From the NCBI GenBank assembly GCA_018830005.1, contig JAHJTE010000001.1, forward strand, positions 577,332-641,331: a stretch of 64,000 nucleotides of DNA. Reading direction: 5' to 3'. This document shows positions 1-64,000 of this stretch, one piece after another; the first letter of the stretch is position 1; each line of letters starts with the position of its first letter. The notes under the pieces are model-generated. The model did no database searches. It saw only the letters and a program-made list of their open reading frames with translations, and was not told the DNA's origin. This DNA comes from Candidatus Omnitrophota bacterium (GTDB taxonomy: Bacteria > Omnitrophota > Gorgyraeia > JAHJTE01). Both the position numbers and the translations under genes were made by a program.

Positions 1-1
1 A

Positions 2-646
2 GATGTAATTATAGTTAAAAGCAATAAAGGCACTTATCAGGCAAAGACACTAATAATCGCCTCTGGCAAAAGATCAAGAGAATTAAATGTCAAAGGCGAA
101 AAGGAATTCAAGAATAAGGGCCTTACATATTGCGCTACCTGCGATGGACCGCTGTTTTCTGGAAAGGATGTAGCAATTATTGGCGGCGGGAATTCAAGTC
201 TGGATGCTGCACTGCAATTAATAAAAATAGCCAAGCGCATTTATATAATAAATATTAGCTCAGGGCTTGCTGGAGATGCTGTAATGCTGGATAAGGTCTT
301 AGGCAACGAAAAGGTAAAGGTTTTTAATAACAGCTCTGTGACTGAAATTTTAGGAGATAAATTCCTCAGTTCCATTAAGATAAAGACTCAAGAAGGGCAA
401 GAGGAGCTTTTGGTTTCAGGCGTTTTTGTTGAAATCGGCCTTAATCCAAATTCTGAATTTGCACCCAGCTTAGAAAGAAATGAACTAGGTGAAATTAAGG
501 TGAACTTTCACAACGAGACAAATATTGAAGGAATCTTTGCTGCGGGTGATGTCACCAACGTCCCGGAGAAACAGATTATAATTGCCGCTGGTGAAGGCTC
601 TAAGGCGGCTTTAAGTGCTTTTGGTTTTCTGGCTAGGAAAAGATAG
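2..646 (+). CDS. trxB: thioredoxin-disulfide reductase, C-terminal portion (5' end lies outside the window)
   Basis: Translation from nt 2 contains GLTYCATCDGPLF (redox-active CxxC), the GGGNSSLDAAL NAD(P)H-binding motif and the C-terminal FAAGDV motif. The ORF runs off the 5' edge. Confidence 0.8.
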   Translation, partial: DVIIVKSNKGTYQAKTLIIASGKRSRELNVKGEKEFKNKGLTYCATCDGPLFSGKDVAIIGGGNSSLDAALQLIKIAKRIYIINISSGLAGDAVMLDKVLGNEKVKVFNNSSVTEILGDKFLSSIKIKTQEGQEELLVSGVFVEIGLNPNSEFAPSLERNELGEIKVNFHNETNIEGIFAAGDVTNVPEKQIIIAAGEGSKAALSAFGFLARKR

Positions 647-740
647 ATATATACTTAAAAATATTCCCTTCCTCTTGCGCCTGTTAGTTGTTGTTAAAAG
701 AGGGATTGGAAAGGCCTGAGTTAAGAGAAAGGAGATAAGC

Positions 741-1874
741 ATGCCTAAAACAAACATCGAGGAGTTGAATCTTTTTGGACAAAGTGTCTGGTTGGACAAT
801 ATTAGTCGTTCTCTTATTGAAAGTGGTAAATTAAAAAGCTTAATAGCTAAAGGATTAAGAGGCATGACCTCTAACCCGACAATCTTTGATAAGGCTATCA
901 GTAATAGTGATGACTATGATCAGAAGATAAGACAATTATCCTTTGAAGCTAGATCGACTTTTGAAATTTATGATGCTTTGACGATTGCTGATATTCAGGA
1001 AGCTGCTGATATATTTAGGCCTGTGTATGATGAGACTGATGCCCAAGATGGTTATGTGAGTTTAGAGATTAATCCTGAACTTGCAGCAAGACCTAAAGAG
1101 ACCATAGAAGAAGGCAAGAGATTACACGGGATAGTAAATAGAGCCAATGTTATGCTTAAGGTGCCTGCAACTGATGCTGGATTTGAGGCCATTGAAGAGC
1201 TTCTTGCCTCTGGCATAAACATTAATGCTACTTTGATATTTTCCTTAGGCCAATATATTAAGACAGCGCAGGCTTATTTGAGAGGTCTTAGGCGGCTCTC
1301 AGCTGACTGTGGTGATTTGAGTAGAATAGTTTCAGTGGCGAGTGTTTTTGTAAGCCGCGTTGATACCAAAGTGGACAAAATGCTTGATGAGCGCATAGCA
1401 GAAGAGAGTGACGATTCAGTAAAAAAGCGACTACAGGCCTTAAAAGGAAAAGCAGCCGTGGCAAATTCAGCTATTATCTTTGGAAAATATTTAGAGATTT
1501 TTTCTGATAGTGAATTCAAGGAATTAGAAAAAAAAGGCGCTAAGGTTCAAAGGGCGCTCTGGGCCTCAACCAGTACCAAAAATCCAGCTTACAACGATAT
1601 TAAATACGTAAGTGAACTCATTGCAAGGGATACAGTCAATACCCTGCCAGATAATACATTTGATGCCTTTCTAGAACATGGAGTAGTAAAACAGGCCTTA
1701 ACAGCGGATATTACTCTAGTCCAAGCGGTTATTGATGATCTTAGGTGTTTTGACATTGACATAGATAGCGTATGTACAAAATTACTCCAGGATGGAGTAG
1801 TTGCATTTGAAAATTCGTTTCGCTCTCTTCTTGGTTCCTTAGAGGATAAGACTAAGAGGGTATGTGTTAAATAG
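741..1874 (+). CDS. tal: transaldolase (long actinobacterial-type form)
   Basis: 377 aa. SVWLDNISR and TSNPTIF motifs are typical of type 2 transaldolases. RBS AAGGAGA lies upstream. Confidence 0.8.
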   Translation: MPKTNIEELNLFGQSVWLDNISRSLIESGKLKSLIAKGLRGMTSNPTIFDKAISNSDDYDQKIRQLSFEARSTFEIYDALTIADIQEAADIFRPVYDETDAQDGYVSLEINPELAARPKETIEEGKRLHGIVNRANVMLKVPATDAGFEAIEELLASGININATLIFSLGQYIKTAQAYLRGLRRLSADCGDLSRIVSVASVFVSRVDTKVDKMLDERIAEESDDSVKKRLQALKGKAAVANSAIIFGKYLEIFSDSEFKELEKKGAKVQRALWASTSTKNPAYNDIKYVSELIARDTVNTLPDNTFDAFLEHGVVKQALTADITLVQAVIDDLRCFDIDIDSVCTKLLQDGVVAFENSFRSLLGSLEDKTKRVCVK

Positions 1875-1943
1875 GTTGGGTTAAATTAAGACGGGCCTCT
1901 TTTTTAATACAGAATTCCTCGAGTGCCTAAAATAAGGATTCAA

Positions 1944-3095
1944 ATGAATTCGTATCTGCGAACTCGCCTGGACTCTGCAAAAGTCCCCTTGGTAATAATA
2001 GCCACAGTATATCTTATATTTATAATTATGAGATTTACTATCTTTGATTATGAGCCCTCAGACTTTATAGAGGCAGGTGAAATGTTTTGTGATCCTGATC
2101 TTGTTCCTGACGGCTTAAGAGTGCTTGGCGATAATTCCGCTGGCTACGATGGCCAATTTTATTATCGTATGGCGCTTGATCCATTTGGTTTTAAAACTGA
2201 CGATTTCGGAATTACATTCGACGCCCCTTCTTATCGCCAACAACGGATTATGTATCCTTTAATTGTCTGGGGACTGTCGTTGGGACGTCCTGAGCTTGTT
2301 CCTATAATGATGATCTTGGTAAACTATTTTGCCTTGTGTTTAATCGCCTATTTAGGTGGACTTTTTGCCCAGTCAATGAAACAACATGCACTTTGGGGTC
2401 TTATTTTTGCTATATACCCAGGGTTTATCTTAAGTTTTGCGCGAGATCTTGCAGAAATAGTAGCAGTTTGTTTTTTGTTTTTGAGTCTATTCTTACTCCG
2501 AAACAACAAGCATCTCTTTGCTACCTTGTTTCTCACTCTGGCAATGTTTACGAGAGAGACCACGCTTATGGTTGCCGTAGCAGCTTTGTTAATTCGCTTC
2601 TTAGTGACAGATGAAGGCAAAAGTAATGATAAGTTGAAATGGTATTTTTTTGTAATACCTATTGTTTCATATTTTGGTTGGCAGTTATTTCTTTTTCTTA
2701 AGTGGGCAGAATGGCCTTTTCCTGTATCTAGTTATAATTTTGGTTTGCCATTGTTGGGTATTATAAATTTTTTCAAAGATAGAGAAAGAATTGACTTATT
2801 AGTATATTTTAGCGAGTTATGTTTCATTGTTGCATTTGCCATTTCCGTGCTAAAGTCTTTAGGCTCAACAGTAGCAACGAAACATGAAAAACTATCGTGG
2901 CTACTTTATGCAATTCCACTTTTATTTGCAAGCCGGGATTTTTGGGCAGAAGATTGGGGGTTTTTGCGTTTTCTTTCAGAATTTTATATTATTGGTTCCT
3001 TAATTATCCTCGGTTCAAAATTTAAACTAAAACTTCTAATATTTGTCTGTTCTCTGGTTTTTTGGCTATACTTGTTCAAAGATAGAATGCCATAA
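1944..3095 (+). CDS. polytopic integral membrane protein, function unknown
   Basis: Long ORF with about 10 hydrophobic segments. Start placed at the ATG at 1944, which is in-frame with the GTG at 1923. Confidence 0.5.
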   Translation: MNSYLRTRLDSAKVPLVIIATVYLIFIIMRFTIFDYEPSDFIEAGEMFCDPDLVPDGLRVLGDNSAGYDGQFYYRMALDPFGFKTDDFGITFDAPSYRQQRIMYPLIVWGLSLGRPELVPIMMILVNYFALCLIAYLGGLFAQSMKQHALWGLIFAIYPGFILSFARDLAEIVAVCFLFLSLFLLRNNKHLFATLFLTLAMFTRETTLMVAVAALLIRFLVTDEGKSNDKLKWYFFVIPIVSYFGWQLFLFLKWAEWPFPVSSYNFGLPLLGIINFFKDRERIDLLVYFSELCFIVAFAISVLKSLGSTVATKHEKLSWLLYAIPLLFASRDFWAEDWGFLRFLSEFYIIGSLIILGSKFKLKLLIFVCSLVFWLYLFKDRMP

Positions 3096-3121
3096 TATCT
3101 ATTTTATATAAGGAGAGCGCA

Positions 3122-3502
3122 ATGGAAAAAAAGAAGATACTAGTAGTCGATGATGAACTTGATTGTCTAGAGGCAATAAAGCAGAGACTAGAGGCGAAGA
3201 ATTATTTGGTGGTAGTTACATCCAAGGCTAAAGAGGTTTTTCCAACGGCAGAAAGGGAGGCACCCGACTTGATCCTTCTTGATATAGTAATGCCTGATAT
3301 GAATGGATATGAGATATGTGAACTCCTAAAGCAAGGAAATAAGACAAGAGATATACCCATAATACTTCTTACAGGCGAAAGTCTAGAGCCCAGAAGTATT
3401 ACCAAAAGATGCCTTAAATTAGGTGCTGACTCGTTTATTTTGAAGCCAATAGATATAGAAATACTTTTTAGTAAAATAAAAGAGTTATTAAAGGAAGAGT
3501 AG
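3122..3502 (+). CDS. single-domain response regulator (CheY-like receiver)
   Basis: KILVVDDE..DLILLDIVMPDMNG..LTGES..K motifs of a REC domain. 126 aa. RBS AAGGAGAG. Confidence 0.8.
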   Translation: MEKKKILVVDDELDCLEAIKQRLEAKNYLVVVTSKAKEVFPTAEREAPDLILLDIVMPDMNGYEICELLKQGNKTRDIPIILLTGESLEPRSITKRCLKLGADSFILKPIDIEILFSKIKELLKEE

Positions 3503-3522
3503 ATCTTTAGAGGGAGAAATTA

Positions 3523-3807
3523 TTGAGCAGGTCAAAGACGCGAAGATTTAAACGAGAAGGCAAGTTCTACGTATATATCCTTAAGTGTAAAAGCGGCACC
3601 TATTATACTGGCTATACAAACAATTTAGAAAATAGGATTAAAGAGCACAATGATGGAAAAGGTGCTAAATATACAAGAGACAGAAGGCCGGTTAAGCTGG
3701 TATGGAGCAGGGAATATAAATACTTTAAGAAGGCATTTTTAGAGGAAAAAAGAATTAAGAAATTAACGCGAGAACAGAAAAAAGAATTAGTAGATGCTAA
3801 AAAATAA
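3523..3807 (+). CDS. GIY-YIG nuclease family protein (UPF0213-like)
   Basis: FYVYILKCKSGTYYTGYTNNLENRIKEHN matches the GIY-YIG core. TTG start after GGGAG. Confidence 0.7.
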   Translation: MSRSKTRRFKREGKFYVYILKCKSGTYYTGYTNNLENRIKEHNDGKGAKYTRDRRPVKLVWSREYKYFKKAFLEEKRIKKLTREQKKELVDAKK

Positions 3808-3859
3808 GCTGATCTTAAAATTAATCAATTTACTCATGGTAATATGAAAGGAGGTTTGT

Positions 3860-4267
3860 ATGGAAAACACAGTATTTATCGCTAAACTTCTTGGTCCTTA
3901 CATGATCATTGTTGCATTAGGTATTATGTTGAACCTAAAGACCTATCAGAGGGTTATGGAGGATTTTTGTAAAAACACTGCCTTGGTTTATTTAGGCGGA
4001 ATATTTGCACTTTTATTCGGTCTTCTTGTAGTGATAATCCATAATGTATGGGTAGCTAGCTGGGTTGTAATCATTACAATCTTTGGCTGGGGCGGGATCG
4101 TTAAAGGTATCTGGTTAATCATCTTTCCGAATACGATAGACAAATTTATGCAGGTATACCAGAAGAAACAAGCTTTATTAAAGGTCTACTTGGTCCTGAT
4201 TCTTGCCCTCGGCGTATTCCTGACAATTAAGGGATATTTCATAGGTAGGCTTTGCGCTATTATGTGA
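3860..4267 (+). CDS. small membrane protein (about 4 TM segments)
   Basis: Hydrophobic 135 aa ORF with RBS AAGGAGG. Confidence 0.45.
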   Translation: MENTVFIAKLLGPYMIIVALGIMLNLKTYQRVMEDFCKNTALVYLGGIFALLFGLLVVIIHNVWVASWVVIITIFGWGGIVKGIWLIIFPNTIDKFMQVYQKKQALLKVYLVLILALGVFLTIKGYFIGRLCAIM

Positions 4268-4590
4268 TAATTTTATTTGTTTTAGTAGTTTTAATTGGAT
4301 TTTATGTTGGCAGACGTTGATGGCGATATGCATTGGGAGGCGTTGATGACTGTCAATGCCGTTTTGTTCTGTTCTGATTTACCATTTCGTGTTTCTAAAA
4401 AATATATGCCTTTTAGATATAGAAGGTTATCGGGTGATCCATTGGAAGATCACAGCGGGTTTAATTACGATATAGCACAGTCAGAAAGAGCATTTCATTA
4501 AGGGTCAATCAGGACTTTCGGATTACCGATGAGCACATTATTGCATGACTATTTTAAGTGTTTTAAGAAGATCAAATGCTCTAGTTCCTC

Positions 4591-4669
4591 TACCAAACAA
4601 TTTATGTAATTTTAAGAATTTTGTTTGGTAATTTTTTTTCTTGACAATTGTTACCAAACATAATATACT
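4591..4669 (+). promoter_or_regulatory. sigma70-like promoter flanked by three evenly spaced operator half-sites
   Basis: TTGACA at 4641-4646, 17-nt spacer, TATACT at 4664-4669. TACCAAACA half-sites at 4591-4600 (direct), 4621-4630 (inverted) and 4651-4660 (direct), 30 bp apart. Confidence 0.55.
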
Positions 4670-4708
4670 ATTTTTGGATATTTGTTAGGTAATTCTATAG
4701 GAGCGATT

Positions 4709-5029
4709 ATGGGAGTTATTAAAGGTGTTCTTAAAGAAGAATTAGAGAATTCTTTAAGAATGAAGAAGAATTATGAAAAAGCACTTGAAGTGCATCCGGG
4801 AGGTTGTTTCATCCGCAAAAAGATACGCGGGCATAATTATTATTATTTAGCTGTCCGTCAGGGGAAGAAAGTCAAATTCATTTATCAAGGTAAAAAACTA
4901 TCCAAAGAGGGCATTGCCAAGCTTGCGAAGTCAAAACAGCTTAGAAAGAAATACAAAAAACTGATTCAGAAGTTAAAAAAACGAATAAAATACTTAAGGA
5001 AAGTTTTGCATGGAAAAGAAGACGTTTAA
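4709..5029 (+). CDS. small basic protein, putative antitoxin or regulator partner of the downstream nucleotidyltransferase
   Basis: ATG at 4709 after TAGGAG. 106 aa, Lys/Arg-rich C-terminus. Overlaps the downstream gene by 20 nt. Confidence 0.45.
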   Translation: MGVIKGVLKEELENSLRMKKNYEKALEVHPGGCFIRKKIRGHNYYYLAVRQGKKVKFIYQGKKLSKEGIAKLAKSKQLRKKYKKLIQKLKKRIKYLRKVLHGKEDV

Positions 5030-5720
5030 TTTATGTTTAGAAGTGTTAAGAAGATTCAATAACGCCGGAATATTGAAATCAGTTGTCGTGATTGGTAGCT
5101 GGTGTATTTATTTTTATAGATATTATTTTAAGTCGAAATCTTACTCTACTTTTATTAGAACTACGGATATTGATTTTTTAGTTCCTTTACCTTTTAAGTT
5201 CAATAAAGAATTAGATTTACGTGAATTCCTCGAAGATCTTGGATTTAGACAGGAATTTAGAGGCTCAAAGGGATATATTAAATTAGTGCACCCGGATTTA
5301 ACTATTGAATTTCTCGTTCCGGAAAGAGGTCGCGGCAGTAATATGCCTTACCCTTTACCGGAATTGAAAGTTAATGCTGTGCGATTAAGATATCTAGATT
5401 TCCTTTTAGAAAATACGATGCTACTTAGTGCAAATGGAATGGAAATTCGCCTGCCTCATCCTGCGGCATACGCCTTGCATAAATTTATAATTTTTAAGCG
5501 TAGAAGAAAAATTGATAAGCATGATAGAGATATTGAAGGAGCGTTAAGGGTATTTTACGCATTGATACATAACAACGATCATAATGCTATAAGAAGCGTT
5601 TTCAACAAGATGCACCTTAAATGGCAAAAAACGGTTTTGCAGAATCTTGAATCTATTGAGGAATTTGAAATAATTGATATTTTGCAGAGCGAAGACCGTA
5701 CTGGTTCTAAATTTAAATAA
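5010..5720 (+). CDS. AbiEii/DUF1814-like nucleotidyltransferase-fold protein (putative toxin)
   Basis: IGSWCIYFY...TTDIDFLV matches the GG(S/T)-x-Y ... D-I-D-F pattern of AbiEii-type NTases. Paralogous to the protein at 33215. Confidence 0.45.
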   Translation: MEKKTFNLCLEVLRRFNNAGILKSVVVIGSWCIYFYRYYFKSKSYSTFIRTTDIDFLVPLPFKFNKELDLREFLEDLGFRQEFRGSKGYIKLVHPDLTIEFLVPERGRGSNMPYPLPELKVNAVRLRYLDFLLENTMLLSANGMEIRLPHPAAYALHKFIIFKRRRKIDKHDRDIEGALRVFYALIHNNDHNAIRSVFNKMHLKWQKTVLQNLESIEEFEIIDILQSEDRTGSKFK

Positions 5721-5899
5721 CAAGTCCTTTGATCCCGTATGAAAATTTAAGGAATTAGTAATGAAACTTTATCTTAAAGTCTATATTAAGACTTTAAGAT
5801 GGCCGATAGCTGCGTTATAGGGGGACTATGGAGAGGATAGCGGAGGTACTAGTTAAATTAGATTGAGCTTGAAAGGTGCAAATATAAAGAGAATAAAAG

Positions 5900-6562
5900 A
5901 TGAGTTTTAAAAATAGGTTTAAACGCTGGTTTAAATTACGCTTTGCCATTATTTATCCTTTTGGTATCTTTGTAGTTCTCTCTAGCTATCCTGATGATAA
6001 GTCAATAATGAATGGGATTTGGTTTATTTTAATTGGTTTATTCCTGCGAAGTTGGGCGAATGGCTATGCAATAAAGTTAGAAAAACTCACTACTTCTGGT
6101 CCCTATGCTTTCGTAAGACACCCCCTTTATCTAGGTACGATTCTACTTGTTCTTGGTTTTATTATTATGCTGAAAATTTATTATCTAGGCACATTATTCT
6201 TCTTAATAATAATAGGAGTATACTACCGAACAATTAAAAAAGAGGAGCAGATGTTAGAACAAAAATTCAAACATCGATACATCGATTATAAAAATAAAAT
6301 TCCAGCCATAGTGCCTGCGGTTTCTCCTTATCGTGAAGGCGAAAAATGGTCTTTTAGCTTGAAGCGTCTGATTAAAAGCCAAGAATATAAATTGTTTCTT
6401 TGGATGATCATTCTCGTAATTGCATTCCACTTAAAAGAGGAATTCTTAGTAGAACATGAAAAAATAGATACGAAAATAATTGTATTAATAGTTACTGCTT
6501 TTTTTCTGGGAATTATCGATTTTATAGGTGAAATAATAAGATGGAAAAAGAACGAGACTTAA
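5900..6562 (+). CDS. isoprenylcysteine carboxyl methyltransferase (ICMT/PEMT) family membrane protein
   Basis: GPYAFVRHPLYLG motif and multiple TM segments. Confidence 0.6.
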   Translation: MSFKNRFKRWFKLRFAIIYPFGIFVVLSSYPDDKSIMNGIWFILIGLFLRSWANGYAIKLEKLTTSGPYAFVRHPLYLGTILLVLGFIIMLKIYYLGTLFFLIIIGVYYRTIKKEEQMLEQKFKHRYIDYKNKIPAIVPAVSPYREGEKWSFSLKRLIKSQEYKLFLWMIILVIAFHLKEEFLVEHEKIDTKIIVLIVTAFFLGIIDFIGEIIRWKKNET

Positions 6563-6624
6563 ATAAAAAAGTATACCTGAAAAATAATGATATTTTAGGT
6601 GTTGATTAAGCTGGAGGTAATATT

Positions 6625-7101
6625 ATGAAACATTCACTAAAAGTAGGATTTAGTTTTGGCGTAACTTCTGGAATAATTACAACGCTTGGGTTGATGGTAG
6701 GGTTGCATTCAGGCACTAATTCGAAGCTAGTCGTTATAGGAGGAATTTTGACAATAGCAATAGCAGATGCATTTTCAGATGCATTGGGTATTCATGTCTC
6801 TGAAGAGATGGAAAATAAACATACTGCGAAGCAAGTGTGGGCGGCGACAATTGCTACATTTTTCTCTAAGCTTGTCTTTGCACTAACATTTATTATTCCA
6901 GTTTTGCTATTTGAACTTTCTACAGCAATTGTGATAGCTATAATTTGGGGATTATCTATACTTTCTCTTTTTAGTTATAGAATGGCTAGAAAACAGAGGG
7001 TAAATCCTTGGAAGGTTCTTGCTGAGCATTTGTTCATAGCAATAATCGTTATAATCATAACCCATTATCTTGGTGATTGGATAGCATCGAATTTTGCTTG
7101 A
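6625..7101 (+). CDS. VIT1/CCC1-family (DUF125-like) membrane protein, short form
   Basis: GFSFGVTSGIITTLGLMVGL resembles the VIT family signature. 158 aa with 4-5 TM segments. Confidence 0.4.
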   Translation: MKHSLKVGFSFGVTSGIITTLGLMVGLHSGTNSKLVVIGGILTIAIADAFSDALGIHVSEEMENKHTAKQVWAATIATFFSKLVFALTFIIPVLLFELSTAIVIAIIWGLSILSLFSYRMARKQRVNPWKVLAEHLFIAIIVIIITHYLGDWIASNFA

Positions 7102-7504
7102 CTCTTAATGGTGAATAGCAATAGTGATAATGTTTAGCCATTTGTAATGAATAACGATATGAAAGTTTTTATAAGGGCATGGGGATGACCGATGGTTGCA
7201 CTATTACATGACGATAATTAAGATATTTAAACAAAGGCAGATATAGTGGATAGTTACGTTCAGAAACGATGGTGGGCTCAAGGATGGTTTGTTTTGAGCG
7301 TCATAACAGTTTTGAATTCCGGGGATACATTACTTAATTCCTGATAGATAAGCGTTATGTCTTCCGAATTCGTCTATAGACATTGCCACAAAGGGTGCGC
7401 GGTTAATGTCGCCTGATCATCCTCTTATTAGATCTACCTGTTCAGTCAGCACATGTTTTGGAGACAAAATAGCCAGTTACACCAATAATAAAGATAGAGG
7501 GTAA

Positions 7505-8191
7505 ATGGAAGTTAAGGACTACTACGCAATTTTGGGAGTAGATGAAAGCGCTTCAAGTGAGCAGATAAAATCCGCTTACAGGAGTTTAGCCTTGAAGTAT
7601 CATCCAGATAGGTGCCCCGAAGAGAAAAAGAAGGAATGTGAAGAGAAATTCAAGGAGATCGCAGCTGCATATTACGTTTTGGGAGATGCCAAACGAAAAA
7701 AGGAATACGATGATTACCGAAAAGGCGCTTATGAATTTAGGAGCGGGCAGGGCTCGGGAGATTTTGCTTCGCAAACAGGGTTTGATTTTGAAGACTTAAT
7801 GAAGCATTTTCATGATCTTGGAGCACGCGGGGCCCGTCAGCAAGGGGGATTTAACAGATATTTCTTTTTTGATGACTTAACCGATATTTTTGAAGGGATG
7901 AGCTCAATGCAAGGCGATCAAGCCGGTGGTCCTTATACAGTTTATAACTTTACGGATACAGGGGGTCAACAAAAATATGATACAGATACATATGCAGACA
8001 TGAAGATTCCTCGAAATGTTGCTTTAAATGGCGGTGAAGTTAAAGTTAAGTTGAGCGATGCAAGAACAATTAGTCTAAAAATAAATCCCGGCACAAAGAA
8101 TGGCCAGAAATTAAGGTTAAAAGGCATCGGTAAAATGTGCCCTACGTGTGACCATAAGGGAGATCTAATAGTTACTATACGTTATTCATGA
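7505..8191 (+). CDS. J-domain (DnaJ-like) protein
   Basis: DYYAILGV...YRSLALKYHPDR with HPD tripeptide. The C-terminal region is unrelated to canonical DnaJ. Confidence 0.8.
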   Translation: MEVKDYYAILGVDESASSEQIKSAYRSLALKYHPDRCPEEKKKECEEKFKEIAAAYYVLGDAKRKKEYDDYRKGAYEFRSGQGSGDFASQTGFDFEDLMKHFHDLGARGARQQGGFNRYFFFDDLTDIFEGMSSMQGDQAGGPYTVYNFTDTGGQQKYDTDTYADMKIPRNVALNGGEVKVKLSDARTISLKINPGTKNGQKLRLKGIGKMCPTCDHKGDLIVTIRYS

Positions 8192-8219
8192 ACAGGTATT
8201 TGAAGCAGGGAGGTTAATG

Positions 8220-8381
8220 ATGGATAAAGATATCATAGGTATTGCAATAGGCGCATTTTTGGGTTTTTTGCTTGGCTATTTCGGCAAGTGTTCAACCGGT
8301 GTCTGTCCTTTGACGAGTAATAAATACATTAGTACTATTTATGGTGCATTATTAGGCTTTTTGATAGCTCGTTCCTTTTAG
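8220..8381 (+). CDS. small membrane protein with a CxxGxC motif
   Basis: 53 aa ORF after a GGAGG RBS, absent from the ORF track (<60 aa). Two hydrophobic helices flank GKCSTGVCP. Confidence 0.35.
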   Translation: MDKDIIGIAIGAFLGFLLGYFGKCSTGVCPLTSNKYISTIYGALLGFLIARSF

Positions 8382-8446
8382 CTATAAGATTTATTCTACA
8401 CAGTCAATGAAAATCTTTATAAATGAGTCTACGCAAGGAGGTTTTT

Positions 8447-8716
8447 ATGAGCAGTAAAAAAAGTTTTAGTTTTGATGAAGCAAAGAAAATTGGAGAGCAA
8501 CTAGGAATAAAGTGGGATAAGTTTGATGTAGAGCAATTTAGGCAAGGCATGGATGTGGAGTTAGAGCACGGGTTGCGTGATCAAACAACAAATGTTACGG
8601 GCAACGACCCCTTGACGACAGGGAAGATTGCGCTTGCGCACTTAGAAGAATTTCCTGATTATTATACGAGGCTTGCGAAGATGGAGAAAGAGGCAGAGGA
8701 TTTTTGGGAAAAATAG
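8447..8716 (+). CDS. hypothetical protein
   Basis: ATG at 8447 six nt after GGAGG. 89 aa, acidic. Confidence 0.4.
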   Translation: MSSKKSFSFDEAKKIGEQLGIKWDKFDVEQFRQGMDVELEHGLRDQTTNVTGNDPLTTGKIALAHLEEFPDYYTRLAKMEKEAEDFWEK

Positions 8717-8755
8717 CAATAATAGTCTTGTTTTAGAAATTAAAGGAGGCTTAAC

Positions 8756-8881
8756 ATGGGAGTACAAAAAGTGGATGAAAAATATCGTTGTAATGTATGC
8801 GGGAATGAAGTGACTGTTACTAAAGTTGGTGGTGGAGAATTAGTTTGCTGTAATCAGCCTATGGAGAAAATAGAAGGATAG
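8756..8881 (+). CDS. dsr: desulforedoxin
   Basis: 41 aa ORF below the ORF-track cutoff. MGVQKVDEKYRCNVCGNEVTVTKVGGGELVCCNQPMEKIEG carries the CxxCG...GGGxLVCCxxxM desulforedoxin signature. RBS AAAGGAGG. Confidence 0.7.
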   Translation: MGVQKVDEKYRCNVCGNEVTVTKVGGGELVCCNQPMEKIEG

Positions 8882-8906
8882 ACAGTCTCAATCTACTTTA
8901 GAATTT

Positions 8907-10433
8907 ATGGATACGAAAGCGCAAAATAAAGCCCTAAATTTTTCGATTATCGATGGTGCCCTATCCGCAGTTATGGGGTCATTGGCGGGTGGGATTTTCC
9001 TTATGGGTTTTGCCTTAAAGATATTAAAAGCAAAACCCGAGCAAATCGGATTTCTGGCCGCATTGCCCATGTTGGCAAATCTTATTCAAATTTTCGGATC
9101 GTATTTGATTGAAAAAACAGGCAAAAAAAAGATGCTTTGTTTTGTCTGCGTAGTTATGAGTCGTTTGCTATGGATTGCAATCATCATTCTTCCTATGGCA
9201 ATTTTCTCATCCTTTTCCGATTGGCGTGTTTTAGTCTTGGTAATTGTCATTGCCGTATCAAGTCTTTTCGGCTCGCTATCTGGAGTAGCGTGGCTGGCTT
9301 GGATGAGCGATTTGGTCCCTGAAAATATCAGGGGAACATATTTTGGAAAACGCAATATGATTGCTTCGGCATGTGGGACTGTTGTTATTCTCGTAGCTGG
9401 AAAATTCTTATCTCTTTGGGAAACGTGGTTCGGCGATGACAATCCCTACAGCTATATTATCATATTTTCTTTAGGGTTAGCGGTAGGATTGCTCAGTACA
9501 TGGTTCTTGGTTCGTATACCAGAAGTAGAAAGCACAACGCAGACCCCAAAAAGCTCAACAGATTTATCGCTATTCTTGAAACCGTTAAAAAATCATAATT
9601 TTCTCGCGCTTATTATTTATGTTTCATGTTGGATATTCGGAGTTCAGATGGCAGCGCCCTTTTATGGTGTATTCATGATTAACACTTTGAAAATTGATTT
9701 TTCAACCATTACGATTTTTGGAACATTTGCTATGTTAGCGACACTATTTATGATGAAGATATGGGGGCCAATTTCTGACAAATTAGGGAATAAACCAGTG
9801 ATCATCGTTTCTGGCTTAATTTTAGCTGCAATACCATTATTATGGATAGTCGCACTTCCAAAGAATTATTATATGCCAATAATGATAGCGCATTTATTAA
9901 CAGGCGCTTTTATGGCGGGAGTATCCCTTTCACAATTTAACATTCTAATTAAACTTTCTCCTCAAGAAGGCAGATCCGTGTATCTTGCCTTATTTGCGGC
10001 CATTACCGGTATAATCGGCGGGATCGCTCCAATTATCGGTGGATGGCTTTCCAAAATTTTTGAGAACCTTCATTTTACACTGTTTGCTTACGAAATTTCC
10101 AATCTGCATTTGATTTTTTTAATTTCTGCCGCTCTGCAAGCTATGACATTGTTTTTCATTCTAAAAGTTAGCGAGCCGGCAGCTTCGACGCCGATGGCTG
10201 TTATAATGCAGTTAAAGAACGATCTTAATCCACAAACAGGAATTGCCAGTACGACAGATTTTTTTATTATTGAGACGAAGAAAACCGAGAGCCTTCTTAA
10301 AAAGCTGGATCAATTTACAGAAAGAATTGCCGAGAAATCAGAAAATGAGATAGAGAAAGTTATTGAAAAAGGTGAGAAGATAGTAAAAAAACCTTTGAAA
10401 AAGTTAAAAGATTTCTTAAAAAACGATGATTAA
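8907..10433 (+). CDS. MFS transporter with a C-terminal charged extension
   Basis: 508 aa with about 12 TM segments in two 6-TM halves. Coiled/charged tail. Confidence 0.7.
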   Translation: MDTKAQNKALNFSIIDGALSAVMGSLAGGIFLMGFALKILKAKPEQIGFLAALPMLANLIQIFGSYLIEKTGKKKMLCFVCVVMSRLLWIAIIILPMAIFSSFSDWRVLVLVIVIAVSSLFGSLSGVAWLAWMSDLVPENIRGTYFGKRNMIASACGTVVILVAGKFLSLWETWFGDDNPYSYIIIFSLGLAVGLLSTWFLVRIPEVESTTQTPKSSTDLSLFLKPLKNHNFLALIIYVSCWIFGVQMAAPFYGVFMINTLKIDFSTITIFGTFAMLATLFMMKIWGPISDKLGNKPVIIVSGLILAAIPLLWIVALPKNYYMPIMIAHLLTGAFMAGVSLSQFNILIKLSPQEGRSVYLALFAAITGIIGGIAPIIGGWLSKIFENLHFTLFAYEISNLHLIFLISAALQAMTLFFILKVSEPAASTPMAVIMQLKNDLNPQTGIASTTDFFIIETKKTESLLKKLDQFTERIAEKSENEIEKVIEKGEKIVKKPLKKLKDFLKNDD

Positions 10434-10446
10434 GTAGGGGGTAACT

Positions 10447-11277
10447 ATGTCTAAGTTTGGCGGGATATTTCAAGATTTAGTTGTTAAAAAACTAGGGCAG
10501 TTGTACCAGTTTACTACGGAATTCGGTCCTAAAGTCGCACTTGCAATAATTATTTTTCTAATTGGCTGGATATGTGCGGTGCTCCTTAAGAAAATAGTTT
10601 CAAAGCTTCTTAAGGCGTTAGGTCTTGATGTGGTATCCGAGAAGATCGGTCTAAAACATTTCCTCGAAAAAGGCGGAATTCAAAAAAAGCCTTCATCTCT
10701 TATCGGTTTGCTATTTTATTGGATTATTATTTTTAGCGCATTAGTTATGGCGTTTAATAACCTGGAGCTAAATACCGCTTCGCAGCTCATACAACGGGCC
10801 CTTTCTTATATACCTAAGTTTATCGTAGCGTTAATTCTTCTTGTTATGGGTATATTCTTGAGTCAGTTTGTAGGCAAACTTGTAGAAGTAACTTCGCATT
10901 TAGCAAGCATACATTTTTACCGCTTTCTAGGTAAAGCAGCGCGTTATCTTGCTATGGCGCTAGCTATAATGATATGCTTGGAATATCTGGGCGTAGCAAA
11001 GACTTTCATTGCCATTATCTTCGGAGTAGTGCCGTTAATTGTTTCTTTACTTTTTATTATTGGAGGAAGAGAGATTGTTTCAAGTATTTTAGCCGGCAGG
11101 CTTCTTATGAAGGAATATAAACAAGGTGATACAATAGAATTTGATTCAATATCAGGTCAGATAAAAATTATTGATTTTATAGTCACAAAAATAACCGCTA
11201 AAGAAGGAGAAATAATTATTCCTAATTCAGAATTAGCCAATAAAATAATAAAGAGAGTTGAAAGAACGTCTAAGTGA
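10447..11277 (+). CDS. mechanosensitive ion channel (MscS family)
   Basis: N-terminal TM helices plus a C-terminal GDTIEFDSISGQIKIIDFIVTKITAKEGEIIIPNSEL beta-domain typical of MscS. Confidence 0.6.
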   Translation: MSKFGGIFQDLVVKKLGQLYQFTTEFGPKVALAIIIFLIGWICAVLLKKIVSKLLKALGLDVVSEKIGLKHFLEKGGIQKKPSSLIGLLFYWIIIFSALVMAFNNLELNTASQLIQRALSYIPKFIVALILLVMGIFLSQFVGKLVEVTSHLASIHFYRFLGKAARYLAMALAIMICLEYLGVAKTFIAIIFGVVPLIVSLLFIIGGREIVSSILAGRLLMKEYKQGDTIEFDSISGQIKIIDFIVTKITAKEGEIIIPNSELANKIIKRVERTSK

Positions 11278-11567
11278 ATCGATAAATGAACGGGGTGTTG
11301 CACTTATGACACTTTACAATTGAGGATGTTATGAAAAAGATTTTTCTGAAGACTTTCGGATGACCGTATGTATAAGTACCGCGAGATGATATTAGAGTTG
11401 TTGAAAAGATTGCAGGAGGGTGGAGGGTAAATAAAGAGAACTAAAGTTTTCTAACTCTTTGACAATGATTTAATATAAATATATAAGAGCATGGAAGTAT
11501 AACTAGTAATTATAGCAATGATGATGCCTGAAAAGGCATGGTTGCCTATAAAGACAGGGAGGGGAAA

Positions 11568-11789
11568 ATGCGTTTTGTATTTTTTATTATTATTGGTATA
11601 CTTGTCTTTTTATTTTCTGGTATTTTTGGTCAAAAAGCTTATGCGTACTTAGATCCAGGGACGGGAAGCTCCATCTTTCAGCTAATTATAGCTGTCGTAA
11701 TGGGAGGATTATTTGTAATTAAGCTATTCTGGACGAAGATTGCTCTTTTCTTTAAGAATTTATTCTCAAAAAGGAAAAAAAATGAATGA
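11568..11789 (+). CDS. small membrane protein
   Basis: ATG at 11568 after GGGAGGGG. 73 aa, two hydrophobic helices. Confidence 0.35.
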   Translation: MRFVFFIIIGILVFLFSGIFGQKAYAYLDPGTGSSIFQLIIAVVMGGLFVIKLFWTKIALFFKNLFSKRKKNE

Positions 11790-13173
11790 ACTTAAGCCGA
11801 ATGAAAATGTTTCAAGTTCCTTTCGTGATCCAAGTGGATTTCTTTTCTATCGGGACGGATTAATTTATCGACAGATAAATATTTCTTACAAAAGAAATTA
11901 TGACCGCTTGATGAATTCCGGACTTTATAAGGCTCTGACAGATGTTGAGTTATTGATTCCTCATGAAGAAGTTAATGTTGTCAGCTCAGCGCCCGATAAG
12001 GCTTATAAAATAATTAAGCCTGAGCCAATACCATTTATATCATATCCATACGAGTGGTGTTTTTCTCAATTGAAAGACGCAGCTTTGGCCACACTTGAAA
12101 TTCAAAAAAAATCGCTTAATTTTGGAATGTCCTTGAAAGATTGCAATGCCTACAATATACAATTCAGAAAAGGAAAACTAATACTTATCGATACGCTTTC
12201 TTTTGAAGAATACTGTGAGGGACAACCCTGGGTTGCATATAGACAATTTTGTCAACATTTTCTTGCGCCCTTGGCTTTAATGAACTATAGAGATATTCGA
12301 CTAAATCAATTATTGCGAGTTTATATAGATGGTATTCCTTTGGATTTGACGAGTTCTCTTCTTCAATTTCGTACCCGTTTTGTATTTTCCTTGCTTACTC
12401 ACGTTCATTTTCACGCTAAAGCCCAAAAGCATTTTGCTGATAAGACTGTGAATACAACAAGAGGTCAGGTAACACGTTTATCTTTTATGGGGCTTGTTGA
12501 CAGTCTAGAGTCTGCTATTAGAAAATTGAAATGGAAAGCTCAGGGTACCGAATGGAGCGATTACTATGAAGATACTAATTATTCCCCAGAAGGGCTTCAG
12601 CACAAGAGGCAAATTATATCTGATTTTTTAGACAAGGTCAATCCAAAAATTGTCTGGGACCTTGGTACAAATGTTGGGATGTTTAGTCGTATTGCTGCGG
12701 ATAAAAGGATGGAGGTGATCTCTTTTGATATTGATCCTCTTGCTGTTGAGAAAAATTATCTTCAATGTATTGAAAAGGGAGAAACCAGAATTCTTCCACT
12801 GTTATTCGACTTAACAAACCCAAGTCCCGGTATCGGCTGGGATAATAAAGAAAGAATGTCTTTGTTTGAGCGCGGCCCAGCAGATACGGTGTTTGCCTTA
12901 GCGCTGATTCATCATTTAGCAATTTCCAACAATTTACCGTTTAACAAGATTGTTGATTTCTTAAACAAAATTTGTAGTTCACTTATTATCGAATTTGTCC
13001 CTAAGGAGGATTCACAGACACAGCGACTTTTATCAACCAGGAAGGATATTTTTACCAATTATACTCAGCAATTTTTTGAATGTGAGTTTAAAGAAAAATT
13101 TATAATACGGGATTCTGTAACTATAAAAAATTCCAAAAGAATCTTATATCTAATGAAAAGGATCCAAGCATGA
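11782..13173 (+). CDS. SAM-dependent methyltransferase domain protein with an N-terminal domain of unknown function
   Basis: VWDLGTNVGMFS (motif I-like) followed by FDIDP. About 463 aa. ATG at 11782. Confidence 0.5.
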   Translation: MNELKPNENVSSSFRDPSGFLFYRDGLIYRQINISYKRNYDRLMNSGLYKALTDVELLIPHEEVNVVSSAPDKAYKIIKPEPIPFISYPYEWCFSQLKDAALATLEIQKKSLNFGMSLKDCNAYNIQFRKGKLILIDTLSFEEYCEGQPWVAYRQFCQHFLAPLALMNYRDIRLNQLLRVYIDGIPLDLTSSLLQFRTRFVFSLLTHVHFHAKAQKHFADKTVNTTRGQVTRLSFMGLVDSLESAIRKLKWKAQGTEWSDYYEDTNYSPEGLQHKRQIISDFLDKVNPKIVWDLGTNVGMFSRIAADKRMEVISFDIDPLAVEKNYLQCIEKGETRILPLLFDLTNPSPGIGWDNKERMSLFERGPADTVFALALIHHLAISNNLPFNKIVDFLNKICSSLIIEFVPKEDSQTQRLLSTRKDIFTNYTQQFFECEFKEKFIIRDSVTIKNSKRILYLMKRIQA

Positions 13174-14972
13174 ACATAAAGAAACAACCCCCGTTAGATT
13201 TTTTAAAAAAGAACATATTTACCACAGGAGTATTTATAAAAACAATAGTAGCGATAGCTCTTTTGTTTTTTTATGCGTTTGTTTCTTCTCGTTTTTTGCC
13301 TCAAGGAATAAATTATGTTTTTGTAACTAGGTTATATCAGTGGCTCTTGATGTTGATGGCAATGTTATATTTTGTCTTCTTTATATGTTTTTATTGCACT
13401 AGACACGGAAGCTTTAAGTATATAAATTCTGTGGAAGGTTTTTATATCGGAGACTTGTTTTTACTGTTGTTACCAATGATACCGATTGTGCGGTATATCA
13501 TCTTAAATCAGGATAGTTTGTCTACCTTTGACTCCATAATGGTATTTATTATTTTCTTTGCTGTATCTTTTATTTTAACTTTTCTAGTCCCTATAGTGGT
13601 TGGTATAATTGGATCAAGAAAGATTTTGATGATAGTGGGGTTAAGTTTTTCTTATGTACTTTTTAATATGGCTTCACTGGCATCTGATTTTAGCTGGCAT
13701 CTATCGGGAAGTTTAAAAATACAGTTTATCGTATTGGTTGTATTTTTTACTATTTCTTTAGTTATTTATTCATTGAATAGAAAATTCTTAAATATAGTGG
13801 TTGCTGTGCTCTTCGCTGTAAGTACACTAACTGCTCTAATTTCGTTTAGAAGAATTAGAAATGAAATTAAGGGGTTAATCTTTCCCGTTGATAGTCCAAA
13901 AATATATGCTTATACAAAAGGCAAGGAGATGAAAAGGAAGCCGGACTGTTTTCTTTTAACCTTTGATGCTTATGCTGCAAATGAAACTATGCTTAAATAC
14001 GGTATTGATAATAATGCACAAGAAGACTATTTAATACAAAATGGTTTTCACATATACAAAGGAATCTACTCTTTGGCCCCTGGCTCAAAACCATCAATGG
14101 ATTGTGTATTCAATATTCGTAGAACGTCACGCCAATCATGGCTAAGTGCCCTTATGGGCCCTAGATATAGTGATTTTTATGGTGCTGGGTTTTCCGGAAA
14201 TGGTGCAGTTCAAAATATTCTAAAAGAAAATGGCTATGAAACCTTCGGTATTTTTTCCTCTTATTATTTTTTTCGAGAAGTTGGCTCTTTTTATGATCAG
14301 TCGTTTCCAACAAAGGCAGTCGCATTTTATAAACTGTTAGCTAAATCAATTTTCGAAGGAGAGTTTAGATTTGATGTGGAGCTTTCTAAAAAAAATTATT
14401 TTAAGTATTTAGCGAAGAAAAATGAGGTATTGGCATCAACAACTAGTAAGCCTAGATTTTTATACACACATAATGAATTTCCCAATCATTCTCAAAACTC
14501 TGGTCGTTGCTTGGGGAATGAGATAGAGCTTTATAAAGAACGTTTAGTTAAAGCCAATAAAGAAATGAGGGAAGATATAGAGACAATAAAAAAGTATAAC
14601 CCGAATGCAATAATTATCGTTAATGGAGACCACGGGCCTTTTTTGACTAAAAACTGCTTTTTTACCAGTCGAAATAATCAGTATGATAAAAGTGAAATTG
14701 ATCAGCTTGATATACAAGATCGATATGGCGTTCTTTTAGCAATAAAGTGGCCTAAAGATGCAAATATTGATCACGATAAGATCAAAGTATTGCAAGATAT
14801 ATTCCCTTCAGTTTTTGCCTATTTATATGACGATGCCTCTATCTTAAATTCAAGAGTTGAACGATTAACATTTTACGAACTCAGTATAAGCGGTGTTCGT
14901 GTTAGAAACGGTATTATTGTAGATGGAAAAGATGATGGAAAATTACTGTTTGATTCTATGAAGGAAAGGTAA
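13170..14972 (+). CDS. membrane-anchored sulfatase/alkaline-phosphatase superfamily protein (LtaS/EptA-like)
   Basis: N-terminal multi-TM region and a C-terminal domain with IIVNGDHGP and other sulfatase-family motifs. Confidence 0.55.
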   Translation: MNIKKQPPLDFLKKNIFTTGVFIKTIVAIALLFFYAFVSSRFLPQGINYVFVTRLYQWLLMLMAMLYFVFFICFYCTRHGSFKYINSVEGFYIGDLFLLLLPMIPIVRYIILNQDSLSTFDSIMVFIIFFAVSFILTFLVPIVVGIIGSRKILMIVGLSFSYVLFNMASLASDFSWHLSGSLKIQFIVLVVFFTISLVIYSLNRKFLNIVVAVLFAVSTLTALISFRRIRNEIKGLIFPVDSPKIYAYTKGKEMKRKPDCFLLTFDAYAANETMLKYGIDNNAQEDYLIQNGFHIYKGIYSLAPGSKPSMDCVFNIRRTSRQSWLSALMGPRYSDFYGAGFSGNGAVQNILKENGYETFGIFSSYYFFREVGSFYDQSFPTKAVAFYKLLAKSIFEGEFRFDVELSKKNYFKYLAKKNEVLASTTSKPRFLYTHNEFPNHSQNSGRCLGNEIELYKERLVKANKEMREDIETIKKYNPNAIIIVNGDHGPFLTKNCFFTSRNNQYDKSEIDQLDIQDRYGVLLAIKWPKDANIDHDKIKVLQDIFPSVFAYLYDDASILNSRVERLTFYELSISGVRVRNGIIVDGKDDGKLLFDSMKER

Positions 14973-15374
14973 TTTAAAATTTGAGGATGTTAGTTTTCTC
15001 CGGAATGAGTGATGGCTTGCAACGGAATCGCCGGCTAGTTTGGAAAGGAATGCGGTGTTACCTTTAGGGCATCATTTTGGTTAATTTTCCTACAGAAACG
15101 AAGCAAGATTTAGAAGCCGTCAAGTGTTTAGCACAAGAACTTGGGGAATTAACGAATTCCTTTTTTATATACATTATATCTTAATAAAAAACTATACGAT
15201 TTATCCACAATTAATAACAAGAGCGTTAGGTTGTTTTATAGTCTCAAGGAATAGGAAGATTACGGATTTTGAGCCATTTAAAAGCCTATATCAAGACTTT
15301 CGGATGGCCAATGGCCAGTTTATAGTAAGTCGATGATGTCTATCGCTGAGGCACTGGTGGAGTAGCCTCGGCGG

Positions 15375-15447
15375 TGTCATTCCCGCCCCCTGTCATTCCC
15401 GCGTAAGCGGGAATCTATGCAGGGGGTAAACTCCAGCGGGAATCCAG
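15375..15447. repeat. intergenic structured repeat, copy 1 (nested hairpins)
   Basis: GTCATTCCCGCCCCC ... ATTCCCGC-GTAA-GCGGGAAT ... CAGGGGG-TAAACTCCAGCGGGAATCCA. Related copy at 32285-32333. Confidence 0.5.
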
Positions 15448-15454
15448 AAAAGGA

Positions 15455-16225
15455 ATGATTAAAATGAAACAATGGTACGAAGCATTATATGAAAACTACG
15501 CTCACAAATATGATAAAGAATGTTTTGTTCAGGGAACTGTGGGCGAATGTGATTTTATAGAACAGGAGATAAGCCAAGATAAATCCTTAAAGGTCATCGA
15601 TATCGGTTGTGGTACCGGCCGTCACGCGATAGAGCTAACGAAAAGGGGATATAACGTGATCGGTATTGACCTTTCCGAGGATCAGATCAAAAGGGCAAGG
15701 GAGAAGGCCAAAGAGGTCGGGGTGACGATCGACTTCCAAATACAAGACGCGCGCAATCTTCCTTTTGACGGCGAATTTGATCTGGCAATTATGTTGTGCG
15801 AAGGCGGATTTTCTCTTATGGAAACGGACGAGATGAATTTTGAAATCCTCAAGAACGCCACAAAAGCGCTAAAAAATAAAGGCAAGCTCATTTTCACCAC
15901 ATTAAACGGATTGTTCCCGCTGTTTCATTCTGTTAATGACTTCTATAAGTCGGCGCAGAAAGAAGGCCAGTCCCAGTGTAAGGATTGCTCCTTTGATCTG
16001 ATGACTTTCCGTGATCATAACACTGCTGTTTTTGAGGACGATTCCGGCAATAAAAGGGAGCTTAAGTGTAACGAGCGTTATTACGTCCCCAGCGAGATAA
16101 CATGGCTTCTCAAAAGCCTTGGATTTAAGAAAATCGATATCTTTGGCGCGAAACTCGGGGCATTCTCGAGAAACGACAAACTGACCACGGAAGATTTTGA
16201 AATACTCGTTGTCGCGGAAAAATGA
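15455..16225 (+). CDS. class I SAM-dependent methyltransferase
   Basis: VIDIGCGTGRHAIEL motif I. 256 aa. Confidence 0.75.
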   Translation: MIKMKQWYEALYENYAHKYDKECFVQGTVGECDFIEQEISQDKSLKVIDIGCGTGRHAIELTKRGYNVIGIDLSEDQIKRAREKAKEVGVTIDFQIQDARNLPFDGEFDLAIMLCEGGFSLMETDEMNFEILKNATKALKNKGKLIFTTLNGLFPLFHSVNDFYKSAQKEGQSQCKDCSFDLMTFRDHNTAVFEDDSGNKRELKCNERYYVPSEITWLLKSLGFKKIDIFGAKLGAFSRNDKLTTEDFEILVVAEK

Positions 16226-16242
16226 AATAGGAGGTATTTAAT

Positions 16243-16779
16243 ATGATGCCGGTTGGTCCTTTAATGATTGAACACAGGCTTATAGAGCGGATGATACGGG
16301 TAATGCAAGCTAACTTGGAGACTGTCAATAAAGAGGGGAAGGTCGACCCATCCTTTGCTGATACAGCGGTTGATTTTATACGGACATACGCTGACAGGTG
16401 TCATCATGGCAAAGAGGAAGACATATTATTTCGGGACCTCGCAAAGAAAGAGATATCCGATGAACACCAGAGGATTATGCAAGAGCTTATAGAAGAACAC
16501 AGGATGGGCAGGAATAATGTAAAGAAGCTGGTTGAAGCGAAAGAAAAATATGTCCAGGGCAACAAAGACGCCTTAAAAGACATAGTTTCAAATATGGAAA
16601 TACTGGTCAAATTTTACCCTAAGCACATAGAAAAAGAAGATAAGCGCTTTTTTATCCCATGCATGGATTATTTTACCGATGCCGAGAAAGATGCGATGCT
16701 CAACGAAATGTATGAGTTTGATCGGAACATGATTCATGAAAAATATAACAAAGTAGTGGAGAAGCACGAGAAAAAATAG
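16243..16779 (+). CDS. hemerythrin HHE cation-binding domain protein
   Basis: H/E-rich helical pattern (IEHRLIERM...DRCHHGKEEDILF) typical of hemerythrin-like proteins. Confidence 0.7.
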   Translation: MMPVGPLMIEHRLIERMIRVMQANLETVNKEGKVDPSFADTAVDFIRTYADRCHHGKEEDILFRDLAKKEISDEHQRIMQELIEEHRMGRNNVKKLVEAKEKYVQGNKDALKDIVSNMEILVKFYPKHIEKEDKRFFIPCMDYFTDAEKDAMLNEMYEFDRNMIHEKYNKVVEKHEKK

Positions 16780-16790
16780 AGGGCACCCAT

Positions 16791-17096
16791 ATGCAAGTAT
16801 TATCACTTAAAGAAATGGTCGAATATCAGGGCAGATCTATCGTAAGCAAAGAAATAATTAAAAAAGAATCAGGGATAGTTACGTTGTTTGCCTTTGATGA
16901 GGGGCAGGGCTTAAGTGAACATACGGCTCCATTTGACGCTTTGGTCAATGTGCTTGACGGGCAAGCGGAAGTCAAGATATCCGGGGAGCCGTTTATCGTA
17001 AAAGAGGGAGAGCTGATAATTATGCCTGCCAACAAACCGCACTCTATACAAGCAATAGAAAAATTTAAGATGCTATTGGTTTTAATTAAGAAATAA
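16791..17096 (+). CDS. cupin domain protein
   Basis: 101 aa with conserved His/Glu spacing (HTAPFDALVNVLDGQAEV...MPANKPH) of the cupin_2 fold. Confidence 0.55.
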   Translation: MQVLSLKEMVEYQGRSIVSKEIIKKESGIVTLFAFDEGQGLSEHTAPFDALVNVLDGQAEVKISGEPFIVKEGELIIMPANKPHSIQAIEKFKMLLVLIKK

Positions 17097-17109
17097 GGAG
17101 AGTAGAGAA

Positions 17110-17430
17110 ATGAGAATAGGAGTTATTATTTCAAGTAACGATGCCGAAACATGCTGGAACGCAATCCGCTACGCGAATTTTGCTCTAGGCCAGAAGGATG
17201 AGGTAAAAGTGTTTTTCATGGGCAAGGGAGTTGAATATCAAAAGATCAGCACGGAGAAGTTTAATACTGTTGAACAGGCGGAGAAATTTATGCAATCCGG
17301 TGGTAAGATCTACGCTTGTGGTAGTTGCATAAAGTCTAGGGAACAGGAGAGCTCTGGCATGTGTCCGATCTCGACAATGAAAGATATGTACGATATAGTT
17401 AAAGAATCGGACAAAGTAGTAACCTTTTAA
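17110..17430 (+). CDS. DsrE/DsrF-like (YchN family) protein
   Basis: MRIGVIISSNDAETCWNAIRYAN and the CGSC motif resemble DsrE-like sulfur-relay proteins. Confidence 0.5.
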   Translation: MRIGVIISSNDAETCWNAIRYANFALGQKDEVKVFFMGKGVEYQKISTEKFNTVEQAEKFMQSGGKIYACGSCIKSREQESSGMCPISTMKDMYDIVKESDKVVTF

Positions 17431-17444
17431 AGAGAGGTGAATAT

Positions 17445-17804
17445 ATGATAAGCATTTTGCTATATATCTTAATCGGCCTATTCGCGGGAGCTATAAGCGG
17501 CTTAATCGGCATAGGAGGAGGGATTGTCATTGTTCCCGCGCTTATTTATCTTTTTAGGTTTTCTCAGCACGCGGCGCAGGGGACAACTTTAGCGATGTTG
17601 ATTCCGCCTATTGGCATACTGGCAGCTTTAACTTATTATAAACAGGGACATGTCAACCTTCCGGTGGCAGGATTTATATGTTTGGGATTTGTTATCGGCG
17701 GATTCTTAGGCGCAAAATTCGCGGTGGGTTTTTCGGAACCGGTGTTAAGAAAAATATTCGGCGCATGTCTTTTGGTTATTGCGAGTTATATGATTATCAA
17801 ATAA
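17445..17804 (+). CDS. TauE/SafE-family membrane protein, half-length (4 TM)
   Basis: GIGGGIVIVPALIY signature. 119 aa is about one 4-TM repeat of the usual roughly 250 aa protein. Confidence 0.5.
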   Translation: MISILLYILIGLFAGAISGLIGIGGGIVIVPALIYLFRFSQHAAQGTTLAMLIPPIGILAALTYYKQGHVNLPVAGFICLGFVIGGFLGAKFAVGFSEPVLRKIFGACLLVIASYMIIK

Positions 17805-17805
17805 T

Positions 17806-17865
17806 TGAACTGGCGATGGGGTTCGCCGTTAACCGCCTCAACAGGCTGATAACTCCTATTGTAAG
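17806..17865 (+). ncRNA. fluoride riboswitch (crcB RNA motif)
   Basis: CTGGCGATGGGGTTCGCCGTTAACCGCCTCAACAGGCTGATAACTCCTA matches the conserved crcB-motif core (GGCGAUGG..UUCGCC..AACCGCC..GGCUGAUxAxUCCUA). It lies directly upstream of crcB. Confidence 0.8.
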
Positions 17866-17882
17866 AAAGGAGGTATCAGTTT

Positions 17883-18272
17883 ATGTTGAGGGTTTTATAC
17901 ATCGCAATCGGTGGCGCAGTTGGAGCGGTAATGCGCTATTGGCTTTCAGGGGTAACCCAGCGCATATTCAATGGCGGATTCCCCTGGGGCACGTTGAGTG
18001 TTAACTTGGTTGGATCTTTGATTATAGGTTTTTTGTGGGGGATGTTTGAATCAGTCGTTGTTTCTCAGAATGTGAAGATAATGATATTTATCGGTCTTCT
18101 CGGCTCTTTTACGACATTCTCCACGTTTTCACTGGAGAGTTTCCATCTTATTCGCGATGGCGAATACAATCTTTTCCTGATGAATACACTATCAAGCTTT
18201 CTTCTGGGAATAGTTTTGGTATTTGCCGGATATTTTATCAGCCAGTATTTATTTGCTTTGATAAGGAGGTAA
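17883..18272 (+). CDS. crcB: fluoride ion channel CrcB/Fluc
   Basis: YIAIGGAVGAVMRYWLS and GTLSVNLVGSLIIGF motifs. 129 aa, 4 TM. Confidence 0.8.
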   Translation: MLRVLYIAIGGAVGAVMRYWLSGVTQRIFNGGFPWGTLSVNLVGSLIIGFLWGMFESVVVSQNVKIMIFIGLLGSFTTFSTFSLESFHLIRDGEYNLFLMNTLSSFLLGIVLVFAGYFISQYLFALIRR

Positions 18273-18277
18273 TAAAA

Positions 18278-18610
18278 ATGAAGCTCCCGGAAGAAGGAAC
18301 GTTATTGCGTATATTTTTTGGAGAATCTGATAAGCATAATCGAAAACCGCTTTATGAAGTGATTGTGACAAAAGCCCGGGAGTTGGGCCTTGCCGGTGCC
18401 ACTGTTTTCAGGGGGATTATGGGCTTTGGCGCGGATAGCCGTATGCACAGCGCCAAGATATTGAGATTATCGGGCGATCTTCCTGTTGTGGTTGAAATTG
18501 TCGACACGGAGGAAAACATCGGCAAACTCTTGCCTTTTCTTGATGAGGCTGTGCAGGAAGGTTTAATCACCATGGAAAAAGTGAGAGTCATAAAATACCG
18601 GCACAAGTAG
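18278..18610 (+). CDS. DUF190 (PII-like) protein commonly linked to crcB
   Basis: LRIFFGESDKHNRKPLYEVIV...GATVFRGIMGFG pattern of DUF190. Same riboswitch-controlled operon. Confidence 0.6.
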   Translation: MKLPEEGTLLRIFFGESDKHNRKPLYEVIVTKARELGLAGATVFRGIMGFGADSRMHSAKILRLSGDLPVVVEIVDTEENIGKLLPFLDEAVQEGLITMEKVRVIKYRHK

Positions 18611-18627
18611 AGGGATAACGGATTAAA

Positions 18628-19110
18628 ATGAAGAAATCTATTACAATTAAACCAATAGGGATGATCAATACGCCCTACAAAGAATCAAAGGGAATACCTA
18701 TTCAGGGTAAGTTTAAAAGGGGAGTTTCCGGCACTGCCAGAATATTTCCTGAATATAAAGCGGGCTTAAAGGATATCGAAGGTTTTTCGCATGTTATCTT
18801 GATCTATCATTTTAACCGCTCGAAAGAGGAAAAGCTCACTGGCAAACCTTTTCTTGAGGATACAGAACACGGCATATTCGCGATACGCAGTCCGCACCGG
18901 CCGAACCATATCGGTTTTTCGATAGTTAAACTGGAAAGCGTCAAAGACTGCATCATTACTTTTTCGGAAGTCGATATTTTGGACGGCACACCTTTGTTGG
19001 ATATCAAGCCTTATGTTTCACATTTTGACTCAAGAAAGAATGTGAAAAACGGCTGGCTCGAGAAACATTTTGAAAGCGGCGAGATCCCAAAGCGAGTAAA
19101 GTTGGAATAA
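18628..19110 (+). CDS. TsaA/YaeB-like SAM-dependent methyltransferase (UPF0066)
   Basis: IKPIGMINTPYKESKGIPIQG...FSHVILIYHF is characteristic of TsaA-like proteins. Confidence 0.65.
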   Translation: MKKSITIKPIGMINTPYKESKGIPIQGKFKRGVSGTARIFPEYKAGLKDIEGFSHVILIYHFNRSKEEKLTGKPFLEDTEHGIFAIRSPHRPNHIGFSIVKLESVKDCIITFSEVDILDGTPLLDIKPYVSHFDSRKNVKNGWLEKHFESGEIPKRVKLE

Positions 19111-19141
19111 TTGAAGCATAGGGAGTAAAATTCACAAAAAA

Positions 19142-19210
19142 GTCACATAACTGTAACGCGGATTTCATTTATATTTTCTAAACTATTATCAATTGAGAGC
19201 GTTATGTGAC
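19142..19210 (+). promoter_or_regulatory. Pho-box-like operator upstream of the phoB-like gene
   Basis: GTCACATAAC-TGTAAC at 19142-19157 and an inverted GTTATGTGAC at 19201-19210. Shares the GTCACA core with the repeats at 21727 and 23438. Confidence 0.35.
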
Positions 19211-19235
19211 TATAACCATTTAAGGAGAGATAAAA

Positions 19236-19925
19236 GTGGCTGGACAAAAAATTCTCGTAGTTGAGGATGATAAGCATATTTCCAAGCTTGTTAAATATAA
19301 TTTAGAAAAGGCAGGTTTTGATTGCATTGTTACCGTAACCGGTGAGGATGCCTTGGAAGCCTTGGACCGGGAGTCAGTTGATTTGATAATACTAGATATC
19401 ATGTTGCCTAAAATGGACGGCTTTGAAACATGTAGGCACATTAAGCAGGATAAAAAGTTGTCAGGCATTCCCATTATAATGCTTACGGCAAAAGGTGAAG
19501 AGGTAGATAAGGTGGTTGGTTTTGAGCTTGGGGCAGACGACTATGTTGTAAAACCTTTTAGCCCCAGAGAGCTTATCCTTCGCGTAAAAGCGATCTTAAA
19601 ACGTGGGAAGCCCAAGGAAGAAGAAAAAGATATCTTAAGCGTTGATAAACTAACAATAGATATCCCGCGGCATAAAGTGACTGTTGATAAAAAAGAGATA
19701 AAGCTAACTCAGCTTGAATTTAAGCTGTTAGTCACCCTTATTAAAAGGCGGGGCCGGGTTCAATCAAGAGATGCGTTGCTTGAAGATGTTTGGGATATCG
19801 CTTCCGATGTTACCACACGTACCATAGACACGCATATAAAGCGCCTAAGAGAAAAATTGGGTAAGTCAGGAAAGTTAATTGAAACAGTAAGAGGTATCGG
19901 CTATAGATTCAACGAGGGAGATTAG
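19236..19925 (+). CDS. phoB: OmpR/PhoB-family response regulator
   Basis: REC domain (ILVVEDD, DLIILDIMLPKMDG) plus a winged-helix output domain (RTIDTHIKRLREKL). Sits upstream of a sensor kinase and the pst operon. Confidence 0.8.
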   Translation: MAGQKILVVEDDKHISKLVKYNLEKAGFDCIVTVTGEDALEALDRESVDLIILDIMLPKMDGFETCRHIKQDKKLSGIPIIMLTAKGEEVDKVVGFELGADDYVVKPFSPRELILRVKAILKRGKPKEEEKDILSVDKLTIDIPRHKVTVDKKEIKLTQLEFKLLVTLIKRRGRVQSRDALLEDVWDIASDVTTRTIDTHIKRLREKLGKSGKLIETVRGIGYRFNEGD

Positions 19926-19927
19926 AT

Positions 19928-21700
19928 TTGAGAATAAACATCCAACATAAAATTGCCCTTATTTTTATAATAATCAGTGCGATTATTCTTTTAGGCGTAT
20001 TCTTTTACCTAAGTAATAATCTGAAAGGCTATACCTATAACAGAATAAAAAGTAATGTATCTAAACAGATTGCATTATGTAAATCTTATTTATCCGATAT
20101 CCCTTTGAAGGATATTGCTTCATACGATCTAGATGAAATAGCTGATAAAATAGGCCGTGATTTAGATCTGCGAGTTACCATTATTGGGCTTGATGGCACT
20201 GTATATGGCGATTCAGAGCTTGATGGCGACCATCTGCGAAGAGTAGAAAATCACCTCTATAGACCTGAGGTTCAACAGGCTCTTCAGTCAGGAATAGGTG
20301 AAAGCAGGCGATTCAGTACTACCATTAAAGAGGATTTTCTTTATATAGCTTCGGTATTTGATAAGAATGATACCAGGATGATTATTCGTTTATCTATCCC
20401 TCTATCTGAAATAGAGCAGTTGTTAAATCGCCTAGAACATACTCTAGGTTTTTCACTTTTAGCGGCTTTTATCCTGGCAGTATTAGTTAGCTACTTGGCT
20501 TCATATTTTATTTCCCGGCCGCTTAAAGAAATATCCTGGGCTTCACAAGACATCGCTCATGGCAATTACTCTAAGAAAATCTCCCTTTCATCAAATGACG
20601 AAATAGGAGACTTAGTCTCAGCCTTTAACTATATGTCAGAGCAAGTAAAAGCGCGCATTGAAGAAGTAAACGAAAGCAAATCCCGATTAGAAGCTGTTTT
20701 TTTAAGCATGTTTGAAGGAGTAATGGTAGTTGATGTTAGCGGTTCAATTTTGTTAATCAATAAGGCGTTAAAGACTCTTCTTAGGATTGAAGAAAATCCA
20801 TTGGAGAGAAAACCCATAGAAGTAATACGTAATTTACAGATACAAGAGATTGTCGATAATACATTGCATTCTAATAATGGGCTTATCTCGCAAGAGATAT
20901 CAACCCTTCTTCCAGAAGAGAAGGTTTTATTAGTACATGCAACTCCAATTAAGAAAGAAGGAAAGACGGAGGGTGCTGTATTAGTGTTCCATGACGTAAC
21001 AAACTTAAGAAAGCTTGAAAAAGTACGTCAAGACTTTGTGGCTAATGTATCCCATGAGCTCAGGACTCCCATATCCAGCATCAAAGGGTATGCCGAGACC
21101 TTGTTGGAAGGAGCCTTAAAGGATAAAGAAAATGCTAAGGATTTTTTAAAGATTATTCTTTCTGATTCCAACCGCCTGGCAACCTTGATAGATGATCTTT
21201 TGAATCTCTCCAAGGTAGAATCAGGTAAGCTGGCCATGGAAACAAAACCTTATAAATTACTGCCTCTCGCAGAAAAGGTTGTAGCGAGTTTAAAAGGGCA
21301 AATAGATAATAAGTCAATCGTAATAAAGATGAATATCCCTAAAGATATACCGGATATCCTCGCCGATGAAACAAGGATAAAGCAGGTTTTACTCAACCTT
21401 ATCGATAATGCTATAAAATACAATCATCCCAATGGAGAAATTTCAATAACAGCTTGCGAAATAAACAATTTCATCAAAGTCGACATTACCGATACCGGCA
21501 TTGGTATTTCCGATAAAGATTTACCGCGGCTTTTTGAGCGTTTTTATCGTGTGGATAAAGCTCGTTCCCGGGAATTAGGCGGAACAGGGCTTGGTCTTTC
21601 CATAGTTAAACATATTATCTCTGCCCATCATGGCGAAGTTTCTGTTGAAAGTATATTAGGCCAGGGCTCCACGTTTAGTTTTACCATCCCTAAGGCATAA
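19928..21700 (+). CDS. phoR: sensor histidine kinase (PhoR-like)
   Basis: Two TM segments, HAMP, PAS, H-box SHELRTPISSIKGY and the HATPase_c N/G boxes. TTG start overlaps the phoB-like gene end. Confidence 0.75.
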   Translation: MRINIQHKIALIFIIISAIILLGVFFYLSNNLKGYTYNRIKSNVSKQIALCKSYLSDIPLKDIASYDLDEIADKIGRDLDLRVTIIGLDGTVYGDSELDGDHLRRVENHLYRPEVQQALQSGIGESRRFSTTIKEDFLYIASVFDKNDTRMIIRLSIPLSEIEQLLNRLEHTLGFSLLAAFILAVLVSYLASYFISRPLKEISWASQDIAHGNYSKKISLSSNDEIGDLVSAFNYMSEQVKARIEEVNESKSRLEAVFLSMFEGVMVVDVSGSILLINKALKTLLRIEENPLERKPIEVIRNLQIQEIVDNTLHSNNGLISQEISTLLPEEKVLLVHATPIKKEGKTEGAVLVFHDVTNLRKLEKVRQDFVANVSHELRTPISSIKGYAETLLEGALKDKENAKDFLKIILSDSNRLATLIDDLLNLSKVESGKLAMETKPYKLLPLAEKVVASLKGQIDNKSIVIKMNIPKDIPDILADETRIKQVLLNLIDNAIKYNHPNGEISITACEINNFIKVDITDTGIGISDKDLPRLFERFYRVDKARSRELGGTGLGLSIVKHIISAHHGEVSVESILGQGSTFSFTIPKA

Positions 21701-21726
21701 AGCCTTCTCTTTTCCCTCTTTTATAT

Positions 21727-21780
21727 TTCACAAACAATTCACTTGTCCTTAATCTTTTCGTCACAGGCGTATTATATACT
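21727..21780 (+). promoter_or_regulatory. Pho-box-like direct repeats plus a -10 element upstream of the small-ORF/porin operon
   Basis: TTCACAAACAATTCACTTG (TTCACA repeated 11 bp apart), a further CGTCACAG, then TATACT. Confidence 0.35.
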
Positions 21781-21808
21781 TTTGCTTGAAGAAAGGGAAA
21801 AAGGACAA

Positions 21809-21946
21809 ATGAATGTCATTCTATGGTTATTAATTTTAATCTGTTTTGCTTCGATGGGGTATCTTTATTATCGCTTTTGCCAGAATACCGCCGCCGAGTT
21901 TTTGAATAGATTAAAAAATCAAAAGCAAAAGGAGGTGAGAAACTAA
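21809..21946 (+). CDS. small membrane protein
   Basis: ATG at 21809 after GAAAGGGAAAAAGGA. 45 aa with one TM helix. Confidence 0.3.
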   Translation: MNVILWLLILICFASMGYLYYRFCQNTAAEFLNRLKNQKQKEVRN

Positions 21947-22147
21947 ATGCAAGGGGTGGTAAAAACTATGTCAAGCCTGCAAAGTGATTTTGTTGCGAGT
22001 TCTCTGCGTTCGCAACTCGTTACTCTACAGAACATATTGAATGACATCGAAAGTTCGCAAAGCATCGAAGATGTTTATGTGGAAGGATCATTGAGGCGTG
22101 TAGAAAAAGAACTTTGCCGACTTAGGAAATTTTTTAGTAGCAATTAA
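21947..22147 (+). CDS. hypothetical protein
   Basis: 66 aa ORF between the small membrane ORF and the porin. GGAGG lies upstream. Confidence 0.3.
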   Translation: MQGVVKTMSSLQSDFVASSLRSQLVTLQNILNDIESSQSIEDVYVEGSLRRVEKELCRLRKFFSSN

Positions 22148-22163
22148 AAAGGAGGGTTTAAAA

Positions 22164-23396
22164 ATGAGGAAGATTTCTTTTGTTATGATTGTTGGAATGT
22201 TGCTGAGCTTATTCAGTTCACAACAGCTTTATGCAGGAGAGATTGATGTTTTGGTGGATAAGTTAGTGGAAAAAGGATTCCTTACTCCTGTTGAGGCACA
22301 AATAGTTTTAGACGAAACGAAACATGAGGTTGCCAAAGAAGTAGCGAAAGGGGAATCGTACGCGCTTCCTAAGTGGGTTCAAAATATTAAATTCAAAGGA
22401 GACTTAAGGACTCGCTATCAATGGGAAAAGCAAAAAGGCAGCGAAGAACGGCACAGAGGACGTATTCGCTTTAGATTGGGATCTGAGATGAAAGTCACTG
22501 AAGGCCTTAAGGTTGCCGCAGGGCTTGCGACAGGAGGGACGGATCCTCGCTCGACAAATGAGACCTTGGATAATACCTTTGAAACGCCTGATATAAGGTT
22601 AGATTATGCTTATGCTCAATATGTGCCTGTATCATGGCTCACCCTTATGGGTGGAAAAATCAAGGGTATGCCTTTCTGGACGCCATCTGATCTTTTATGG
22701 GATTCTGATATTAATCCTGATGGAGCTGCCATCAACTTATATCACGGATTATCTTCAAATATAGATGGCTTCTTCAACGCAGGATTGTTTATTTTGGATG
22801 AGGCAAGCAGTGATACTTCAGATCCTTTTATGTACGTATTACAACCGGGTGTCGATATCAAGCTTAATGATGATATTAATCTAAAGACAGCCGTTGCTTA
22901 TTATGGTTTTGATAACATAAAGGGAAGCACGCTTGATCATTCAAGCGGTACAAATTCTTTGTCCGGAAGTGGCTTGCAGTACAATTATGATTCTCTTGGC
23001 GTAAGCACTGAATTAGGATTTAAGAATCCTTTAGGTATAGAAGCTTTGCCTTATTTTGCTTTGATTGGTGAATACGTAAACAACTTTGATCCTTCTAGTG
23101 ATAATGATGGTTTTTTAGTTGGTTGTGCATTTGGAGATAAGAAAGTAGGCAAAAAAGGGCAATGGCAGGGTAAGTACCTTTATAGGCGTTTAGAAAGAGA
23201 TGCTTTTCTTGATACTTTTCCAGACTCAGATTTCTATGGTGGCGAAACTAACGCAAAAGGTCACGAAGCAATATTCCAATATGGACTGCTTGATAACGTA
23301 ATATTGGGACTTGACTACTATTATTCTGAGCCTATTAAGGGAGTTACAAGGAATGAAGAGCATCTTTTCCAAACAGACATAGTATTCAAATTCTAA
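22164..23396 (+). CDS. outer-membrane porin, phosphate-selective porin O/P-like
   Basis: Signal peptide (MRKISFVMIVGMLLSLFSSQQLYA), beta-strand-rich 410 aa, C-terminal aromatic residue (..VFKF). Sits inside the pho cluster. Confidence 0.55.
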   Translation: MRKISFVMIVGMLLSLFSSQQLYAGEIDVLVDKLVEKGFLTPVEAQIVLDETKHEVAKEVAKGESYALPKWVQNIKFKGDLRTRYQWEKQKGSEERHRGRIRFRLGSEMKVTEGLKVAAGLATGGTDPRSTNETLDNTFETPDIRLDYAYAQYVPVSWLTLMGGKIKGMPFWTPSDLLWDSDINPDGAAINLYHGLSSNIDGFFNAGLFILDEASSDTSDPFMYVLQPGVDIKLNDDINLKTAVAYYGFDNIKGSTLDHSSGTNSLSGSGLQYNYDSLGVSTELGFKNPLGIEALPYFALIGEYVNNFDPSSDNDGFLVGCAFGDKKVGKKGQWQGKYLYRRLERDAFLDTFPDSDFYGGETNAKGHEAIFQYGLLDNVILGLDYYYSEPIKGVTRNEEHLFQTDIVFKF

Positions 23397-23437
23397 TGGA
23401 CATGCAATCAAAATAAATTTGCAGAGAATTACCATGT

Positions 23438-23456
23438 TTGTCACACAATTGTCACA
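23438..23456 (+). promoter_or_regulatory. Pho box (tandem TTGTCACA repeats, 11-bp period) upstream of pstS
   Basis: TTGTCACA-CAA-TTGTCACA, followed by an AT-rich -10 region. Confidence 0.5.
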
Positions 23457-23495
23457 ATTAAATATTAATATATTATTGAAAAGGAGGAAAACGTC

Positions 23496-24377
23496 ATGAA
23501 GAAACATATTAGAAATTTAGTTTTGCTGGTGAGTGTATTAAGTTTCGCGGTTACTAATGTATTTGCTCAAGAAATGATTCAGGTTAAAGGGTCAGACACA
23601 TTGATCAACCTGGTGCAAAGATTATCAGAAAGTTACATGGAGGAGAACCCGGGCAAATTTATTGCCGTTACCGGAGGCGGTTCGGGGACGGGAATCGCCG
23701 CATTAATTAATGGTAAGTGCGATATCGCGAACGCATCGCGTCTTATGAAAGATAAAGAGATCGCCCAGGCTCAAGATGGCGGTATTAATCCAAAAAGAAT
23801 CGTTGTTGCGATAGACGGATTATGCGTTATCACTAACTTAAAAAACCGAACCAATAAGCTTACCGTGGATGAAGTGGGTAAGATTTTCCGTGGGGAGATT
23901 ACTAACTGGAAAGAGATAGGTGGGGATGATGTATCAATTACTCTCTATGGCAGGCAATCAAATTCAGGAACGTACGAATTCTTAAAGGACGTGGTTTTAA
24001 AGGGTGACTATTCGTCAAGAATGAGAAGGATGAATGGGAATGCCCAAATAGTTGAGGCCGTAAAACAAGATATATCGGGAATAGGTTATGTCGGCGTAGG
24101 CTATGTAAAGGAAGAAAAAGGATTAATAGTTCTTGATATTGCAGCTAGCGCAGGTGGAGAATACAGCAGTCCTCTTAACCTTAATGATGTAAAAACAGGA
24201 AAATATCCGATTACAAGGCCCTTAAATCAATACATCAATGGTACACCTAAGGGTGATGCGCGTGATTTTATTCTTTTTGAGTTGAGCGAAGAAGGGCAGA
24301 AAATAGTTGAAGAAGAAGGATTTTTTTCTCTGCCTGATGAATATAGCGAATTCAATAATAAAGCACTGGGCATATAA
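23496..24377 (+). CDS. pstS: phosphate ABC transporter substrate-binding protein
   Basis: Signal peptide. IAVTGGGSGTGIAAL... and GYVGVGY motifs of PstS. Confidence 0.85.
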   Translation: MKKHIRNLVLLVSVLSFAVTNVFAQEMIQVKGSDTLINLVQRLSESYMEENPGKFIAVTGGGSGTGIAALINGKCDIANASRLMKDKEIAQAQDGGINPKRIVVAIDGLCVITNLKNRTNKLTVDEVGKIFRGEITNWKEIGGDDVSITLYGRQSNSGTYEFLKDVVLKGDYSSRMRRMNGNAQIVEAVKQDISGIGYVGVGYVKEEKGLIVLDIAASAGGEYSSPLNLNDVKTGKYPITRPLNQYINGTPKGDARDFILFELSEEGQKIVEEEGFFSLPDEYSEFNNKALGI

Positions 24378-24397
24378 GAACACTAGAGGGAAAGAAT

Positions 24398-25276
24398 TTG
24401 ACCAATTTAAAAGAAAGAATTATCCACGGTGTTTTTCTGATTAATGGGCTATTGGTTGTGATGGTGCTTTTAGGGATCTTTGGGTTGCTTGTTTTTACCT
24501 CAATCCCAGCATTTAAAGAGATACGCATAGGAGAATTTCTATTTAGTACCAACTGGAACCCTACTTCCTATGTAAAGCCAGCCTACGGGATTGTTCCTAT
24601 GCTTGTCAGCACTTTTATGGTTACCTTGGGGGCGCTGTTTATCGCAATTCCTTTAGGTATAGGCACGGCAGCTTATTTATCGGACGTAGCCAACCAACGT
24701 GTCAGAGAAATCGCTAAACCTATTATTGAAATATTGGCAGGAATCCCTTCGGTTGTTATAGGATTTCTAGGCATTGTTTTAGTGGGTCCTTTTATTTCTA
24801 AGATATTTGGGCTACATAACGGATTAAATGCTCTTAACGGAGCAATCCTTTTAGCTGTTATGGCTCTTCCAACGATAATCAGCTTATCCGAAGACGCACT
24901 CAAAAGCGTTCCTAAAGCCTATCAGCATGCCTCATTGGCTTTAGGCGCGACACATTGGCAAACACTTGTAAAAGTGAAAATTCCTGCTGCTTTATCTGGA
25001 ATAATCGCCGCGGTGATGCTTGGAATGGGAAGAGCCATAGGTGAGACGATGACCGTTCTGATGGCAACCGGATGCGCTCCGGCTATGCCGAGAAGCTTTT
25101 TGGATTCTGTTCGCACAATGACTTCGACTATCGCTATTGAATTAGGCGAGGTGCCTTACAATACGACGCACTACTACGCGCTTTTTGGTGTGGGATTGAC
25201 TCTTTTTATTATTACTTTCTTAGTGAATATGGTTTCGGACATTATCCTACATAGACACGAGAGGCTTATGAAATGA
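24398..25276 (+). CDS. pstC: phosphate ABC transporter permease
   Basis: 6-TM permease with an EAA-like loop. First permease of the operon. Confidence 0.85.
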   Translation: MTNLKERIIHGVFLINGLLVVMVLLGIFGLLVFTSIPAFKEIRIGEFLFSTNWNPTSYVKPAYGIVPMLVSTFMVTLGALFIAIPLGIGTAAYLSDVANQRVREIAKPIIEILAGIPSVVIGFLGIVLVGPFISKIFGLHNGLNALNGAILLAVMALPTIISLSEDALKSVPKAYQHASLALGATHWQTLVKVKIPAALSGIIAAVMLGMGRAIGETMTVLMATGCAPAMPRSFLDSVRTMTSTIAIELGEVPYNTTHYYALFGVGLTLFIITFLVNMVSDIILHRHERLMK

Positions 25277-26127
25277 ACAAAAAACACTTTAAAGAACTTA
25301 TGGGATTTATATTGCTCAAGATTTGCATAAGCATTATCGGTTTAATACTGATAATCATACTTTACGATATTATAAGTAAAGGCGCTGGAAAAATATCTTG
25401 GGAGTTCCTTACATCTATGCCCAGAAAAGGAATGACAGAAGGCGGTATATTACCTGCTATCGTAGGTACAGTTATGGTTACGGCAATTACCGCGATTCTA
25501 TCAGTCCCCTTAGGTATGGGTTGTGCCATTTATCTCAATGAATACGCTAAAGATAATAAGATAACAAGATTGATCCGAATGTCGATACGAAACCTCTCTG
25601 GGGTTCCTTCGATTGTATACGGTTTATTTGGAGTAGTACTTTTTGTGCAATTGATGCATATCGGAACATGTATCTTAGCGGCAGGGTTGACATTAGGCTT
25701 AATGACCTTGCCATGGACAATTACCGCAAGCGAAGAAGCATTAAAGAATGTGCCAAATTCATATAGAGATGGAGCATTAGCTTTGGGGGCTTCAAAATGG
25801 CAGGCTATTAGGACGAATGTTTTGCCGTATGCGATTCCCGGTATGCTTACGGGGACTATTCTAGGATTAGCTCGAGCAGCCGGAGAGACAGCTCCAATAT
25901 TATTTACCGGAGCAGCGTTTTATCTGCCTTTTCTACCAAAATCCTTGTTTACGCAGTTTATGGCGTTACCCTATCATCTTTATATAATGTCAACGCAACA
26001 CCACGCAATAGCGAAGGTAAGACCAATTGCTTATGGAACAGCACTTGTATTGATAGTATTAGTTTTTACGATGAATTTGTCAGCAATAATCCTAAGGTAT
26101 CAATTAAGGAAGCGCAGACTGGAGTAG
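25273..26127 (+). CDS. pstA: phosphate ABC transporter permease
   Basis: Second permease. Overlaps pstC by 4 nt. DGALALGASKWQ motif. Confidence 0.85.
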   Translation: MNKKHFKELMGFILLKICISIIGLILIIILYDIISKGAGKISWEFLTSMPRKGMTEGGILPAIVGTVMVTAITAILSVPLGMGCAIYLNEYAKDNKITRLIRMSIRNLSGVPSIVYGLFGVVLFVQLMHIGTCILAAGLTLGLMTLPWTITASEEALKNVPNSYRDGALALGASKWQAIRTNVLPYAIPGMLTGTILGLARAAGETAPILFTGAAFYLPFLPKSLFTQFMALPYHLYIMSTQHHAIAKVRPIAYGTALVLIVLVFTMNLSAIILRYQLRKRRLE

Positions 26128-26133
26128 GAAATA

Positions 26134-26889
26134 ATGGATGTTAAGATAAAATCGGAGAATCTTAATTTTTATTACAATGAAGTACAAGCTTTAAAAGATA
26201 TTTCTATGGATATCTTGCCGAACAAAGTTGTTGGCATTATAGGGCCTTCAGGGTGCGGGAAATCCACTTTTTTACGTAGCATAAACCGTATGAATGATGT
26301 TATCTTCGGTGCCAAATCTGAAGGTAAGCTCCTGATAGATGGGAAGAATATTTATGATCCTGACGTTGATGTTGTTCAAATTAGAAGAAGAGTGGGAATG
26401 GTTTTCCAAAAGTCCAACCCATTTCCTAAAACAATTTTTGATAATGTTGCGTATGGCCTAAGAGTAAACGGAATAAAAGATAAGGAGTATGTTATCCAAA
26501 AGGTGGAAAAGAGCTTAAAAGACGCGGCCCTTTGGAATGAAGTGAAAGACAGGTTTTCCAAAAGCGCTTTTGATTTATCCGGCGGACAACAGCAGAGATT
26601 GTGTATTGCCAGAGCGTTGGCAGTCGAACCCGAAGTATTGTTGATGGATGAACCAGCTTCCGCGTTGGATCCTACAGCTACGCTGAAGATAGAAGAGCTA
26701 ATTCAAGAATTAAAAAAGAAATACACGATTATAATAGTTACTCACAATATGCAACAAGCAGCGCGCATATCTGATTATACAGCTTTCTTTATGATGGGAG
26801 AGTTGGTAGAATATGATATTACAAGCAAAATTTTTACTAAGCCATCCAAGAAAATTACCGAGGATTATATAACAGGAAGATTTGGATAA
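26134..26889 (+). CDS. pstB: phosphate ABC transporter ATP-binding protein
   Basis: Walker [10 protein letters not shown], signature LSGGQQQRL, Walker [12 protein letters not shown]. Confidence 0.9.
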
Positions 26890-26904
26890 AAAAAAGGAGT
26901 TTTT

Positions 26905-27582
26905 ATGAAGAGACATTTTGATGAAGATTTAAAAAAATTAAATACGGATATTCTAAAAATGGCTACACTTGCGGAAGAGGCAATCTTTAAATCGATAGAG
27001 GCCTTAAAGAACAGAGATAAAGAATTGGCGCAATCCGTAATCCAGGAAGACAAAAGCGTTGATGAACTGGAATTAACCGTAGAAGAAATTGCCATTGATC
27101 TTCTGGCCTTGAAACAGCCGCTGGCACGAGATTTAAGGTTTATCACTACAGGAATGAAAATCAATGCCGAACTGGAAAGAATAGCGGATCTTGCTGTCAA
27201 TATCGCTCAGCGTGTTCTTGAACTCTCAGATAAACCGATATTGAAACCTCTTATTGATATTCCTAAACTGACCGATGTTGCAAGAAAAATGGTAAAAGAT
27301 GTTATTGATGCTTTTGTCAATAGTGATGAAACCTTAGCAAGAAAAGTAATACTTTCCGATTCGGAGGCTGATAATTTGAGGAATTTAATTCAGGAAGAGC
27401 TCATCAATGATTATATGAGTAAGGATGCTTCAACCGCTACCCGGGCAGTTCCGCTTCTTCTAATAGCCCGCCATTTAGAAAGGATTTGTGACCACGCAAC
27501 CAACATTGCTGAAGATGTTATATATATGGTTCAGGCCAAGGTCGTGAAACACCATCCGGAGAAGCTCAAAAATAATAAATAA
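26905..27582 (+). CDS. phoU: phosphate signalling complex protein PhoU
   Basis: Two PhoU repeats (EELAQSVIQEDKSVD..., ARDLRFITTGMKINAELERIAD). Confidence 0.85.
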   Translation: MKRHFDEDLKKLNTDILKMATLAEEAIFKSIEALKNRDKELAQSVIQEDKSVDELELTVEEIAIDLLALKQPLARDLRFITTGMKINAELERIADLAVNIAQRVLELSDKPILKPLIDIPKLTDVARKMVKDVIDAFVNSDETLARKVILSDSEADNLRNLIQEELINDYMSKDASTATRAVPLLLIARHLERICDHATNIAEDVIYMVQAKVVKHHPEKLKNNK

Positions 27583-27616
27583 CAATCGTTCCGCCGATCC
27601 CAAATTTTAATTTTTA

Positions 27617-27665
27617 TTGACAATCAGATGATTGAGTTGTACAATATAGCAAATTGGCTATATAG
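27617..27665 (+). promoter_or_regulatory. sigma70-like promoter with an ArsR-type palindromic operator
   Basis: TTGACA 27617-27622, 17-nt spacer, TACAAT 27640-27645. ATATAGC-aaattg-GCTATAT palindrome overlaps the -10/+1 region. Confidence 0.55.
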
Positions 27666-27678
27666 AGCTGACAAAAAA

Positions 27679-28053
27679 ATGAATCATTTATTAATTAGAG
27701 ATTTAGACAAAACAGTAAAAGCCTCGGCAGACGCTAACCGTATAAGAATTCTGTGTATGTTGCAGGACAAAAAGATGTGTGTCTGCGAGATCGCTTTCGT
27801 ATTAAATATTGCCCAGCCCAGCGTGTCCAGGCATCTTAAGAAATTGAAAGCGGCGGGGTTTATCTCCAGTGAAAATGAGGGATTGTGGACGAATTATTAT
27901 TTATGCCCTCAAAACTCTTACGCGAAGAATTTTATCAGGAATTTGAATTCATGGATTATTTCCGATGAAATTATTGCTCAGGATAAAAAGAAAGCCGATA
28001 AGGCGGATAGAGAAAAGCTCTGCTGTCCGCCTGCCCCGTTAAAGAAAGAATAA
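27679..28053 (+). CDS. arsR: ArsR/SmtB-family transcriptional repressor
   Basis: RIRILCMLQDKKMCVCEIAFVLNIAQPSVSRHLKKL HTH with a metal-binding Cys pair. Start placed at the ATG at 27679 because the upstream in-frame ATG lies inside the promoter. Confidence 0.7.
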   Translation: MNHLLIRDLDKTVKASADANRIRILCMLQDKKMCVCEIAFVLNIAQPSVSRHLKKLKAAGFISSENEGLWTNYYLCPQNSYAKNFIRNLNSWIISDEIIAQDKKKADKADREKLCCPPAPLKKE

Positions 28054-28117
28054 TCTCTAACGGGGTAATTTTTTTTACCTTTTTACATAGCAAATCCGCT
28101 ATTTAGGAGACGTTTTC

Positions 28118-29287
28118 ATGAAAGAATCAAGGAAGTTCTTATTAATGGTTGCGGCATTCCTGGCATGTTTTTACCTGCCGGTTGAGCTTTTGCCTTTCAG
28201 AAATCCTATATTTGAGGCATTGGCGCTGGTTCGGTGGTACGCGAGAGAACATGTCTTGCTTTGCCTTGTACCCGCTTTTTTTATTGCCGGAGCTATTTCC
28301 GTTTTTGTCAGTCAGGCTTCAGTAATCAAATATTTCGGTGCTAAAGCTAATAAATTTCTTGCTTACAGTGTTGCTTCTGTTTCAGGGACAATACTCGCGG
28401 TTTGTTCATGCACTGTTTTGCCGTTATTCTCCGGTATTTATAAGAGGGGGGCTGGTTTGGGGCCCGCTACTGCTTTTCTCTATTCAGGGCCCGCAATAAA
28501 TGTATTGGCTATCATCATGACCGCCCGGATACTGGGCTGGGAACTTGGCCTTGCCAGAGCCGTAGGAGCGATCCTTTTTAGCGTTGCCATAGGGCTTCTC
28601 ATGCATTTTATTTTTATTAATGAAGAAAGGGTGCGCCACGCGACAGGCGATTTTGTTGCCGGTGATATAAAAGAGGGAAGGCCCCTCTTTCAAAATGCGC
28701 TATACTTTGCCTCCATGGTCGGATTCTTGGTATTCGCCAACTGGTCAAAGCCGGAAGGGGCCGCAGGGCTTTGGGCCGTTATTTACTCTGTAAAATGGTA
28801 TATTTCAGCGGGTTTTCTCGTGCTTATAGGTATAATGCTTGTCCGCTGGTTTAAAAAGGAAGAAATTACGAATTGGGTTTCCGCCTCATGGACATTTGCC
28901 AAGCAGATAATGCCGCTTCTGCTTGTAGGCGTAGTTGTAGCTGGATTACTTTTAGGACGGCCGGGACATGAAGGGTTTATCCCGTCATGGATAATCGCAA
29001 AAGCTGTGGGCGGTAATTCCCTACTATCTAATTTCCTTGCTTCAATTGTTGGTGCTTTTATGTATTTCGCCACACTTACTGAAGTTCCGATATTACAGGG
29101 CCTTATCGGTTCAGGTATGGGCAAAGGGCCTGCCTTAGCACTTCTTTTAGCCGGACCCGCGCTCAGTTTACCGAACATGCTTGTTATACGAGGTGTTATA
29201 GGCACAAAGAAAACCATCGTTTACGTCAGTCTTGTTGTGGTCATGGCAACGATAAGCGGAATATTATTCGGAGTTATTGTCAGTTAA
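28118..29287 (+). CDS. predicted permease (DUF318 family), frequent ars-operon member
   Basis: 389 aa, about 10 TM, two Cys-containing loops (AVCSCTVLPLFSG). Confidence 0.6.
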   Translation: MKESRKFLLMVAAFLACFYLPVELLPFRNPIFEALALVRWYAREHVLLCLVPAFFIAGAISVFVSQASVIKYFGAKANKFLAYSVASVSGTILAVCSCTVLPLFSGIYKRGAGLGPATAFLYSGPAINVLAIIMTARILGWELGLARAVGAILFSVAIGLLMHFIFINEERVRHATGDFVAGDIKEGRPLFQNALYFASMVGFLVFANWSKPEGAAGLWAVIYSVKWYISAGFLVLIGIMLVRWFKKEEITNWVSASWTFAKQIMPLLLVGVVVAGLLLGRPGHEGFIPSWIIAKAVGGNSLLSNFLASIVGAFMYFATLTEVPILQGLIGSGMGKGPALALLLAGPALSLPNMLVIRGVIGTKKTIVYVSLVVVMATISGILFGVIVS

Positions 29288-29300
29288 AGGAGGAATTGCT

Positions 29301-29582
29301 ATGAAGATTGAAATATTAGGAGTAGGGTGCCCTAAATGCAAACAGCTTACGGCGAACGCTGAGGCGGCTGTGAAAGAATTAAATATTCAAGCCGAGATTG
29401 GCAAGGTCACGGACATTGATAAGATTACCGAGTACGGTGTCATGATGACGCCCGGGCTTGCCATTGACGGCAAGGTGGTTTCATCCGGGAAAGTTCTCAA
29501 TAAGAATGAAATCAAATCAATCCTTTCAGGAGGCGGATGTGAGAAAAATAATTCAGGTTCTTGCGGTTGTTACGGCAATTAG
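29301..29582 (+). CDS. redox-active disulfide protein 2 (small thioredoxin-fold protein)
   Basis: MKIEILGVGCPKCKQL with CxxC. RBS AAAGGAGG. Overlaps the next gene in another frame. Confidence 0.65.
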   Translation: MKIEILGVGCPKCKQLTANAEAAVKELNIQAEIGKVTDIDKITEYGVMMTPGLAIDGKVVSSGKVLNKNEIKSILSGGGCEKNNSGSCGCYGN

Positions 29583-29958
29583 CGCTGGATCTTTCGCTTT
29601 TGGTCAATCAAGTCCGCAGGCGAAAGTCATCGCTTATTATTTCCACGGTTCATTTCGGTGTTTTACCTGTACCAACATGGAGAAATTCACAAGAGATGCC
29701 ATTGAGACGAATTTCAAGGACGCTCTTGCTTCAGGCAATCTTGAGTTTAAGGCGGTTAATGTCGAGGAGCGTGGCAACGAGCATTTTGTGGATGATTATA
29801 AGCTGTATACCAAGTCGCTCATTCTTTCGCTGGTCAAAGACGGCAAGGAAGTTAAATCAAAAAATCTTGATAAGATTTGGGAGCTTGCCCGCAATAAACA
29901 AAAGTTTATGGATTACGTGACCGGCGAGCTAAGCGAATTTATGAAGGACACACAATAA
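29539..29958 (+). CDS. secreted thioredoxin-like CxxC protein
   Basis: GTG start after GGAGG. Signal peptide (VLAVVTAISAGSFAFG) and a CFTC motif. Confidence 0.45.
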   Translation: MRKIIQVLAVVTAISAGSFAFGQSSPQAKVIAYYFHGSFRCFTCTNMEKFTRDAIETNFKDALASGNLEFKAVNVEERGNEHFVDDYKLYTKSLILSLVKDGKEVKSKNLDKIWELARNKQKFMDYVTGELSEFMKDTQ

Positions 29959-30644
29959 TGGAGTTGTTAATCGCTTTCGGTTCTGCTTTATGGCTGGGGA
30001 TATTGACTTCTATCAGCCCATGTCCTTTGGCTACAAATATCGCGGCGGTGTCATTTCTTTCAAAAAAGATTGCTCACCCATTTATGGTTTTCGTTTCAGG
30101 GCTTGGTTATACGCTGGGCAGGATGGTTGCTTATGCGGCGCTTGGATGGGTAATTATCAGTTCTCTTTTGAGCATTCCGCAGGCCGCGCAGTTTTTGCAA
30201 AAATATATGGTCAAAGCCTTGGGGCCTATTTTGATAATTACGGGTCTCATTTTATTGGAAGTTATTAAGCTTAAATTATCTGGATTTACGTTATCACAAA
30301 AACATCATAACAAACTCGTTGAATCCGGAGCGCCAGGGGCTTTTCTTTTAGGATTGATTTTCGCGTTAGCTTTTTGTCCGGTTTCAGCGGGGCTGTTTTT
30401 CGGCAGTCTCATTCCTTTGGCGCTCAATAGTGAAGTCGGGACATTATTGCCATTTGTCTATGGAGTAGGGACAGGTCTGCCGGTGCTTATATTTGCATTA
30501 GCTATTGCTTTAGGGGTTACCTCTCTGAGCCATTGGTTTCACCGGATCACGAAAATTGAATTTTACACTCGAAGAATTACAGGGATTATCTTTATTTTTG
30601 TTGGATTGTATTATTCCGGAATTCATATCCTGAAGTTATTTTAG
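29958..30644 (+). CDS. ccdA: cytochrome c biogenesis/disulfide transfer membrane protein (CcdA/DsbD family)
   Basis: [12 protein letters not shown] and AFCPVSAG conserved Cys motifs. 6 TM. Confidence 0.7.
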
Positions 30645-30657
30645 GAGAGAAGAATCG

Positions 30658-31737
30658 ATGGAGCATGTTATTCACGAGGAACGCCGGTTAGGCTTATTTG
30701 AAAAATATCTTACCGGCTGGGTTTTGCTTTGCATCGCGCTGGGAATACTACTTGGCAAAGTGTTTCCACAGGTCGCTGTCGCTCTCGATAGGATTTCGAT
30801 TTATCAAGTATCCATCCCCATCGCAATTTGTCTGTTCTTTATGATGTATCCCATCATGGTCAAAATTGATTTTGCCGAAGTTATAAAGGCAGGCAAGACC
30901 CCTAAGCCGGTAATTCTTACCCTCATTGTCAATTGGTGCATAAAGCCGTTTACGATGCTTATTATCGCATGGTTATTTCTGGGGTTATTGTTTAAAGGAT
31001 GGCTTCCGGGAATGGAGGTTGTAAAGGGAGGAGCCCAGGTAGAATTGTTCAGGTCTTATATTGCAGGATGTATTCTGCTTGGCATAGCGCCTTGTACCGC
31101 CATGGTATTAATCTGGGGACATCTTGCCAAAGGTAATGACGGCCATACACTTGTCATGGTAGCTATAAATTCCCTCACAATGCTGTTTCTTTATGCCCCA
31201 TTAGGCGGCTGGCTCTTAGGCGTAAACAAGATGCCTATACCATGGCAGACAATTGTTTTATCGGTGATTATTTATGTCGGGTTACCGCTGTTCTTAGGAT
31301 ACCACTCAAGAAAATGGATTATCGCCAAAAAGGGATTTAAATGGTTTGAAGAGAAATTTTTGCATTATCTGACGCCGATTTCAATAGGAGCGTTGCTTTT
31401 AACGCTAGTGTTGCTTTTCTCATTTAAGGGGGAGTTAATCATTAATCAACCCCAGGTTATCTTTCTTATCGCTATCCCACTTTTTATCCAAACATGTTTT
31501 ATTTTCGCCATAACATACGGGATGGCAAAATGGTTAAAGCTATCCTATAGGGATGCGGCCCCGTCAGCCTTGATAGGAGCGAGCAATCACTTTGAGGTAG
31601 CAATCGCTACTTCAACGATTCTTTTTGGATTTTCTTCGGGGGCGTCTTTAGCCACAGTTGTAGGTGTCTTAATTGAGGTGCCGGTTATGCTGATGCTGGT
31701 CAAAATTTGTTTAAGTACGAAAAGCTGGTTTGTTTAG
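30658..31737 (+). CDS. arsB: arsenite efflux transporter, ACR3 family
   Basis: [24 protein letters not shown]-terminus and overall 10-TM architecture of ACR3. Confidence 0.8.
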
Positions 31738-31750
31738 GGAAGGGGATACT

Positions 31751-32176
31751 ATGGATAAAAAGAAAGTTTTATTTATTTGTGTGCATAATTCAGCGCGGAG
31801 CCAAATGGCGGAGGCGTTTCTCAAAAAATACGGCGGAGATCGCTTTGAGGTCGAGAGCGCGGGGCTTGAGCCGGGCAAATTGAATCCTATAGTTGTTGAG
31901 GCCATGAAGGAAGCCGAAATTGATATATCGCAAAATAAGACCAAAAGCGTCTTTGATTTCTATAAACAAGGAAAACAATACGATTATGTAGTAACAGTCT
32001 GCGATGAGTCGCAGTCGGGCGCGTGCCCGGTATTCCCAGGCAAGGGTAAGCGACTTCACTGGGGGTTTGATGATCCTTCGGGATTTGATGGGTCGCGTGA
32101 AGAAAAATTGAGACAGACACGCGTAGTAAGAGATGCGATAAGAGATCGGGTCAAGACATGGCTTAGGGAGTTTTAA
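31751..32176 (+). CDS. arsC: arsenate reductase, thioredoxin-coupled LMW-PTP type
   Basis: [20 protein letters not shown] (CX5R P-loop) and a downstream Cys pair ([10 protein letters not shown]). Confidence 0.8.
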
Positions 32177-32284
32177 CGGTATAGTTCCCGCTAAAATCTC
32201 TGTTCTACAAAACCGAACACTTGTTCTATATCATAGAACACCCTGTCGCAAAACTTGCATACTTTTTGCGACAACACACTACCG

Positions 32285-32333
32285 TCATCCCCGCCCCCGC
32301 TTTCGCGGGGATAAACTCCAGCGGGGACCCATT
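32285..32333. repeat. intergenic structured repeat, copy 2
   Basis: GTCATCCCCGCCCCC-GCTTTC-GCGGGG-ATAAACTCCAGCGGGGACCCA. Same family as 15375-15447. Confidence 0.5.
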
Positions 32334-32471
32334 TGTCACAAATAATATGCACTTTTTGTGACAAAGTAACTCCTCATGCACTCGTACAAATTATCTATAT
32401 TTATCTATAACTAGTGATATTTTGTACAATTTCTGCAAAAAAGCCTTTCCAACCCACACCAAAGAAAACCC

Positions 32472-32519
32472 TTGACATTAATGTTCAGTTAGCGTATATT
32501 GTTCAGTAGTTACTGAACA
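32472..32519 (+). promoter_or_regulatory. sigma70-like promoter with a palindromic operator
   Basis: TTGACA 32472-32477, 17-nt spacer, TATATT 32495-32500. TGTTCAGT-agtt-ACTGAACA palindrome at 32500-32519, with an extra TGTTCAGT at 32482. Confidence 0.6.
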
Positions 32520-32538
32520 ATAAAAAGGAGTGAACATT

Positions 32539-33225
32539 ATGAATAACCATACAAATGGAACAAATATTTTTGCCGATAAGGCGACCATTATCTTAAGAAA
32601 AATGCTGTCTGATCCTGAAAAGAAATGGGTTACGCGCGACTTTACAGGTGATGACGGGGTAAGCCTTGGAATGGCGCAAGGAGCGCTTGAAGCCATGGAG
32701 AAGAAGGGTTATATTGAGCGGGTCAAACGCGGCCCCGATAGCCACGCACTTCTTACGAACAAAGATAAGCTTATCAGCGATTGGGTCGCAGAGTACCAAT
32801 TTGAATTAAACAAAGTCGATACCTATTATTCTCCGGACAAAAATATCTTATCAAAGCTTAAGGATTATCTACAAGATAAGTCATACGCGCTTACGCTTCA
32901 TTCCGGAGCCAATCTGATGACTTCCTTTGTAGCCACAGATCAGGTCTATCTGTATTTTTATCCTGAAGACTGGAATAAGGATATTCTCGAGTTGCGCCAA
33001 CAGCTTGATTTAAAGGAACTCGTAAGGGGCGGTAATGTTCATATTATCCGTCCGTATTACAAAATAAGCGCATTTTATGGCGCCCAGACAATAAAAGGAT
33101 ATAAGGTTGTTTCTAATTTGCAGCTTTATCTGGACCTCTACAACTTTAAACCTCGCGGCCGTGAGCATGCACAACACCTTAAAGAATATCTGCAAGAGAA
33201 GGGAAAGAATTTGTATGAATCTTGA
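32539..33225 (+). CDS. winged-HTH protein, AbiEi-like putative antitoxin/regulator
   Basis: ATG at 32539 eight nt after AAGGAG. N-terminal wHTH (KWVTRDF...LGMAQGALEAMEKKGYIERVKRG). Overlaps the next gene. Confidence 0.45.
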   Translation: MNNHTNGTNIFADKATIILRKMLSDPEKKWVTRDFTGDDGVSLGMAQGALEAMEKKGYIERVKRGPDSHALLTNKDKLISDWVAEYQFELNKVDTYYSPDKNILSKLKDYLQDKSYALTLHSGANLMTSFVATDQVYLYFYPEDWNKDILELRQQLDLKELVRGGNVHIIRPYYKISAFYGAQTIKGYKVVSNLQLYLDLYNFKPRGREHAQHLKEYLQEKGKNLYES

Positions 33226-34012
33226 GAAAATCGAAGCCGTATTTTTCAATGTGCTTGAAGATATAAGCGATTATCTTCCGGATCTCACCCTTGTTGGAGG
33301 GTGGATGCCGTATGTTTACTCAAATTATCTTTGGAAGAAATCAGTTCGCAATCCGGTAGTTACGGTTGACATAGATTTTGGCGTGGATGAATCTGTTAGC
33401 GGAAAATATCCAAAGACAATTTTTGAAACACTCTCTTCATTAGATTACAAAGAACGTCATCCGAAGATGGACAGGCTATTTCCTGTTGTGCTGTATAAAG
33501 AGAAAATCCCGGTAGAATTTATTACATATCCTGCCGTTGATATTAAGGCAATCGAGAAGATGGTCGGCCAGCAAATTCAGATAAACAAGATAGAAAAATT
33601 TGATTTTCTCTTAAAGCACAGGATTCCGGTAAGCATTCAAACTAAAAAAAAGAGCAAAACCTATACTTTGAATTGCCCGAGACCATCAGCTTTTTTATAT
33701 CACAAGGGCGCAACTTTTATTGATAGAGAGAACCAAGAGAAACAGGCCAAAGATTTATATTATATGTATTTCATTTTGCGCTATGCGCCTGATATTGATG
33801 TGATTTTGCAGGAAGTATCCCAGTATAAACAAAAGGGATATTTAGTAAATACCGCGGATAACATAAATAAATTTTTCGAAAGGGTCTCAAGCCAGGGCTG
33901 TCTTCTAATAGAGCAGGAAAACGGCCCCGACGAATTCATTCACGACGTGCGGCAGGATATTTTTGATAGATTTAAACGCCTAAGAGATGTATTGCAAGGG
34001 ACTATCAAGTGA
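33215..34012 (+). CDS. AbiEii/DUF1814-like nucleotidyltransferase (putative toxin)
   Basis: LVGGWMPYVY...VTVDIDFGV motif. Paralog of the 5010-5720 protein. ATG overlaps the upstream stop. Confidence 0.5.
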   Translation: MNLEKIEAVFFNVLEDISDYLPDLTLVGGWMPYVYSNYLWKKSVRNPVVTVDIDFGVDESVSGKYPKTIFETLSSLDYKERHPKMDRLFPVVLYKEKIPVEFITYPAVDIKAIEKMVGQQIQINKIEKFDFLLKHRIPVSIQTKKKSKTYTLNCPRPSAFLYHKGATFIDRENQEKQAKDLYYMYFILRYAPDIDVILQEVSQYKQKGYLVNTADNINKFFERVSSQGCLLIEQENGPDEFIHDVRQDIFDRFKRLRDVLQGTIK

Positions 34013-34698
34013 AAGTCTACGCCGTCGGAGATATTCACGGCGCTTACAAGGCGCTCATACAGTGTTTTAAGCGCTCAGAATTCGACTATAAGAAAGACCG
34101 CTTGATAGTGATGGGGGATGTTTGCGATGGGTATCCGGACGTTAAACAGTGCATCGATGAACTTTTGAAGATTAAACACTGCGATCTGGTCATTGGCAAT
34201 CATGATATGTGGGCGCTGGATTGGGCGCTTAAAGGTGATAAGCCGGAGATATGGACAAGCCAGGGCGGTGACCGGACTATGGCCTCTTATAACGGCGGTC
34301 CTATGCCGCAGGCGCATATTGATTTCTTGAAGAATGGCCAGCTTTGGATCGAACGCGATGAACAAATCTTTGTGCATGGAGGATTCAATACGGATCTATT
34401 ACTTAAAAGCCATAGCGTGGATGCTTTGGTCTGGGATAGAACCCTTCTTGATATGGCTTGGAAGATGGAAATAGCTAGCCGTAAACGTCAGTTAGGTAAG
34501 TATAAGGATATATTTGTCGGCCATACGACAACAGAGCTTTACAATACACTACAGCCGATTCATGTATGTAATGTCTGGAATATTGATACCGGCGCAGGCT
34601 GGTCAGGAAAACTTACGATTATGGATGTTGATACAAAGAAATACTGGCAGTCGGACTTATCACCGGATTTATATGGTGGGACGCCGGATAATTTGTAA
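34009..34698 (+). CDS. calcineurin-like metallophosphoesterase (PrpE/ApaH/lambda-PPase-like)
   Basis: VYAVGDIHG, GDVCDG and GNHD motifs. Confidence 0.7.
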   Translation: MKVYAVGDIHGAYKALIQCFKRSEFDYKKDRLIVMGDVCDGYPDVKQCIDELLKIKHCDLVIGNHDMWALDWALKGDKPEIWTSQGGDRTMASYNGGPMPQAHIDFLKNGQLWIERDEQIFVHGGFNTDLLLKSHSVDALVWDRTLLDMAWKMEIASRKRQLGKYKDIFVGHTTTELYNTLQPIHVCNVWNIDTGAGWSGKLTIMDVDTKKYWQSDLSPDLYGGTPDNL

Positions 34699-34799
34699 AT
34701 TTTATTCCGGACATTATTTCGGACATTTATCGGCCATTTCGGACAATTGAAAGATGAGCCTAAGGGGACATAAAAGGGACAAATAAGCAGGATCTTATT

Positions 34800-35360
34800 A
34801 TGAACTACTGGTGGACAGCAGATTATCACTTTTCGCATTTCAATATCATTCGCTATTGCGAGCGGCCTTTTAAAACGGCTGAAGAAATGAATAGGGTGAT
34901 TATCCGCAAACATAACGAGAGGGTGAAACCCGAAGATACGGTATTCTTTCTGGGTGATTTTATCTTTAAGGGCGGGAAAGAAGGCGGAGAAGAGAGGTAT
35001 CGTGAGTTTGAGAAGAAACTAAACGGGAAGTTTATTTTCATCAAGGGTAATCACGACCGTAACAACAGCCTTAAGACGATCATTACAAAGATGTATATTC
35101 ACTACGGCTCAAAGGATATCTGCATGACGCACCGTCCGGAGAATGCTGACCCGGACGTGCCGCTTAATTTCTGCGGCCATGTTCATCAGCATTACAAGAT
35201 AAAACGCCTGAATGACAAGTCCTTAATCGTGAACCTTTCGGTTGAGGTTTGGAATTATTATCCGGTCTCATTTAATGAGATAAGCTCCGCTGTTTCAGCG
35301 TTTAAGAGGGAAGAAAGAAAAGCTGAGGTGGTTGAGGCTAATACAGGACATAAAGAATGA
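34800..35360 (+). CDS. calcineurin-like metallophosphoesterase, small
   Basis: WWTADYHFSH, FLGDFIFKGG, GNHDRN and GHVHQ motifs. Confidence 0.65.
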   Translation: MNYWWTADYHFSHFNIIRYCERPFKTAEEMNRVIIRKHNERVKPEDTVFFLGDFIFKGGKEGGEERYREFEKKLNGKFIFIKGNHDRNNSLKTIITKMYIHYGSKDICMTHRPENADPDVPLNFCGHVHQHYKIKRLNDKSLIVNLSVEVWNYYPVSFNEISSAVSAFKREERKAEVVEANTGHKE

Positions 35361-35824
35361 CGAAAAAAACTTTTAGACATTCAGCAGGGTTTGGGAAAAG
35401 GATTGAATATTGGGTTATCGGCCTGATGCTTAAAGAAGGGATTGATGTTTATGTGCCTTTAGTCGATGATGATGCGATCGACGCGGTTATAAAGAAACCT
35501 GATGGAACGTTTATTGAAGTTCAAATAAAGGCAAGGTCTAAAACCGTTAAAATGGGAGATGGAGCTCTATTTGCGGCCATTACACATGAGGCGCGTAAAG
35601 ATTATTACTTTGTGTTTTATTCTGAACGCTTGGATACTTTTTGGATAATGTCATCAGAGGAATTCATTAAGGAATCTGTTCAAAATAAATCAGGCAAAAA
35701 TGCCGGATTAAGATCGATCTGGTTTAATGGTAAACGCAAAAATAAAGAAACAGGCGAGTACAAAGAACATATTCATGAACGTTTCAAAAAATATGTAGTA
35801 AAAGATTTCTCAAGATTTAAATAA
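35357..35824 (+). CDS. PD-(D/E)xK nuclease-fold protein, Hjc/Holliday-junction-resolvase-like
   Basis: GKRIEYWVIGLMLKEGIDVYVPLVDDDAIDAV...FIEVQIKARS follows the E..D-x-D..E-x-K arrangement of Hjc/Mrr-type nucleases. Confidence 0.4.
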   Translation: MTKKTFRHSAGFGKRIEYWVIGLMLKEGIDVYVPLVDDDAIDAVIKKPDGTFIEVQIKARSKTVKMGDGALFAAITHEARKDYYFVFYSERLDTFWIMSSEEFIKESVQNKSGKNAGLRSIWFNGKRKNKETGEYKEHIHERFKKYVVKDFSRFK

Positions 35825-35850
35825 ATTTTTGTGAGGAGAAGAGAAAATCT

Positions 35851-37857
35851 ATGACCATAAATTTTAAAGAAAGAGCAAATTTTATCTGGAGTATTGCTGA
35901 TCTTCTGCGAGGTGATTATAAGCAGTCGGAATACGGTCGGGTGATTTTGCCGCTCACGGTCCTGCGTCGCTTGGATTGCGTACTTGAACCAACAAAAGAG
36001 AAGGTTTTGTCGTATCTTCCACAGGTTAAAAGCTTATCCCCGGGAGCTGCTGAAACCGTTCTAAAGAAAAAGGCGAAGTTGTCTTTCTACAATAAGAGCA
36101 AGTTTGATTTTCGAAAGCTAATCGCTGACCCGAATGATATCGCCGCTAATCTCAGAAATTACATCAATGGGTTTTCCAAAAATGCCCGCAGTATCCTAGA
36201 ACACTTCAATTTTGATGACCATATTGAGCGGCTCGATAAATCTAACCTATTGTATATGGTTGTTAAGCGCTTTGCCGATGTGGATTTGCATCCCGAAGCA
36301 GTTGCTAATATTGAAATGGGTTATATTTTTGAGGAGCTTATCCGGAAATTCGCCGATCTTTCCAATGAGACAGCGGGGGAACATTTCACGCCTCGAGAGG
36401 TTATCAGGCTTATGGTTAATATCCTTTTTTTAAATGACAAAGAGATTCTTACAAAGAAAGGTATTGTTAAGACGCTCTTTGATCCTGCCTGCGGAACTGG
36501 CGGCATGCTTTCCGTGGCAGAAGAGTATCTGCGCGAGCTCAATCCAGATGCGGATCTGCGAGTGTTCGGGCAAGAGCTCAATCCTGAATCGTACGCCATT
36601 TGCAACTCTGACATGCTCATCAAGGGACAGAATACGGAGCATATCAAGTTTGGCAATTCCTTCACCCAAGATGGGCTTAAAGACGAAAAATTTGATTATA
36701 TGTTGAGCAATCCTCCTTTTGGCGTGGAGTGGAAGAAAATTAAAGACGAGATCACCAAAGAATATGAACAATTGGGTTTTTCCGGGCGTTTCGGTGCAGG
36801 GCTCCCGCGTATCAGCGACGGTTCATTTCTCTTTCTTCAGCACATGATTTCTAAGATGCGTCCGGAAGATGGCGGCGCACGGCTCGGGATTGTTTTTAAC
36901 GGATCTCCCTTGTTTTCAGGTGGGGCCGGAAGCGGTGAAAGCGAAATCCGCAAATGGATTATCGAGCATGATATGCTTGAGGCAATTATTGCCTTGCCAG
37001 ATCAGCTTTTTTATAACACAGGCATATCGACTTACATATGGATAGTTACCAATCGCAAAGAGAAAGAACGCAAAGGCAAAATTCAGCTTATCAATGCGGT
37101 TGAGTTTTTTGTCAAAATGGCCCGCAGCCTCGGGAATAAACGCAATGAAATTAGCGATGAGCATATCGCTAAAATTACTAAGATTTACGGAGAGTTTAAG
37201 CAGGGAGAATACTGTAAAATATTTCCCAATAAATATTTTGGCTATACGCGCGTAACAGTTGAGAGGCCTTTACGTCTTAATTTCCAGATATCCAAGGAGC
37301 GGATGGATAGGCTTAGCGAGCAGAGTGTTTTTATTAATCTCGCTAAGTCTAAGAAGAAAGGCAAAGCTGGTTTGAAGGAAGCTGAAGAAGGCGAAAAACT
37401 GCAAAAAGAGATTAAAACTATGCTTTCGCAGATGGACGCATCCAAGGTTTACAAGAACAGACAGCAATTTATAGAGGCTATTGAAGAAGCAATTAACAAA
37501 AGGGAACTTAAGGTCAAAGCGCCGGTTATGAAAGCCATCATGGACGCTCTTTGTGAGCGTGATGAAACTGCTGACGTTTGTTTAGATAAAGATGGAAAGC
37601 CAGAGTCTGATACAGAATTGCGCGATTGTGAAAATGTTCCCTTGCTTGAGGATATCGATGCCTATTTCAAGCGTGAAGTCCTACCTCATGTGCCGGATGC
37701 ATGGATGGACAGGAGCAAAGACAAGGTTGGCTATGAGATTAATCTTACCAAAGAGTTTTATAAATACAAACCGTTAAGGTCGCTTGAAGATATTCGCAAA
37801 GATATCCTGGCTTTGGAGAAAGAGACCGAAGGACTGATGGATCAGGTGTTGGAATAA
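35851..37857 (+). CDS. hsdM: type I restriction-modification system, DNA methyltransferase subunit
   Basis: N6-adenine MTase motifs FDPACGTGGML (motif I) and LSNPPFG (motif IV). 668 aa. Confidence 0.9.
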   Translation: MTINFKERANFIWSIADLLRGDYKQSEYGRVILPLTVLRRLDCVLEPTKEKVLSYLPQVKSLSPGAAETVLKKKAKLSFYNKSKFDFRKLIADPNDIAANLRNYINGFSKNARSILEHFNFDDHIERLDKSNLLYMVVKRFADVDLHPEAVANIEMGYIFEELIRKFADLSNETAGEHFTPREVIRLMVNILFLNDKEILTKKGIVKTLFDPACGTGGMLSVAEEYLRELNPDADLRVFGQELNPESYAICNSDMLIKGQNTEHIKFGNSFTQDGLKDEKFDYMLSNPPFGVEWKKIKDEITKEYEQLGFSGRFGAGLPRISDGSFLFLQHMISKMRPEDGGARLGIVFNGSPLFSGGAGSGESEIRKWIIEHDMLEAIIALPDQLFYNTGISTYIWIVTNRKEKERKGKIQLINAVEFFVKMARSLGNKRNEISDEHIAKITKIYGEFKQGEYCKIFPNKYFGYTRVTVERPLRLNFQISKERMDRLSEQSVFINLAKSKKKGKAGLKEAEEGEKLQKEIKTMLSQMDASKVYKNRQQFIEAIEEAINKRELKVKAPVMKAIMDALCERDETADVCLDKDGKPESDTELRDCENVPLLEDIDAYFKREVLPHVPDAWMDRSKDKVGYEINLTKEFYKYKPLRSLEDIRKDILALEKETEGLMDQVLE

Positions 37858-38576
37858 TGTTTATCAGGAGATTTATAAAAAGTACGCCTAGTTTTTATAT
37901 TATGGTGATGATACTCCTTGGCGTTATTTGCTTTATTGTGGCCAAATATGTTCACGGAGATCTTAAGTCAAACTTGATAGCTGAGGTCATAGGAGCAGCT
38001 ATCACGGTTATTATTATCGGTGGCTTATTAAGGATTTGGTATCCCCCACCCACCAAAACGATGTCTAAGTTTTTAATTCCTATGTTGCAGTATTACCTTT
38101 TTGGCTATGTGCGTAGTTTAGGATTTTTATTGCAATATCGCTTTGATAATACAGGGTTCAAAGGCATGAGTCCTATTGATCTTAGCACCTATGGTGTTTT
38201 CTTGGAGAGAAATCTGAACGGATTAAAACAGCATCTCGAACAGAGAAATAATACGAACTATACGCGAGCTGAATTACAACAGATGAAAAGAATGTTTCAG
38301 GCCTTTCATAATGCTATAAACGAATTTGTTATTCGTTACGGGAACCATTTGGACGACGATCTTCTCAATTTGCTCTACCAAATACGGCATATATGCGAGT
38401 ATCAGGTTTTCTATACAGGTGCCTTCTCATTAGAAAATGAATCGCCTGATGAAGTAGTTTGCATGGGGCAAGATATATCGAATGAGCCTATGAAGAATGT
38501 TTTAATATTGATTGAAAAGATAATGACTAAGATTAAAGACGGTACTGTACTCAAAACTGAACCGCTACCCATTTAG
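37857..38576 (+). CDS. hypothetical membrane-anchored protein embedded between hsdM and hsdS
   Basis: ATG overlaps the hsdM stop (TAATG). Two N-terminal TM helices then a 170 aa soluble domain. Stop lies 4 nt before the hsdS start. Confidence 0.5.
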   Translation: MFIRRFIKSTPSFYIMVMILLGVICFIVAKYVHGDLKSNLIAEVIGAAITVIIIGGLLRIWYPPPTKTMSKFLIPMLQYYLFGYVRSLGFLLQYRFDNTGFKGMSPIDLSTYGVFLERNLNGLKQHLEQRNNTNYTRAELQQMKRMFQAFHNAINEFVIRYGNHLDDDLLNLLYQIRHICEYQVFYTGAFSLENESPDEVVCMGQDISNEPMKNVLILIEKIMTKIKDGTVLKTEPLPI

Positions 38577-38580
38577 TGAA

Positions 38581-39828
38581 ATGAAAAAATATCCGTCATA
38601 TAAAGATTCGGGAATTGAGTGGATTGGACAAGTGCCAAAGGATTGGCAGGTTAATCGTTTGAAAACGGTTTGCACTTTTACCTATGGAGATTCTTTGACA
38701 AATGAGGATCGAGTTGAAGGCGGTATTCCGGTCTTTGGTTCAAATGGAATTGTCGGCTATCACAACAAAGCGATTACGCATAAGCCATGCATTGTCATTG
38801 GACGCAAAGGTTCATATGGTAAAGTTAATTTTTCACAAGCAGAGTGTTTCCCTATCGATACTACTTACTTTGTTGACGACCGTTCAGCAAAATGTGATTT
38901 GAAATGGCTTAATTATGTTTTGCCGCTTTTAGAGCTCGATAAGTTTTCTAAGGACACTGGGGTTCCGGGGCTTAATCGGGAAGATGCGCATGACAAAAGA
39001 GTGCCAGTGCCTGAAAATAATGTTCAAAAAGTTATTGCTGAATATCTCGACCGCAAGACCGCGCAGATTAATGACCTTATTGCTAAGAAAGAGCGGATGA
39101 TTGAGCTTCTCAAGGAGGAGCGCACAGCGATTATCAATCAGGCGGTTACCAAAGGGCTTGATCCTAACGTGGAGATGAAAGATTCTAACACCGAATGGCT
39201 AGGAGAGATTCCGAAGCATTGGGAGGTGAAAAAACTAAAATATCTTGTTGATAAAGTTCAAACAGGAATAACGCCACCTTCAGAACGTACTGACTATTAT
39301 GATGACGGTGACATTGATTGGTATACGCCAGGCGATTTTCAAGAGTCGATTCGGTTAAAAAATTCTTTTCGAAAAATCAATAGATTAGCTATCGAAGAAG
39401 GAGTTGCGAGAATATTCCCGCCGCTCTCTGTCTTATTAATCGGAATTGGAGCTACGTTGGGTAAAGTCGGTATCATTGAAAAGCTATCAAGTTCTAACCA
39501 GCAGATAAACGCTATAACATTTTCGGATAAATTCAATCCATTTTTTGGTGTTTACTATTTACAGGCAATAGCTGATACAGTCATAAGTCTTTCAAATGCT
39601 TCTACTCTCGCCATTCTGAATCAGACGCAGACGAAAGATATTCTTATGTTGGTGCCACCCTTAGAAGAACAAGGCAAGATTTTTAAATATATTCAATCGG
39701 TTGAGCTTAGACATTCCGAAATTGTTAATAAAGAACAAAAGCAGATAGATTTATTAAAAGAATATCGCACTGCTTTGATTTCCGAGGTAGTAACGGGTAA
39801 AGTAGATGTTCGGGAGTACGCCGCATGA
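38581..39828 (+). CDS. hsdS: type I restriction-modification system, specificity subunit
   Basis: Two target-recognition domains, each preceded by W(I/L)G(Q/E)(V/I)PK(D/H)W(Q/E)V conserved regions. Central and C-terminal coiled coils. Confidence 0.85.
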   Translation: MKKYPSYKDSGIEWIGQVPKDWQVNRLKTVCTFTYGDSLTNEDRVEGGIPVFGSNGIVGYHNKAITHKPCIVIGRKGSYGKVNFSQAECFPIDTTYFVDDRSAKCDLKWLNYVLPLLELDKFSKDTGVPGLNREDAHDKRVPVPENNVQKVIAEYLDRKTAQINDLIAKKERMIELLKEERTAIINQAVTKGLDPNVEMKDSNTEWLGEIPKHWEVKKLKYLVDKVQTGITPPSERTDYYDDGDIDWYTPGDFQESIRLKNSFRKINRLAIEEGVARIFPPLSVLLIGIGATLGKVGIIEKLSSSNQQINAITFSDKFNPFFGVYYLQAIADTVISLSNASTLAILNQTQTKDILMLVPPLEEQGKIFKYIQSVELRHSEIVNKEQKQIDLLKEYRTALISEVVTGKVDVREYAA

Positions 39829-42800
39829 GCTCAATTACAAACGAAAAAGCTTTTGAAGAAACCATTGAACGAAGCCTAATTGATCATGGAAGCTATGTTA
39901 AGGGCGACCCTGATAAATTCAATCGGGATCTTGCAATTGATCAAACAGTCTTGTTTCAGTTTATCAAGGATACTCAGAAGAATGTTTGGGATAGCTTGGC
40001 GGCTATTCATGGCGCTGAAGTAGAAAAGAAGTTTTTATATCGTCTTAATCAGGAATTAGATGCACGTGGAATGCTTGATTGTTTGCGTCATGGTATCATC
40101 GATTACGGTAAGAAGTTTGCCCTCGCCTATTTTAAACCTGTCAGCAAATTAAATCCCGAAACGCAAAAGCTTTATAATCAGAATATCCTCACTGTTACGC
40201 GTCAGGTTCATTACAGCACAAAAGACGAAAGCTCTATTGATATGCTTTTATCTGTAAATGGCCTTCCTGTGGCTACGATTGAGTTAAAAAACCCATTTAC
40301 TGGCCAGGATGTTGATGATGCCAAGCGGCAATACAAATATGACCGCGATGAGCGGGAACTATTGTTTCAGTTTAAGCAGCGCGCCCTTGTCCATTTTGCC
40401 GTGGATACAGATGTTATTTATATGACTACGCGTCTCCAAGGGAGCAAGACAAAATACCTACCTTTTAATAAGGGCTATAACAAAGGTGCCGGAAATCCGC
40501 CAAATCCTAATGGGCATAAGACGGCATATTTATGGGAAGAGGTTTTAGTCAAAGATAGCTGGATGGATATTTTAAGCAGGTTTTTGCATTTAGAAGTAGA
40601 AGAAAAGGCTTTTGAGGGCAGGAAATTCAAAATTGAAACCATGATCTTCCCCCGTTATCACCAGCTTGATAGCGTTCGACAGCTTTCTATGGATGTAATT
40701 ACACAGGGCGCCGGAAAGAATTATTTGATTCAGCATAGCGCAGGAAGCGGCAAGAGTAATTCAATCGCATGGCTTGCCTACCATTTGGCTGGCCTTCACG
40801 ACAAAACCGATAAACGTATATTTGATTCAGTGATTGTGATTACCGACCGTGTTGTTCTTGATAAGCAGTTACAAGATACGATTTATCAATTTGAACATAA
40901 ATCAGGAGTGGTTGAGAAGATTGATAAAGATTCCGCGCAATTAGCCCAGGCGCTTATCAGCGGAACGAACATTATTATTACTACGCTCCAAAAGTTTCCT
41001 TTTGTTTTGGACAAGGTTAGCGATCTTCCCAAGCGCAATTACGCCGTTATTGTTGATGAGGCGCATAGTTCGCAGGGCGGTGAATCCGCTAAGAAAATGA
41101 AAGATGTACTTTCTTCAGTTGATAGAGATGAGATTTCGCTTGATGGGACTGATGAAGAAGATGATATAGAAGATACCATTCGCGAATCTATGCTTAAACG
41201 GGGCCCCAGGCCGAATCTGAGCTTCTTTGGCTTTACGGCAACACCCAAGGCAAAAACACTGGAATTCTTTGGCCAAAAAGGCATAGATGGTAAACCTCAA
41301 CCGTTTCATCTTTATTCCATGCGCCAAGCCATTGAGGAGAGGTTTATCCATGATGTCCTTGAGAATTACACTACCTATCAAACGTTTTTTCAACTATCCA
41401 AGAAGATTGAAGAAGATCCGAACGTAAACAAGAAAAAGGCTGCCCGTGCGATTGCGCGCTTTTTGACACTCCACCCCTATAACCTGGCTCAGAAAACCGA
41501 GGTTATGATTGAGCACTTCCGGCAGGTTACTATGAAAAAGATTGGCGGTAAGGCCAAGGCGATGGTGGTTACAGCTTCGCGCGAGCATGTGGTGCGATAT
41601 AAGCATGAATTTGATAGATACCTGAAAGAGAAAGGATATAGAGATATTAAGGTTCTTGTCGCTTTCTCAGGGGTAGTTCTTTTGGATGGCATACCGCCAG
41701 AATATTCAGAAGAAAGCATGAATAAATATGTCGATAAAGATGGTAAAGAACGGCACATAAAAGAAAAAGAATTGCCGGAGAAATTCTCAACATCAGAATA
41801 CCAGATATTGCTTGTTGCGGAGAAATATCAAACCGGGTACGATGAGCCGCTTTTGCACACTATGTATGTGGACAAGCGCCTTGATGGCGTTAAGGCTGTG
41901 CAGACCATGAGTCGTTTAAATCGAATCTGTCCGGGCAAAGAAGATACTTTCATCTTGGATTTTGTTAATAAGCGAGAGGATATTTTAGCGGCTTTTCAGC
42001 CATATTATGAGCAGACACAATTAAGCGATGTAACCGATCCGAACAAGCTTTATGATCTTAAGGCCAAGCTGGATTCGTTTAAGGTGATATACCAGTCAGA
42101 TGTTGACGCTTTTTGCGCCGTATTCTTCAAAAATAAAGAATTACAGACAAAACGCGAGCATGCTCAATTAAATTCAATAGTAGATGTGGCGGTTGAGCGG
42201 TTTAAGGCAATAGAGAAAGACGAGCATAAAGAGGATTTTATCAATACACTGGGTGTTTTTGTCCGCCTGTATGCGTTTTTGGCGCAGATTATGCCGTTCC
42301 AAGATATTGAGCTTGAGAAATTCTACGCTTATTCTCGTCTTTTACTGAAGAAACTTCCGGGGTCTGACCGGGGTGAAAGATATCACCTCGGTGATGAGGT
42401 CGCGCTTGAGTATTACCGTTTGCAGAAAATAGCTGATGGCAAGATTCAATTGCAAAAGGGTTCAGGTGCGGCTATTGAGCCGATTTCAGAAGCTGGAACG
42501 AGAAAGGATAAAGAAGAATATGCTCACCTATCTGAAATAATCAAACTTCTCAATGAACGGTTTGGAACTGATTTTACCGAAGCCGATAAGCTATTCTTTG
42601 ATCAGATTGAAGAAGAGATGGTTATGGATGAAAAACTTGGCGTCCAAGCCAAGACCAACACGATAGATAATTTCAAATACGGCTTTGAGGATGTGTTTAT
42701 TGCAAAGCTTGTTGACCGGATGGATCAGAATCAGGATATCTTCAATAAGATTATGGATGACAAGGCTTTTGCGGTAGTTGTGAAGGATTATTTATTGAAG

Positions 42801-43340
42801 AAGGTCTATAAGCGATTAAATATTGAAGAAGATGTTGTAAGAGAAGCCGAATCGTTTTTGAGTGATTTGGTTCCCGATGATGAGATAACGCAAGATCAGA
42901 AAAAGTCGCATGTTCGAGTCTGCACTCTTCAAGCCGTAGCAACTTCATTTACTGAACAGCGAACGCCCGAAGTAATTGGCTGGAAACGCTTGGATGGCGT
43001 CTTTAAACTCAATAAAGATATGTTTATCGCTAAAGTCGTTGGCAAGTCGATGGAGCCGACTATTAAAGACGGCAGTTGGTGTTTATTCCGCCCGGATCAG
43101 GGCGGAAGTCGTAACGGTAAGATTGTATTAGTGGAATCGCGGCATATTACTGATCCCGAGACGATGAAAAGTTATACGATTAAGCGTTATTTTAGCGAAA
43201 AAGCGGTAACTGAAGATACGTTTCAACATGTAAAAATCATCTTACGCCCAGATAATAAAGATTTTCAAGATATCGTTTTGGAGAATGTTCAAGAGGGCGA
43301 CTTCCACGTTGTAGCGGAGTTTGTGAAGGTGATTAGTTAA
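39825..43340 (+). CDS. hsdR: type I restriction enzyme R subunit with a fused C-terminal S24 (LexA/UmuD-like) peptidase domain
   Basis: HsdR N-terminal motif TIELKNPFTG, Walker A QHSAGSGKSNS, DEAH box VIVDEAHSS and helicase C motifs. The last ~125 aa read VVGKSMEPTIKDGSWCLF...GKIVLVE...YTIKRY...ILRPDN, like the LexA C-terminal domain. Confidence 0.8.
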   Translation: MSSITNEKAFEETIERSLIDHGSYVKGDPDKFNRDLAIDQTVLFQFIKDTQKNVWDSLAAIHGAEVEKKFLYRLNQELDARGMLDCLRHGIIDYGKKFALAYFKPVSKLNPETQKLYNQNILTVTRQVHYSTKDESSIDMLLSVNGLPVATIELKNPFTGQDVDDAKRQYKYDRDERELLFQFKQRALVHFAVDTDVIYMTTRLQGSKTKYLPFNKGYNKGAGNPPNPNGHKTAYLWEEVLVKDSWMDILSRFLHLEVEEKAFEGRKFKIETMIFPRYHQLDSVRQLSMDVITQGAGKNYLIQHSAGSGKSNSIAWLAYHLAGLHDKTDKRIFDSVIVITDRVVLDKQLQDTIYQFEHKSGVVEKIDKDSAQLAQALISGTNIIITTLQKFPFVLDKVSDLPKRNYAVIVDEAHSSQGGESAKKMKDVLSSVDRDEISLDGTDEEDDIEDTIRESMLKRGPRPNLSFFGFTATPKAKTLEFFGQKGIDGKPQPFHLYSMRQAIEERFIHDVLENYTTYQTFFQLSKKIEEDPNVNKKKAARAIARFLTLHPYNLAQKTEVMIEHFRQVTMKKIGGKAKAMVVTASREHVVRYKHEFDRYLKEKGYRDIKVLVAFSGVVLLDGIPPEYSEESMNKYVDKDGKERHIKEKELPEKFSTSEYQILLVAEKYQTGYDEPLLHTMYVDKRLDGVKAVQTMSRLNRICPGKEDTFILDFVNKREDILAAFQPYYEQTQLSDVTDPNKLYDLKAKLDSFKVIYQSDVDAFCAVFFKNKELQTKREHAQLNSIVDVAVERFKAIEKDEHKEDFINTLGVFVRLYAFLAQIMPFQDIELEKFYAYSRLLLKKLPGSDRGERYHLGDEVALEYYRLQKIADGKIQLQKGSGAAIEPISEAGTRKDKEEYAHLSEIIKLLNERFGTDFTEADKLFFDQIEEEMVMDEKLGVQAKTNTIDNFKYGFEDVFIAKLVDRMDQNQDIFNKIMDDKAFAVVVKDYLLKKVYKRLNIEEDVVREAESFLSDLVPDDEITQDQKKSHVRVCTLQAVATSFTEQRTPEVIGWKRLDGVFKLNKDMFIAKVVGKSMEPTIKDGSWCLFRPDQGGSRNGKIVLVESRHITDPETMKSYTIKRYFSEKAVTEDTFQHVKIILRPDNKDFQDIVLENVQEGDFHVVAEFVKVIS

Positions 43341-43450
43341 AGAAATTCGTTTAAAGAAAAATCGAGGGATATAATACTTATTTATTTTACAATTAAGTAT
43401 TGCGTCTACGTAATTTTCCTTGAGAAGTCAATTTGTTAGGAGGCTAAAAA

Positions 43451-44713
43451 ATGAATAGTGCAATTGAAACTTTTTATTCAGATTTAAGGCGCTTGAAAGA
43501 AGGAAAGTTGGCCATATTTTTCGGTGCGGGATCGAGTTATGATTATGGAATTCCCACTATGGAAGAAATGGCGAAGATGCTAATTGAAGAATTAAAAAAT
43601 GGTACAAGTAAAATTTTTGATAAAGATACATGCACAGTTTTAAATTCAATTATTGGTTTATCAACTAAAGATAGCGAGGGCGAGAGTAAAAAGCAAAAAA
43701 ATAGTTCACAATGGAATATTGAAGATTTATTGACACGATTACATCGTATTCAAGAAGCTATAGGCGATGAAGGGTCTCCTTTCCCAAAGGTTAATGCTAC
43801 TATTGGTTCATCTGATTTTTCGAAAGATGAGATTAAACATGCTGAGTCAAAATTAGTTGAGTTTATGGTCAAATGCTATCAGCTAGACATCGTTGACAAA
43901 ACCTCACATGGTGTCAAATCGATAGAATATCTGTCTAACTTTTTTGAGTGCTTGGGGGGTTTTTATAATTCAATTTCTGTTTTTACAACTAATAACGATC
44001 TGTGTATTGAGACAGCTCTGCTTCAGCTTTCACAGAGACCTAAAAATACTCAAAAGAAAACTTTTTACTTAATAGATGGATTTTCTCATGGTGCGCTACC
44101 AATATTTTCGATGACTAATTTTTCAATTGTACCTCCCACTCAATCTAATCGTGTAGTTGTATATTTATGGAAATTGCACGGTTCAATAGATTGGACATAT
44201 ACTTGCCCATTAACAGATAATGAGGACGAGAAAACAGAAAATACTAAGTTTCACGACGATTCTATTATTTGTAGATATATCGACCCTGATATGTGGAGAA
44301 AATTTCAAAAAGCCGGAGCTATTTCCAAAGCATCTTCGTTAGATCAATCAAAAATAATGATTTTCCCGACACCATCTAAATATTCTCAGACTTATAACAA
44401 CCCATATATGGATCTATATCAAGCTTTTCGCCGAACACTAGAGACTTGCGAACTTCTACTAGCAGTTGGCACTAGCTTTCCAGATAGTCATATAAATTCA
44501 GCAGTGAAATCGTTTATTAATCGTGATAATACCCAACTTTACGTAGTTGATCCTGAAGTAACATGTGAATCTATTCATAAGCTATTTGGTAAATGTAATT
44601 CCATACAGCCGATCATCAAGTCAGGATTTAAAGATTTTATTCAAGAGGTCCGCAATATCGAATTAATGCGAGAAAAAGAAAGCCCAAAAGAAGGAAGGGA
44701 TAATAATGAGTAA
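43451..44713 (+). CDS. SIR2-family (SIR2_2) NADase-like protein, Sir2-HerA defense component
   Basis: N-terminal KLAIFFGAGSSYDYGIPT (GAGxS) motif of the SIR2_2 family. Overlaps the downstream HerA-like gene. Confidence 0.75.
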   Translation: MNSAIETFYSDLRRLKEGKLAIFFGAGSSYDYGIPTMEEMAKMLIEELKNGTSKIFDKDTCTVLNSIIGLSTKDSEGESKKQKNSSQWNIEDLLTRLHRIQEAIGDEGSPFPKVNATIGSSDFSKDEIKHAESKLVEFMVKCYQLDIVDKTSHGVKSIEYLSNFFECLGGFYNSISVFTTNNDLCIETALLQLSQRPKNTQKKTFYLIDGFSHGALPIFSMTNFSIVPPTQSNRVVVYLWKLHGSIDWTYTCPLTDNEDEKTENTKFHDDSIICRYIDPDMWRKFQKAGAISKASSLDQSKIMIFPTPSKYSQTYNNPYMDLYQAFRRTLETCELLLAVGTSFPDSHINSAVKSFINRDNTQLYVVDPEVTCESIHKLFGKCNSIQPIIKSGFKDFIQEVRNIELMREKESPKEGRDNNE

Positions 44714-46559
44714 ACGTATAGGTGAAATATTAGCTGTAAGCGGTGTAAATGTCACAATAGAAGCAGACCCAAGCTTAAGCGATTTGCATGTTCGGCACGC
44801 TGGAAAAACATATTCTGTTGGGCAACCTGGTTCATATCTTCTTGTTGATCGTGGGCATGATAAACATCTTATTTTAGTAACAACTGTTCGTAAGATGCGT
44901 TGGTCTTCTGCGTCGCAGAATTCTGAAATTTCTTCTTCTGATAATATGCGAGAAGGTCTTCCCAAAGGTAATTTCCCATATTTACCCAAAGCGCCTGAAT
45001 TGATTGATCGGACGCTTATCGATGGACTTCTCGTAGGTTCAATTATCGGGAGGCGATTTGAGATAGGTGTTACACACCTGCCGATAGTGGGGGATAGTGT
45101 TACCCTTGCTCTTCAGGAACATCTTTCAATAGCACTAGCCCCTGATAAAGATCGACACACAGTTTCAATTGGGACCTTTGTTGATTCGAATATCTCTGTC
45201 CATCTAGACTTAGACGATCTTTGTGGTAAACATTCAGCAATTGTAGGCACGACTGGTTGCGGAAAATCTTACACCGTCGCACGCTTATTGCAAGAGCTAG
45301 TATGTAAATATCCCAGTGCAAATATTATTGTGTTTGATCTGCATGGTGAATATCGTAAATGTTTTGAGCATTCAAATTATATACGGGCAGATAAACTTAC
45401 ACTTCCCGCATGGTTGCACTCGTTCGAAAACTTATTTGATCTGTGTGCCGATTTAAGTAATCAGTTTAACATTCATAATCAACGATGGGCTTTTCGAGAC
45501 GGCATATTTCAGCTTAAACAAAGATATTGCAAGGATATTTTAAAGGACGAATCCCTATCAAAGAATATCGATTTAGATTCGCCTATCCCTTTTGATTTTG
45601 AGCATTTAGTTAATTATTTAAAAAACTTGAATAATGAAACCAGAAAATCTGACGATGATAAGCCAGCTTATGCAACTGCTGGCGATCATGATTTATTTAA
45701 GGAACTCATTGAATATTTGCCAAAAAAACGAGGGAGTATAGCCGCTGGCCCTCTAAATGGAGAGTTAGATCGGCAAGTATTAAGAGTCGAGGCGAGATTT
45801 AAGGATCCTAGATATGCTTTTATGTTTCAATATGAAAAACCTAAAGAAGGGGATCTTGAAAGACTAGTGCGACAAGTATCAGGTCTTATACTCGATTCTC
45901 CCTTACCTATCACGGTTTATGACCTTAGTTATCTTCCTTCGGAAACAGTTGGAACAGTTGTAGCTACGATATCGCGTATTATTTTTCAAGTCTATTTTCT
46001 AGCCAAGCGTCGTGAGTTTGTCCCAACGCTTATTGTTTTCGAAGAAGCACATAATTACATATCTCATAGATCTCGCAGTGCTTATGGTGATGCTCGTGAG
46101 GCTGCTGAAAGAATTGCAAAAGAGGGCCGTAAATTTGGAATAGGCATGCTGGCAGTAAGCCAGCGTCCTAGTGAACTTAGTGAGACTTTATTGAGTCAAT
46201 GCAATACATTCTTATGCATGCGGCTTGCTAATTCTGTTGATAAAAATCACATTTTGTCCTTATTGCCTGACTCAATGAGTAATTTAGTAGATATTTTACC
46301 TATTTTGCCACGAGGGCATATTTTAGCAGTTGGGCAAGCTACAAAAATGCCGGTACGGACAATTGTTACTAAAATAGAAAATAAAAATAATGAGCCCGAT
46401 AGTGATGATCCGCCATTTGGAAAAAAATGGAGTGGGGATATTACGAAAAGAAGTATTCCTGATATAGAAAAAATATGCGATATGTGGATAAGGTCAGAAA
46501 AACAAGACACGGATGATATTGCTTCAAAGACAAAAAATTTATCGAGCGAGAAAAAATAA
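44706..46559 (+). CDS. HerA/FtsK-like ATPase (DUF87), Sir2-HerA defense component
   Basis: Walker A AIVGTTGCGKSYTV and Walker B LIVFEEAHNY. 617 aa. Confidence 0.75.
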   Translation: MSKRIGEILAVSGVNVTIEADPSLSDLHVRHAGKTYSVGQPGSYLLVDRGHDKHLILVTTVRKMRWSSASQNSEISSSDNMREGLPKGNFPYLPKAPELIDRTLIDGLLVGSIIGRRFEIGVTHLPIVGDSVTLALQEHLSIALAPDKDRHTVSIGTFVDSNISVHLDLDDLCGKHSAIVGTTGCGKSYTVARLLQELVCKYPSANIIVFDLHGEYRKCFEHSNYIRADKLTLPAWLHSFENLFDLCADLSNQFNIHNQRWAFRDGIFQLKQRYCKDILKDESLSKNIDLDSPIPFDFEHLVNYLKNLNNETRKSDDDKPAYATAGDHDLFKELIEYLPKKRGSIAAGPLNGELDRQVLRVEARFKDPRYAFMFQYEKPKEGDLERLVRQVSGLILDSPLPITVYDLSYLPSETVGTVVATISRIIFQVYFLAKRREFVPTLIVFEEAHNYISHRSRSAYGDAREAAERIAKEGRKFGIGMLAVSQRPSELSETLLSQCNTFLCMRLANSVDKNHILSLLPDSMSNLVDILPILPRGHILAVGQATKMPVRTIVTKIENKNNEPDSDDPPFGKKWSGDITKRSIPDIEKICDMWIRSEKQDTDDIASKTKNLSSEKK

Positions 46560-46641
46560 TATAACTATGCGATGATTTTAAAGGAAACTACCAGTAGACC
46601 AAGGTTTTTGTGAGCAGACCGAAAACTGTAATAAATGCACA

Positions 46642-47547
46642 ATGAAAGATAAAATTTTAGAAAACGCAATTGATTTTAACCAGAAAGGAATGAAATATTA
46701 CGTAGGAGAAGATATGAAACATTCTCTGCTAAATGTAGCTGTTGCAGCGGAATTATTAGGGAAAGCTTTTTTGGTAGGTATAAATTCTTGTTTGATCATT
46801 GATAGAGATTTTGATTCTTTTTTACATATATGTGGAGAAGGTAAGCATGCAAAGAAAAGTCCTGCAAGTATTCGAACGATTGGAGCTAAAGAAGTATTTA
46901 GTCGTTGTGCCCAGATTGTTCCCAAGCTAAAAGACTACGACGTAGAAATGAGTTTGTTGGCTGATTTTAGAAGCGGTGTTCTTCATTTGGCAGAACACGA
47001 GAAAGAGTTTACAAAGAAAGTTTTCCTCCCTTATTTAAAGTTTGTAAAGATATTGTTAGAAGCCATGAAATTATCTTTAAGCGACTATTTTGGTGAATTC
47101 GCGCAACTTGTTGAAACTAGTATCAAGGAGGCTACGAAAGAAGTTGACATTAAAGTCGAACGGCTTATTGCTAAGGCGAAGATCAGCTTTAAAGAGAGAT
47201 TTGAGGATGTGGAAGCGCCAGTGAAAAGAAATATAATCAAAAGTATAATCGACAATTATGTTCTATCGCAGTATGAAGAAGAATTAACCGAATGTCCCGC
47301 TTGTGAAAACGATGCAGTTGTGACGGGATCTCATGAGGTCACGGATTGGGATGTTGATTTTGATCGTTACGGGAATCCAGAAGGGGCATATCCAATCGTC
47401 AAATTATATGCGACCTCTTTTAGATGTAATGTTTGTGGTTTAAAACTCAATACTTCCGAAGAATTAGAGTCTGCGGGCATTGATACTATTGTGCGTTTAG
47501 AAAATGTCAACCCAGCAGATTTTTACGATCCCGACAACACTTTCTAA
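46642..47547 (+). CDS. hypothetical protein with a C-terminal CxxC...CxxC zinc ribbon
   Basis: 301 aa. CPACEN ... CNVCG. Confidence 0.45.
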   Translation: MKDKILENAIDFNQKGMKYYVGEDMKHSLLNVAVAAELLGKAFLVGINSCLIIDRDFDSFLHICGEGKHAKKSPASIRTIGAKEVFSRCAQIVPKLKDYDVEMSLLADFRSGVLHLAEHEKEFTKKVFLPYLKFVKILLEAMKLSLSDYFGEFAQLVETSIKEATKEVDIKVERLIAKAKISFKERFEDVEAPVKRNIIKSIIDNYVLSQYEEELTECPACENDAVVTGSHEVTDWDVDFDRYGNPEGAYPIVKLYATSFRCNVCGLKLNTSEELESAGIDTIVRLENVNPADFYDPDNTF

Positions 47548-47602
47548 ATGATTTTCATAGGTAAAATTGTAGAAAAAAATAAAATTTTTCGAATGTCTTC
47601 TG

Positions 47603-48163
47603 ATGAAGGCGTATCGAGAGAATAATTTGCAAAATATGGAGGAAGCTATGAATACAAATTTTGATCAACCCTTCGATTTTAAGGTATCCGATTCATCTGA
47701 AAATTTTGATACTTGGATTAATCGTGAATACATACCTGCTGAATCGAGAACATTGTTACGTAACGCCAACATTCTTTTTGTCCCTCATGAGAATTTTCAC
47801 GAACAGAAAGTTCCTGTGTTTCCTCACAAAACTGAGGAAGTCTTTCATTTTCTTCGAAGGCATGCCCCTAAAGGGATTAATGTCGACATCTGTATTGCAG
47901 ATGATGATTATAAGGAAGTTGTCCTCCATTCTGCTTTAATTATTTTTGGAAGTATAGTTGTATCGGCGATAGCACTTCCTGTTCTTAAGGATTTACTGTC
48001 GGAATATTTGAAACAGAAATTATTTAACAAGTCTAACAGCAATATTAAAGTTTCATTGACCGTTGTTAATACTTCTGGTAAAGGGAAGCAGTTTGATTAT
48101 GAAGGGCCTATTGAAAATTTCGATAAAGTGGTTGCCAAAATCCAACGGGCTGGAGAGAAATAA
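47603..48163 (+). CDS. hypothetical protein (start uncertain: 47603, 47636 or 47648)
   Basis: ORF with one hydrophobic helix (LIIFGSIVVSAIALPVL). Confidence 0.4.
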   Translation: MKAYRENNLQNMEEAMNTNFDQPFDFKVSDSSENFDTWINREYIPAESRTLLRNANILFVPHENFHEQKVPVFPHKTEEVFHFLRRHAPKGINVDICIADDDYKEVVLHSALIIFGSIVVSAIALPVLKDLLSEYLKQKLFNKSNSNIKVSLTVVNTSGKGKQFDYEGPIENFDKVVAKIQRAGEK

Positions 48164-48166
48164 TCT

Positions 48167-49006
48167 ATGGACACTGAAGCAATTAAGCAATTTTTGAATG
48201 ATGTCCATCAGAGACATAAGGATTATGATTATACAAAAGTTAAATCGGTGTTACAGGAATTAAAACGAGGATTCGTTGCTACTAATAAACAGGATGAGGC
48301 CAAAGAAGTATGGTGTTATGAGCAAACAATAAATGCTCAAAAGAATTTTATGGAAGCTTACAAAGCATTAAAACAAGAAAAGTTTTATGAGGCTTGGTGT
48401 ATTTTGGAAAAATGCGAGATTGCCCTTTTGTATTTAAAACCGCATTTTTATCAACGGTTTTCGGAATATTCTTTGGATTTTATCGAAAATCATGCGCGAA
48501 TGTTACAATCATTGTATCCATATAAACTCTTTATAAGTCCAGAGATGCTTATCCATCATTACAAATGCAGTATATGCGATCAAAGAGTCGTTCTTCGGAA
48601 TCCGTGTAGACATGAAGTTGGAGAGATTTATAATGGCGAGATGTGCGTAAGAATCATAGACGGAATTGAGTTTCTAGGCTCAGCTTTTGTAACAAATCCT
48701 GTTCAAAAGTACTCAGTTCCGTTTTTGACCGATCAACAGACAGGTAAGACAGTAGATCCATATAATTATAACCTAGTAAAATTTTTAATTGAGAAGCTGT
48801 CTACACCATTTGATGATTGGAGCTTGAAATGGACGAAAAAGCTTCATCCGCATTCAAAATTTAAACATCTTAGTAGGAATGACAAATGTCCATGCGCTTC
48901 GGGGAAGAAATATAAGCAATGTTGCCTTAATAAAAAAGGAGTGCTAATGGATCATTGTATATTTTCTATTCCTGGAATAGAAGGTTGTGAAGAAAGGATT
49001 CTTTAG
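48167..49006 (+). CDS. hypothetical protein with a C-terminal SEC-C metal-binding motif
   Basis: KCPCASGKKYKQCC near the C-terminus. Confidence 0.5.
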   Translation: MDTEAIKQFLNDVHQRHKDYDYTKVKSVLQELKRGFVATNKQDEAKEVWCYEQTINAQKNFMEAYKALKQEKFYEAWCILEKCEIALLYLKPHFYQRFSEYSLDFIENHARMLQSLYPYKLFISPEMLIHHYKCSICDQRVVLRNPCRHEVGEIYNGEMCVRIIDGIEFLGSAFVTNPVQKYSVPFLTDQQTGKTVDPYNYNLVKFLIEKLSTPFDDWSLKWTKKLHPHSKFKHLSRNDKCPCASGKKYKQCCLNKKGVLMDHCIFSIPGIEGCEERIL

Positions 49007-49147
49007 GAAAATCAATAAAAGGCAATTGTAGAGATTTGCGTTACATCTAAACAGGATAGGTTATAAAAATAAGGGGGTAATTTTAAGCTTTTAGCAACAG
49101 GCGCTTGGTTTCATTTCGGCGTTCTTTCTCGCGGGAGACCAATCTTT

Positions 49148-49888
49148 ATGAGCACAACCTACGACCTCAACAAAATAAAATTCGCTACCGATGAAGCGAC
49201 GTTCAAACGTGCGGTGGGGTTATATGAGGGCGGCAAGGTGACGGAGGTTGAGGAGGCCTTAGGTGATTGGACAGCCATTGTGCTTGGGATTAAGCCGTAC
49301 CGGGTTTCTGTGTCAGGGCGTAATTACAAGCATAGCCATTGCACCTGTTATGTTGGAGAAAAAGGCACGCTTTGTAAGCACATGGTTGCTTTGGCAATCC
49401 ATGCGGTTATGGGAGGGAAGCCATTGGACGATAAGGATAAAGAGCTTTCTTGTGGGATTGAATACAGCGGGCGTCGCGGTGTGCTGAATAAGGAAGAATT
49501 AGAAGCGCTTAAGAAAGCTGTTACTGAATCTATGCGATATATAAAGCCTTACCGGGGGCCCTCACGCACCTGGTTTGCTAATCAGGATTCTTTACGGGAA
49601 GGATGCAACCGGTTGTCAGCCGTTATTTCTAGCCTGCCGGTTAACAAGCAGGTGGTTGATATCTTGGTCAAATTGCTTTTGCGCTTGGAAAGGAAGCTAA
49701 GTGTCGGAGGAGTGGACGATTCAAACGGTATTGTGGGAGGATTAGCCGGTGAATTAGTGGCTCTGCTTGAAGGATTCACAAAAATAGATCCGTCATGTAT
49801 TGATTCCTTTGAACCGCTTTGCGGGAAAGAGTATTGTTTCGGTTGGGAAGATCCACTTGTCCGTATTTTTGACGAGAGAGTTAAATAA
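49148..49888 (+). CDS. SWIM zinc-finger domain protein
   Basis: YKHSHCTCYVGEKGTLCKHMVA (CxCx(n)CxH). Confidence 0.55.
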   Translation: MSTTYDLNKIKFATDEATFKRAVGLYEGGKVTEVEEALGDWTAIVLGIKPYRVSVSGRNYKHSHCTCYVGEKGTLCKHMVALAIHAVMGGKPLDDKDKELSCGIEYSGRRGVLNKEELEALKKAVTESMRYIKPYRGPSRTWFANQDSLREGCNRLSAVISSLPVNKQVVDILVKLLLRLERKLSVGGVDDSNGIVGGLAGELVALLEGFTKIDPSCIDSFEPLCGKEYCFGWEDPLVRIFDERVK

Positions 49889-49894
49889 GAATAA

Positions 49895-51109
49895 TTGAGA
49901 GAAGAGATGGCTGAAGAAGTGATGGGAAAAGATTTAACAGAGAATGTCCAAGAATTGGCCGAGGCGTGGTATAAGGGCGAGTTTGACTTAGGATATTACA
50001 ACTTTTATATCTGCACCGCGACCGAAGGATTGATTCAGAAATGCAAGGACGAGCATAAGATTAAGGTGTCGCGTTCGGATATAGAAGATATGTGCAAGCT
50101 GGACCTGCTTGAGTTCATATTGGATAAAAAAGACGGGAAAAAGATGTTTCCTCAGTTTATAGCTGACAGGGTAGCGTTTATAAAGGAATTACAGGCAAAT
50201 CTTAATTATCCGGTTCCAAGGTTACAGCAGATTATCGCTTATGAGAACGAGTCGCTGCCGTATTCAAACGAGGCATGTGATTTCTATTATGCTGACAGAA
50301 AGAATATTATGACCTGGCTTATTAAGAGGCTTAAATTTGAGATAAATGGCAGGAAAGAGTACTTGAAGGCGCTTGATGCGATTAATAAAAAATACGCTGA
50401 TGATGTAAAAAAGAAAAGAATAAAAAGAGTGATTGCTGATTTGGTTAAAAATGCAGAGGCAAGTATTGTCACCATTGAAGAGGTTGTCACCGAGTTAGCA
50501 AAGTGGAAATGGAAGGGCTTATCCAAACAGCAGAAGGATGAAGTGGTAAAAGTTGTTTTTGAACAACAGCTTTACGATGAGCGTGAGCGCATATCTGATA
50601 TGAAGCACTATTATAATAAGATATTATCGGGATACAGCCCTCAAGTTGAGTTTAAAAAGCCTGAGACAGCAAAGGAGCGGTTGGATTTTAGGCAAATTAA
50701 CTGGGAGGAAACAATCGAGTCCGTTAAGATGTACTCGCAGTTTATCGATTTTTTCGCGACTCCGTATTTCTCTGTGGAAATTGATAGGAAAGCAATCACT
50801 ATAAAGATAACAAATCCTAAGGAAGTGAGCACTCCCTTAAAAGGCGCGATAGATAAAATTTACACTATTTTTAAAAGCCGTTTTGGATACAGGCGAAAAG
50901 GATGGGGAGAGCGTTCAGGGAAAAAGCAACTTATGGAGCAGCGCAACGAGAAGCTGAGAAAGCTTTACTCAATGATGCGCAAAGAGAAACCAAATGTAGC
51001 CAGCGGGATTTTGATTGACCGGCTTATCGAAGAAACAAAAAAGACGGAGATCCCAGTTTTGACCACCGAAAGGATAAAGAGAATTATTTATACAAAGAAT
51101 ATGTCGTAA
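49895..51109 (+). CDS. hypothetical protein
   Basis: 404 aa ORF with coding-like composition and no recognisable motif. Confidence 0.45.
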   Translation: MREEMAEEVMGKDLTENVQELAEAWYKGEFDLGYYNFYICTATEGLIQKCKDEHKIKVSRSDIEDMCKLDLLEFILDKKDGKKMFPQFIADRVAFIKELQANLNYPVPRLQQIIAYENESLPYSNEACDFYYADRKNIMTWLIKRLKFEINGRKEYLKALDAINKKYADDVKKKRIKRVIADLVKNAEASIVTIEEVVTELAKWKWKGLSKQQKDEVVKVVFEQQLYDERERISDMKHYYNKILSGYSPQVEFKKPETAKERLDFRQINWEETIESVKMYSQFIDFFATPYFSVEIDRKAITIKITNPKEVSTPLKGAIDKIYTIFKSRFGYRRKGWGERSGKKQLMEQRNEKLRKLYSMMRKEKPNVASGILIDRLIEETKKTEIPVLTTERIKRIIYTKNMS

Positions 51110-51162
51110 ACTCTCGCGCTTATTCTCGCATATGCGTGTAAATTTATTATAGTTTACGACAT
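51101..51162. repeat. 14-bp inverted repeat (AATATGTCGTAAACT / AGTTTACGACATAT) with a 38-nt spacer
   Basis: Perfect 12-bp arms at 51101-51112 and 51151-51162, overlapping the stop codon of the upstream gene. Possible element boundary or recombination site. Confidence 0.4.
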
Positions 51163-51190
51163 ATCCAGAGAAGCTTTTTTAGGGTATAGT

Positions 51191-51228
51191 CCCTGTAGGA
51201 ATAAAAACCTGCAGGGATTTTTTATTTT
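51191..51228 (+). terminator. rho-independent terminator
   Basis: CCCTGTAGG-aataaaaa-CCTGCAGGG hairpin followed by ATTTTTTATTTT. Confidence 0.6.
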
Positions 51229-51255
51229 ATGGCAACGACAAAAGGCGAGATAAAA

Positions 51256-51573
51256 ATGAGAAGAGTAAAAGTTGATGAAGTGGTTTTCTACCCCATACGT
51301 CCTACCGAAAAAGGTTTAATCGGTTTTGCCTCCTGCTTATTCGATAGACGCCTTTCCTTGAGCAGTATTGCCATATATACACGGCCTGACGGAAAAGATT
51401 ACAGGCTTCTTTTTCCCTCAAAGCGGCTCCCGAACAATAAGGAAATAAATATATTTTATCCCGTGAATAGCGAGACTTACGAGCTGATAAAAGACGCGAT
51501 CGTGAAAAAAATAGAAGAATTAACCGAAAAGGTGAAAGAAAGAGGTGGATATGAAGAATATGGAAAATTATGA
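51256..51573 (+). CDS. SpoVG-family nucleic-acid-binding protein homolog
   Basis: MRRVKVDEVVFYPI..GLIGFASCLFD..LLFPSKRLPNNKEINIFYPVNSETYELIKDAI aligns with the SpoVG fold. Alternative start at 51229. Confidence 0.5.
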   Translation: MRRVKVDEVVFYPIRPTEKGLIGFASCLFDRRLSLSSIAIYTRPDGKDYRLLFPSKRLPNNKEINIFYPVNSETYELIKDAIVKKIEELTEKVKERGGYEEYGKL

Positions 51574-54157
51574 TTTCAGGGACATTATCGAAAACGTAAG
51601 GGAAAGGTATGACATTGGCGAAGTAGTAAGCCGACATGTAAGGCTTACTCATAGCAAGAAAGGCATTTGCCCTTTTCATGAGGAAAAGACGCCGAGTTTC
51701 TCGGTAAATACGAAAGGGCAGTATTTTTATTGCTTTGGCTGCGGTAAGGGCGGAGATGTTTTTAAATTTCTTGAGCTTTATGAGAGGAAGTCCTTTGCCG
51801 AGGTTTTAAGAGAGCTTGCGGATAGGGCCGGTATTAAGGTTCCAGACTTAGGTCCTAATTCGCACAAGCATATTGATGAAGAAAGGACGACTCGAGATAT
51901 CCTTAGCGTCGCAGCGGAATATTATCACGAGCGCATTACGCAAGAAGCAAACGATTATTTGACAAAGAAAAGAGGCATTAAGGATGAGATAATCTCCAGA
52001 TTCAAAATTGGTTATACAAACGGGAATTTAAACGAATACCTGATTAAAGAGTGCTGTTTCCCGCTCGATATTTGTCTTAAGGCCGGAGTCCTTAAGAAAA
52101 GAGAAGATGGTACCATCAAAGACTACTTCTGCAATAGGATTATTTTTCCTAATTTCAGGCGCGGCCAGGTGGTTCACATGTCCGCAAGAGGATTGGGTGA
52201 TAATGAGCCGAAATACCTGCATCTTCCGGGAGAGATAAAATACCCATATAATGAAGACTCGCTTTATGAAAAGGAAGTCTATGTTGTTGAGGGAATACTT
52301 GACTGCCTATCTCTTATCCAGTGTAGTTATCCTGCCGTTGCCGTTTTAGGCGCATCCAATTTTAAGTCCGAATACTTACAAAAGTTTTCCCGCTGCGAAA
52401 AGGTCTACATTTGCCTTGATGGCGATGAGGCGGGCATAAAAGGTTCGCTTAAGATCGGCAACATGATAGGAGATAAAGCAAGAATCGCTTCCTTGCCGGA
52501 AGGTATGGATATCAACGATTACCTTAATAGTTACACAAAAGATGATTTTGATAAGTTAATCGCCTGCTCCAAAGATCCTATTAAATATGAGCTTAGCTTT
52601 ATCTCGCCGGATACGGATAAAACCGAGCTTCCCCAAAAGCTTGAACCTATCTTGAAAAAATTAAGCTCTATGGAAAAAGCCCGGATAGAGGCGTATCTCA
52701 GCTATGAGATTAAGGCGCGTTTCAAGCTTAAAAAAGAGGATGTAGACGGCTATAGAGATATGATTATGAAGAGCCGCAAGGCGGATATGCAGGAAAGTAA
52801 GAGCCGGGCGGAGGAAGAAGAAGCTAAGCCAGTATATACCGCTTTATTTGAGGGCTTGATTGACGTAGTAGAAAAAGAAGGCAAACCCGCTTTTTTGATA
52901 AAGGAAGGTGATGATCTTTTAATCGTGAACAGCCTAAAGAAGGACGGCTTGCTTTATCTCCCGCCGCCTAAAGAGCAGATTCCATGGCTTATGCCGCGGG
53001 GAGAGGAGATATTGAAATTATATGAGACCCAATCAGAAAAATCCGCTGAGGAATGTGATAGAGAGCTTTATGACGAGCTGTTAGCTTACCATAAGTCAAT
53101 TTCGGAATTGCCGGAGGATAGCTATTACGACCTAATAACGGCCTGGGACCTACACACCTATCTTTTGGAAACAATAGAATATACGCCGATTATATGCCTG
53201 TTTGCCGTTCCTGAGCGCGGCAAAAGCCGCACCGGCAAGGGCATGATTTACATTGCCTTTCGCGGGATACATGTCGAGTCTTTAAGGGATGCCTATCTTG
53301 TGAGGGTTGCGAATGATCTCATGGCCTCTTTGTTTCTTGACGTAAAGGAGATATGGAAAAAGGCGGAGAAAAACGGGAGCGAAGACATACTATTACACCG
53401 TTTTGAGAAAGGGGCAAAAGTGCCGAGAGTCCTTTTTCCCGATAAGGGCGCGCACAGGGATATCGTGTATTATTCCATATTCGGCCCTACCATAATAAGC
53501 ACAAACGAGGGGATACACAGGATTCTTGAAACAAGGGCTATTCCTATTAACATGCCCGATACGACAAGACGTTTTGAAGATGATGTTACGCCTTTACGCG
53601 CCTTACCGCTCAAGGAAAAATTAATCACGTTCCGGGCAAGGCATTACGGGAAGGCGTTGCCATGTATGCCGAAACCGGCTTTAGGCAGGTTAGGGGATAT
53701 ACTTAAGCCTATCCAGCAGATTATACGCCTGGTCAGGCCGGAGCGAGAGGCTTATTTTCTAAAGCTTGTTAAGAGGTTAGAGTCGGAGAAATTGATTGAA
53801 AAAGCGGATACTATTGAGGCTCAGATCTTGGCTGTCTTGTCGAATCTCAGAAGCAATGTGGACAAGGGCATGCTTCCGGTTAAGGAGATTACGGATAGCT
53901 TTAACGAAGATAGGAGTGATAAATACAAGGTTACCTATCAGAGGATTGGCCGGAGGCTGTCGGCCATGGGGTTTAGTAAGGTAAGGACAAGTAACGGCGC
54001 TTCTGCCATAGTCTGGGATGAGGAGAAATTGGAGAGAATTAAGGACTCATACGGGTTGAGCAAAACGTCAGAAATACCAGATACGTCAGATACACCTAAA
54101 GACCCTTATGTTACTGACGTTTCTTGCGATACTGACGTTTCCCGGAGGCCATTTTGA
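51545..54157 (+). CDS. DNA primase (DnaG-like CHC2 zinc finger plus Toprim) with a large C-terminal domain
   Basis: CPFHEEKTPSFSVNTKGQYFYCFGCGKGGDVFKFL zinc-binding motif. Toprim-like VYVVEG...LDGDEAG. 870 aa. Confidence 0.75.
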   Translation: MDMKNMENYDFRDIIENVRERYDIGEVVSRHVRLTHSKKGICPFHEEKTPSFSVNTKGQYFYCFGCGKGGDVFKFLELYERKSFAEVLRELADRAGIKVPDLGPNSHKHIDEERTTRDILSVAAEYYHERITQEANDYLTKKRGIKDEIISRFKIGYTNGNLNEYLIKECCFPLDICLKAGVLKKREDGTIKDYFCNRIIFPNFRRGQVVHMSARGLGDNEPKYLHLPGEIKYPYNEDSLYEKEVYVVEGILDCLSLIQCSYPAVAVLGASNFKSEYLQKFSRCEKVYICLDGDEAGIKGSLKIGNMIGDKARIASLPEGMDINDYLNSYTKDDFDKLIACSKDPIKYELSFISPDTDKTELPQKLEPILKKLSSMEKARIEAYLSYEIKARFKLKKEDVDGYRDMIMKSRKADMQESKSRAEEEEAKPVYTALFEGLIDVVEKEGKPAFLIKEGDDLLIVNSLKKDGLLYLPPPKEQIPWLMPRGEEILKLYETQSEKSAEECDRELYDELLAYHKSISELPEDSYYDLITAWDLHTYLLETIEYTPIICLFAVPERGKSRTGKGMIYIAFRGIHVESLRDAYLVRVANDLMASLFLDVKEIWKKAEKNGSEDILLHRFEKGAKVPRVLFPDKGAHRDIVYYSIFGPTIISTNEGIHRILETRAIPINMPDTTRRFEDDVTPLRALPLKEKLITFRARHYGKALPCMPKPALGRLGDILKPIQQIIRLVRPEREAYFLKLVKRLESEKLIEKADTIEAQILAVLSNLRSNVDKGMLPVKEITDSFNEDRSDKYKVTYQRIGRRLSAMGFSKVRTSNGASAIVWDEEKLERIKDSYGLSKTSEIPDTSDTPKDPYVTDVSCDTDVSRRPF

Positions 54158-54224
54158 GGATGCATTGTGGTTATTTAATGGGAAGATTATCAGTTTACTT
54201 TAACAGGAGAGGAGGTGATTAGAC

Positions 54225-54374
54225 ATGAGCAAGAATCAATGGGATAAAGCGTTTGAAAGGATGCAGTCTGAAGCGGGGCAAGAGTCCAGAGAACATAAGC
54301 AGAGATGGGATAAGACGCTTGAGAGATTAGCTAATGAGTGGAATGAAACAGCAAGAGAAATCCAGCGTTGTTAA
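54225..54374 (+). CDS. small hypothetical protein
   Basis: 49 aa ORF after a strong RBS (AGGAGAGGAGG). Below the ORF-track cutoff. Confidence 0.3.
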   Translation: MSKNQWDKAFERMQSEAGQESREHKQRWDKTLERLANEWNETAREIQRC

Positions 54375-54534
54375 ATTCTGGTAGATGTTGTTAATGGTTG
54401 GTGCAGACTTTGGAGGGGGAATTCGTTGGACATGGAGGCAAGGTTAACGAATATAAAATGGGTCCTTCCGGAGGGGGCTTGGGCCGAGGGTCAGGCGAGG
54501 CGCAGTTTGTCAGTGATTTTAGGTTCATTTTTTT

Positions 54535-54653
54535 GCATGTCGGTGTCGGTATATCAAGGGAAAAAAATCATAATTTTAAGCACAAAACCGAAAAAATCAG
54601 GGGCAAGTAGACCGACATGAGCCTTTAGCAAATGTCGGATAGGATGCCGGATT
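54535..54653. repeat. iteron-like (C)ATGTCGG repeats, candidate replication origin
   Basis: GCATGTCGGTGTCGGT, ACCGACATG (inverted), ATGTCGGAT and ATGCCGGAT within 120 bp of an AT-rich non-coding stretch downstream of the primase. Confidence 0.35.
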
Positions 54654-54675
54654 TTTTCAGAAAGGACAAACCATC

Positions 54676-55314
54676 ATGACAGAAGAACAAAAAAGACAAA
54701 ACGAGGTGAATAAACAAAGCATTGCCGAGATAGCCAAGAAGAAAAGGCAGCTTTATCTTTATAACAAGATGCAGAGCGGAAAACCTCTCTCTGTTTCCGA
54801 GATAAAGGAAGTCGAGGCATTTGAGGCCTCAACTTTATCTCCGGGAGTCGTCAGGACTCAAGCAGAGGTAGCGCAGACCCTTGGCGTAACCAAAAGGACT
54901 GTTGAGCGATGGGCTAGTCAGGGAATGCCGATAACTCGTGAAGGCAATTATGATCTTCTGGATATCAAGGCCTGGAAGGTCACGAGAAAGAGATTCAAGT
55001 ATTTAAAAGACAATGAAAAAGAAAAATGGGACATAGAGTATCGAAAAAACAAAGCGCTTATAATCAAGATCGAATACGAAAAGACTTTAGGCCAGCTTAT
55101 ATCAAGAGAGGAAGTTGAAAAAGGAAGGATCGCCAGAATCATTGCCGTTAAAAATGCTTTTCTTGTTCTGCCTACGAGACTTGCGCCTTTACTTGCGATG
55201 AAGGAGCCAAGAGAAATCGAATCCATCATGCATGAGAACATTGCTGAAATATTAGATGATTTTGCAGGCGTGAGAAAAGGAATAAATGGAGAAGATGTGC
55301 AAGAGGAATGGTGA
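54676..55314 (+). CDS. HTH DNA-binding protein (terminase-small-subunit or replication-regulator-like)
   Basis: AEVAQTLGVTKRTVERWASQGMPI helix-turn-helix. 212 aa. Confidence 0.4.
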   Translation: MTEEQKRQNEVNKQSIAEIAKKKRQLYLYNKMQSGKPLSVSEIKEVEAFEASTLSPGVVRTQAEVAQTLGVTKRTVERWASQGMPITREGNYDLLDIKAWKVTRKRFKYLKDNEKEKWDIEYRKNKALIIKIEYEKTLGQLISREEVEKGRIARIIAVKNAFLVLPTRLAPLLAMKEPREIESIMHENIAEILDDFAGVRKGINGEDVQEEW

Positions 55315-55555
55315 AGATAAAAGTATTAGGCCTCGAGGGTGGGAAGCTTTAGAAATGAAGCTTAAAGGTAGGGGTCTGTCCATAGCGGAGGTTCAAGAGG
55401 CTCGCAAGTCGTTTTATGAGGGGATAGAGCTTTTGTCTAAGATGTTTTTGGTGTGCTATGAAGCGGAGAAGCAAGAAAAATGATGATAAGAAATACCTTG
55501 TATAAGGTTGTTTAATACGGTACAATACGAATGCTTATTAAAAGGGTCATTTATT

Positions 55556-55732
55556 ATGAAGACTTATACAATGACAGAGACGGCTAAAATGCTGGGAGTT
55601 CATCGCCAGACTATGATTAACTGGATTCGTAGGGGTTGGGTTAAGCCCAAAAGGGATTATAAGGACTGGCCGGTGTTTACGGATGAGTGTATCAAGAAGA
55701 TCAAGGATTGGCGGGAGAAGTTAAAGGATTAA
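55556..55732 (+). CDS. excisionase/MerR-like HTH protein
   Basis: MTETAKMLGVHRQTMINWIRRGWVKP is typical of the Xis/AlpA/MerR HTH_17 family. 58 aa. Confidence 0.5.
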   Translation: MKTYTMTETAKMLGVHRQTMINWIRRGWVKPKRDYKDWPVFTDECIKKIKDWREKLKD

Positions 55733-55736
55733 AAGT

Positions 55737-56252
55737 ATGTTCAAAAAATTATGGGACAGTATAAAATATAAAAAAATTTTGAGTGAAGTTGGAGATGGCC
55801 GATACCAAATATTTTCTCCAGAAGATCCATTTATTTCATCTTATTTATCTCCGGGATTAGCTAAGAAGCATGAAGATAAATTTACATGCGTATGTCTTGC
55901 TACTTGTGCTACTATTGTGACTTCAACAATTGATTATGCTTGTGAAGGAGTAATTATTCCTAAATGTTCACCGGTAGTTTTGTGGAGAACTTTTCGATAT
56001 TGCGAACACGATGGTGTCCCGCATCTTAACGCAGATGATAACATTATCTTTCCAGATCAAAAGGGCAGTATTTGGAAAGTATCAAAGACAGATTCCGAAG
56101 ACCACTATATTTCTATTGCTACATGGGCAGGACTCAACGTTATAGCATCTGCTTACCATTTACCACAGGTTCCGAGCGGAGCTTATTCGGATTATGTAGA
56201 AAATGGAGCTTCTGTGCCAATTACATTTGTGCCGGTGGGGAACAATAAGTAA
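55737..56252 (+). CDS. hypothetical protein
   Basis: 171 aa, Cys-containing, no recognisable motif. Confidence 0.4.
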   Translation: MFKKLWDSIKYKKILSEVGDGRYQIFSPEDPFISSYLSPGLAKKHEDKFTCVCLATCATIVTSTIDYACEGVIIPKCSPVVLWRTFRYCEHDGVPHLNADDNIIFPDQKGSIWKVSKTDSEDHYISIATWAGLNVIASAYHLPQVPSGAYSDYVENGASVPITFVPVGNNK

Positions 56253-57931
56253 TGAAAGTAGCATTATACACAAGAGTCAGTACTGAGGATCAGGCGCGTG
56301 AGGGGTTCTCGCTTGAGGTTCAGCGGGATTACCTTTTGCAGTATGCCAAGAATTTCGGCTGGGATGTGTTTTGCAGTATGTCCGGCCGGGATATTTATAT
56401 GGATGACGGGTATTCAGGTGGAAACATGGACAGGCCTGCTTTGCAGAGGCTTCTCTTCGACGCTAAGAATAAACAGTTTGATTTAGTGATGGTCTATAAG
56501 CAGGACAGGCTCAGCAGAAAATTAAAGGATCTTTTAGCTTTATTAGAAGAGTTTGAGTCGCTTGGTATTGGCTATAAATCTGCAACCGAGCCTTTTGACA
56601 CTACATCAAGTGCCGGTAAAATGGCAATCCAAATGCTTGGTAGTTGCGCCGAATTTGAAAGGAACCGGCTTGTTGAAAGGGTATTTCCCGGAATGATCGT
56701 AGGCGTAAAGAAAGGCCACTGGCAAGGCGCCAGATATGCCCCATACGGATATAGATACAATAAAGAAATTAAGAAGTTTGAAGTCCATCCAGAAGAAGCA
56801 AAAATAGTTAAAGAGATTTTCTCTATGTATTTAGGCGGCAAAAGTACTTCTCAGATAGCAGGCCATTACTATAATCTGGGCATTGCTTCACGCCAGGGAG
56901 GTAAATTTTACACTAAATTTATCTCATCCATCCTGAAAAGCAAAGCTTATCTAGGCACCCTTGTGTGGAATAAGCGGCGTTATGATAAGAAAGAAAAAAC
57001 AAAAAACGGCGAGGGCAAGGGCTACAAATACGTCAACAATGACCCGTCAAAAATAATTGAAGTCCCGAATTGCCACGAGCCGATTATCTCCCAGGAAGAA
57101 TTTGACCGGGCTCAAAAACTGCTCAAAAGAAACCGCACTAATACCGTAGTCAGGTTCAGAAATAATGTTTATCATTTATCAGGGATATTGAAATGCAACG
57201 AGTGCGGGATGAATTATCGCGGGCTCACATTAACGGTTAATCACCACACAAAAATGAGGCGGCCGTGGTATTGCTGTTCGTCTGTTGGCGTGTCATATAT
57301 CAAATGTAAGAATAAATCCGTTACGGCTGACGCAATCAATAAGCAGGTCTGGGATATCATCGATACTATAAGCAAGAACCTTCATGTAATCGAAGAGCTT
57401 AGCGATATTATCAAGTTAAGCGCTACTGAGCCGGAGCAACATTATATTGAAGAGTTGGAGACAAAAGAAAAGGGCATTAGCAAGAACCTTGAGAAACAAA
57501 AGGCCCTCTATGAGGTATTTTCAGAGGATAAGATTAACATCGATATCTATAAAGACCGGGCCGAGCTGTTAAGGAATGAGGAGAAGAAACTTAGGCAAGA
57601 TGTTAAGGCGATCCAGTTAAGGATCCTTGAGAAGAGGAATGCGGTCAATCTGGTAAAAGCCACGCAGGATTTTCTTTTAAGGTTGAGGAGCAATCCTAAG
57701 GGCGAGCAGATGGATTACCTCATCAAAACGTTTATGAGGATAATATTCAGGGCTATCTATATCCAGAACCAGGAGATTGTCAGGCACGACCTGAATGAGC
57801 CCTGGAAGAGTTGTTATGAAGAGGGGATGAAATGGCTGAAAACGCAGGAAACAGCGCCAATAGAGGCGAAAAAGGCGGAAAAGGCAAGAAGAAGTTACGT
57901 ATACTTTTGCGTACCTTCGGATGTCAAATGA
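56252..57931 (+). CDS. large serine recombinase (integrase)
   Basis: N-terminal resolvase domain ALYTRVSTEDQ (Ser nucleophile) and DLVMVYKQDRLSR, a recombinase domain, a zinc ribbon (CNECG...CCSS) and a coiled coil. 559 aa. Confidence 0.85.
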   Translation: MKVALYTRVSTEDQAREGFSLEVQRDYLLQYAKNFGWDVFCSMSGRDIYMDDGYSGGNMDRPALQRLLFDAKNKQFDLVMVYKQDRLSRKLKDLLALLEEFESLGIGYKSATEPFDTTSSAGKMAIQMLGSCAEFERNRLVERVFPGMIVGVKKGHWQGARYAPYGYRYNKEIKKFEVHPEEAKIVKEIFSMYLGGKSTSQIAGHYYNLGIASRQGGKFYTKFISSILKSKAYLGTLVWNKRRYDKKEKTKNGEGKGYKYVNNDPSKIIEVPNCHEPIISQEEFDRAQKLLKRNRTNTVVRFRNNVYHLSGILKCNECGMNYRGLTLTVNHHTKMRRPWYCCSSVGVSYIKCKNKSVTADAINKQVWDIIDTISKNLHVIEELSDIIKLSATEPEQHYIEELETKEKGISKNLEKQKALYEVFSEDKINIDIYKDRAELLRNEEKKLRQDVKAIQLRILEKRNAVNLVKATQDFLLRLRSNPKGEQMDYLIKTFMRIIFRAIYIQNQEIVRHDLNEPWKSCYEEGMKWLKTQETAPIEAKKAEKARRSYVYFCVPSDVK

Positions 57932-58989
57932 ATGTTCGGGATTCTGAGATAATCTCCGGAAGCCTACTCATGAAGGGTTATAAAGTTGTTGACTCATCTG
58001 ATGATGCTGATGTTGTTCTCTTTAACACCTGCTCAGTACGGCAACATGCTGAGGATAAAGTCTGGTCAGAAATAGGCAAATTTAAACACGAAACACGAAT
58101 AATTGGACTCGTGGGTTGTATGGCTGAATACCACAAATTTGATGCATTCAAGAAAGCACCCAATATTGATTTTGTCTGTGGTCCGAATAATATAGCTTCA
58201 ATACCTTCTCTAATTGAACAGGCAAAGGCAGGCAATACTAAAGGTATGGCTATCGGCCAAAAACAACGTGATGAGTTTGCTTATAATACAAATTTTCAAG
58301 CAAAGAAAGACGATTCTTTTGTAGTGATTGCCGAAGGCTGTAATAATTTTTGCTCCTATTGTGTAGTGCCTTTTGTGCGTGGGCGAGAGCGCAGTCGCAA
58401 CCACAAAGATATCTTAAGAGAAATCCAGGCGCTTGTAACTAAAGGTGTTAAGGAAATAACACTTTTAGGTCAGAATGTTAACTCTTATCGTTGGAATGGA
58501 GTAGATTTCTCACAGCTTATGAATATGGTTAGTGGAATAGAGGGTTTGAGGTGTTTTAGTTTTGTTACAAGTCATCCTAAAGATGCCTCGAAAGATATGT
58601 TCGAGATTATTGCTAAATGTAGTAACTTAAAAAAATACCTGCATCTTCCGCTTCAGTCAGCCTCAGACAGAATTCTTAAGCTTATGAATAGAGGTTATAC
58701 CTTAAAAGAATACTTGAAAAAAATAGAAGATTATCGCAAGATAGTAGGAGGAGGCCTAAGTACAGATATCATTGTCGGTTTTCCTACCGAGACTGAAGGA
58801 GATTTTCAAGATACTCTGGAAGTCTTGGAAAAAATAAAGTTTGATAATGCCTACATTTTTAAATATTCTACCCGGCCGCATACTGAGGCTGCTAAATTAG
58901 AAGACGACGTAGGAATGCAAGAGAAAAAGCGCCGGCATAAAATTCTGCTTGATCTGCAAAAGCAAATCTCGAAAAAGAAGAAAATATGA
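57832..58989 (+). CDS. miaB: MiaB-family radical-SAM methylthiotransferase (no TRAM domain; N-terminus uncertain)
   Basis: LRTFGCQMN MTTase N-domain motif and CNNFCSYCVVP radical-SAM CxxxCxxC. Protein ends after the radical-SAM domain. First ~33 codons overlap the recombinase gene. Confidence 0.7.
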   Translation: MAENAGNSANRGEKGGKGKKKLRILLRTFGCQMNVRDSEIISGSLLMKGYKVVDSSDDADVVLFNTCSVRQHAEDKVWSEIGKFKHETRIIGLVGCMAEYHKFDAFKKAPNIDFVCGPNNIASIPSLIEQAKAGNTKGMAIGQKQRDEFAYNTNFQAKKDDSFVVIAEGCNNFCSYCVVPFVRGRERSRNHKDILREIQALVTKGVKEITLLGQNVNSYRWNGVDFSQLMNMVSGIEGLRCFSFVTSHPKDASKDMFEIIAKCSNLKKYLHLPLQSASDRILKLMNRGYTLKEYLKKIEDYRKIVGGGLSTDIIVGFPTETEGDFQDTLEVLEKIKFDNAYIFKYSTRPHTEAAKLEDDVGMQEKKRRHKILLDLQKQISKKKKI

Positions 58990-59732
58990 AAACATTTTTT
59001 TGTCTATTTATTAGTTATTTTCTGATTCTTACTACTTGTTTATTTGCTCAGGATTTCGAAGAGGCGCAAGTGAGTTTTTTAAAAGGCGAATATAGACAGA
59101 GTATCGAAAAACTGGAGGGGATTCTTGCTAAAGAGGTAGATAGGCCTTCATCGGCAAGGCTTTATTATCTTTTAGGTTTAAGCTATTTAAAAGCAGAAAT
59201 ATACCTAAAGGCAGGCGACTGCTTTGATATTATTGTAAATGAATATAGGAATTCACACTTAGTAGGCCTGGCTTTAATTAAACTTATTGATATTAAGTTT
59301 CTTAAAGGTGATTATATAAGGGCTTTAAATAGCACTGGAGAGCTCTCAGCTAGATTTGTTAGAAGTGAGTTTGAAAGCCCATTACTTCTGCGTCAGTATC
59401 TTTTGAATTTAAAATTAGGAAACTGGAAAGAGGCAAATTCCATTTTAACCCGAATTAGAGAATCATTTCCTGTCAGTCCTGCGATGAAAACAATATTAGA
59501 TGGAAATCTAGCAGTAGATTTTTTCAGCGTCCAGGTTGGTTCTTTTAAGAACAGAAGAAATGCCACGAATCTTTCTCGCCTGCTTAATAGTAAGGGCTTT
59601 GATAGTTTTGTCTTAAAAAACGCTGATTCTTTCTTCCGCGTTAGGGTTGGAAGGCTCGCAACGCTTGAAGCAGCGCAGGCATTGGAGAAGGACTTAATCA
59701 AGCAAGGGTTTATTACAAAGATATACCCCTAA
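58986..59732 (+). CDS. secreted TPR-like/SPOR-domain protein
   Basis: Signal peptide and a C-terminal SPOR-like segment (FSVQVGSFKNRRNATNL...RVRVGRLATLEAAQAL). Confidence 0.55.
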   Translation: MKTFFCLFISYFLILTTCLFAQDFEEAQVSFLKGEYRQSIEKLEGILAKEVDRPSSARLYYLLGLSYLKAEIYLKAGDCFDIIVNEYRNSHLVGLALIKLIDIKFLKGDYIRALNSTGELSARFVRSEFESPLLLRQYLLNLKLGNWKEANSILTRIRESFPVSPAMKTILDGNLAVDFFSVQVGSFKNRRNATNLSRLLNSKGFDSFVLKNADSFFRVRVGRLATLEAAQALEKDLIKQGFITKIYP

Positions 59733-59734
59733 AA

Positions 59735-60661
59735 TTGTTAAAAGAGATAAAAAATAAGATTGTCTTCATTCTCGGTCCTACCGCAGTCGGCAAGAGCAGA
59801 ATCGCCTTTGAGCTTGCAAAAAGAATCAAGTCAGAAATAATCTCGGCTGATTCAATGCAGGTCTATAGGCAAGTACCTATTCTGACTTCCTATCCACCAC
59901 CTATAATGTTAAAAAATATTCCACATCATTTGATATCGATTCTAGGGTTAAGCAAAGAATATAATGTAGCTAAGTTTATAAAAGATGCAAAAAGCGCAAT
60001 AAATAAAATAAGCAGAGCTAAAAAGATTCCTTTGGTGGTTGGTGGTAGTGGTCTGTATATACAGGGGCTTTTGGATGGTATCTTTTCCGGTCCGGGTGAA
60101 GATAGGGCCTTAAGAAGACGATTAGAGAAACAAGCTGAAAGATTCGGCAATAACCATGTCTATGAAAAGTTAAGGCAACTTGATCCTGAAACCGCTGATA
60201 GCATTCATCCTAATAACCTAAGGCGAATCATTAGAGCGCTTGAGGTATGTATTAAAAGCGGTAAAAAGATGTCAGAGGTCAAAAAAAAGAAAATTGGTAT
60301 TTTTAATGATTATGATGTGTTGTTAGTAGGCCTAAAACGTGAGCGTAGTCAGCTATATCAGCGTATTGATAATAGGGTTGAGGCTATGTTTAGACAAGGC
60401 GCAGTTTCAGAAGCAGAGAGGGCACTTAAGCATAGATTGAGCAAAACCGCCTTAGGCATAATTGGGATAAAGGAGATTGCTCGTTTTCTTGCTAAAGAGT
60501 ATAATAGAGATGAGGCAAAAAGACTTATAAAACGTAATAGTCGCCATTTTGCCAAGCGCCAGATGAGCTGGTTCAAGCGCGATAAGCGCATAAAGTGGAT
60601 AATGATAAAAGAAGGCGACGCAGATAAGGACATTGTTCAGAAAATCTTAAGCTATATTTAA
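59735..60661 (+). CDS. miaA: tRNA dimethylallyltransferase
   Basis: P-loop ILGPTAVGKSRIA, with DSMQVY and IVGGSGLY motifs. Confidence 0.85.
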   Translation: MLKEIKNKIVFILGPTAVGKSRIAFELAKRIKSEIISADSMQVYRQVPILTSYPPPIMLKNIPHHLISILGLSKEYNVAKFIKDAKSAINKISRAKKIPLVVGGSGLYIQGLLDGIFSGPGEDRALRRRLEKQAERFGNNHVYEKLRQLDPETADSIHPNNLRRIIRALEVCIKSGKKMSEVKKKKIGIFNDYDVLLVGLKRERSQLYQRIDNRVEAMFRQGAVSEAERALKHRLSKTALGIIGIKEIARFLAKEYNRDEAKRLIKRNSRHFAKRQMSWFKRDKRIKWIMIKEGDADKDIVQKILSYI

Positions 60662-60676
60662 TTTGTCATTGACAAT

Positions 60677-61921
60677 ATGGAGCGTTCCTTATTAATCACC
60701 GTTGATTTTAAAAAGCACAGCCACTACAACGTTGAACTGGCAAAGCAGGAGCTGCGTCAGTTAGCCAAGACAGCTTTAGCTACTTCCGCAGCCGAGGTTA
60801 TTTGTCAGCGCGATAAGCCTGATCCAGCGTATTTTTTAGGCAAGGGTAAGGTTGAGGAGCTGGCAGAGTTAATTACAGAGAATCAAATAGATACAGTAAT
60901 TTTTAATAACGATCTTTCCAGCTCTCAGCAGAGGAATTTAGAGGAGAGATTAGGGGTAAAGACAATTGATCGTACGCAGCTTATCCTTGATATCTTTGCC
61001 CAACATGCCAGGAGTCAGGAAGGTAGTCTTCAGATTGAGCTGGCGCAGTTAGAGTATCTTCTGCCCCGGCTTACAGGTAAGGGCACAATGCTTTCTCGTT
61101 TGGGTGGCGGCATTGGGACAAGGGGCCCAGGTGAGAAAAAACTTGAGGTTGACAGAAGAAGGATCCGTCAGCGCATTGGTAAATTAAAGAAGGACTTACA
61201 AGGTCTGCGCACGCATCGGCAGAATCTAAGAAAGAAAAGGCTGAAAGAAACAATTCCTGTGATTGCGCTTGTAGGCTATACCAATTCTGGGAAATCAACA
61301 CTTATTAATACTCTCACTAAAGCTGACCAGGTAGTCAGGGACAGTCTGTTTACTACACTTGATCCTTTAAGTCGTTCTGCTAAATTCAAGAATCATCAAA
61401 AGTTTATATTTTCTGATACTGTTGGTTTCCTAGATAGACTGCCGCATGGCCTGATTGAGGCGTTTAAGGCAACACTGGAAGAGGTGAAGCAGGCGCAGCT
61501 GCTTATTCATGTTTTGGATATTAGTTTTGGCCAATATGCAGAAAGGGCACAGGCAGTCAATAGGGTTCTAGATGAGCTGCAGGTCCAGGATAAGCCTTTG
61601 ATTACAGCTTTAAATAAAATAGATAGATTAGAAGATAGAACCTGGCTTGGCAGGTTAAAAAGGGATTTCAAAAACCCTGTTGCGATATCTGCTGCTTCTG
61701 GCGAGGGTCTGGAAGAATTAAAGGACTTAATTACAGCAGAGTTTAGTTGCAATTTGAAAAATATGAAATTAAGCCTGCCTTTAGATAAAATGCATGTTGT
61801 GGATTTGATTTATCGGGAGGGCAATGTCGAAGATATTCGTTATACCCAGAGAGAGATTGAAATTAATGCGAACTTACCCTTAAATTTAGCGGAGGCATTA
61901 AAGGGATATGAAAAGAAATAA
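60677..61921 (+). CDS. hflX: GTPase HflX
   Basis: HflX N-domain, G1 GYTNSGKSTL, G3 DTVGF, G4 NKID. Confidence 0.85.
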   Translation: MERSLLITVDFKKHSHYNVELAKQELRQLAKTALATSAAEVICQRDKPDPAYFLGKGKVEELAELITENQIDTVIFNNDLSSSQQRNLEERLGVKTIDRTQLILDIFAQHARSQEGSLQIELAQLEYLLPRLTGKGTMLSRLGGGIGTRGPGEKKLEVDRRRIRQRIGKLKKDLQGLRTHRQNLRKKRLKETIPVIALVGYTNSGKSTLINTLTKADQVVRDSLFTTLDPLSRSAKFKNHQKFIFSDTVGFLDRLPHGLIEAFKATLEEVKQAQLLIHVLDISFGQYAERAQAVNRVLDELQVQDKPLITALNKIDRLEDRTWLGRLKRDFKNPVAISAASGEGLEELKDLITAEFSCNLKNMKLSLPLDKMHVVDLIYREGNVEDIRYTQREIEINANLPLNLAEALKGYEKK

Positions 61922-62513
61922 TTCTTTTAGAGTTAAGATTAAGTGTTTGAATCTTTCAGGATTTACTTTTGTGGAGGCGCTTATTATCTTTGTTGTACTT
62001 TTTATTCTGGTCTTTGCCGGTACCTTAGCCTACATAGACATGCGTGAGAAGGCAAGGAAGGTGCAGGAGGAGGCAATAATTGCTGCAATGCAAACAGGAA
62101 TAAGGAGATATCATTCCCAACACCTTCGTTGGTCTCAATGTCCTCCTCTTATGTCAGAGAGTGATTTTGGACACTGGTGGTTTAATAATCCTCCTGTAGG
62201 CAACGTCTGTACGCAAAGCCAGGATGAAATAGTTATGCCATTTGCCCCTGAGCACAATTTTAATAGTTACGGCATTGGAGACAATTGGGGTACTTGTTTG
62301 AATGATGTTCCAGGCTGTACGACTTTTTGTGGATACTCAATCTATTGTTCGCATATAAGTGATAATGGGATCTCTGCAGATTACTCAAATGGCAACGTTT
62401 GGTATTATTATTTTAGAGATCCGGAGAATGATCCTTTTCCAGCACAAGGGATAATGAAAGACGGTCTTGCAGGGCAGATTATAAAGAATCCAACATGCGG
62501 CGGACACCAATAA
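61908..62513 (+). CDS. type IV pilin-like (prepilin N-terminal) Cys-rich protein 1
   Basis: GFTFVEALII class III signal/N-methylation motif. About 9 Cys. C-terminal ..NPTCGGHQ. Confidence 0.65.
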   Translation: MKRNNSFRVKIKCLNLSGFTFVEALIIFVVLFILVFAGTLAYIDMREKARKVQEEAIIAAMQTGIRRYHSQHLRWSQCPPLMSESDFGHWWFNNPPVGNVCTQSQDEIVMPFAPEHNFNSYGIGDNWGTCLNDVPGCTTFCGYSIYCSHISDNGISADYSNGNVWYYYFRDPENDPFPAQGIMKDGLAGQIIKNPTCGGHQ

Positions 62514-62556
62514 TATTCGCTACTCATGAGGGAAGTAAAGTTTGCGTTATATTAAC

Positions 62557-63126
62557 ATGAGATTGGGAATAAAACATAAAACATTTAATAAAAACAATGA
62601 GCAAGCTTTTACGCTTTTAGAATTAATCATTGCCTTGGCATTATTAGCCATCTTTGCCTCAGCAGCAGTTTCCCGATTTGTTGATCTTGCTAATAAGTCA
62701 CTGGATATTCAGGAGAATGCATCGATGGCTTCGGTGCGCGCAGCAGTACTTGCCTATTATGGTAAGTATGGAGCCCTGCCGCAAACTGCTCCTTTCTGTA
62801 GTGGAACTGCAATATCGCATTGGGGATTTGGTGGCACTATCTATTGTCAGGGTACTATGGAGGAGATGTTGTTAGAAAACCCTCCGGATTGGAAAGAGAA
62901 TTCTTACGGAGATGGCCTTCATCGCTGGGGGATGTGTAACGTGAATTGGGCAGTGGGAAGTTGTCCTGCAGATCCTCATTCTGGTTGGTGGATTTTCTGT
63001 CCGCATGCGACCGATACTAGTGTTACTGCTTGCAATATTTGGTTGCTTTATTTTGGCGGTCCTTGTGCCGGCAGGATTATAAAGAATCCGGGCGGTCCAT
63101 ACGGAAGCTGTCAGGGGCATATGTAA
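62557..63126 (+). CDS. type IV pilin-like Cys-rich protein 2
   Basis: AFTLLELIIALALLAIFASAAV prepilin motif. About 10 Cys. C-terminal ..GSCQGHM. Confidence 0.65.
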   Translation: MRLGIKHKTFNKNNEQAFTLLELIIALALLAIFASAAVSRFVDLANKSLDIQENASMASVRAAVLAYYGKYGALPQTAPFCSGTAISHWGFGGTIYCQGTMEEMLLENPPDWKENSYGDGLHRWGMCNVNWAVGSCPADPHSGWWIFCPHATDTSVTACNIWLLYFGGPCAGRIIKNPGGPYGSCQGHM

Positions 63127-63160
63127 AATTAATGACAAGTATTTTTTTAAAACTAGTAAG

Positions 63161-63703
63161 ATGAGAGCGATAATAATACAGCCTGTTCTTATCAAAAATA
63201 ATAAAAATGCCTTTACGCTTTTGGAGTTAATCATTGTTTTGGCATTATTAGCTATAGTTGTTTCTGCTGCTGTTGCCAGATTTGTTGATGTAGCTAGTAG
63301 GTCACTGGATATTCAGGAGAATGCAACAATAGCTGCTTTACGTTCAGCAATTTTGTTGTATCGGGCTGATACTGGAAGTTGGCCAACTTGTCCTCCTTTT
63401 ATGGATGATGCAGATGTTAGCGGAGCTGCTTGGAATTGGTGGATGGATCAAGGTTGTGGTTTTGCCCGAAGTGCAAATGAAGTGATGATGCAGAATTCTC
63501 CGCCACATGCTTGGAATTCTTATGGCGGGGCAGGTAAATGGGGTATATGCAAGAGTCCGGGTACATGTTCAGGGGCAGCGTGTGTTTATCAAATCTGGTG
63601 TCCACATGGTAGTTTAGGACCGCCAAAGACTGGCAATTACTGGGAATATAATGTTAGTACTGGCAGTTTAGTAAAGGACCCTACTTATCCTGGTCATCAA
63701 TAA
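63161..63703 (+). CDS. type IV pilin-like Cys-rich protein 3
   Basis: AFTLLELIIVLALLAIVVSAAV prepilin motif, shared SLDIQENA segment. C-terminal ..YPGHQ. Confidence 0.65.
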   Translation: MRAIIIQPVLIKNNKNAFTLLELIIVLALLAIVVSAAVARFVDVASRSLDIQENATIAALRSAILLYRADTGSWPTCPPFMDDADVSGAAWNWWMDQGCGFARSANEVMMQNSPPHAWNSYGGAGKWGICKSPGTCSGAACVYQIWCPHGSLGPPKTGNYWEYNVSTGSLVKDPTYPGHQ

Positions 63704-63776
63704 TTTATGTATCAACTAAGGATATGAGCTATTCTTAAAATGCATTTGAGGCAAGAGTATTTTTTTTGTTTATTTC

Positions 63777-63803
63777 TTAGCGCTCTTTTAATAAGAGTGC
63801 TAA
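63777..63803 (+). promoter_or_regulatory. CIRCE element (HrcA operator)
   Basis: TTAGCGCTC-N9-GAGTGCTAA. Consensus is TTAGCACTC-N9-GAGTGCTAA. Confidence 0.8.
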
Positions 63804-63855
63804 ATTTATGTTATCTTGGGATAAAACTGATAGGATTTAAAGCACTTATGAAACA

Positions 63856-63883
63856 TTGACAATTGAAAAAAATGTGGTAATAT
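63856..63883 (+). promoter_or_regulatory. sigma70-like promoter with extended -10
   Basis: TTGACA 63856-63861, 16-nt spacer containing TGg, TAATAT 63878-63883. Confidence 0.5.
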
Positions 63884-63920
63884 ATGCTTTTGGCTTTTTG
63901 GGCTTAATTAGCGGAGAAAC

Positions 63921-64000
63921 ATGCGTACAGTTGATAGTAAGGCAAGAAAAAGAGAAATATTGCTTGAGACAATAAACGAATATATATCAAGCGCAACCCC
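63921..64000 (+). CDS. hrcA: heat-inducible transcription repressor HrcA, N-terminal fragment (continues beyond the window)
   Basis: MRTVDSKARKREILLETINEYISSATP matches the HrcA N-terminal wHTH region (R..IL..IV..YI..A.P). CIRCE lies upstream. Confidence 0.6.
   Translation, partial: MRTVDSKARKREILLETINEYISSAT

What the first reader, a model, noticed from the sequence alone, without database searches (positions are those of the whole stretch)
32177..57931. A roughly 26 kb accessory/defense island between the ars operon and miaB
Between arsC (ends 32176) and miaB lie 25 co-directional genes, almost all defense-related or mobile-element-related: an AbiE-like pair, phosphoesterases and nuclease, hsdM-X-hsdS-hsdR(S24), Sir2-HerA, five unknowns, primase, recombinase. 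The flanks are conserved housekeeping genes. The whole block may be a single integrative element carrying stacked defenses, with the serine recombinase at its right end.
Basis: inference. Interest (0 to 1): 0.55.

Follow-up and report, generated by a model that had tools for sequence, protein, structure and literature searches.

The report
Recombinase-driven mobile island inserted in miaB
The stacked defence genes are real, but they are only the right-hand part of a roughly 51 kb composite mobile element that a large serine recombinase inserted into the first codons of the tRNA-modification gene miaB, with the element itself supplying a replacement start for that gene.

Summary
The gene content reported for 32177-57931 is confirmed: an AbiEi-like/nucleotidyltransferase pair, two phosphoesterases, a PD-(D/E)XK nuclease, type I R-M with an HsdR-S24 fusion, SIR2-HerA, unknowns, a primase and a large serine recombinase (LSR).

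The proposed left border at arsC is wrong. The original miaB 5' end (MNNDMKVFIRAWG) lies at 7147-7187, joined to an element arm. The right junction is at 57919-57923, inside the last codons of the LSR gene, and both junctions share the core GGATG. Joining the two flanks restores an in-frame 368-aa MiaB.

The element therefore spans 7188-57918 (50.7 kb) and contains the ars, pst/pho and crcB genes. A second left-type junction at 15302 makes it composite, with an inner 42.6 kb unit. A related contig (L119) carries this inner unit's junction in the joined P|P' form expected of an excised circle.

The LSR belongs to a large family found almost entirely in Omnitrophota. Of the 120 best homologues, 100 end by reading into miaB's G-C-Q-M codons, and 8 of 34 metagenome loci show the excised (attP) form. 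All 39 copies examined carry, out of frame within the LSR 3' end, a conserved substitute miaB start. Close relatives hold Gabija, Pycsar or other defence systems at the same cargo position.

This is a new variant of a known kind.

The parts
7147..7187 (+). Displaced native 5' end of miaB (ATG..MNNDMKVFIRAWG). This is the host (B) arm of the outer left junction attL1, with core GGATG at 7183-7187.
   Evidence: It is 91.7% identical over 48 nt to the miaB start of the closest island-free relative, L086 (blastn E 1.5e-13). L086 homology resumes at window 57919. Joining 7147-7187 to 57924-58989 gives an in-frame 368-aa MiaB. The same junction is present in a second strain, L088.
7188..7230 (+). 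Element arm P'1 of attL1 (ACCGATGGTTGCACTATTACATGACGAT..).
   Evidence: Homologous to the sequence that directly follows the recombinase gene in attP-form relatives (L089, L093, L095, L104, L116).
7188..15306 (+). Segment A, an accreted module or remnant: DnaJ-like, DUF5661, MFS, MscS, a 477-aa unknown and a sulfatase-like membrane protein.
   Evidence: Pfam annotation. It lies between two left-type junctions. In strain L088, identity falls from 99% to 87% after position 8194.
15271..15375 (+). Inner left junction attL2: a miaB-like 5' fragment (TTG..SHLKAYIKTFG), core GGATG at 15302-15306, then arm P'2 (GCCAATGGCCAGTTTATAGTAAG..).
   Evidence: Found by regex. P'2 aligns with the P' arms of L119, L109, L131 and L120. 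L119 joins the recombinase 3' end to P'2 plus the same methyltransferase gene: 1-1138 matches window 56792-57923 and 1220-2000 matches 15435-16215.
15455..32176 (+). Metabolic and resistance cargo: SAM methyltransferase, hemerythrin, cupin, DsrE, a TauE fragment, fluoride riboswitch plus CrcB, DUF190, TrmO, PhoB/PhoR-like pair, porin, PstSCAB-PhoU, and ArsR-ArsP-thioredoxin-like-DsbD-like-ACR3-ArsC.
   Evidence: Pfam and Rfam fluoride riboswitch at 17803-17865. The block lies between attL2 and attR.
32177..32529 (+). It holds two inverted repeats (GTCGCAAAA-N10-TTTTGCGAC and TTGTCACAAA-N12-TTTGTGACAA), a copy of the GC-rich hairpin repeat (32284-32330), and a promoter-like site upstream of the AbiEi-like gene.
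   Evidence: Read from the sequence. ACTTTTTGYGAC occurs only at 32261 and 32351. The hairpin repeat occurs only at 15376-15445 and 32284-32330. This may be a degenerate old junction, but that is not shown.
32530..35824 (+). AbiEi_2 / NTP_transf_8 pair, two metallophosphoesterases and a PD-(D/E)XK nuclease.
   Evidence: Pfam. No PADLOC AbiE hit.
35851..43340 (+). Type I restriction-modification system: HsdM, a 239-aa membrane-like unknown, HsdS, and HsdR fused to a C-terminal S24 (LexA-like) domain.
   Evidence: Pfam and PADLOC. The S24 motifs GKSMEP and TIKRY are visible in the translation.
43451..46559 (+). SIR2-HerA defence pair. The two genes overlap by 8 nt.
   Evidence: PADLOC HerA E 9e-126 and SIR2 E 9e-29. 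Pfam SIR2_2 and DUF87.
46642..49006 (+). Three unannotated cargo genes (301 aa, 186 aa, and 279 aa with a SEC-C motif).
   Evidence: Only weak PADLOC candidate-family hits and no informative PHROG hit. Not shared with close relatives.
49148..54157 (+). Conserved backbone, replication module: SWIM protein, a 404-aa unknown, a SpoVG-like protein and an 870-aa DnaG-type primase.
   Evidence: 84-97% identical in L093, L094 and L112, with homology starting at about 49135. Pfam and PHROG primase hits.
54460..54517 (+). Conserved 58-nt non-coding element (GGGTCCTT..GAGGGTCRGGCGAGGCGCAGTYTGTCAGTGAT).
   Evidence: 77-97% identical in at least 25 family loci, and present twice in L102 and L108. No covarying RNA structure was found. 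Function unknown.
54676..56252 (+). Backbone: small-terminase-like HTH protein (54676-55314), orf65 (55286-55483), a 58-aa HTH_17 excisionase-like protein (55556-55732) and a 171-aa unknown.
   Evidence: phrog_57 small terminase subunit, E 4e-22. The HTH_17 protein is about 91% identical in 26 loci and orf65 is found in 29 loci.
56252..57931 (+). Large serine recombinase (559 aa). Its last codons (..D V K stop) run into host miaB sequence.
   Evidence: Pfam Resolvase, Recombinase and Zn_ribbon_recom. Closest PDB matches are TP901-1 integrase and SPbeta SprA. 578 homologues at E<1e-40.
57832..57923 (+). Element-borne substitute miaB 5' end (MAENAGNSANRGEKGGKGKKKLRILLRTFG), encoded out of frame inside the recombinase 3' end. 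It overlaps the P arm of attR.
   Evidence: Open and ATG-initiated in all 39 family copies. In 27 of them it is fused in frame to diverse host MiaB proteins. MiaB homologues P0012 and P0014 carry the same extension.
57919..57960 (+). attR core GGATG (57919-57923) and host arm B' (TCAAATGAATGTTCGGG.., the miaB codons C-Q-M-N-V-R).
   Evidence: Alignment with empty sites in L084, L083 and L086 and with the occupied site in L085. 34 family junctions compared.
57832..58989 (+). Chimeric miaB (385 aa): element-derived N-terminus plus host-derived UPF0004 and radical SAM domains.
   Evidence: Pfam. The conserved core begins at residue 21-26 in all homologues.

Best explanation
The reported block is the right-hand 60% of a composite integrative element. 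A large serine recombinase inserted this element into codon 13-14 of the host gene miaB.

Junctions:
- attL1 at 7183-7187 joins the native miaB start to element arm P'1.
- attR at 57919-57923 joins element arm P to the rest of miaB.
- attR lies inside the 3' end of the recombinase gene.
- Both junctions share only a 5-bp core, GGATG, as expected for serine recombinases.

Size and structure:
- The outer element is 7188-57918 (50,731 bp).
- A second left-type junction at 15302-15306 defines an inner unit, 15307-57918 (42,612 bp).
- The inner unit's P|P' joint, as expected of an excised circle, is seen in a relative.
- The 8 kb between the two left junctions is most likely the remnant of an earlier or accreted element.

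Preserving miaB:
- Insertion would decapitate miaB.
- The element avoids this by carrying a conserved substitute start of about 30 codons.
- That start is embedded in the +2 frame of the recombinase 3' end and fuses in frame to the host's ..GCQMN.. codons.

Layout of the element:
- Conserved backbone at the right (about 49.1-57.9 kb): SWIM, a 404-aa protein, SpoVG-like protein, primase, small-terminase-like protein, orf65, an HTH_17 candidate excisionase and the recombinase.
- Variable defence slot directly upstream of the backbone, here holding AbiEi-like/NTase, phosphoesterases, a nuclease, type I R-M, SIR2-HerA and unknowns.
- Stress and ion-resistance cargo further left (ars, pst/pho, crcB with its riboswitch).

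Shown: the junctions, reconstruction of the intact target, family-wide miaB targeting, the existence of attP forms, the dual coding and the variable defence slot.

Inferred: that this copy can still excise, that the HTH_17 protein is the directionality factor, the order of accretion events, and the means of cell-to-cell transfer.
For: (1) L086, the closest island-free relative (MiaB 74% identical), matches window 7140-7187 at 91.7% and then window 57919-59653, with a 5-nt overlap.
(2) Joining the two flanks restores an in-frame 368-aa MiaB beginning MNNDMKVFIRAWGCQMNVRDSE, compared with MNKDMKVFIRTWGCQMNVRDSE in L086.
(3) Empty sites without a recombinase exist in L084, L086, L003 and L004.
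(4) L085, a different species (MiaB 66% identical), has a homologous recombinase C-terminus overlapping miaB in the same way.
(5) Of the 120 best recombinase homologues (43-94% identical), 100 end in [DAVG][VA][KR]-stop. This is the frame-shifted reading of miaB's G-C-Q-M codons. Another 11-12 read on into an 'xRW' tail like the predicted attP form of this element.
(6) Of 34 metagenome loci that contain the recombinase 3' end, 25 continue into diverse miaB genes and 8 continue into P' arms (attP form). The P arm GAAGAAGYTACGTRTRCTTTTGCGYACCTTCGGATG is nearly invariant. L089, L090 and L091 show the same attP joint in three separate assemblies.
(7) L119 joins the recombinase end directly to P'2 plus the methyltransferase found at window 15435-16215.
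(8) L120 is an 11.3 kb family member with the same layout, a miaB 5' fragment joined to P' at one end and the recombinase at the other.
(9) The substitute miaB start is open in all 39 of 39 copies examined.
(10) The recombinase is up to 94% identical in other genomes, while the best foreign MiaB is 74% identical. This indicates horizontal spread.
(11) Close relatives carry Gabija (L094), Pycsar (L112), a NACHT-C-domain protein (L093), HsdR-S24 plus TPR-PIN (L113) or SIR2 (L089) immediately upstream of the same backbone.
(12) Composition is mosaic. Primase, ars, R-M and the 15.4-19.2 kb stretch are atypical, with GC3 up to 0.50 against 0.26-0.40 in the host flanks.
Against: - No empty site or circular joint of this exact element was found. 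Every assembly of this species that was retrieved carries it, so current mobility is unproven.
- The closest island-free genome is only 74% identical in MiaB, and gene order upstream of miaB is not conserved among relatives. The left border therefore rests on a 41-nt gene fragment plus arm homology, not on flanking gene order.
- Parts of the interior (7.2-15.4 kb and 19.2-27.6 kb) look host-like in composition.
- The sequence left of attL2 is host-arm-like rather than a recombinase 3' end. Simple tandem integration does not predict this, so the accretion history is unresolved.
- L086 has the 19-mer of P'1 some 650 nt upstream of its own intact miaB. This is unexplained and hints at a more complicated history at this site.
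- Gapless dyad symmetry around the core is only moderate, so the exact crossover dinucleotide is not fixed.
Confidence: 0.85

Rival explanations
1. One reading: a single 26 kb element bounded by arsC on the left and miaB on the right, with ars and miaB adjacent in the empty state.
For: - All recognisable defence and mobility genes lie in 32.2-57.9 kb.
- There is a 354-nt intergenic gap with unusual inverted repeats.
- The GC-rich hairpin repeat that sits just inside attL2 has its only other copy at 32284-32330. This border may therefore be a decayed junction of a once separate unit.
Against: - No miaB 5' fragment, core or P' arm lies at 32.2 kb.
- The native miaB start is at 7147-7187.
- No relative has ars upstream of miaB.
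- L119 shows that the circular joint connects the recombinase end to 15.3 kb, not to 32.2 kb.
Confidence: 0.07
2. A fixed chromosomal defence hotspot assembled in place. On this view the recombinase is an unrelated invertase or a relic, and the miaB-like fragments are chance matches or local duplications.
For: - Every assembly of this species carries the block.
- Some interior stretches are host-like in composition.
Against: - The recombinase/miaB junction recurs in 100 of 120 homologues across many hosts.
- attP-form contigs exist in several independent assemblies.
- Joining the flanks restores miaB exactly.
- Island-free relatives exist.
Confidence: 0.03
3. The element is a phage satellite or defective prophage that moves by hijacking a helper phage's capsids, using its small-terminase-like protein.
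For: - 54676-55314 matches phrog_57, small terminase subunit, at E 4e-22 and is conserved in 11 family loci.
- The integrase, excisionase-like HTH protein and primase form a satellite-like backbone.
- One relative is listed in IMG/VR.
- Satellites are known carriers of defence systems (PMC9122126, abstract).
Against: - No capsid, portal, large terminase or tail genes appear in Pfam or PHROGs.
- At 42-51 kb it is far larger than known satellites.
- Relative L116 is an attP-form copy on a 111.5 kb contig. It has a Walker-A coupling-protein-like gene and small membrane proteins that suggest conjugation. That reading comes from the translations only, without an HMM search.
Confidence: 0.15

Closest known systems
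Integrative elements and prophages driven by large serine recombinases (TP901-1, A118, SPbeta SprA, SCCmec CcrAB)
   Same: - Three-domain recombinase (resolvase, recombinase and zinc-ribbon domains). The best PDB matches are TP901-1 integrase and SPbeta SprA.
- attL and attR share only a few bases.
- The recombinase gene sits at the element end next to attP.
- Insertion is within a protein-coding gene.
   Different: - Only about 30% identical to phage integrases.
- The target is the 5' codons of miaB, not comK, spsM, sigK or rlmH.
- The crossover lies inside the recombinase reading frame, so the integrated and excised forms encode different C-termini (559 aa against a predicted 576 aa).
- The target gene is repaired by an out-of-frame substitute start encoded within the recombinase gene. 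By contrast (my recollection, not checked here), A118 and SPbeta disrupt their targets and SCCmec preserves a 3' end.
Myxophage Mx8 intP/attP arrangement and SSV-type integrases, where attP lies inside the integrase gene (from my own knowledge; not checked against a paper here)
   Same: Integration changes the 3' end, and therefore the C-terminus, of the integrase gene.
   Different: - Those are tyrosine recombinases.
- They do not carry an overlapping replacement start for the target gene.
Tandem accretion of integrative elements (ICE/CIME-type composite islands, described for streptococcal elements; from my own knowledge)
   Same: Several att-type junctions in direct orientation inside one island, with a recombinase only at one end.
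   Different: - Those cases involve tyrosine recombinases and repeated att cores.
- Here the internal junction is host-arm|P' for a serine recombinase. The standard attP x attB rule does not readily predict that arrangement.
Defence hotspots on mobile elements (P2/P4 hotspots, PICIs, pipolins)
   Same: A conserved backbone with a variable slot that holds different defence systems in close relatives: SIR2-HerA and type I R-M here, Gabija, Pycsar and others in relatives. The concept is as described in PMC9122126 and PMC11551731 (abstracts).
   Different: - A different backbone and a different host phylum (Omnitrophota).
- The element also carries about 25 kb of resistance and transport cargo.
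Large integrative or circular elements of Omnitrophota described in bioRxiv 10.64898/2026.05.20.726742
   Same: The same phylum, and large elements with host-like cargo seen in both integrated and circular forms.
   Different: Those two elements use a Mu-class DDE transposase or a tyrosine integrase. The preprint reports no serine integrase Pfam hit on the first of those two elements, and the word miaB does not occur in its text.

Membership tests
Large serine recombinase (serine integrase) | N-terminal resolvase catalytic domain with the serine nucleophile | tested here: met
   PF00239 E 6.8e-34 over residues 3-156. The motif YTRVSTEDQ has Ser10. TP901-1 integrase catalytic domain matches at E 7.7e-31.
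Large serine recombinase (serine integrase) | C-terminal recombinase domain and zinc-ribbon domain | tested here: met
   PF07508 E 7e-24 and PF13408 E 3e-9.
Large serine recombinase (serine integrase) | attP x attB recombination with a very short shared core and no long flanking direct repeats | tested here: met
   attL1, attL2 and attR share only GGATG. Across the family the P arm and the B' or P' arms diverge immediately after GGNTG. The exact central dinucleotide is not determined.
Large serine recombinase (serine integrase) | Excision requires a separate directionality factor | not testable with these tools
   The candidate is the 58-aa HTH_17 protein at 55556-55732, about 91% identical in 26 loci. 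This is inference only.
Site-specific integrative genomic island | Joining the flanks reconstitutes an intact target that exists unoccupied in relatives | tested here: met
   Empty sites are seen in L084, L086, L003 and L004.
Site-specific integrative genomic island | An excised (attP) form exists | tested here: inconclusive
   attP-form contigs were found for relatives (L089-L091, L093, L095, L104, L109, L116, L119, L131, L136). None was found for this exact copy, and contig circularity could not be checked.
Integrative conjugative element (ICE) | Relaxase, coupling protein and type IV secretion genes | tested here: not met
   No such Pfam hits occur anywhere in 7188-57918. Relative L116 has coupling-protein-like and VirB-like genes, judged by eye only.
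Phage satellite (PICI/P4-like) | Integrase, primase/replication and packaging-redirection genes in an element of about 10-20 kb, with helper dependence | tested here: inconclusive
   Integrase, primase and a small-terminase-like gene are present. The size of 42-51 kb does not fit. No capsid-remodelling genes were recognised. Helper dependence cannot be tested here.
Prophage | Capsid, portal, large terminase and tail genes | tested here: not met
   None were found in Pfam or PHROGs.
SIR2-HerA defence system | Adjacent SIR2-domain and HerA ATPase genes | tested here: met
   PADLOC SIR2 E 9e-29 and HerA E 9e-126. The genes overlap by 8 nt. Activity was not tested.
Type I restriction-modification | HsdM, HsdS and HsdR together | tested here: met
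   PADLOC MTase_I E 8e-297 and REase_I E 2e-37. Pfam Methylase_S hits two target-recognition domains. Unusual features are an extra 239-aa gene between hsdM and hsdS, and the S24 fusion on HsdR.
AbiE type IV toxin-antitoxin | AbiEi antitoxin paired with an AbiEii (DUF1814-type) nucleotidyltransferase toxin | tested here: not met
   AbiEi_2 matches at E 4e-12, but the partner is NTP_transf_8 (PF12281), not AbiEii. There are no PADLOC AbiE hits. It should be described as AbiE-like only.

The most novel reading that the evidence does not exclude
This family of serine-recombinase elements has evolved a triple-use 3' end. The same roughly 90 nt serves three purposes:
- It is the recombinase's own binding arm (P).
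- It encodes the recombinase C-terminus.
- In another frame, it encodes a ready-made replacement start for the target gene miaB.

Because the crossover lies inside the recombinase reading frame, the enzyme exists in two forms. The integrated form is short and ends ..PSDVK. The excised form is longer and carries a conserved tail of the pattern ..RWxxYxxx(L/M)xx(F/A)L. This switch could help set the direction of recombination or its expression.

The attB core sits on the codons for the near-universal T-F-G-C-Q-M-N iron-sulphur motif. In principle this gives the family a landing site in almost any bacterium.
Probability: 0.25. Interest if true: 0.7.

Novelty: new variant of a known kind. Interest (0 to 1): 0.55.

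Why it matters
- The finding changes the map. The mobile unit is about twice the size proposed and also carries the arsenic, phosphate and fluoride genes. These should therefore not be read as core Omnitrophota metabolism.
- It defines, from sequence alone, a large natural set of matched attP/attB/attL/attR sites for one serine-integrase family, in a phylum with no genetic tools. The target is a highly conserved coding motif, which is of practical interest for integrase-based engineering.
- It gives a clear example of an element that neutralises the cost of inserting into an important gene by carrying an overlapping substitute start.
- It shows a variable defence slot (SIR2-HerA, type I R-M, Gabija, Pycsar, NACHT-like) in a little-studied lineage.

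Tried and rejected
- No tRNA gene is present as an integration target.
- An exact-repeat search between the right junction and the rest of the window gave only two colinear 11-mers at 21775 and 21806. None of 150 Markov shuffles reproduced such a pair, but local alignment was unremarkable. The match overlaps the start of a small membrane ORF. It is left unexplained and not used.
- The inverted repeats at 32250-32366 were first considered as attL. This was rejected once the true junctions were found.
- Gene order with the nearest GTDB genomes (MiaB no more than 53% identical) was uninformative upstream of miaB.
- Look-ups of exact MiaB, MiaA and VIT1-like proteins found only the same population, with no empty site.
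- The single IMG/VR hit, L092, shares only the recombinase.
- A gapless dyad-symmetry scan did not fix the crossover dinucleotide.
- RNAalifold on the conserved 58-nt element found no supported structure.
- Literature searches for Omnitrophota plus serine recombinase, and for miaB plus serine integrase plus attB, found nothing relevant.
- One Python run failed on memory and was repeated.
- Circularity of the attP-form contigs could not be checked, because only 10 kb on each side of each match was retrievable.

Full report
SOURCE AND OBSERVATION

The window is a stretch in which all genes lie on the + strand, with about 39% G+C. It comes from an Omnitrophota metagenome-assembled genome. It is 99.99-100% identical to parts of GCA_043815545.1 and of a Logan contig from SRR6514730. 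The nearest MiaB proteins are annotated Candidatus Omnitrophota.

- An AbiEi_2 protein with an NTP_transf_8 partner.
- Two calcineurin-like phosphoesterases and a PD-(D/E)XK nuclease.
- HsdM, a 239-aa unknown, HsdS, and an HsdR whose last 110 residues or so are a Peptidase_S24 domain.
- SIR2 and HerA.
- Several unannotated genes, a SpoVG-like protein, a DnaG-type primase and HTH proteins.
- A 559-aa large serine recombinase (resolvase, recombinase and zinc-ribbon domains).

The 'AbiE' label is only partly justified. The partner is not an AbiEii-type protein, and PADLOC does not call AbiE.

THE RIGHT END

The recombinase gene stops at 57931, about 100 nt after the start of the longest miaB reading frame (57832). 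The part of MiaB conserved in all homologues begins only at ..KLRILLRTFGCQMN...

In L085, a different species with MiaB 66% identical, the contig begins with the C-terminus of a homologous recombinase. It overlaps miaB in exactly the same way.

Relatives without a recombinase (L084, L083, L086, L003, L004) have short native starts such as MKKSVFIRTFGCQMN.

THE LEFT END

blastn of L086, the closest island-free relative (MiaB 74% identical), against the window gave two matches:
- L086 664-711 matches window 7140-7187 at 91.7% identity (E 1.5e-13).
- L086 707-2429 matches window 57919-59653.

The first match is the start codon and first 13 codons of miaB (MNNDMKVFIRAWG). It is stranded just after the VIT1-like gene and followed by unrelated sequence.

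The two matches overlap by 5 nt, GGATG. Joining 7147-7187 to 57924 onward restores an in-frame 368-aa MiaB. This is the signature of a site-specific insertion. It places the outer left junction 25 kb to the left of arsC.

The same junction is present at 99% identity in a second strain, L088. That strain then diverges to 87% identity a little further in.

No relative has ars genes upstream of miaB.

FAMILY EVIDENCE

The recombinase has 578 homologues at E<1e-40, nearly all from Omnitrophota. Identity reaches 94%, although the best foreign MiaB is only 74% identical. The element has therefore spread horizontally.

C-termini of the 120 best homologues:
- 100 end in [DAVG][VA][KR]-stop. This is what results when the recombinase frame reads through miaB's G-C-Q-M codons.
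- 11-12 are longer and continue with an 'xRW..' tail. This resembles the read-through predicted if this element's two ends were joined (..PSD-DRWLHYYMTIIKIFKQRQI, 576 aa).

At the DNA level, 34 metagenome loci contain the recombinase 3' end:
- All share a nearly invariant arm, GAAGAAGYTACGTRTRCTTTTGCGYACCTTCGGATG.
- 25 continue into miaB genes of clearly different hosts (GCQMN followed by V, I, T, F, L, E or D).
- 8 continue into P' arms homologous to window 7188 onward, which is the excised configuration.

L089, L090 and L091 show one such joint in three independent assemblies.

In every one of 39 copies, the miaB frame upstream of the core is open for 27-40 codons and starts with ATG (M(A/V)EN...KKLR(I/V)LLRTFG). 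In 27 of them it is fused in frame to the host gene. The element thus carries a replacement start for the gene it interrupts, written out of frame inside its own recombinase gene.

COMPOSITE STRUCTURE

A pattern search for 'core plus P' arm' found a second left-type junction at 15302-15306. Its left side is a miaB-like fragment (..SHLKAYIKTFG). Its right side is a P' arm that aligns with those of L119, L109, L131 and L120.

L119 is decisive. Its first 1138 nt match window 56792-57923, the recombinase end up to the core. About 80 nt later it matches window 15435-16215, the methyltransferase just inside this junction. The unit 15307-57918 (42.6 kb) therefore corresponds to a circularisable element. 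The 8 kb between the two left junctions is an accreted or remnant module.

L120 shows the same layout in an 11.3 kb relative.

How the internal junction arose is unresolved, because its left side looks like a host arm rather than a recombinase end.

That border might be a decayed older junction, but no core or arm survives there.

BACKBONE, CARGO AND DEFENCE SLOT

tblastn of all window proteins against the family loci shows the following:
- The recombinase, a 58-aa HTH_17 protein (about 91% identical in 26 loci), orf65 and a small-terminase-like protein (phrog_57, E 4e-22) are widely conserved.
- The SWIM protein, the 404-aa protein, the SpoVG-like protein and the primase are shared with the closest relatives (L093, L094, L112).
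- Homology stops at about 49.1 kb.

Immediately upstream of that point, relatives carry other defence systems:
- Gabija in L094.
- Pycsar in L112.
- A NACHT-C-domain protein with an esterase in L093.
- HsdR-S24 and TPR-PIN in L113.
- SIR2 with a 1077-aa protein in L089.
- A Dcm-type R-M with Vsr in L116, judged from the translations only.

The idea of stacked, exchangeable defences on a mobile element is therefore well supported.

Further left the element carries resistance and transport cargo:
- The fluoride riboswitch with CrcB.
- PhoB/R, a porin and PstSCAB-PhoU.
- The ars operon.

There are no conjugation genes and no phage structural genes in this copy. One relative, L116, sits on a 111.5 kb contig and appears to encode a coupling protein and small VirB-like proteins, judged by eye only.

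Composition is mosaic. Host flanks have a tetranucleotide correlation of 0.95-0.97 with the host reference and GC3 of 0.26-0.40. The primase, R-M, ars and 15.4-19.2 kb stretches are atypical. The 7.2-15.4 kb and 19.2-27.6 kb stretches look host-like.

COMPARISON WITH WHAT IS KNOWN

The enzyme is a bona fide large serine recombinase. TP901-1 integrase and SPbeta SprA are the best PDB matches, and phage integrases are about 30% identical. Integrative islands with such enzymes, and defence hotspots on mobile elements, are well known.

Three things appear not to have been described, within the limits of four literature searches:
- This miaB-targeting family in Omnitrophota.
- The placement of the crossover inside the recombinase reading frame.
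- The overlapping substitute start for the target gene.

A 2026 preprint describes large integrative elements in this phylum, but they use a DDE transposase or a tyrosine integrase.

VERDICT

The borders and size are wrong, and the architecture is more interesting than proposed. It is a new variant of a known kind. Whether this copy is still mobile is unproven.

Noticed in passing
window 39825-43340 (S24 domain about 42990-43340): HsdR carries a C-terminal LexA-like S24 peptidase domain with the Ser and Lys motifs intact (GKSMEP, TIKRY).
- Homologues of this domain are mostly stand-alone proteins of 100-300 aa.
- Others are fused to the type I HsdR C-terminal region (PF11867), to Mrr-type nucleases or to DUF2075 helicases, largely in Omnitrophota.
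- Similar HsdR-S24 sequences occur in family loci L113 and L131.
   Followed up: partly
window 54460-54517: A 58-nt non-coding sequence between the primase and the small-terminase-like gene is 77-97% identical in at least 25 related elements, even where the flanking genes differ. It is present twice in L102 and L108. No covarying RNA fold was found. It could be an origin, a packaging or binding site, or a small RNA.
   Followed up: partly
window 17803-17865: A fluoride riboswitch (Rfam RF01734, 60 bits) lies directly upstream of crcB (17883-18272), inside the element's cargo.
   Followed up: yes
window 4682-5720: A second pair, a 115-aa unknown plus a 236-aa NTP_transf_8 protein (E 2e-25), sits in the host flank outside the element. 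It resembles the AbiEi-like/NTase pair at 32530-34012.
   Followed up: no
L086 1-19 versus window 7198-7216: The contig of the closest island-free relative starts with TGCACTATTACATGACGAT. This is identical to the outer part of the window's P'1 arm, and it lies about 650 nt upstream of that relative's intact miaB. A remnant of an earlier element may sit there too.
   Followed up: partly
window 21775-21816: Two 11-mers (TATACTTTTGC and CAAATGAATGT) are colinear with the right junction at 57900 and 57925. None of 150 Markov shuffles gave such a pair. However, the match overlaps the start of a 45-aa membrane ORF between phoR and the porin gene. It is either a relic site or chance.
   Followed up: partly
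window 32250-32366 and 15376-15445 / 32284-32330: Two related inverted repeats (GTCGCAAAA-N10-TTTTGCGAC and TTGTCACAAA-N12-TTTGTGACAA) flank a GC-rich hairpin repeat. The only other copy of that repeat lies just inside the 15.3 kb junction. These could be operator sites or a decayed junction.
   Followed up: partly
window 57832-58989 and homologues P0001-P0120: MiaB in this lineage is short (about 365-390 aa) and has only the UPF0004 and radical SAM domains. No TRAM domain was reported for the window protein or for any of the 120 listed homologues.
   Followed up: no
L116 12012-17354: An attP-form family member on a 111.5 kb contig encodes a 459-aa multi-pass membrane protein, a 779-aa Walker-A protein resembling a coupling protein, and small VirB2/VirB3-like proteins just after the recombinase. 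Some family members may therefore be conjugative. This was read from the translations only.
   Followed up: no
L083, L085 and L087 contig ends; window 9700, 30843 and 52628: Several independent assemblies break exactly at the miaB 5' end or inside the element. This fits strain-level variation at this site and explains why such islands are fragmented in metagenome-assembled genomes.
   Followed up: partly
window 17445-17804: The TauE/SafE-like ORF matches only the C-terminal half of the Pfam model (positions 129-237 of 237). It may be a truncated gene.
   Followed up: no

Follow-up and report, generated by a model that had tools for sequence, protein, structure and literature searches.

The type I restriction-modification (RM) operon in the window, the whole 64,000-nucleotide stretch of Omnitrophota DNA that was analysed, carries between hsdM and hsdS a genuine gene under purifying selection, here called X. 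Its product is an orphan inner-membrane protein, an interchangeable cargo of that position, and is most likely an autonomous single-gene anti-phage module, an explanation that we hold tentatively and at somewhat less than an even chance. We infer the defence function from guilt by embedding together with island context, and the membrane-disruption mechanism discussed below is speculative.

The gene and its operon

The reading frame of X begins with ATG, and the junction with hsdM reads ...TTGGAATAATGTTT..., so that the hsdM stop codon TAA (37855-37857) has one base in common with the start codon of X at 37857 (TAATG). The TAG stop of X is followed, after a gap of 4 nt, by the hsdS start codon (Table 1). 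From the 1-nt overlap, translational coupling of X to hsdM is predicted. A reading of the sequence alone (the sequence-only reading) had described the 239-aa frame, its overlap with hsdM and its end 4 nt before hsdS, and had taken the flanking genes for a type I RM operon; the former are all seen in the sequence, and the latter agrees with the HsdM, HsdS and HsdR domain matches found by profile scan. Because dN/dS against homologues at 54-87% identity was 0.09-0.27, X is not a chance reading frame. It had no Pfam match to the Hsd domains HsdM_N, Methylase_S or HsdR, and showed no sign of being a degenerate fragment of a core gene. Internal promoters or terminators found no support, as consensus matches in X were no commoner than in shuffled sequence.

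Table 1. Features of the X-bearing operon and of the X protein, with positions in the window.
Feature	Position	Strand	Evidence
hsdM, type I RM methyltransferase subunit, 668 aa	35851..37857	+	HsdM_N E 4e-30, N6_Mtase E 5e-63
X, orphan-family inner-membrane protein, 239 aa, hsdM-hsdS cargo slot	37857..38576	+	ORF call; no family match; ~13 relatives; dN/dS 0.09-0.27
X, TM helix 1, aa 10-31, hydrophobic, sequence poorly conserved	37884..37949	+	Kyte-Doolittle peak 2.5, AF2 helix 10-31, alignment
X, TM helix 2, aa 35-60, K37/N39/T50/G55 conserved	37959..38036	+	Kyte-Doolittle peak 2.46, AF2 helix, invariant columns
X, predicted cytoplasmic five-helix bundle, aa 61-239	38037..38573	+	AF2 domain-alone model, pLDDT 84, pTM 0.83
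X, most conserved loop, F96-D-N98-T-G100-F101-K-G103	38142..38165	+	Family alignment
X, conserved C-terminal tail, ...VLKTEPLPI	38547..38573	+	L232, K233 invariant; P236, L237, I239 nearly so
hsdS, specificity subunit, 415 aa	38581..39828	+	Methylase_S E 3.5e-35; overlaps hsdR by 4 nt
hsdR, restriction/translocase subunit, 1171 aa	39825..43340	+	SWI2_SNF2, HSDR_N, T1R_D3-like
HsdR C-terminal Peptidase_S24 domain, aa 1059-1165	42999..43319	+	E 6e-9

Architecture and relatives of the X protein

A Kyte-Doolittle scan gave two hydrophobic stretches, one near aa 10-32 and the other near aa 38-60, and AF2 modelled helices there. Both therefore bear out the two N-terminal TM helices of the sequence-only reading; its soluble domain proved to be 179 aa long and not 170. 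A conserved RIWYPPP linker directly follows TM helix 2 and leads into a bundle whose helices span approximately aa 65-91, 110-129, 137-164, 167-189 and 210-228 in the AF2 model. The soluble domain is near-neutral in charge (pI 6.5) and has no catalytic motif. The basic residues R4, R5 and K8, together with R59, K67 and K71 after TM helix 2, suggest an N-in/C-in topology. We rejected a lipoprotein or a cleavable signal peptide, as X lacks a lipobox and the Cys in TM helix 1 is not conserved. Within the most conserved loop, F96, N98, G100 and F101 do not vary, and P0013, a family member of only 28% identity, has all four. The only polar residues invariant across the family alignment are N98, T111, N119, C180 and E220, and no Arg or His is invariant. 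The conserved C-terminal tail could be a docking peptide.

The family to which X belongs is very small, with about 13 relatives in total, including two Omnitrophota metagenome-assembled genomes. When 5.8 billion proteins were searched by word index, first with X alone and then with a profile extended by the 28%-identical member, the same ~13 proteins came back and no other relatives, and searching 1.84 billion representatives exhaustively with an HMMER profile added none. One further candidate, P0014 (1890 aa, E 6e-5), has six repeated stretches and was treated as coiled-coil noise. A scan of metagenome contigs recovered one locus only, which was already known, and no homologues turned up in a scan of IMG/VR or by tblastn in the phage and plasmid collections.

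The absence of a recognisable motif or family, remarked on when only the sequence had been read, held up when Pfam, NCBIfam, PHROG and PADLOC were scanned. X had no meaningful match in the first three, the 10 aligned members had no meaningful family match at E values up to 10, and no transposase or housekeeping family was matched. X matched none of the 5027 models of PADLOC-DB v2.0.0 at E up to 0.01, and the 10 members gave only single weak matches to PDC-S02 (E 0.014-0.022, one member each). Remote homology and structure comparison of the soluble domain, which had been proposed as a check, yielded a confident five-helix bundle with no significant Foldseek match. Sequence-profile search of the PDB returned only noise (E ~1), and neither the full-length nor the soluble-domain model had a Foldseek match in PDB or among the viral structures of BFVD at E below 0.05, with TM scores of at most 0.42. 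The best PDB match of the soluble domain had E 0.067 and TM 0.31, and the top structural matches (vinculin tail, Dps, Mcl-1 and ClyA) were not significant.

A cargo slot with cassette-like turnover

The hsdM-hsdS slot is a cargo hot spot with cassette-like turnover. The sequence-only reading had stated that absence of X from related hsdMSR loci, together with lack of a phenotype, would count against its proposal; X was indeed found in none of 80 related hsdM loci (0/80), but the slot mostly holds other defence-type cargo, which supports the idea of accessory defence cargo and is not a refutation. The slot could be read in 19 close relatives of HsdM, all of them at least 73% identical. In three of these the slot is empty, with hsdM and hsdS overlapping (GTGA), and the other 16 carry cargo such as DUF4238 proteins, a YhcG/DUF1016 nuclease (PDC-S02), a KAP NTPase (PDC-S20/QatA/PifA-like), a Fic protein (PADLOC SoFic, E 1e-114) and more. 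Further occupants include Rx4-6H-motif proteins (L027, L029), other small 2-TM proteins and RAYT/IS200-like transposases, with an HUH-type motif in L024. Homology of X to other membrane cargo (L018, 154 aa; L040, 282 aa) was rejected at an hhalign probability below 1%. The hsdS-hsdR slot is likewise variable, and holds M78 plus DUF4411, AAA_15/21 or DUF3644 (PDC-S19) genes.

On a rough HsdM tree the cargo types, X among them, are scattered, and the X-bearing operons are polyphyletic. Synonymous divergence is lower in X than in its hsdM neighbour. The view that X is accessory to the type I RM operon in which it is embedded is supported, and related operons swap cargo at the same place. The lineage with the 668-aa HsdM has two precise cargo slots, predicted to be translationally coupled, in which defence cassettes are exchanged rapidly, and it offers a compact mining ground that includes other 2-TM proteins, a 1-TM protein of 202 aa and DUF4238 proteins.

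Genomic contexts of the family

Recurrence at the hsdM-hsdS position was found for seven members and is probable for one more, all in a single HsdM lineage. The order hsdM-X-hsdS was seen for P0002, P0003, P0004, P0009, P0011 and P0007, and is likely for P0006. Slot-borne members as divergent as 50% identity adjoin the same HsdM lineage (75-95% identity), which accounts for eight of the 12 members of known context (seven shown, one probable); this shared lineage is also expected if X depends functionally on HsdM. RM or defence neighbourhoods surround 11 of the 12, and since the family is tiny (~13 proteins) such context statistics are weak.

Four intact members lie outside any type I RM operon, from which we argue that X can work without HsdMSR. 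P0008 adjoins a type III RM system, P0010 lies within an AbiE/NgoPII/Fic/YhcG island, P0013 follows a PLDc_2 (PLD-like) gene, and P0005 follows a DUF748 gene, with no known defence context and no defence neighbour seen. P0005 and P0010 are the two for which purifying selection was measured. These contexts have no conserved partner gene in common.

Comparison with known defence systems

Most genes that lie embedded within type I RM, BREX, DISARM or Hma systems serve defence; 96.7% of embedded genes share the orientation of their host system, and over half are still unexplained (Payne et al., bioRxiv 10.1101/2024.01.29.577857). X has the properties on which guilt by embedding relies, lying on the same strand as and between core RM genes, and matching no transposase or housekeeping family. 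Like the candidates of Payne, Hughes, Fineran and Jackson (2024; PDCs and HECs), it is nested and co-oriented in type I RM, the slots of related operons hold members of that set (PDC-S02, PDC-S19, PDC-S20 and SoFic), and many of those systems also occur non-embedded, as X homologues do. Unlike them, X has no PADLOC model, and its family is far rarer than the abundance cut-offs of that study. X is a plausible candidate for a new defence gene, of an embedded kind already reported to be common. A validated case of an independent defence function nested in this way is TgvAB, a type IV restriction system of the GmrSD kind that resides within the type I RM of Vibrio cholerae VPI-2 and works without HsdR (PMC11411939). 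It differs from X in being a two-gene, soluble DUF262/DUF1524-type nuclease, with no likeness to X in sequence or architecture.

With regard to architecture, X may be compared with the 2-TM abortive infection effectors (SLATT, the TM effectors of CBASS and Pycsar, the retron 2TM proteins and AbiZ-type proteins). These are small proteins that combine a TM hairpin with a cytoplasmic helical domain and occur in defence contexts. X would likewise pair a hairpin with a helical cytoplasmic domain, a likeness that is generic and not diagnostic. Unlike these effectors, X lacks an HMM match, a signal-generating enzyme and a conserved partner gene, and no SMODS/CD-NTase, SLOG or TIR genes were found in the neighbourhoods of its homologues.

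As an autonomous module, X would share transcription and translation with the RM genes and yet be mechanistically independent of them. The non-enzymatic cytoplasmic bundle might serve as the sensor or auto-inhibitory part, and the TM hairpin as the executing part. It is conceivable that the hairpin oligomerises and dissipates the membrane potential, resulting in abortive infection, or that it disturbs the entry of phage DNA. Several observations weigh against parts of this proposal. No homology was found that ties X to any defence mechanism. A pore-former that is constitutively co-expressed with the RM genes and lacks an antitoxin would have to be tightly auto-inhibited. The poor conservation of TM helix 1 is what would be expected of a mere anchor, and the DUF748 context of P0005 is not obviously related to defence. 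Were X anti-phage, it would bring to the defence genes a new protein family, with a 2-TM anchor and a helical fold that is apparently new as well, from a host phylum, Omnitrophota, whose immunity is almost without experimental study.

Alternative explanations

X might instead be wired to the RM enzyme through its loop or tail, either as a membrane guard whose non-nuclease effector would collapse the membrane once HsdM/S had been inactivated, or as a tether that places restriction at DNA entry sites. This is unlikely in our estimation, although it would explain why at least seven diverged X alleles (50-87% identity) lie beside one 668-aa HsdM lineage. The guard form follows the precedent of PrrC, a latent effector inside type I RM. 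An HsdM2S core would bind and silence X until the RM complex was disabled by an anti-restriction protein of a phage (Ocr-, ArdA- or Stp-like), whereupon X would be set free and its hairpin would kill the cell. Consistent with such a mechanism, X abuts both hsdM and hsdS closely, its slot-borne members always adjoin one HsdM lineage despite their divergence, and the tail and the FDNxGF loop could be docking surfaces. Against it stand the four intact members with no hsd genes nearby, two of them with measured purifying selection, the occupation of the same slot by the PADLOC-named SoFic and by the PADLOC stand-alone candidates PDC-S02 and PDC-S20, and the polyphyly of the X-bearing operons. We consider the guard rather unlikely.

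The sequence-only reading had implied an effector of the PrrC type held latent by the RM complex, and for this we find no support. Like X, PrrC is an accessory gene inside the type I RM operon, but it lies between hsdS and hsdR, and it is a soluble protein with ABC-ATPase-like and nuclease domains; X is membrane-anchored, has neither an NTPase nor a nuclease motif, and shows no similarity to PrrC or RloC. We found no P-loop that would indicate an ABC-ATPase-like domain (Walker A/B), no AAA, ABC or SMC Pfam match among 10 members at E up to 10, and no invariant residue in the family alignment corresponding to the catalytic Arg/His of anticodon nucleases. PrrC is almost always embedded in type I RM (bioRxiv 10.1101/2024.01.29.577857), in contrast to the X family, about one third of which lies outside RM operons.

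As a membrane tether or regulator, X would anchor HsdM/S/R at the inner membrane, for example close to where phage DNA enters, or influence restriction alleviation, and would not kill the cell. Zorya is a known membrane-anchored defence complex that acts on entering DNA. The lack of a catalytic motif, the conservation of TM helix 1 in hydrophobicity only, a gene overlap that fits stoichiometric production with HsdM, and a simple helical bundle that lends itself to protein-protein contacts would all be compatible with this role. Most close RM relatives, however, bear unrelated cargo or nothing in place of X, indicating that the RM enzyme does not need it, and X is also found away from type I RM. 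The tether appears to us even less likely than the guard.

It is also quite unlikely that X is a passenger with no role in defence, such as a lineage-specific membrane protein or the remnant of a mobile element in a recombination-prone slot. The slot does take RAYT/IS200-like transposases, a DUF748 gene precedes one homologue, beside which no defence gene was seen, and X matches no defence model. Yet a passenger would not readily account for the purifying selection on X, for the precise embedding with overlapping stop and start codons that has been kept in several lineages, or for the RM and defence neighbourhoods of all but one known context. Furthermore, we found no sign of a transposase, an integrase or repeats, and no homologues in the phage, plasmid and IMG/VR collections.

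Very improbable, lastly, is a divergent HEPN RNase or SLATT-type 2-TM pore missed by sequence methods, which the SLATT-like layout, the R160-x3-H164 motif, the R177-H178 pair and the Rx4-6H-motif proteins in the same slot of L027 and L029 might suggest, but against which stand the Rx3H spacing (not Rx4-6H), the lack of Pfam matches to SLATT_1-5, SLATT_fungal, DUF4231 or HEPN in 10 members at E up to 10, the absence of such a fold from the Foldseek matches and the lack of nucleotide-signalling genes nearby. We rejected the HEPN reading (RYGNH, IRH) because the family does not conserve these residues, H164 being replaced by S in P0010 and by K in P0013, and R177-H178 by K-E in P0013.

Surroundings of the operon in the window

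The window contains no tRNA genes, and the island border is without a tRNA marker. Downstream of the operon lies a SIR2-HerA pair, a system of its own that the other X loci lack, and AbiEi_2 and NTP_transf_8 genes lie upstream, all of them within the window.

Gene X and its family

Domain matches identify bona fide HsdM, HsdS and HsdR around X, the 239-aa gene that an earlier sequence-only reading had placed between hsdM and hsdS of a type I restriction-modification (RM) operon, and that placement is correct. The hsdM stop codon and the X start codon have one base in common (GAATAATG), and the X stop codon (TAG) is separated from the hsdS ATG by four bases (TGAA). NG86 comparisons of X with its homologues (54–87% identity) gave dN/dS values of 0.09–0.27, compared to 0.04–0.06 for the adjacent hsdM, demonstrating that X is a real gene.

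Coordinates of the operon, its surroundings and related features elsewhere
Feature	Contig	Position	Strand	Details
AbiEi_2-like regulator and NTP_transf_8 nucleotidyltransferase (AbiE-like pair), two calcineurin-like metallophosphoesterases, PDDEXK_5 nuclease	window	32530..35824	+	upstream of hsdM
HsdM	window	35851..37857		HsdM_N, N6_Mtase
X	window	37857..38576	+	239 aa
HsdS	window	38581..39828		Methylase_S
HsdR	window	39825..43340		HSDR_N, SWI2_SNF2, T1R_D3-like
Peptidase_S24 (LexA/UmuD-like) domain	window	42999..43319		C-terminal end of HsdR (aa 1059-1165), E 6e-9
SIR2 (420 aa), HerA (617 aa)	window	43451..46559		overlapping genes, directly downstream of hsdR
ORFs of 301, 186 and 404 aa (no Pfam match), 279 aa (SEC-C motif only), 246 aa (SWIM zinc finger only)	window	46642..51109	+	after SIR2 and HerA
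X relative P0010	L001	7776..8591		real ORF 271 aa, TM helices present
X relative P0011	L097	217..934		frameshifts in T8 and A6 runs
One-TM cargo protein	L011	2759..3367		202 aa, predicted N-terminal TM helix
One-TM cargo protein	L028	10725..11333
One-TM cargo protein	L035	4216..4821

Hydropathy analysis agreed with the two N-terminal transmembrane (TM) helices proposed for X, with strongly hydrophobic 19-residue windows peaking at aa 11-29 and 40-58, and in an AlphaFold2 model the helices span 10-31 and 35-60 and are followed by a proline-rich linker (WYPPP) and a helical domain. The distribution of charges ahead of the first TM helix (R4, R5, K8) and past the second (R59, K67, K71) suggests a cytoplasmic location for both termini and for the C-terminal domain. 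With a pI of 6.5, close to neutral, this domain offers no hint of nucleic-acid binding. The earlier impression that X has no recognisable motif was borne out: there was no credible match in Pfam, PADLOC, NCBIfam or PHROGs, nor in Pfam and PADLOC for each of ten aligned family members at E values up to 10, and a PDB sequence-profile search returned only noise. Judged by its sequence, X is outside every described family, and both family and fold appear to be undescribed. The residues that are invariant even when the divergent relative P0013 is included (Y84, G89, F96, N98, G100, F101, T111, F115, N119, M143, F157, Y174, C180, P211, L216, E220) are mostly structural, with no recognisable catalytic constellation among them. 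An identity as a HEPN RNase is unsupported, because the R160-x3-H164 and R177-H178 pairs vary across the family.

As far as these searches can tell, the X family has very few members. A word-indexed search yielded 10 among 5.8 billion proteins, and HMMER profile searching, run exhaustively on 1.84 billion cluster representatives, gave five true clusters, which brought in P0011, P0012 and the 28%-identical P0013; nothing further appeared when the profile search was repeated with P0013 included. Both named members are proteins from Candidatus Omnitrophica MAGs, and IMG/VR, a phage collection and a plasmid collection contained no relative. Homologues recur between hsdM and hsdS in other type I operons (P0004 in L003-L006, P0002 in L007 and L008, P0003 in L011-L013, P0009 in L010, P0007 in L098, P0011 in L097, and P0006 by gene geometry). 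The HsdM beside every X in this position belongs to the same 668-aa lineage (75–95% identical to the window HsdM), despite which some of these X proteins have diverged to 50–58% identity. The L097 copy retains its ATGA overlap with hsdM and is broken by two homopolymer frameshifts, so that the gene caller gave only a 177-aa product without TM helices; the interruption reflects either an error in the assembly or a copy that is decaying or phase-variable. Outside this position are four intact members. P0008 precedes two uncharacterised genes and the methylase of a type III RM system, and P0010 shares an island with genes for AbiEi/AbiEii, an NgoPII-type endonuclease, Fic proteins and a YhcG nuclease. 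P0013 is found downstream of a PLDc_2 protein, and P0005 downstream of a DUF748 gene. No partner gene is common to these four contexts.

Cargo slots in related operons

A scan with the window HsdM, covering a single genome from each GTDB species, yielded 80 loci (46–96% identity; L015-L094). Two cargo slots are hypervariable in this HsdM lineage, one between hsdM and hsdS and one between hsdS and hsdR. X itself was absent from all 80 loci, and in close relatives its position was mostly filled by other genes. Among the 19 loci with HsdM identity of at least 73% and a readable slot, 16 carried one or two same-strand genes, and three (L022, L023, L026) had an empty slot with direct hsdM/hsdS overlap (GTGA). 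The slot genes form many mutually unrelated clusters, including DUF4238 (5 loci; Pfam match only, no PADLOC model), YhcG/DUF1016 PD-(D/E)XK nucleases (4 loci; PDC-S02, E 8e-136), QatA/PifA-like KAP NTPases (3 loci; PDC-S20), Fic (2 loci; PADLOC SoFic, E 1e-114), AbiEi-like, PDDEXK_4 and RAYT/IS200-like proteins, proteins with a candidate Rx4-6H motif found by eye (LRNKLMH in L029, 201 aa; IRNKFGFH in L027), and two further families of small proteins with two hydrophobic helices (154-165 aa in L018/L039; 282 aa in L040). Like X, other cargo genes keep a tight stop/start overlap with hsdM.

The hsdS-hsdR slot behaves in the same way, holding Peptidase_M78 with DUF4411 (15-16 loci), AAA_15/AAA_21 with a partner (8 loci), DUF3644 (PDC-S19) in the X-bearing L003-L006, and proteins of 201-202 aa with a single predicted TM helix in L011, L028 and L035. 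X (P0003) in the first slot and the one-TM protein in the second give the L011 operon two membrane accessory proteins; the one-TM proteins of L028 and L035 form a separate sequence cluster, in operons whose first slots hold KAP and DUF4238. No Pfam or PADLOC model matches the L011 protein or the cargo of L018/L039, L040, L027/L049 (256-263 aa) and L029. Together with DUF4238, these unmatched families represent more candidates like X.

In a rough neighbour-joining tree built without bootstrap from the C-terminal 200 aa of HsdM, X-bearing operons appear in three or more places, with other cargo types likewise scattered. Synonymous divergence from L007 and L012 is lower for X (0.24–0.34) than for the adjacent hsdM (0.63–0.70). 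These observations point to X being a cassette exchanged between related operons, and not a single ancient insertion. The GC content of X (36.8%, compared to 42.9% for hsdM and 41.4% for hsdR), along with its synonymous divergence, is consistent with a history differing from that of the operon backbone.

Possible role of X

The operon lies among other defence genes. Strong PADLOC matches to SIR2 (E 9e-29) and HerA (E 9e-126) identify the pair downstream of hsdR as a SIR2-HerA defence system, and the ORFs that follow may continue the island. The genes upstream of hsdM may be part of the hsd operon or a separate defence module; the PDDEXK_5 gene, which overlaps that of the second phosphoesterase, stops 26 nt short of hsdM, and this phosphoesterase recurs upstream of a 96%-identical hsdM in L030.

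Genes that sit inside type I RM, BREX, DISARM and Hma systems overwhelmingly share the orientation of the host system; they often encode independent defence systems also found in non-embedded form, and over half are still unexplained (Payne et al., bioRxiv 10.1101/2024.01.29.577857). TgvAB of Vibrio cholerae is an experimentally validated defence case within a type I RM system (PMC11411939). Because X shows the 'guilt by embedding' pattern described by Payne et al., in a window with an island context, it is likely to be accessory defence cargo. Within this reading, the best-supported mechanism is that of a single-gene module working autonomously at the membrane, since X occurs intact away from hsd genes, has no conserved partner, and lacks an enzymatic motif, which would leave the TM hairpin, speculatively, as the only plausible executive element. 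Consistent pairing with one HsdM lineage keeps a role wired to the RM complex, as guard or tether, under consideration as an unlikely reading, even with both variants combined. That X is a passenger unrelated to defence is more improbable still. The PrrC comparison drawn earlier is an analogy that is logically possible, not a family assignment; none of the testable defining features of PrrC is present in X. Unexplained genes inside type I RM operons are already reported as common, the existence of X would not surprise a specialist, and X would be of interest only if an RM-coupled membrane mechanism were demonstrated.

A peptidase domain in HsdR

The Peptidase_S24 extension of HsdR has visible serine (GKSMEPT) and lysine (YTIKRY) motifs. 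It is retained in close relatives aligning to residue 1170 (e.g. L016, L018, L027, L028, L034, L035), and is missing from many distant HsdR proteins, which stop near residue 1000. A literature search for HsdR-S24 fusions found no paper. RecA*-linked self-cleavage through this domain might act as a built-in form of restriction alleviation.

Follow-up and report, generated by a model that had tools for sequence, protein, structure and literature searches.

How a host is protected from its own DNA-cutting defence enzymes after DNA damage or after their acquisition has, to our knowledge, been worked out for no more than a few Type I restriction systems of E. coli, and we know of no such control for Type ISP, IIG and IV enzymes or for helicase-nucleases. 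Type I enzymes require alleviation of restriction under DNA-damage stress, brought about in the case of EcoKI by ClpXP proteolysis of HsdR (PMC4231737, PMC11109961). Autocleavage of LexA and of IrvR exposes ClpXP C-degrons directly beside the cut (PMC5742171; PMC3159453, citing Neher 2003), and the LexA-like IrvR cleaves itself without RecA (PMC7101444).

In the window analysed here, i.e. the whole stretch of 64,000 nucleotides, a sequence-only reading had described a continuous 1171-aa HsdR ORF (39825-43340) with a LexA/UmuD-type S24 domain at its C-terminus. Re-checking the reading frame bore out both the ORF and the quoted sequence, and PF00717, the homologs, AlphaFold2 (AF2) and Foldseek agree that a complete Type I HsdR is here joined, in frame, to an S24 domain of the LexA/UmuD type. 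That reading located the S24 core but drew the domain too small: it missed the linker, which begins at aa 1001 (nt 42825), and did not include the cleavage-site strand. The features of the locus are the following.

35851-37857, + strand: hsdM, Type I methyltransferase subunit, 668 aa (Pfam N6_Mtase, E 5e-63; HsdM_N, E 4e-30)
37857-38576, + strand: ORF of 239 aa between hsdM and hsdS, with two predicted N-terminal transmembrane segments (hydrophobic segments at aa ~10-30 and ~38-60)
38581-39828, + strand: hsdS, specificity subunit, 415 aa (Pfam Methylase_S in two stretches, E 3.5e-35)
39825-43340, + strand: HsdR ORF including the tail, 1171 aa, a single continuous reading frame
39825-42824, + strand: HsdR body, aa 1-1000, with PD-(D/E)XK nuclease, SF2 motor and helical C-terminal region (Pfam, PADLOC, PDB, ends of homologs)
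42825-42908, + strand: variable linker, aa 1001-1028, of varying length (mean pairwise identity 33%)
42909-42956, + strand: predicted cleavage-site strand, aa 1029-1044 (HVRVCTLQAVATSFTE), from alignment with LexA L76-E86
42957-43340, + strand: S24 catalytic core, aa 1045-1171, and stop codon (Pfam PF00717, AF2, Foldseek, catalytic dyad)

Both the domain set of the protein and the company of hsdM and hsdS, which lie directly upstream on the same strand, identify it as a Type I R subunit (HsdR). On the body, Pfam places HSDR_N at residues 117-206, SWI2_SNF2 at 279-515 and a T1R_D3-like domain at 577-713, with ResIII as a further match to the motor; the PADLOC model REase_I matches HsdR (E 1.6e-37), as does EcoR124I HsdR in the PDB (2w00, E 5e-16). 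The score for NCBIfam TIGR00348 is below the cutoff (206.7 vs. 284.55), and the protein thus belongs to a divergent HsdR subfamily. Tail-less homologs, up to 88% identical, terminate at query aa ~1000-1004, so that the body is complete without the tail. The genes hsdS and hsdR overlap by 4 nt, the operon layout is the same in fused and tail-less relatives, and a scan downstream of hsdR found no terminator-like site. The 239-aa ORF has no match in Pfam or PADLOC. In related operons, the slot between hsdM and hsdS is occupied by non-homologous ORFs, in fused and tail-less loci alike, and this ORF is therefore not a tail-specific partner; nor did any other candidate partner gene co-occur with the tail in the related fused and tail-less operons compared.

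The last ~143 residues of HsdR are confirmed to be a genuine LexA/UmuD-type S24 domain. The profile search proposed with the first reading placed PF00717 (Peptidase_S24) on residues 1059-1165 with 36.1 bits (E 6e-9) for the full HsdR query and with 41.2 bits (E 1.5e-10) for the tail alone, above the gathering cutoff of 23.3 bits; the same profile matched 76/76 and 44/44 homologs of the tail (hereafter, the S24 module) in the two sets scanned. The NCBIfam lexA and UmuD models gave weak, sub-threshold matches to this stretch. In the structure comparison, likewise proposed, the AF2 model of residues 1021-1171 (pLDDT 92.4, pTM 0.86) had as its top 38 Foldseek matches in the PDB exclusively LexA CTD, lambda cI CTD or UmuD' (S24 matches with probability 1.00 and TM up to 0.75). 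When the PDB was searched with a profile of the S24 module, only LexA was matched; a single-sequence phmmer search of the tail against PDB sequences returned chance matches only.

Two other assignments were rejected. As regards an S26 signal peptidase, the SpsB/LepB Foldseek matches rank below all S24 matches (TM 0.14-0.22 on target), the NCBIfam matches are weak and sub-threshold, and the domain is cytoplasmic and C-terminal. As regards a LexA/cI-type repressor, the N-terminal 1000 aa consist of HSDR_N, SF2 motor and T1R_D3, with no HTH found by Pfam.

The catalytic dyad had been correctly named: Ser1075 of the GKSM motif (codon at nt 43047-43049) and Lys1120 of TIKRY (codon at nt 43182-43184) align with LexA S119 and K156, the reference positions of the alignment being S119/K156/A84-G85 in LexA and S60/K97/C24-G25 in UmuD. 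The Ser is kept in 150/150 and the Lys in 149/150 module homologs, and both are invariant across 45 fused HsdR homologs. Two conserved insertions of the module have no LexA counterpart: R..I.DPETGG precedes the Lys strand and SEK....D.W.H follows it. The aromatic residue at P3' (F1042 in HsdR) is near-invariant. Among 40 fused homologs, mean pairwise identity is 33% in the linker, 80% in the HsdR body and 65% in the S24 core. This combination of a hypervariable linker with a conserved tail, together with the tail-less homologs and the shared operon layouts, is suggestive of a regulatory appendage, not a core part of the enzyme.

Judged from the alignment, the module carries its own substrate strand, N-terminal to the S24 core. 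Cleavage is predicted to fall between Ala1039 and Thr1040 (nt 42939-42944), the counterparts of LexA A84|G85. Among the 150 module homologs, the P1-P1' pair is AG in 94, AT in 17, CG in 16 and AS in 6; P1 is Ala in 119 and Cys in 16, i.e. the same P1 residues as in LexA and UmuD, and P1' is Gly in 115, Thr in 17 and Ser in 7. The family consensus at the strand reads LP.Y.L.AAAG.FG. The query HsdR and nearly all of its close relatives have Ala-Thr, not Ala-Gly, at the scissile position, and because of this, cleavage competence appears less certain for the query HsdR than for the wider family. The classical G85D change in LexA abolishes cleavage (PDB 1jhf title). In the AF2 tail model, residues 1035-1044 form a predicted helix, not a strand docked in the active site.

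Sequence comparison indicates that the module is not HsdR-specific: it is a portable, distinct S24 sub-family that is shuffled among unrelated defence effectors. The sub-family comprises ~1500 clusters at 50% identity; a cutoff of E<=1e-10 yields 832 representatives. In 137/150 proteins, no more than 15 aa lie between the end of the module and the C-terminus. At least 21 unrelated body clusters carry it, and in 30/55 proteins, the nearest relative of the tail sits on a non-homologous body. The bodies include Type I, ISP, IIG, IIS, IIM and IV restriction enzymes as well as Schlafen/DUF2075 helicases, SF2 helicase-nucleases and STAND NTPases; the partner census gave ResIII (15), SLFN-g3 (14), Type_ISP_C (11) and Eco57I (6), besides AlwI, HNH, PLD, GIY-YIG and nSTAND domains. 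Most partners are methylation-discriminating nucleases, constitutively active and hazardous to host DNA, and XRE-HTH repressors make up only 5/44 short module members. PADLOC matches among the module proteins were to REase IIG, I and IV, Nhi, AbiO, DruE and PbeA; the S24 tail itself matches no PADLOC model, and the PDC-S41 matches of module proteins must therefore stem from their bodies. The tail had no match in phage genomes and a single matching record among plasmids, a Halomonas chromid; a search for related loci with the single tail sequence extended to close relatives only. Given that the module is portable across unrelated effectors, its explanation must be general. The first reading was not aware of such a fusion having been described, and our literature search likewise turned up no account of an S24 domain joined to a restriction or defence enzyme. 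The His-Me finger paper mentions 'S24' once, in connection with neighbouring signal peptidases.

To judge from these features, the S24 tail of HsdR is most likely a self-cleaving regulatory tail. Of the earlier proposal, the fusion of an S24 domain with its dyad to the enzyme is supported, and built-in restriction alleviation through self-cleavage stimulated by RecA-ssDNA filaments (RecA*) is plausible; however, HsdR would still be complete after a cut at the predicted position, since the tail-less homologs (<=88% identical) end at aa ~1000. Cutting alone would thus not inactivate the enzyme, and a further step has to be assumed: for example, the cut might uncover a C-terminal degron, as it does in LexA and IrvR, or abolish dimerisation through the tail. 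We tentatively propose, giving it somewhat less than an even chance, that the tail is a fuse which is triggered by RecA* and which, by self-cleavage, exposes a degron and shuts restriction off.

In the resting state, the tail would be latent and the R2M2S complex would restrict normally. RecA*, arising from UV or replication damage or from the enzyme's own breaks in unmodified host DNA, would stabilise a cleavable conformation of the tail, as with LexA, whereupon Ser1075/Lys1120 would cut Ala1039|Thr1040, releasing a tail of ~15 kDa and leaving an HsdR that ends in ...LQAVA-COOH (...AAA-COOH in most family members); the residues up to the cut read ...VRVCTLQAVA in HsdR and ...LPVYSLKAAA in the consensus. 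This Ala-rich end may resemble the latent ClpXP C-degron of LexA/IrvR, in which case the effector would be degraded and restriction would be transiently off, the outcome being a cis-encoded restriction-alleviation or autoimmunity fuse. We infer here cleavage itself, RecA* as its trigger, the new C-terminus as a degron and down-regulation as the outcome. Because cleavage needs small P2/P1 residues in any case, the abundance of Ala at the new C-terminus does not count separately in favour of a degron. Similarly, dependence on RecA* cannot be read from the sequence, given that LexA, cI and UmuD show little conservation of the surfaces that contact RecA and that IrvR is RecA-independent. The six residues of the RecA-F203 pocket of LexA (V79, V82, F111, L113, V146 and V153; pocket as defined in bioRxiv 10.1101/2023.10.30.564768) align with conserved hydrophobic positions of the module, which suggests compatibility with RecA*; in HsdR, the predicted pocket comprises C1033, A1037, F1067, A1069, L1102 and Y1117.

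The same device may have been recruited many times as a general, RecA*-wired, cis-encoded fuse for restriction alleviation and against autoimmunity, in Type I, ISP, IIG, IIS, IIM and IV enzymes and Schlafen-type helicases, an extension that we regard as possible, if rather doubtful. When the effector attacks its own chromosome, or when repair makes unmodified sites, RecA* would then cause the effector to cut off its tail, exposing the degron and leading to its destruction.

An activating output is unlikely, although several of the partners speak for it. Here, the tail would keep the effector inactive or sequestered, by dimerisation or surface occlusion, and infection-induced RecA*, arising on phage ssDNA or replication intermediates, would free the active nuclease or translocase. 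The cleavage product would be the natural tail-less form, presumably active; moreover, an activating switch would better suit STAND NTPases and those HNH and PLD proteins that lack methyltransferases, an infection-dependent on-switch being expected for nSTAND NTPases, HNH, PLD and GIY-YIG-Schlafen helicases that have no cognate methyltransferase. However, the majority of partners belong to the classical R-M enzymes (Type I, ISP, IIG), which bring methyltransferase and specificity functions of their own, and such enzymes must act on incoming DNA before replication or RecA loading, so that a RecA* gate would delay restriction. No autoinhibitory contact emerged from the full-length AF2 model of HsdR, because this model (49 HsdR homologs; pLDDT 51, pTM 0.30) is itself poor and unusable for docking the tail to the body.

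Self-cleavage might also proceed independently of RecA, either as a timer of maturation and turnover that runs constitutively or slowly or in response to another trigger that the conserved inserts would sense, such as pH, a nucleotide, or a phage or anti-restriction protein, and this we consider distinctly unlikely. The DPETGG insertion and the W.H insertion after the Lys strand have no counterpart in LexA or UmuD and could be binding sites for another ligand, and IrvR provides a LexA-like precedent (PMC7101444). Speculatively, F1042 (P3') and Trp1053 might fill the allosteric pocket from within, comparable to Q92W, the change that fills this pocket in hyper-cleavable LexA (bioRxiv 10.1101/2023.10.30.564768). 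Nevertheless, the positions lining the pocket are conserved and hydrophobic, no candidate partner gene accompanied the tail in the operons compared, and the characterised S24 autopeptidases all use RecA*, IrvR excepted.

It is quite improbable that the tail of the query HsdR does not cleave and acts solely in dimerisation or in binding RecA* filaments, with the strand permanently in place as a pseudo-substrate. Such a tail might, for instance, tether two HsdR motors to each other or steer the enzyme relative to RecA-coated DNA. [quoted passage not shown] However, neither Ser1075 nor Lys1120 varies anywhere in the Ala-Thr clade, which would not be expected if the domain were purely structural; the residue at P1' is always a small one (T, S or G), and Ala-Thr tails are interspersed with Ala-Gly and Ala-Ser tails on related bodies.

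Finally, an artefactual fusion, in which a frameshift, mis-assembly or read-through joins hsdR to a separate S24 gene, is effectively refuted: in the survey of HsdR homologs proposed with the first reading, ~50 of the 120 best clusters (90% identity; from independent metagenomes) share the same C-terminal domain and architecture, which excludes a frameshift or assembly artefact, the frame and the GC content are continuous over the body-tail junction, and the tail, conserved in frame, lacks its own start codon and RBS context, whereas nothing in the query locus favours an artefact; one distant case, in Halomonas, has the helicase and the S24 module in two overlapping frames.

The conservation of the S24 tail and its shuffling over enzyme classes point to one shared post-translational control device. 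The tail suggests a built-in switch that may link restriction to a DNA-damage signal; if this is true, the reach of the SOS signal would be extended from transcription (LexA, cI) and mutagenesis (UmuD) to immune effectors directly. The question of control is accessible to simple dyad and scissile-bond mutants and to standard RecA/ssDNA cleavage assays, and the module could find use in engineering as a compact degradation tag induced by damage.

Compared with LexA, the HsdR tail has the fold of the CTD in common (MEROPS S24; PDB 1jhe, 1jhf, 3jsp, 8trg; TM up to 0.75), along with the Ser-Lys dyad, a strand adjoining the core N-terminally, Ala at P1 and the hydrophobic positions of the RecA-F203 pocket. 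It differs in its partner, which is a 1000-aa restriction subunit and not a DNA-binding domain, in having Thr instead of Gly at P1', and in the two conserved insertions around the Lys strand, identity being ~20-26%. UmuD/UmuD' (S24; PDB 1umu, 8gmt) is similar in being a non-repressor in which self-cleavage removes a piece and changes activity, and 16/150 module homologs use a UmuD-type Cys-Gly site. However, UmuD loses a 24-aa N-terminal arm and its catalytic domain is the functional product, whereas in HsdR the catalytic domain would be the discarded piece and the large N-terminal enzyme the cargo.

The closest solved relative of the body is EcoR124I HsdR (Type IC; PDB 2w00), in the nuclease and first motor domain (E 5e-16), with 1038 aa compared to ~1000 aa for the body here; it has no S24 tail, and its alleviation is ClpXP-independent and involves no proteolysis (PMC4231737). 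EcoKI-type ClpXP alleviation resembles our proposal in that HsdR is proteolysed when the DNA of a damage-stressed host becomes a target (PMC4231737, PMC11109961). EcoKI HsdR, however, lacks a protease domain, and no degron has been pinned down in it (PMC4231737); its recognition occurs in trans and needs long-lived translocation, whereas in the HsdR described here the first cut would be made in cis and would answer a diffusible damage signal. HTH-S24 repressors of the lambda cI, SetR and IrvR type share the arrangement of a cargo domain, a linker with a cleavage site and then the S24 core, and in IrvR, as in LexA, cleavage exposes a C-degron on the cargo (PMC5742171). In contrast to these repressors, the cargo in HsdR is an enzyme, and the output would be post-translational control of an effector, not transcriptional derepression.

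The hsdR ORF is uninterrupted and its 1171-aa product matches the protein quoted in the sequence-only reading. It closes a Type I operon, in which the slot beside hsdS holds a small ORF, as it also does in three related loci (L001-L003).

Genes of the Type I operon, HsdR body domains and slot ORFs
35851-37857, +, hsdM (Pfam N6_Mtase, E 5e-63)
37857-38576, +, slot ORF of 239 aa with no assigned function, between hsdM and hsdS
38581-39828, +, hsdS (Pfam Methylase_S, E 3.5e-35)
39825..43340, +, hsdR, last gene of the operon, overlapping hsdS by 4 nt
HsdR aa 117-206, HSDR_N; aa 279-515, SF2 motor; aa 577-713, T1R_D3-like (Pfam)
L001, 6336-6974, slot ORF next to hsdS
L002, 6605-7396, slot ORF next to hsdS
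L003, 6970-7605, slot ORF next to hsdS

The only ORF overlapping the region on the minus strand is a spurious one of 65 aa. The HsdR body, which scores below the cutoff of NCBIfam TIGR00348, is that of a divergent HsdR. In the operons examined for this family, the slot is always filled by a small ORF; the four listed here (211-263 aa) are mutually non-homologous and have no Pfam match, and that of the window has two predicted N-terminal transmembrane segments. In relatives, DUF3800 and a second uncharacterised ORF precede hsdR; the window has neither.

A whole-HsdR search covered 5.8 billion proteins. Among the 120 clusters listed, ~50 are fused (1140-1180 aa, 64-94% identical, HSDR_N...Peptidase_S24 architecture), and the other ~70 (~1000 aa, at most 88% identical over the body) carry no tail. 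The assemblies behind the fused clusters (JGI, ENA, Logan, NCBI) are independent and mostly MAGs of Candidatus Omnitrophota, Elusimicrobiota and Desulfobulbaceae, and GC content is unbroken across the body-tail junction. Given the continuous reading frame and the independent assemblies, the fusion is no artefact. It can already be seen in precomputed Pfam annotations, but the names given by the sources go no further than 'type I restriction enzyme R subunit' or 'DEAD/DEAH box helicase'. Operon layout is identical in the fused and tail-less loci compared, among which no neighbour gene specific to tailed loci was found.

Directly downstream of hsdR, positions 43451-46559 (+) hold a SIR2-HerA defence pair, in which the gene of a SIR2_2 protein (420 aa; PADLOC SIR2, E 9e-29) overlaps that of a HerA/DUF87 ATPase (617 aa; PADLOC HerA, E 9e-126); a SIR2_2 gene likewise comes after the tail-less hsdR of L003 and of another related locus, L004. 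Upstream of the operon, at 32530-35824 (+), lies an AbiE-like toxin-antitoxin pair, in which the gene of an AbiEi_2-like regulator overlaps that of an NTP_transf_8 nucleotidyltransferase. It is accompanied by genes for a small PD-(D/E)XK protein and two calcineurin-like phosphoesterases; taken with the restriction-modification and SIR2-HerA genes, the whole resembles a defence island. Beyond SIR2-HerA, 46642-54157 (+) encodes an ORF of 301 aa that PADLOC PDC-S64 matches weakly, then proteins with a SEC-C motif and a SWIM zinc finger, two ORFs without matches and a DnaG-type primase. This primase is unusually long at 870 aa, with a Zn-ribbon and Toprim in the first ~330 aa and ~540 C-terminal aa without domain assignment. 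Across the window (1-64000), every ORF of 150 aa or more (52 in all) lies on the + strand, an unusually strong coding-strand bias, and the 64 kb contain no tRNA genes. In L001 (4334-13462, an Omnitrophota-type contig), the whole operon with its S24-tailed hsdR lies inside the dcw/mur cell-wall cluster, between murE-like and murF-like ligase genes, which shows the mobility of the cassette.

Tail-less homologs stop at query residues 1000-1004, at ...KKVYKRLN; thus, the appended unit comprises a linker, a strand and a catalytic core.

Parts of the HsdR tail, with mean pairwise identity (HsdR body, 80%)
aa 1001-1028, linker of variable length, 33%
aa 1029-1044, conserved strand, 63%
aa 1045-1171, catalytic core, 65%
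aa 1104-1116 and 1124-1133 (nt ~43134-43223, +), module-specific inserts

Against Pfam Peptidase_S24 (PF00717; gathering score 23.3 bits), aa 1059-1165 score 36.1 bits when the whole protein is scanned and 41.2 when only the tail is, and the NCBIfam lexA and UmuD models match the same stretch weakly. An AlphaFold model of residues 1021-1171, built from a 50-sequence alignment of modules from many contexts, reached pLDDT 92.4 and pTM 0.86 (the full-length model, at pLDDT 51, was poor and not used). Its best 38 Foldseek PDB matches are all LexA CTD, lambda cI CTD or UmuD' (prob 1.00, TM at most 0.75 on the target), and LexA is the sole match of the module profile among PDB sequences. By profile, fold and catalytic dyad, the tail is a member of S24. 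An S26 signal peptidase identity was rejected, S26 Foldseek matches ranking well below these, as was a LexA/cI-type repressor, because Pfam shows no HTH in the window protein.

Alignment to E. coli LexA equates S119 with Ser1075 (VVGK-S-MEP, nt 43047-43049) and K156 with Lys1120 (YTI-K-RY, nt 43182-43184), in agreement with the dyad claimed from the sequence alone. No substitution of either residue occurs in 45 fused HsdR homologs; among 150 module homologs, Ser is kept in 150 and Lys in 149. Upstream of the core, the counterpart of the LexA cleavage strand (LPLVGRVAAGEP in LexA) has the consensus LP.Y.L.AAAG.FG....E..GW, and the LexA A84-G85 bond aligns with a predicted scissile bond at Ala1039-Thr1040 (LQAVA/TSF, nt 42939-42944). 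At the predicted P1 position, 119 of the 150 homologs have Ala and 16 have Cys, exactly the two residues that LexA and UmuD use; at the predicted P1' position, 115 have Gly, 17 Thr and 7 Ser. The window protein and nearly all its HsdR relatives belong to the minority with the non-canonical Ala-Thr, and in the tail model residues 1035-1044 are predicted as a helix rather than a docked strand. Compared to LexA and UmuD, the module has two conserved inserts, R..I.DPETGG before the catalytic-Lys strand and SEK....D.W.H after it; these, with the near-invariant aromatic at P3' (F1042) and Trp1053, could form a ligand- or partner-binding surface. As far as its alignment predicts, the tail is a catalytically intact S24 autopeptidase carrying its own conserved substrate strand. 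A flexible linker joins it to partners that are complete enzymes on their own.

The main new finding is the portability of this module, which is generic rather than HsdR-specific. When phmmer was run exhaustively with the tail over 1.84 billion representatives, 1523 matched at E<=1e-3, of which 832 had E<=1e-10 and 30 had E<=1e-30. For 137 of the top 150, proteins of 109-1490 aa, the match stops no more than 15 residues short of the C-terminus.

Partners of the module in 76 matches of at least 280 aa
Pfam: ResIII 15; Schlafen-group-3 helicase 14; Helicase_C 6; SWI2_SNF2 5; Type_ISP_C 11; Eco57I 6; MrfA-Zn 4; N6_Mtase 4; nSTAND3 4; HNH 3; AlwI 2; RE_endonuc 2; MmeI_Mtase 2; PLD 2; GIY-YIG 2
PADLOC: Type IIG 11; Type I RM 9; AbiO 9; Nhi 8; Type IV 5; PbeA 5; DruE 4

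The architectures of ten proteins were confirmed singly (Type ISP, RE_endonuc, AlwI, HIT-SF2-HNH-repeat, MmeI-type and GIY-YIG-Schlafen helicase). Only 5 of 44 shorter members have an XRE HTH; the remainder are fragments with DpnI_C, T1RH-like_C (an HsdR family other than the window's), DUF3427 or Schlafen helicase domains. The 55 proteins with a body of at least 200 aa fall into at least 21 unrelated body clusters, and 30 of these 55 proteins find their nearest tail relative joined to a body not homologous to their own. Within this set, the query tail is closest to that of a Type ISP enzyme (63% identity), with an AlwI-type enzyme's at 61%; in Bacillota MAGs, tails 62-64% identical to it are carried by Schlafen-type helicases. 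This variety of partners and the mismatch of tails and bodies mark the module as an accessory that has been shuffled among the C-termini of DNA-targeting defence enzymes generally. The sequence-only reading is thus confirmed in what it observed and partly supported in how it was interpreted: the domain identity stands and the proposed function is plausible, with the qualifications that the module is not particular to HsdR, that cutting would leave HsdR intact and that the predicted bond here is Ala-Thr. PADLOC has no model for the tail alone, the tail matched nothing in phage genomes, and full-text literature, in a coverage outside which most subscription journals fall, yielded no description of S24 fused to restriction or defence enzymes. 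The only match from a cultivated organism is L005 (Halomonas sp. PA16-9, NZ_CP040452.1, 5977-8447), a stretch unannotated in PLSDB. There the S24 module (159 aa, IAAG site) occupies a reading frame of its own, overlapping that of a Schlafen/DUF2075 helicase (686 aa), which could reflect a frameshift, pseudogene, sequencing error or genuine split gene; immediately downstream is an AbiEi/AbiEii-like pair.

The simplest reading of these motifs, and a plausible one, is a self-cleaving regulatory tail. RecA* is the default trigger for the S24 protease family. The LexA pocket for RecA F203 (V79, V82, F111, L113, V146, V153; bioRxiv 10.1101/2023.10.30.564768) aligns at all six positions with conserved hydrophobics in the module (Y/V/F, A/V, F, A/V, L, Y/F), which is compatible with RecA* sensing, not proof of it. 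RecA* would then trigger self-cleavage at Ala1039-Thr1040, leaving an intact HsdR with the new C-terminus ...LQAVA (family consensus ...AAA), so that inactivation would need another step: the exposed end would act as a ClpXP C-degron and restriction would be shut off. Most module partners are nucleases that are constitutively active, discriminate by methylation and put the host chromosome at risk, which favours such an off-switch, or 'fuse', over the alternatives; we give the whole chain, tentatively, a little less than an even chance. An infection-triggered on-switch, against which the nature of the partners weighs, is unlikely. Cleavage that is RecA-independent or otherwise triggered, for which the conserved module-specific DPETGG and W.H inserts and the precedent of IrvR, which cleaves without RecA (PMC7101444), both speak, is slightly less likely still. 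A non-cleaving dimerisation or RecA*-binding role in the Ala-Thr clade is improbable given the invariant Ser/Lys dyad.

In LexA and IrvR, autocleavage exposes a ClpXP C-degron right beside the cut (PMC5742171, PMC3159453). Type I enzymes need restriction alleviation under DNA-damage stress: EcoKI achieves it by ClpXP proteolysis of HsdR through a degron, whereas Type IC EcoR124I, the HsdR of which is the nearest solved relative of the window HsdR body (E 5e-16), uses a non-proteolytic route (PMC4231737, PMC11109961).
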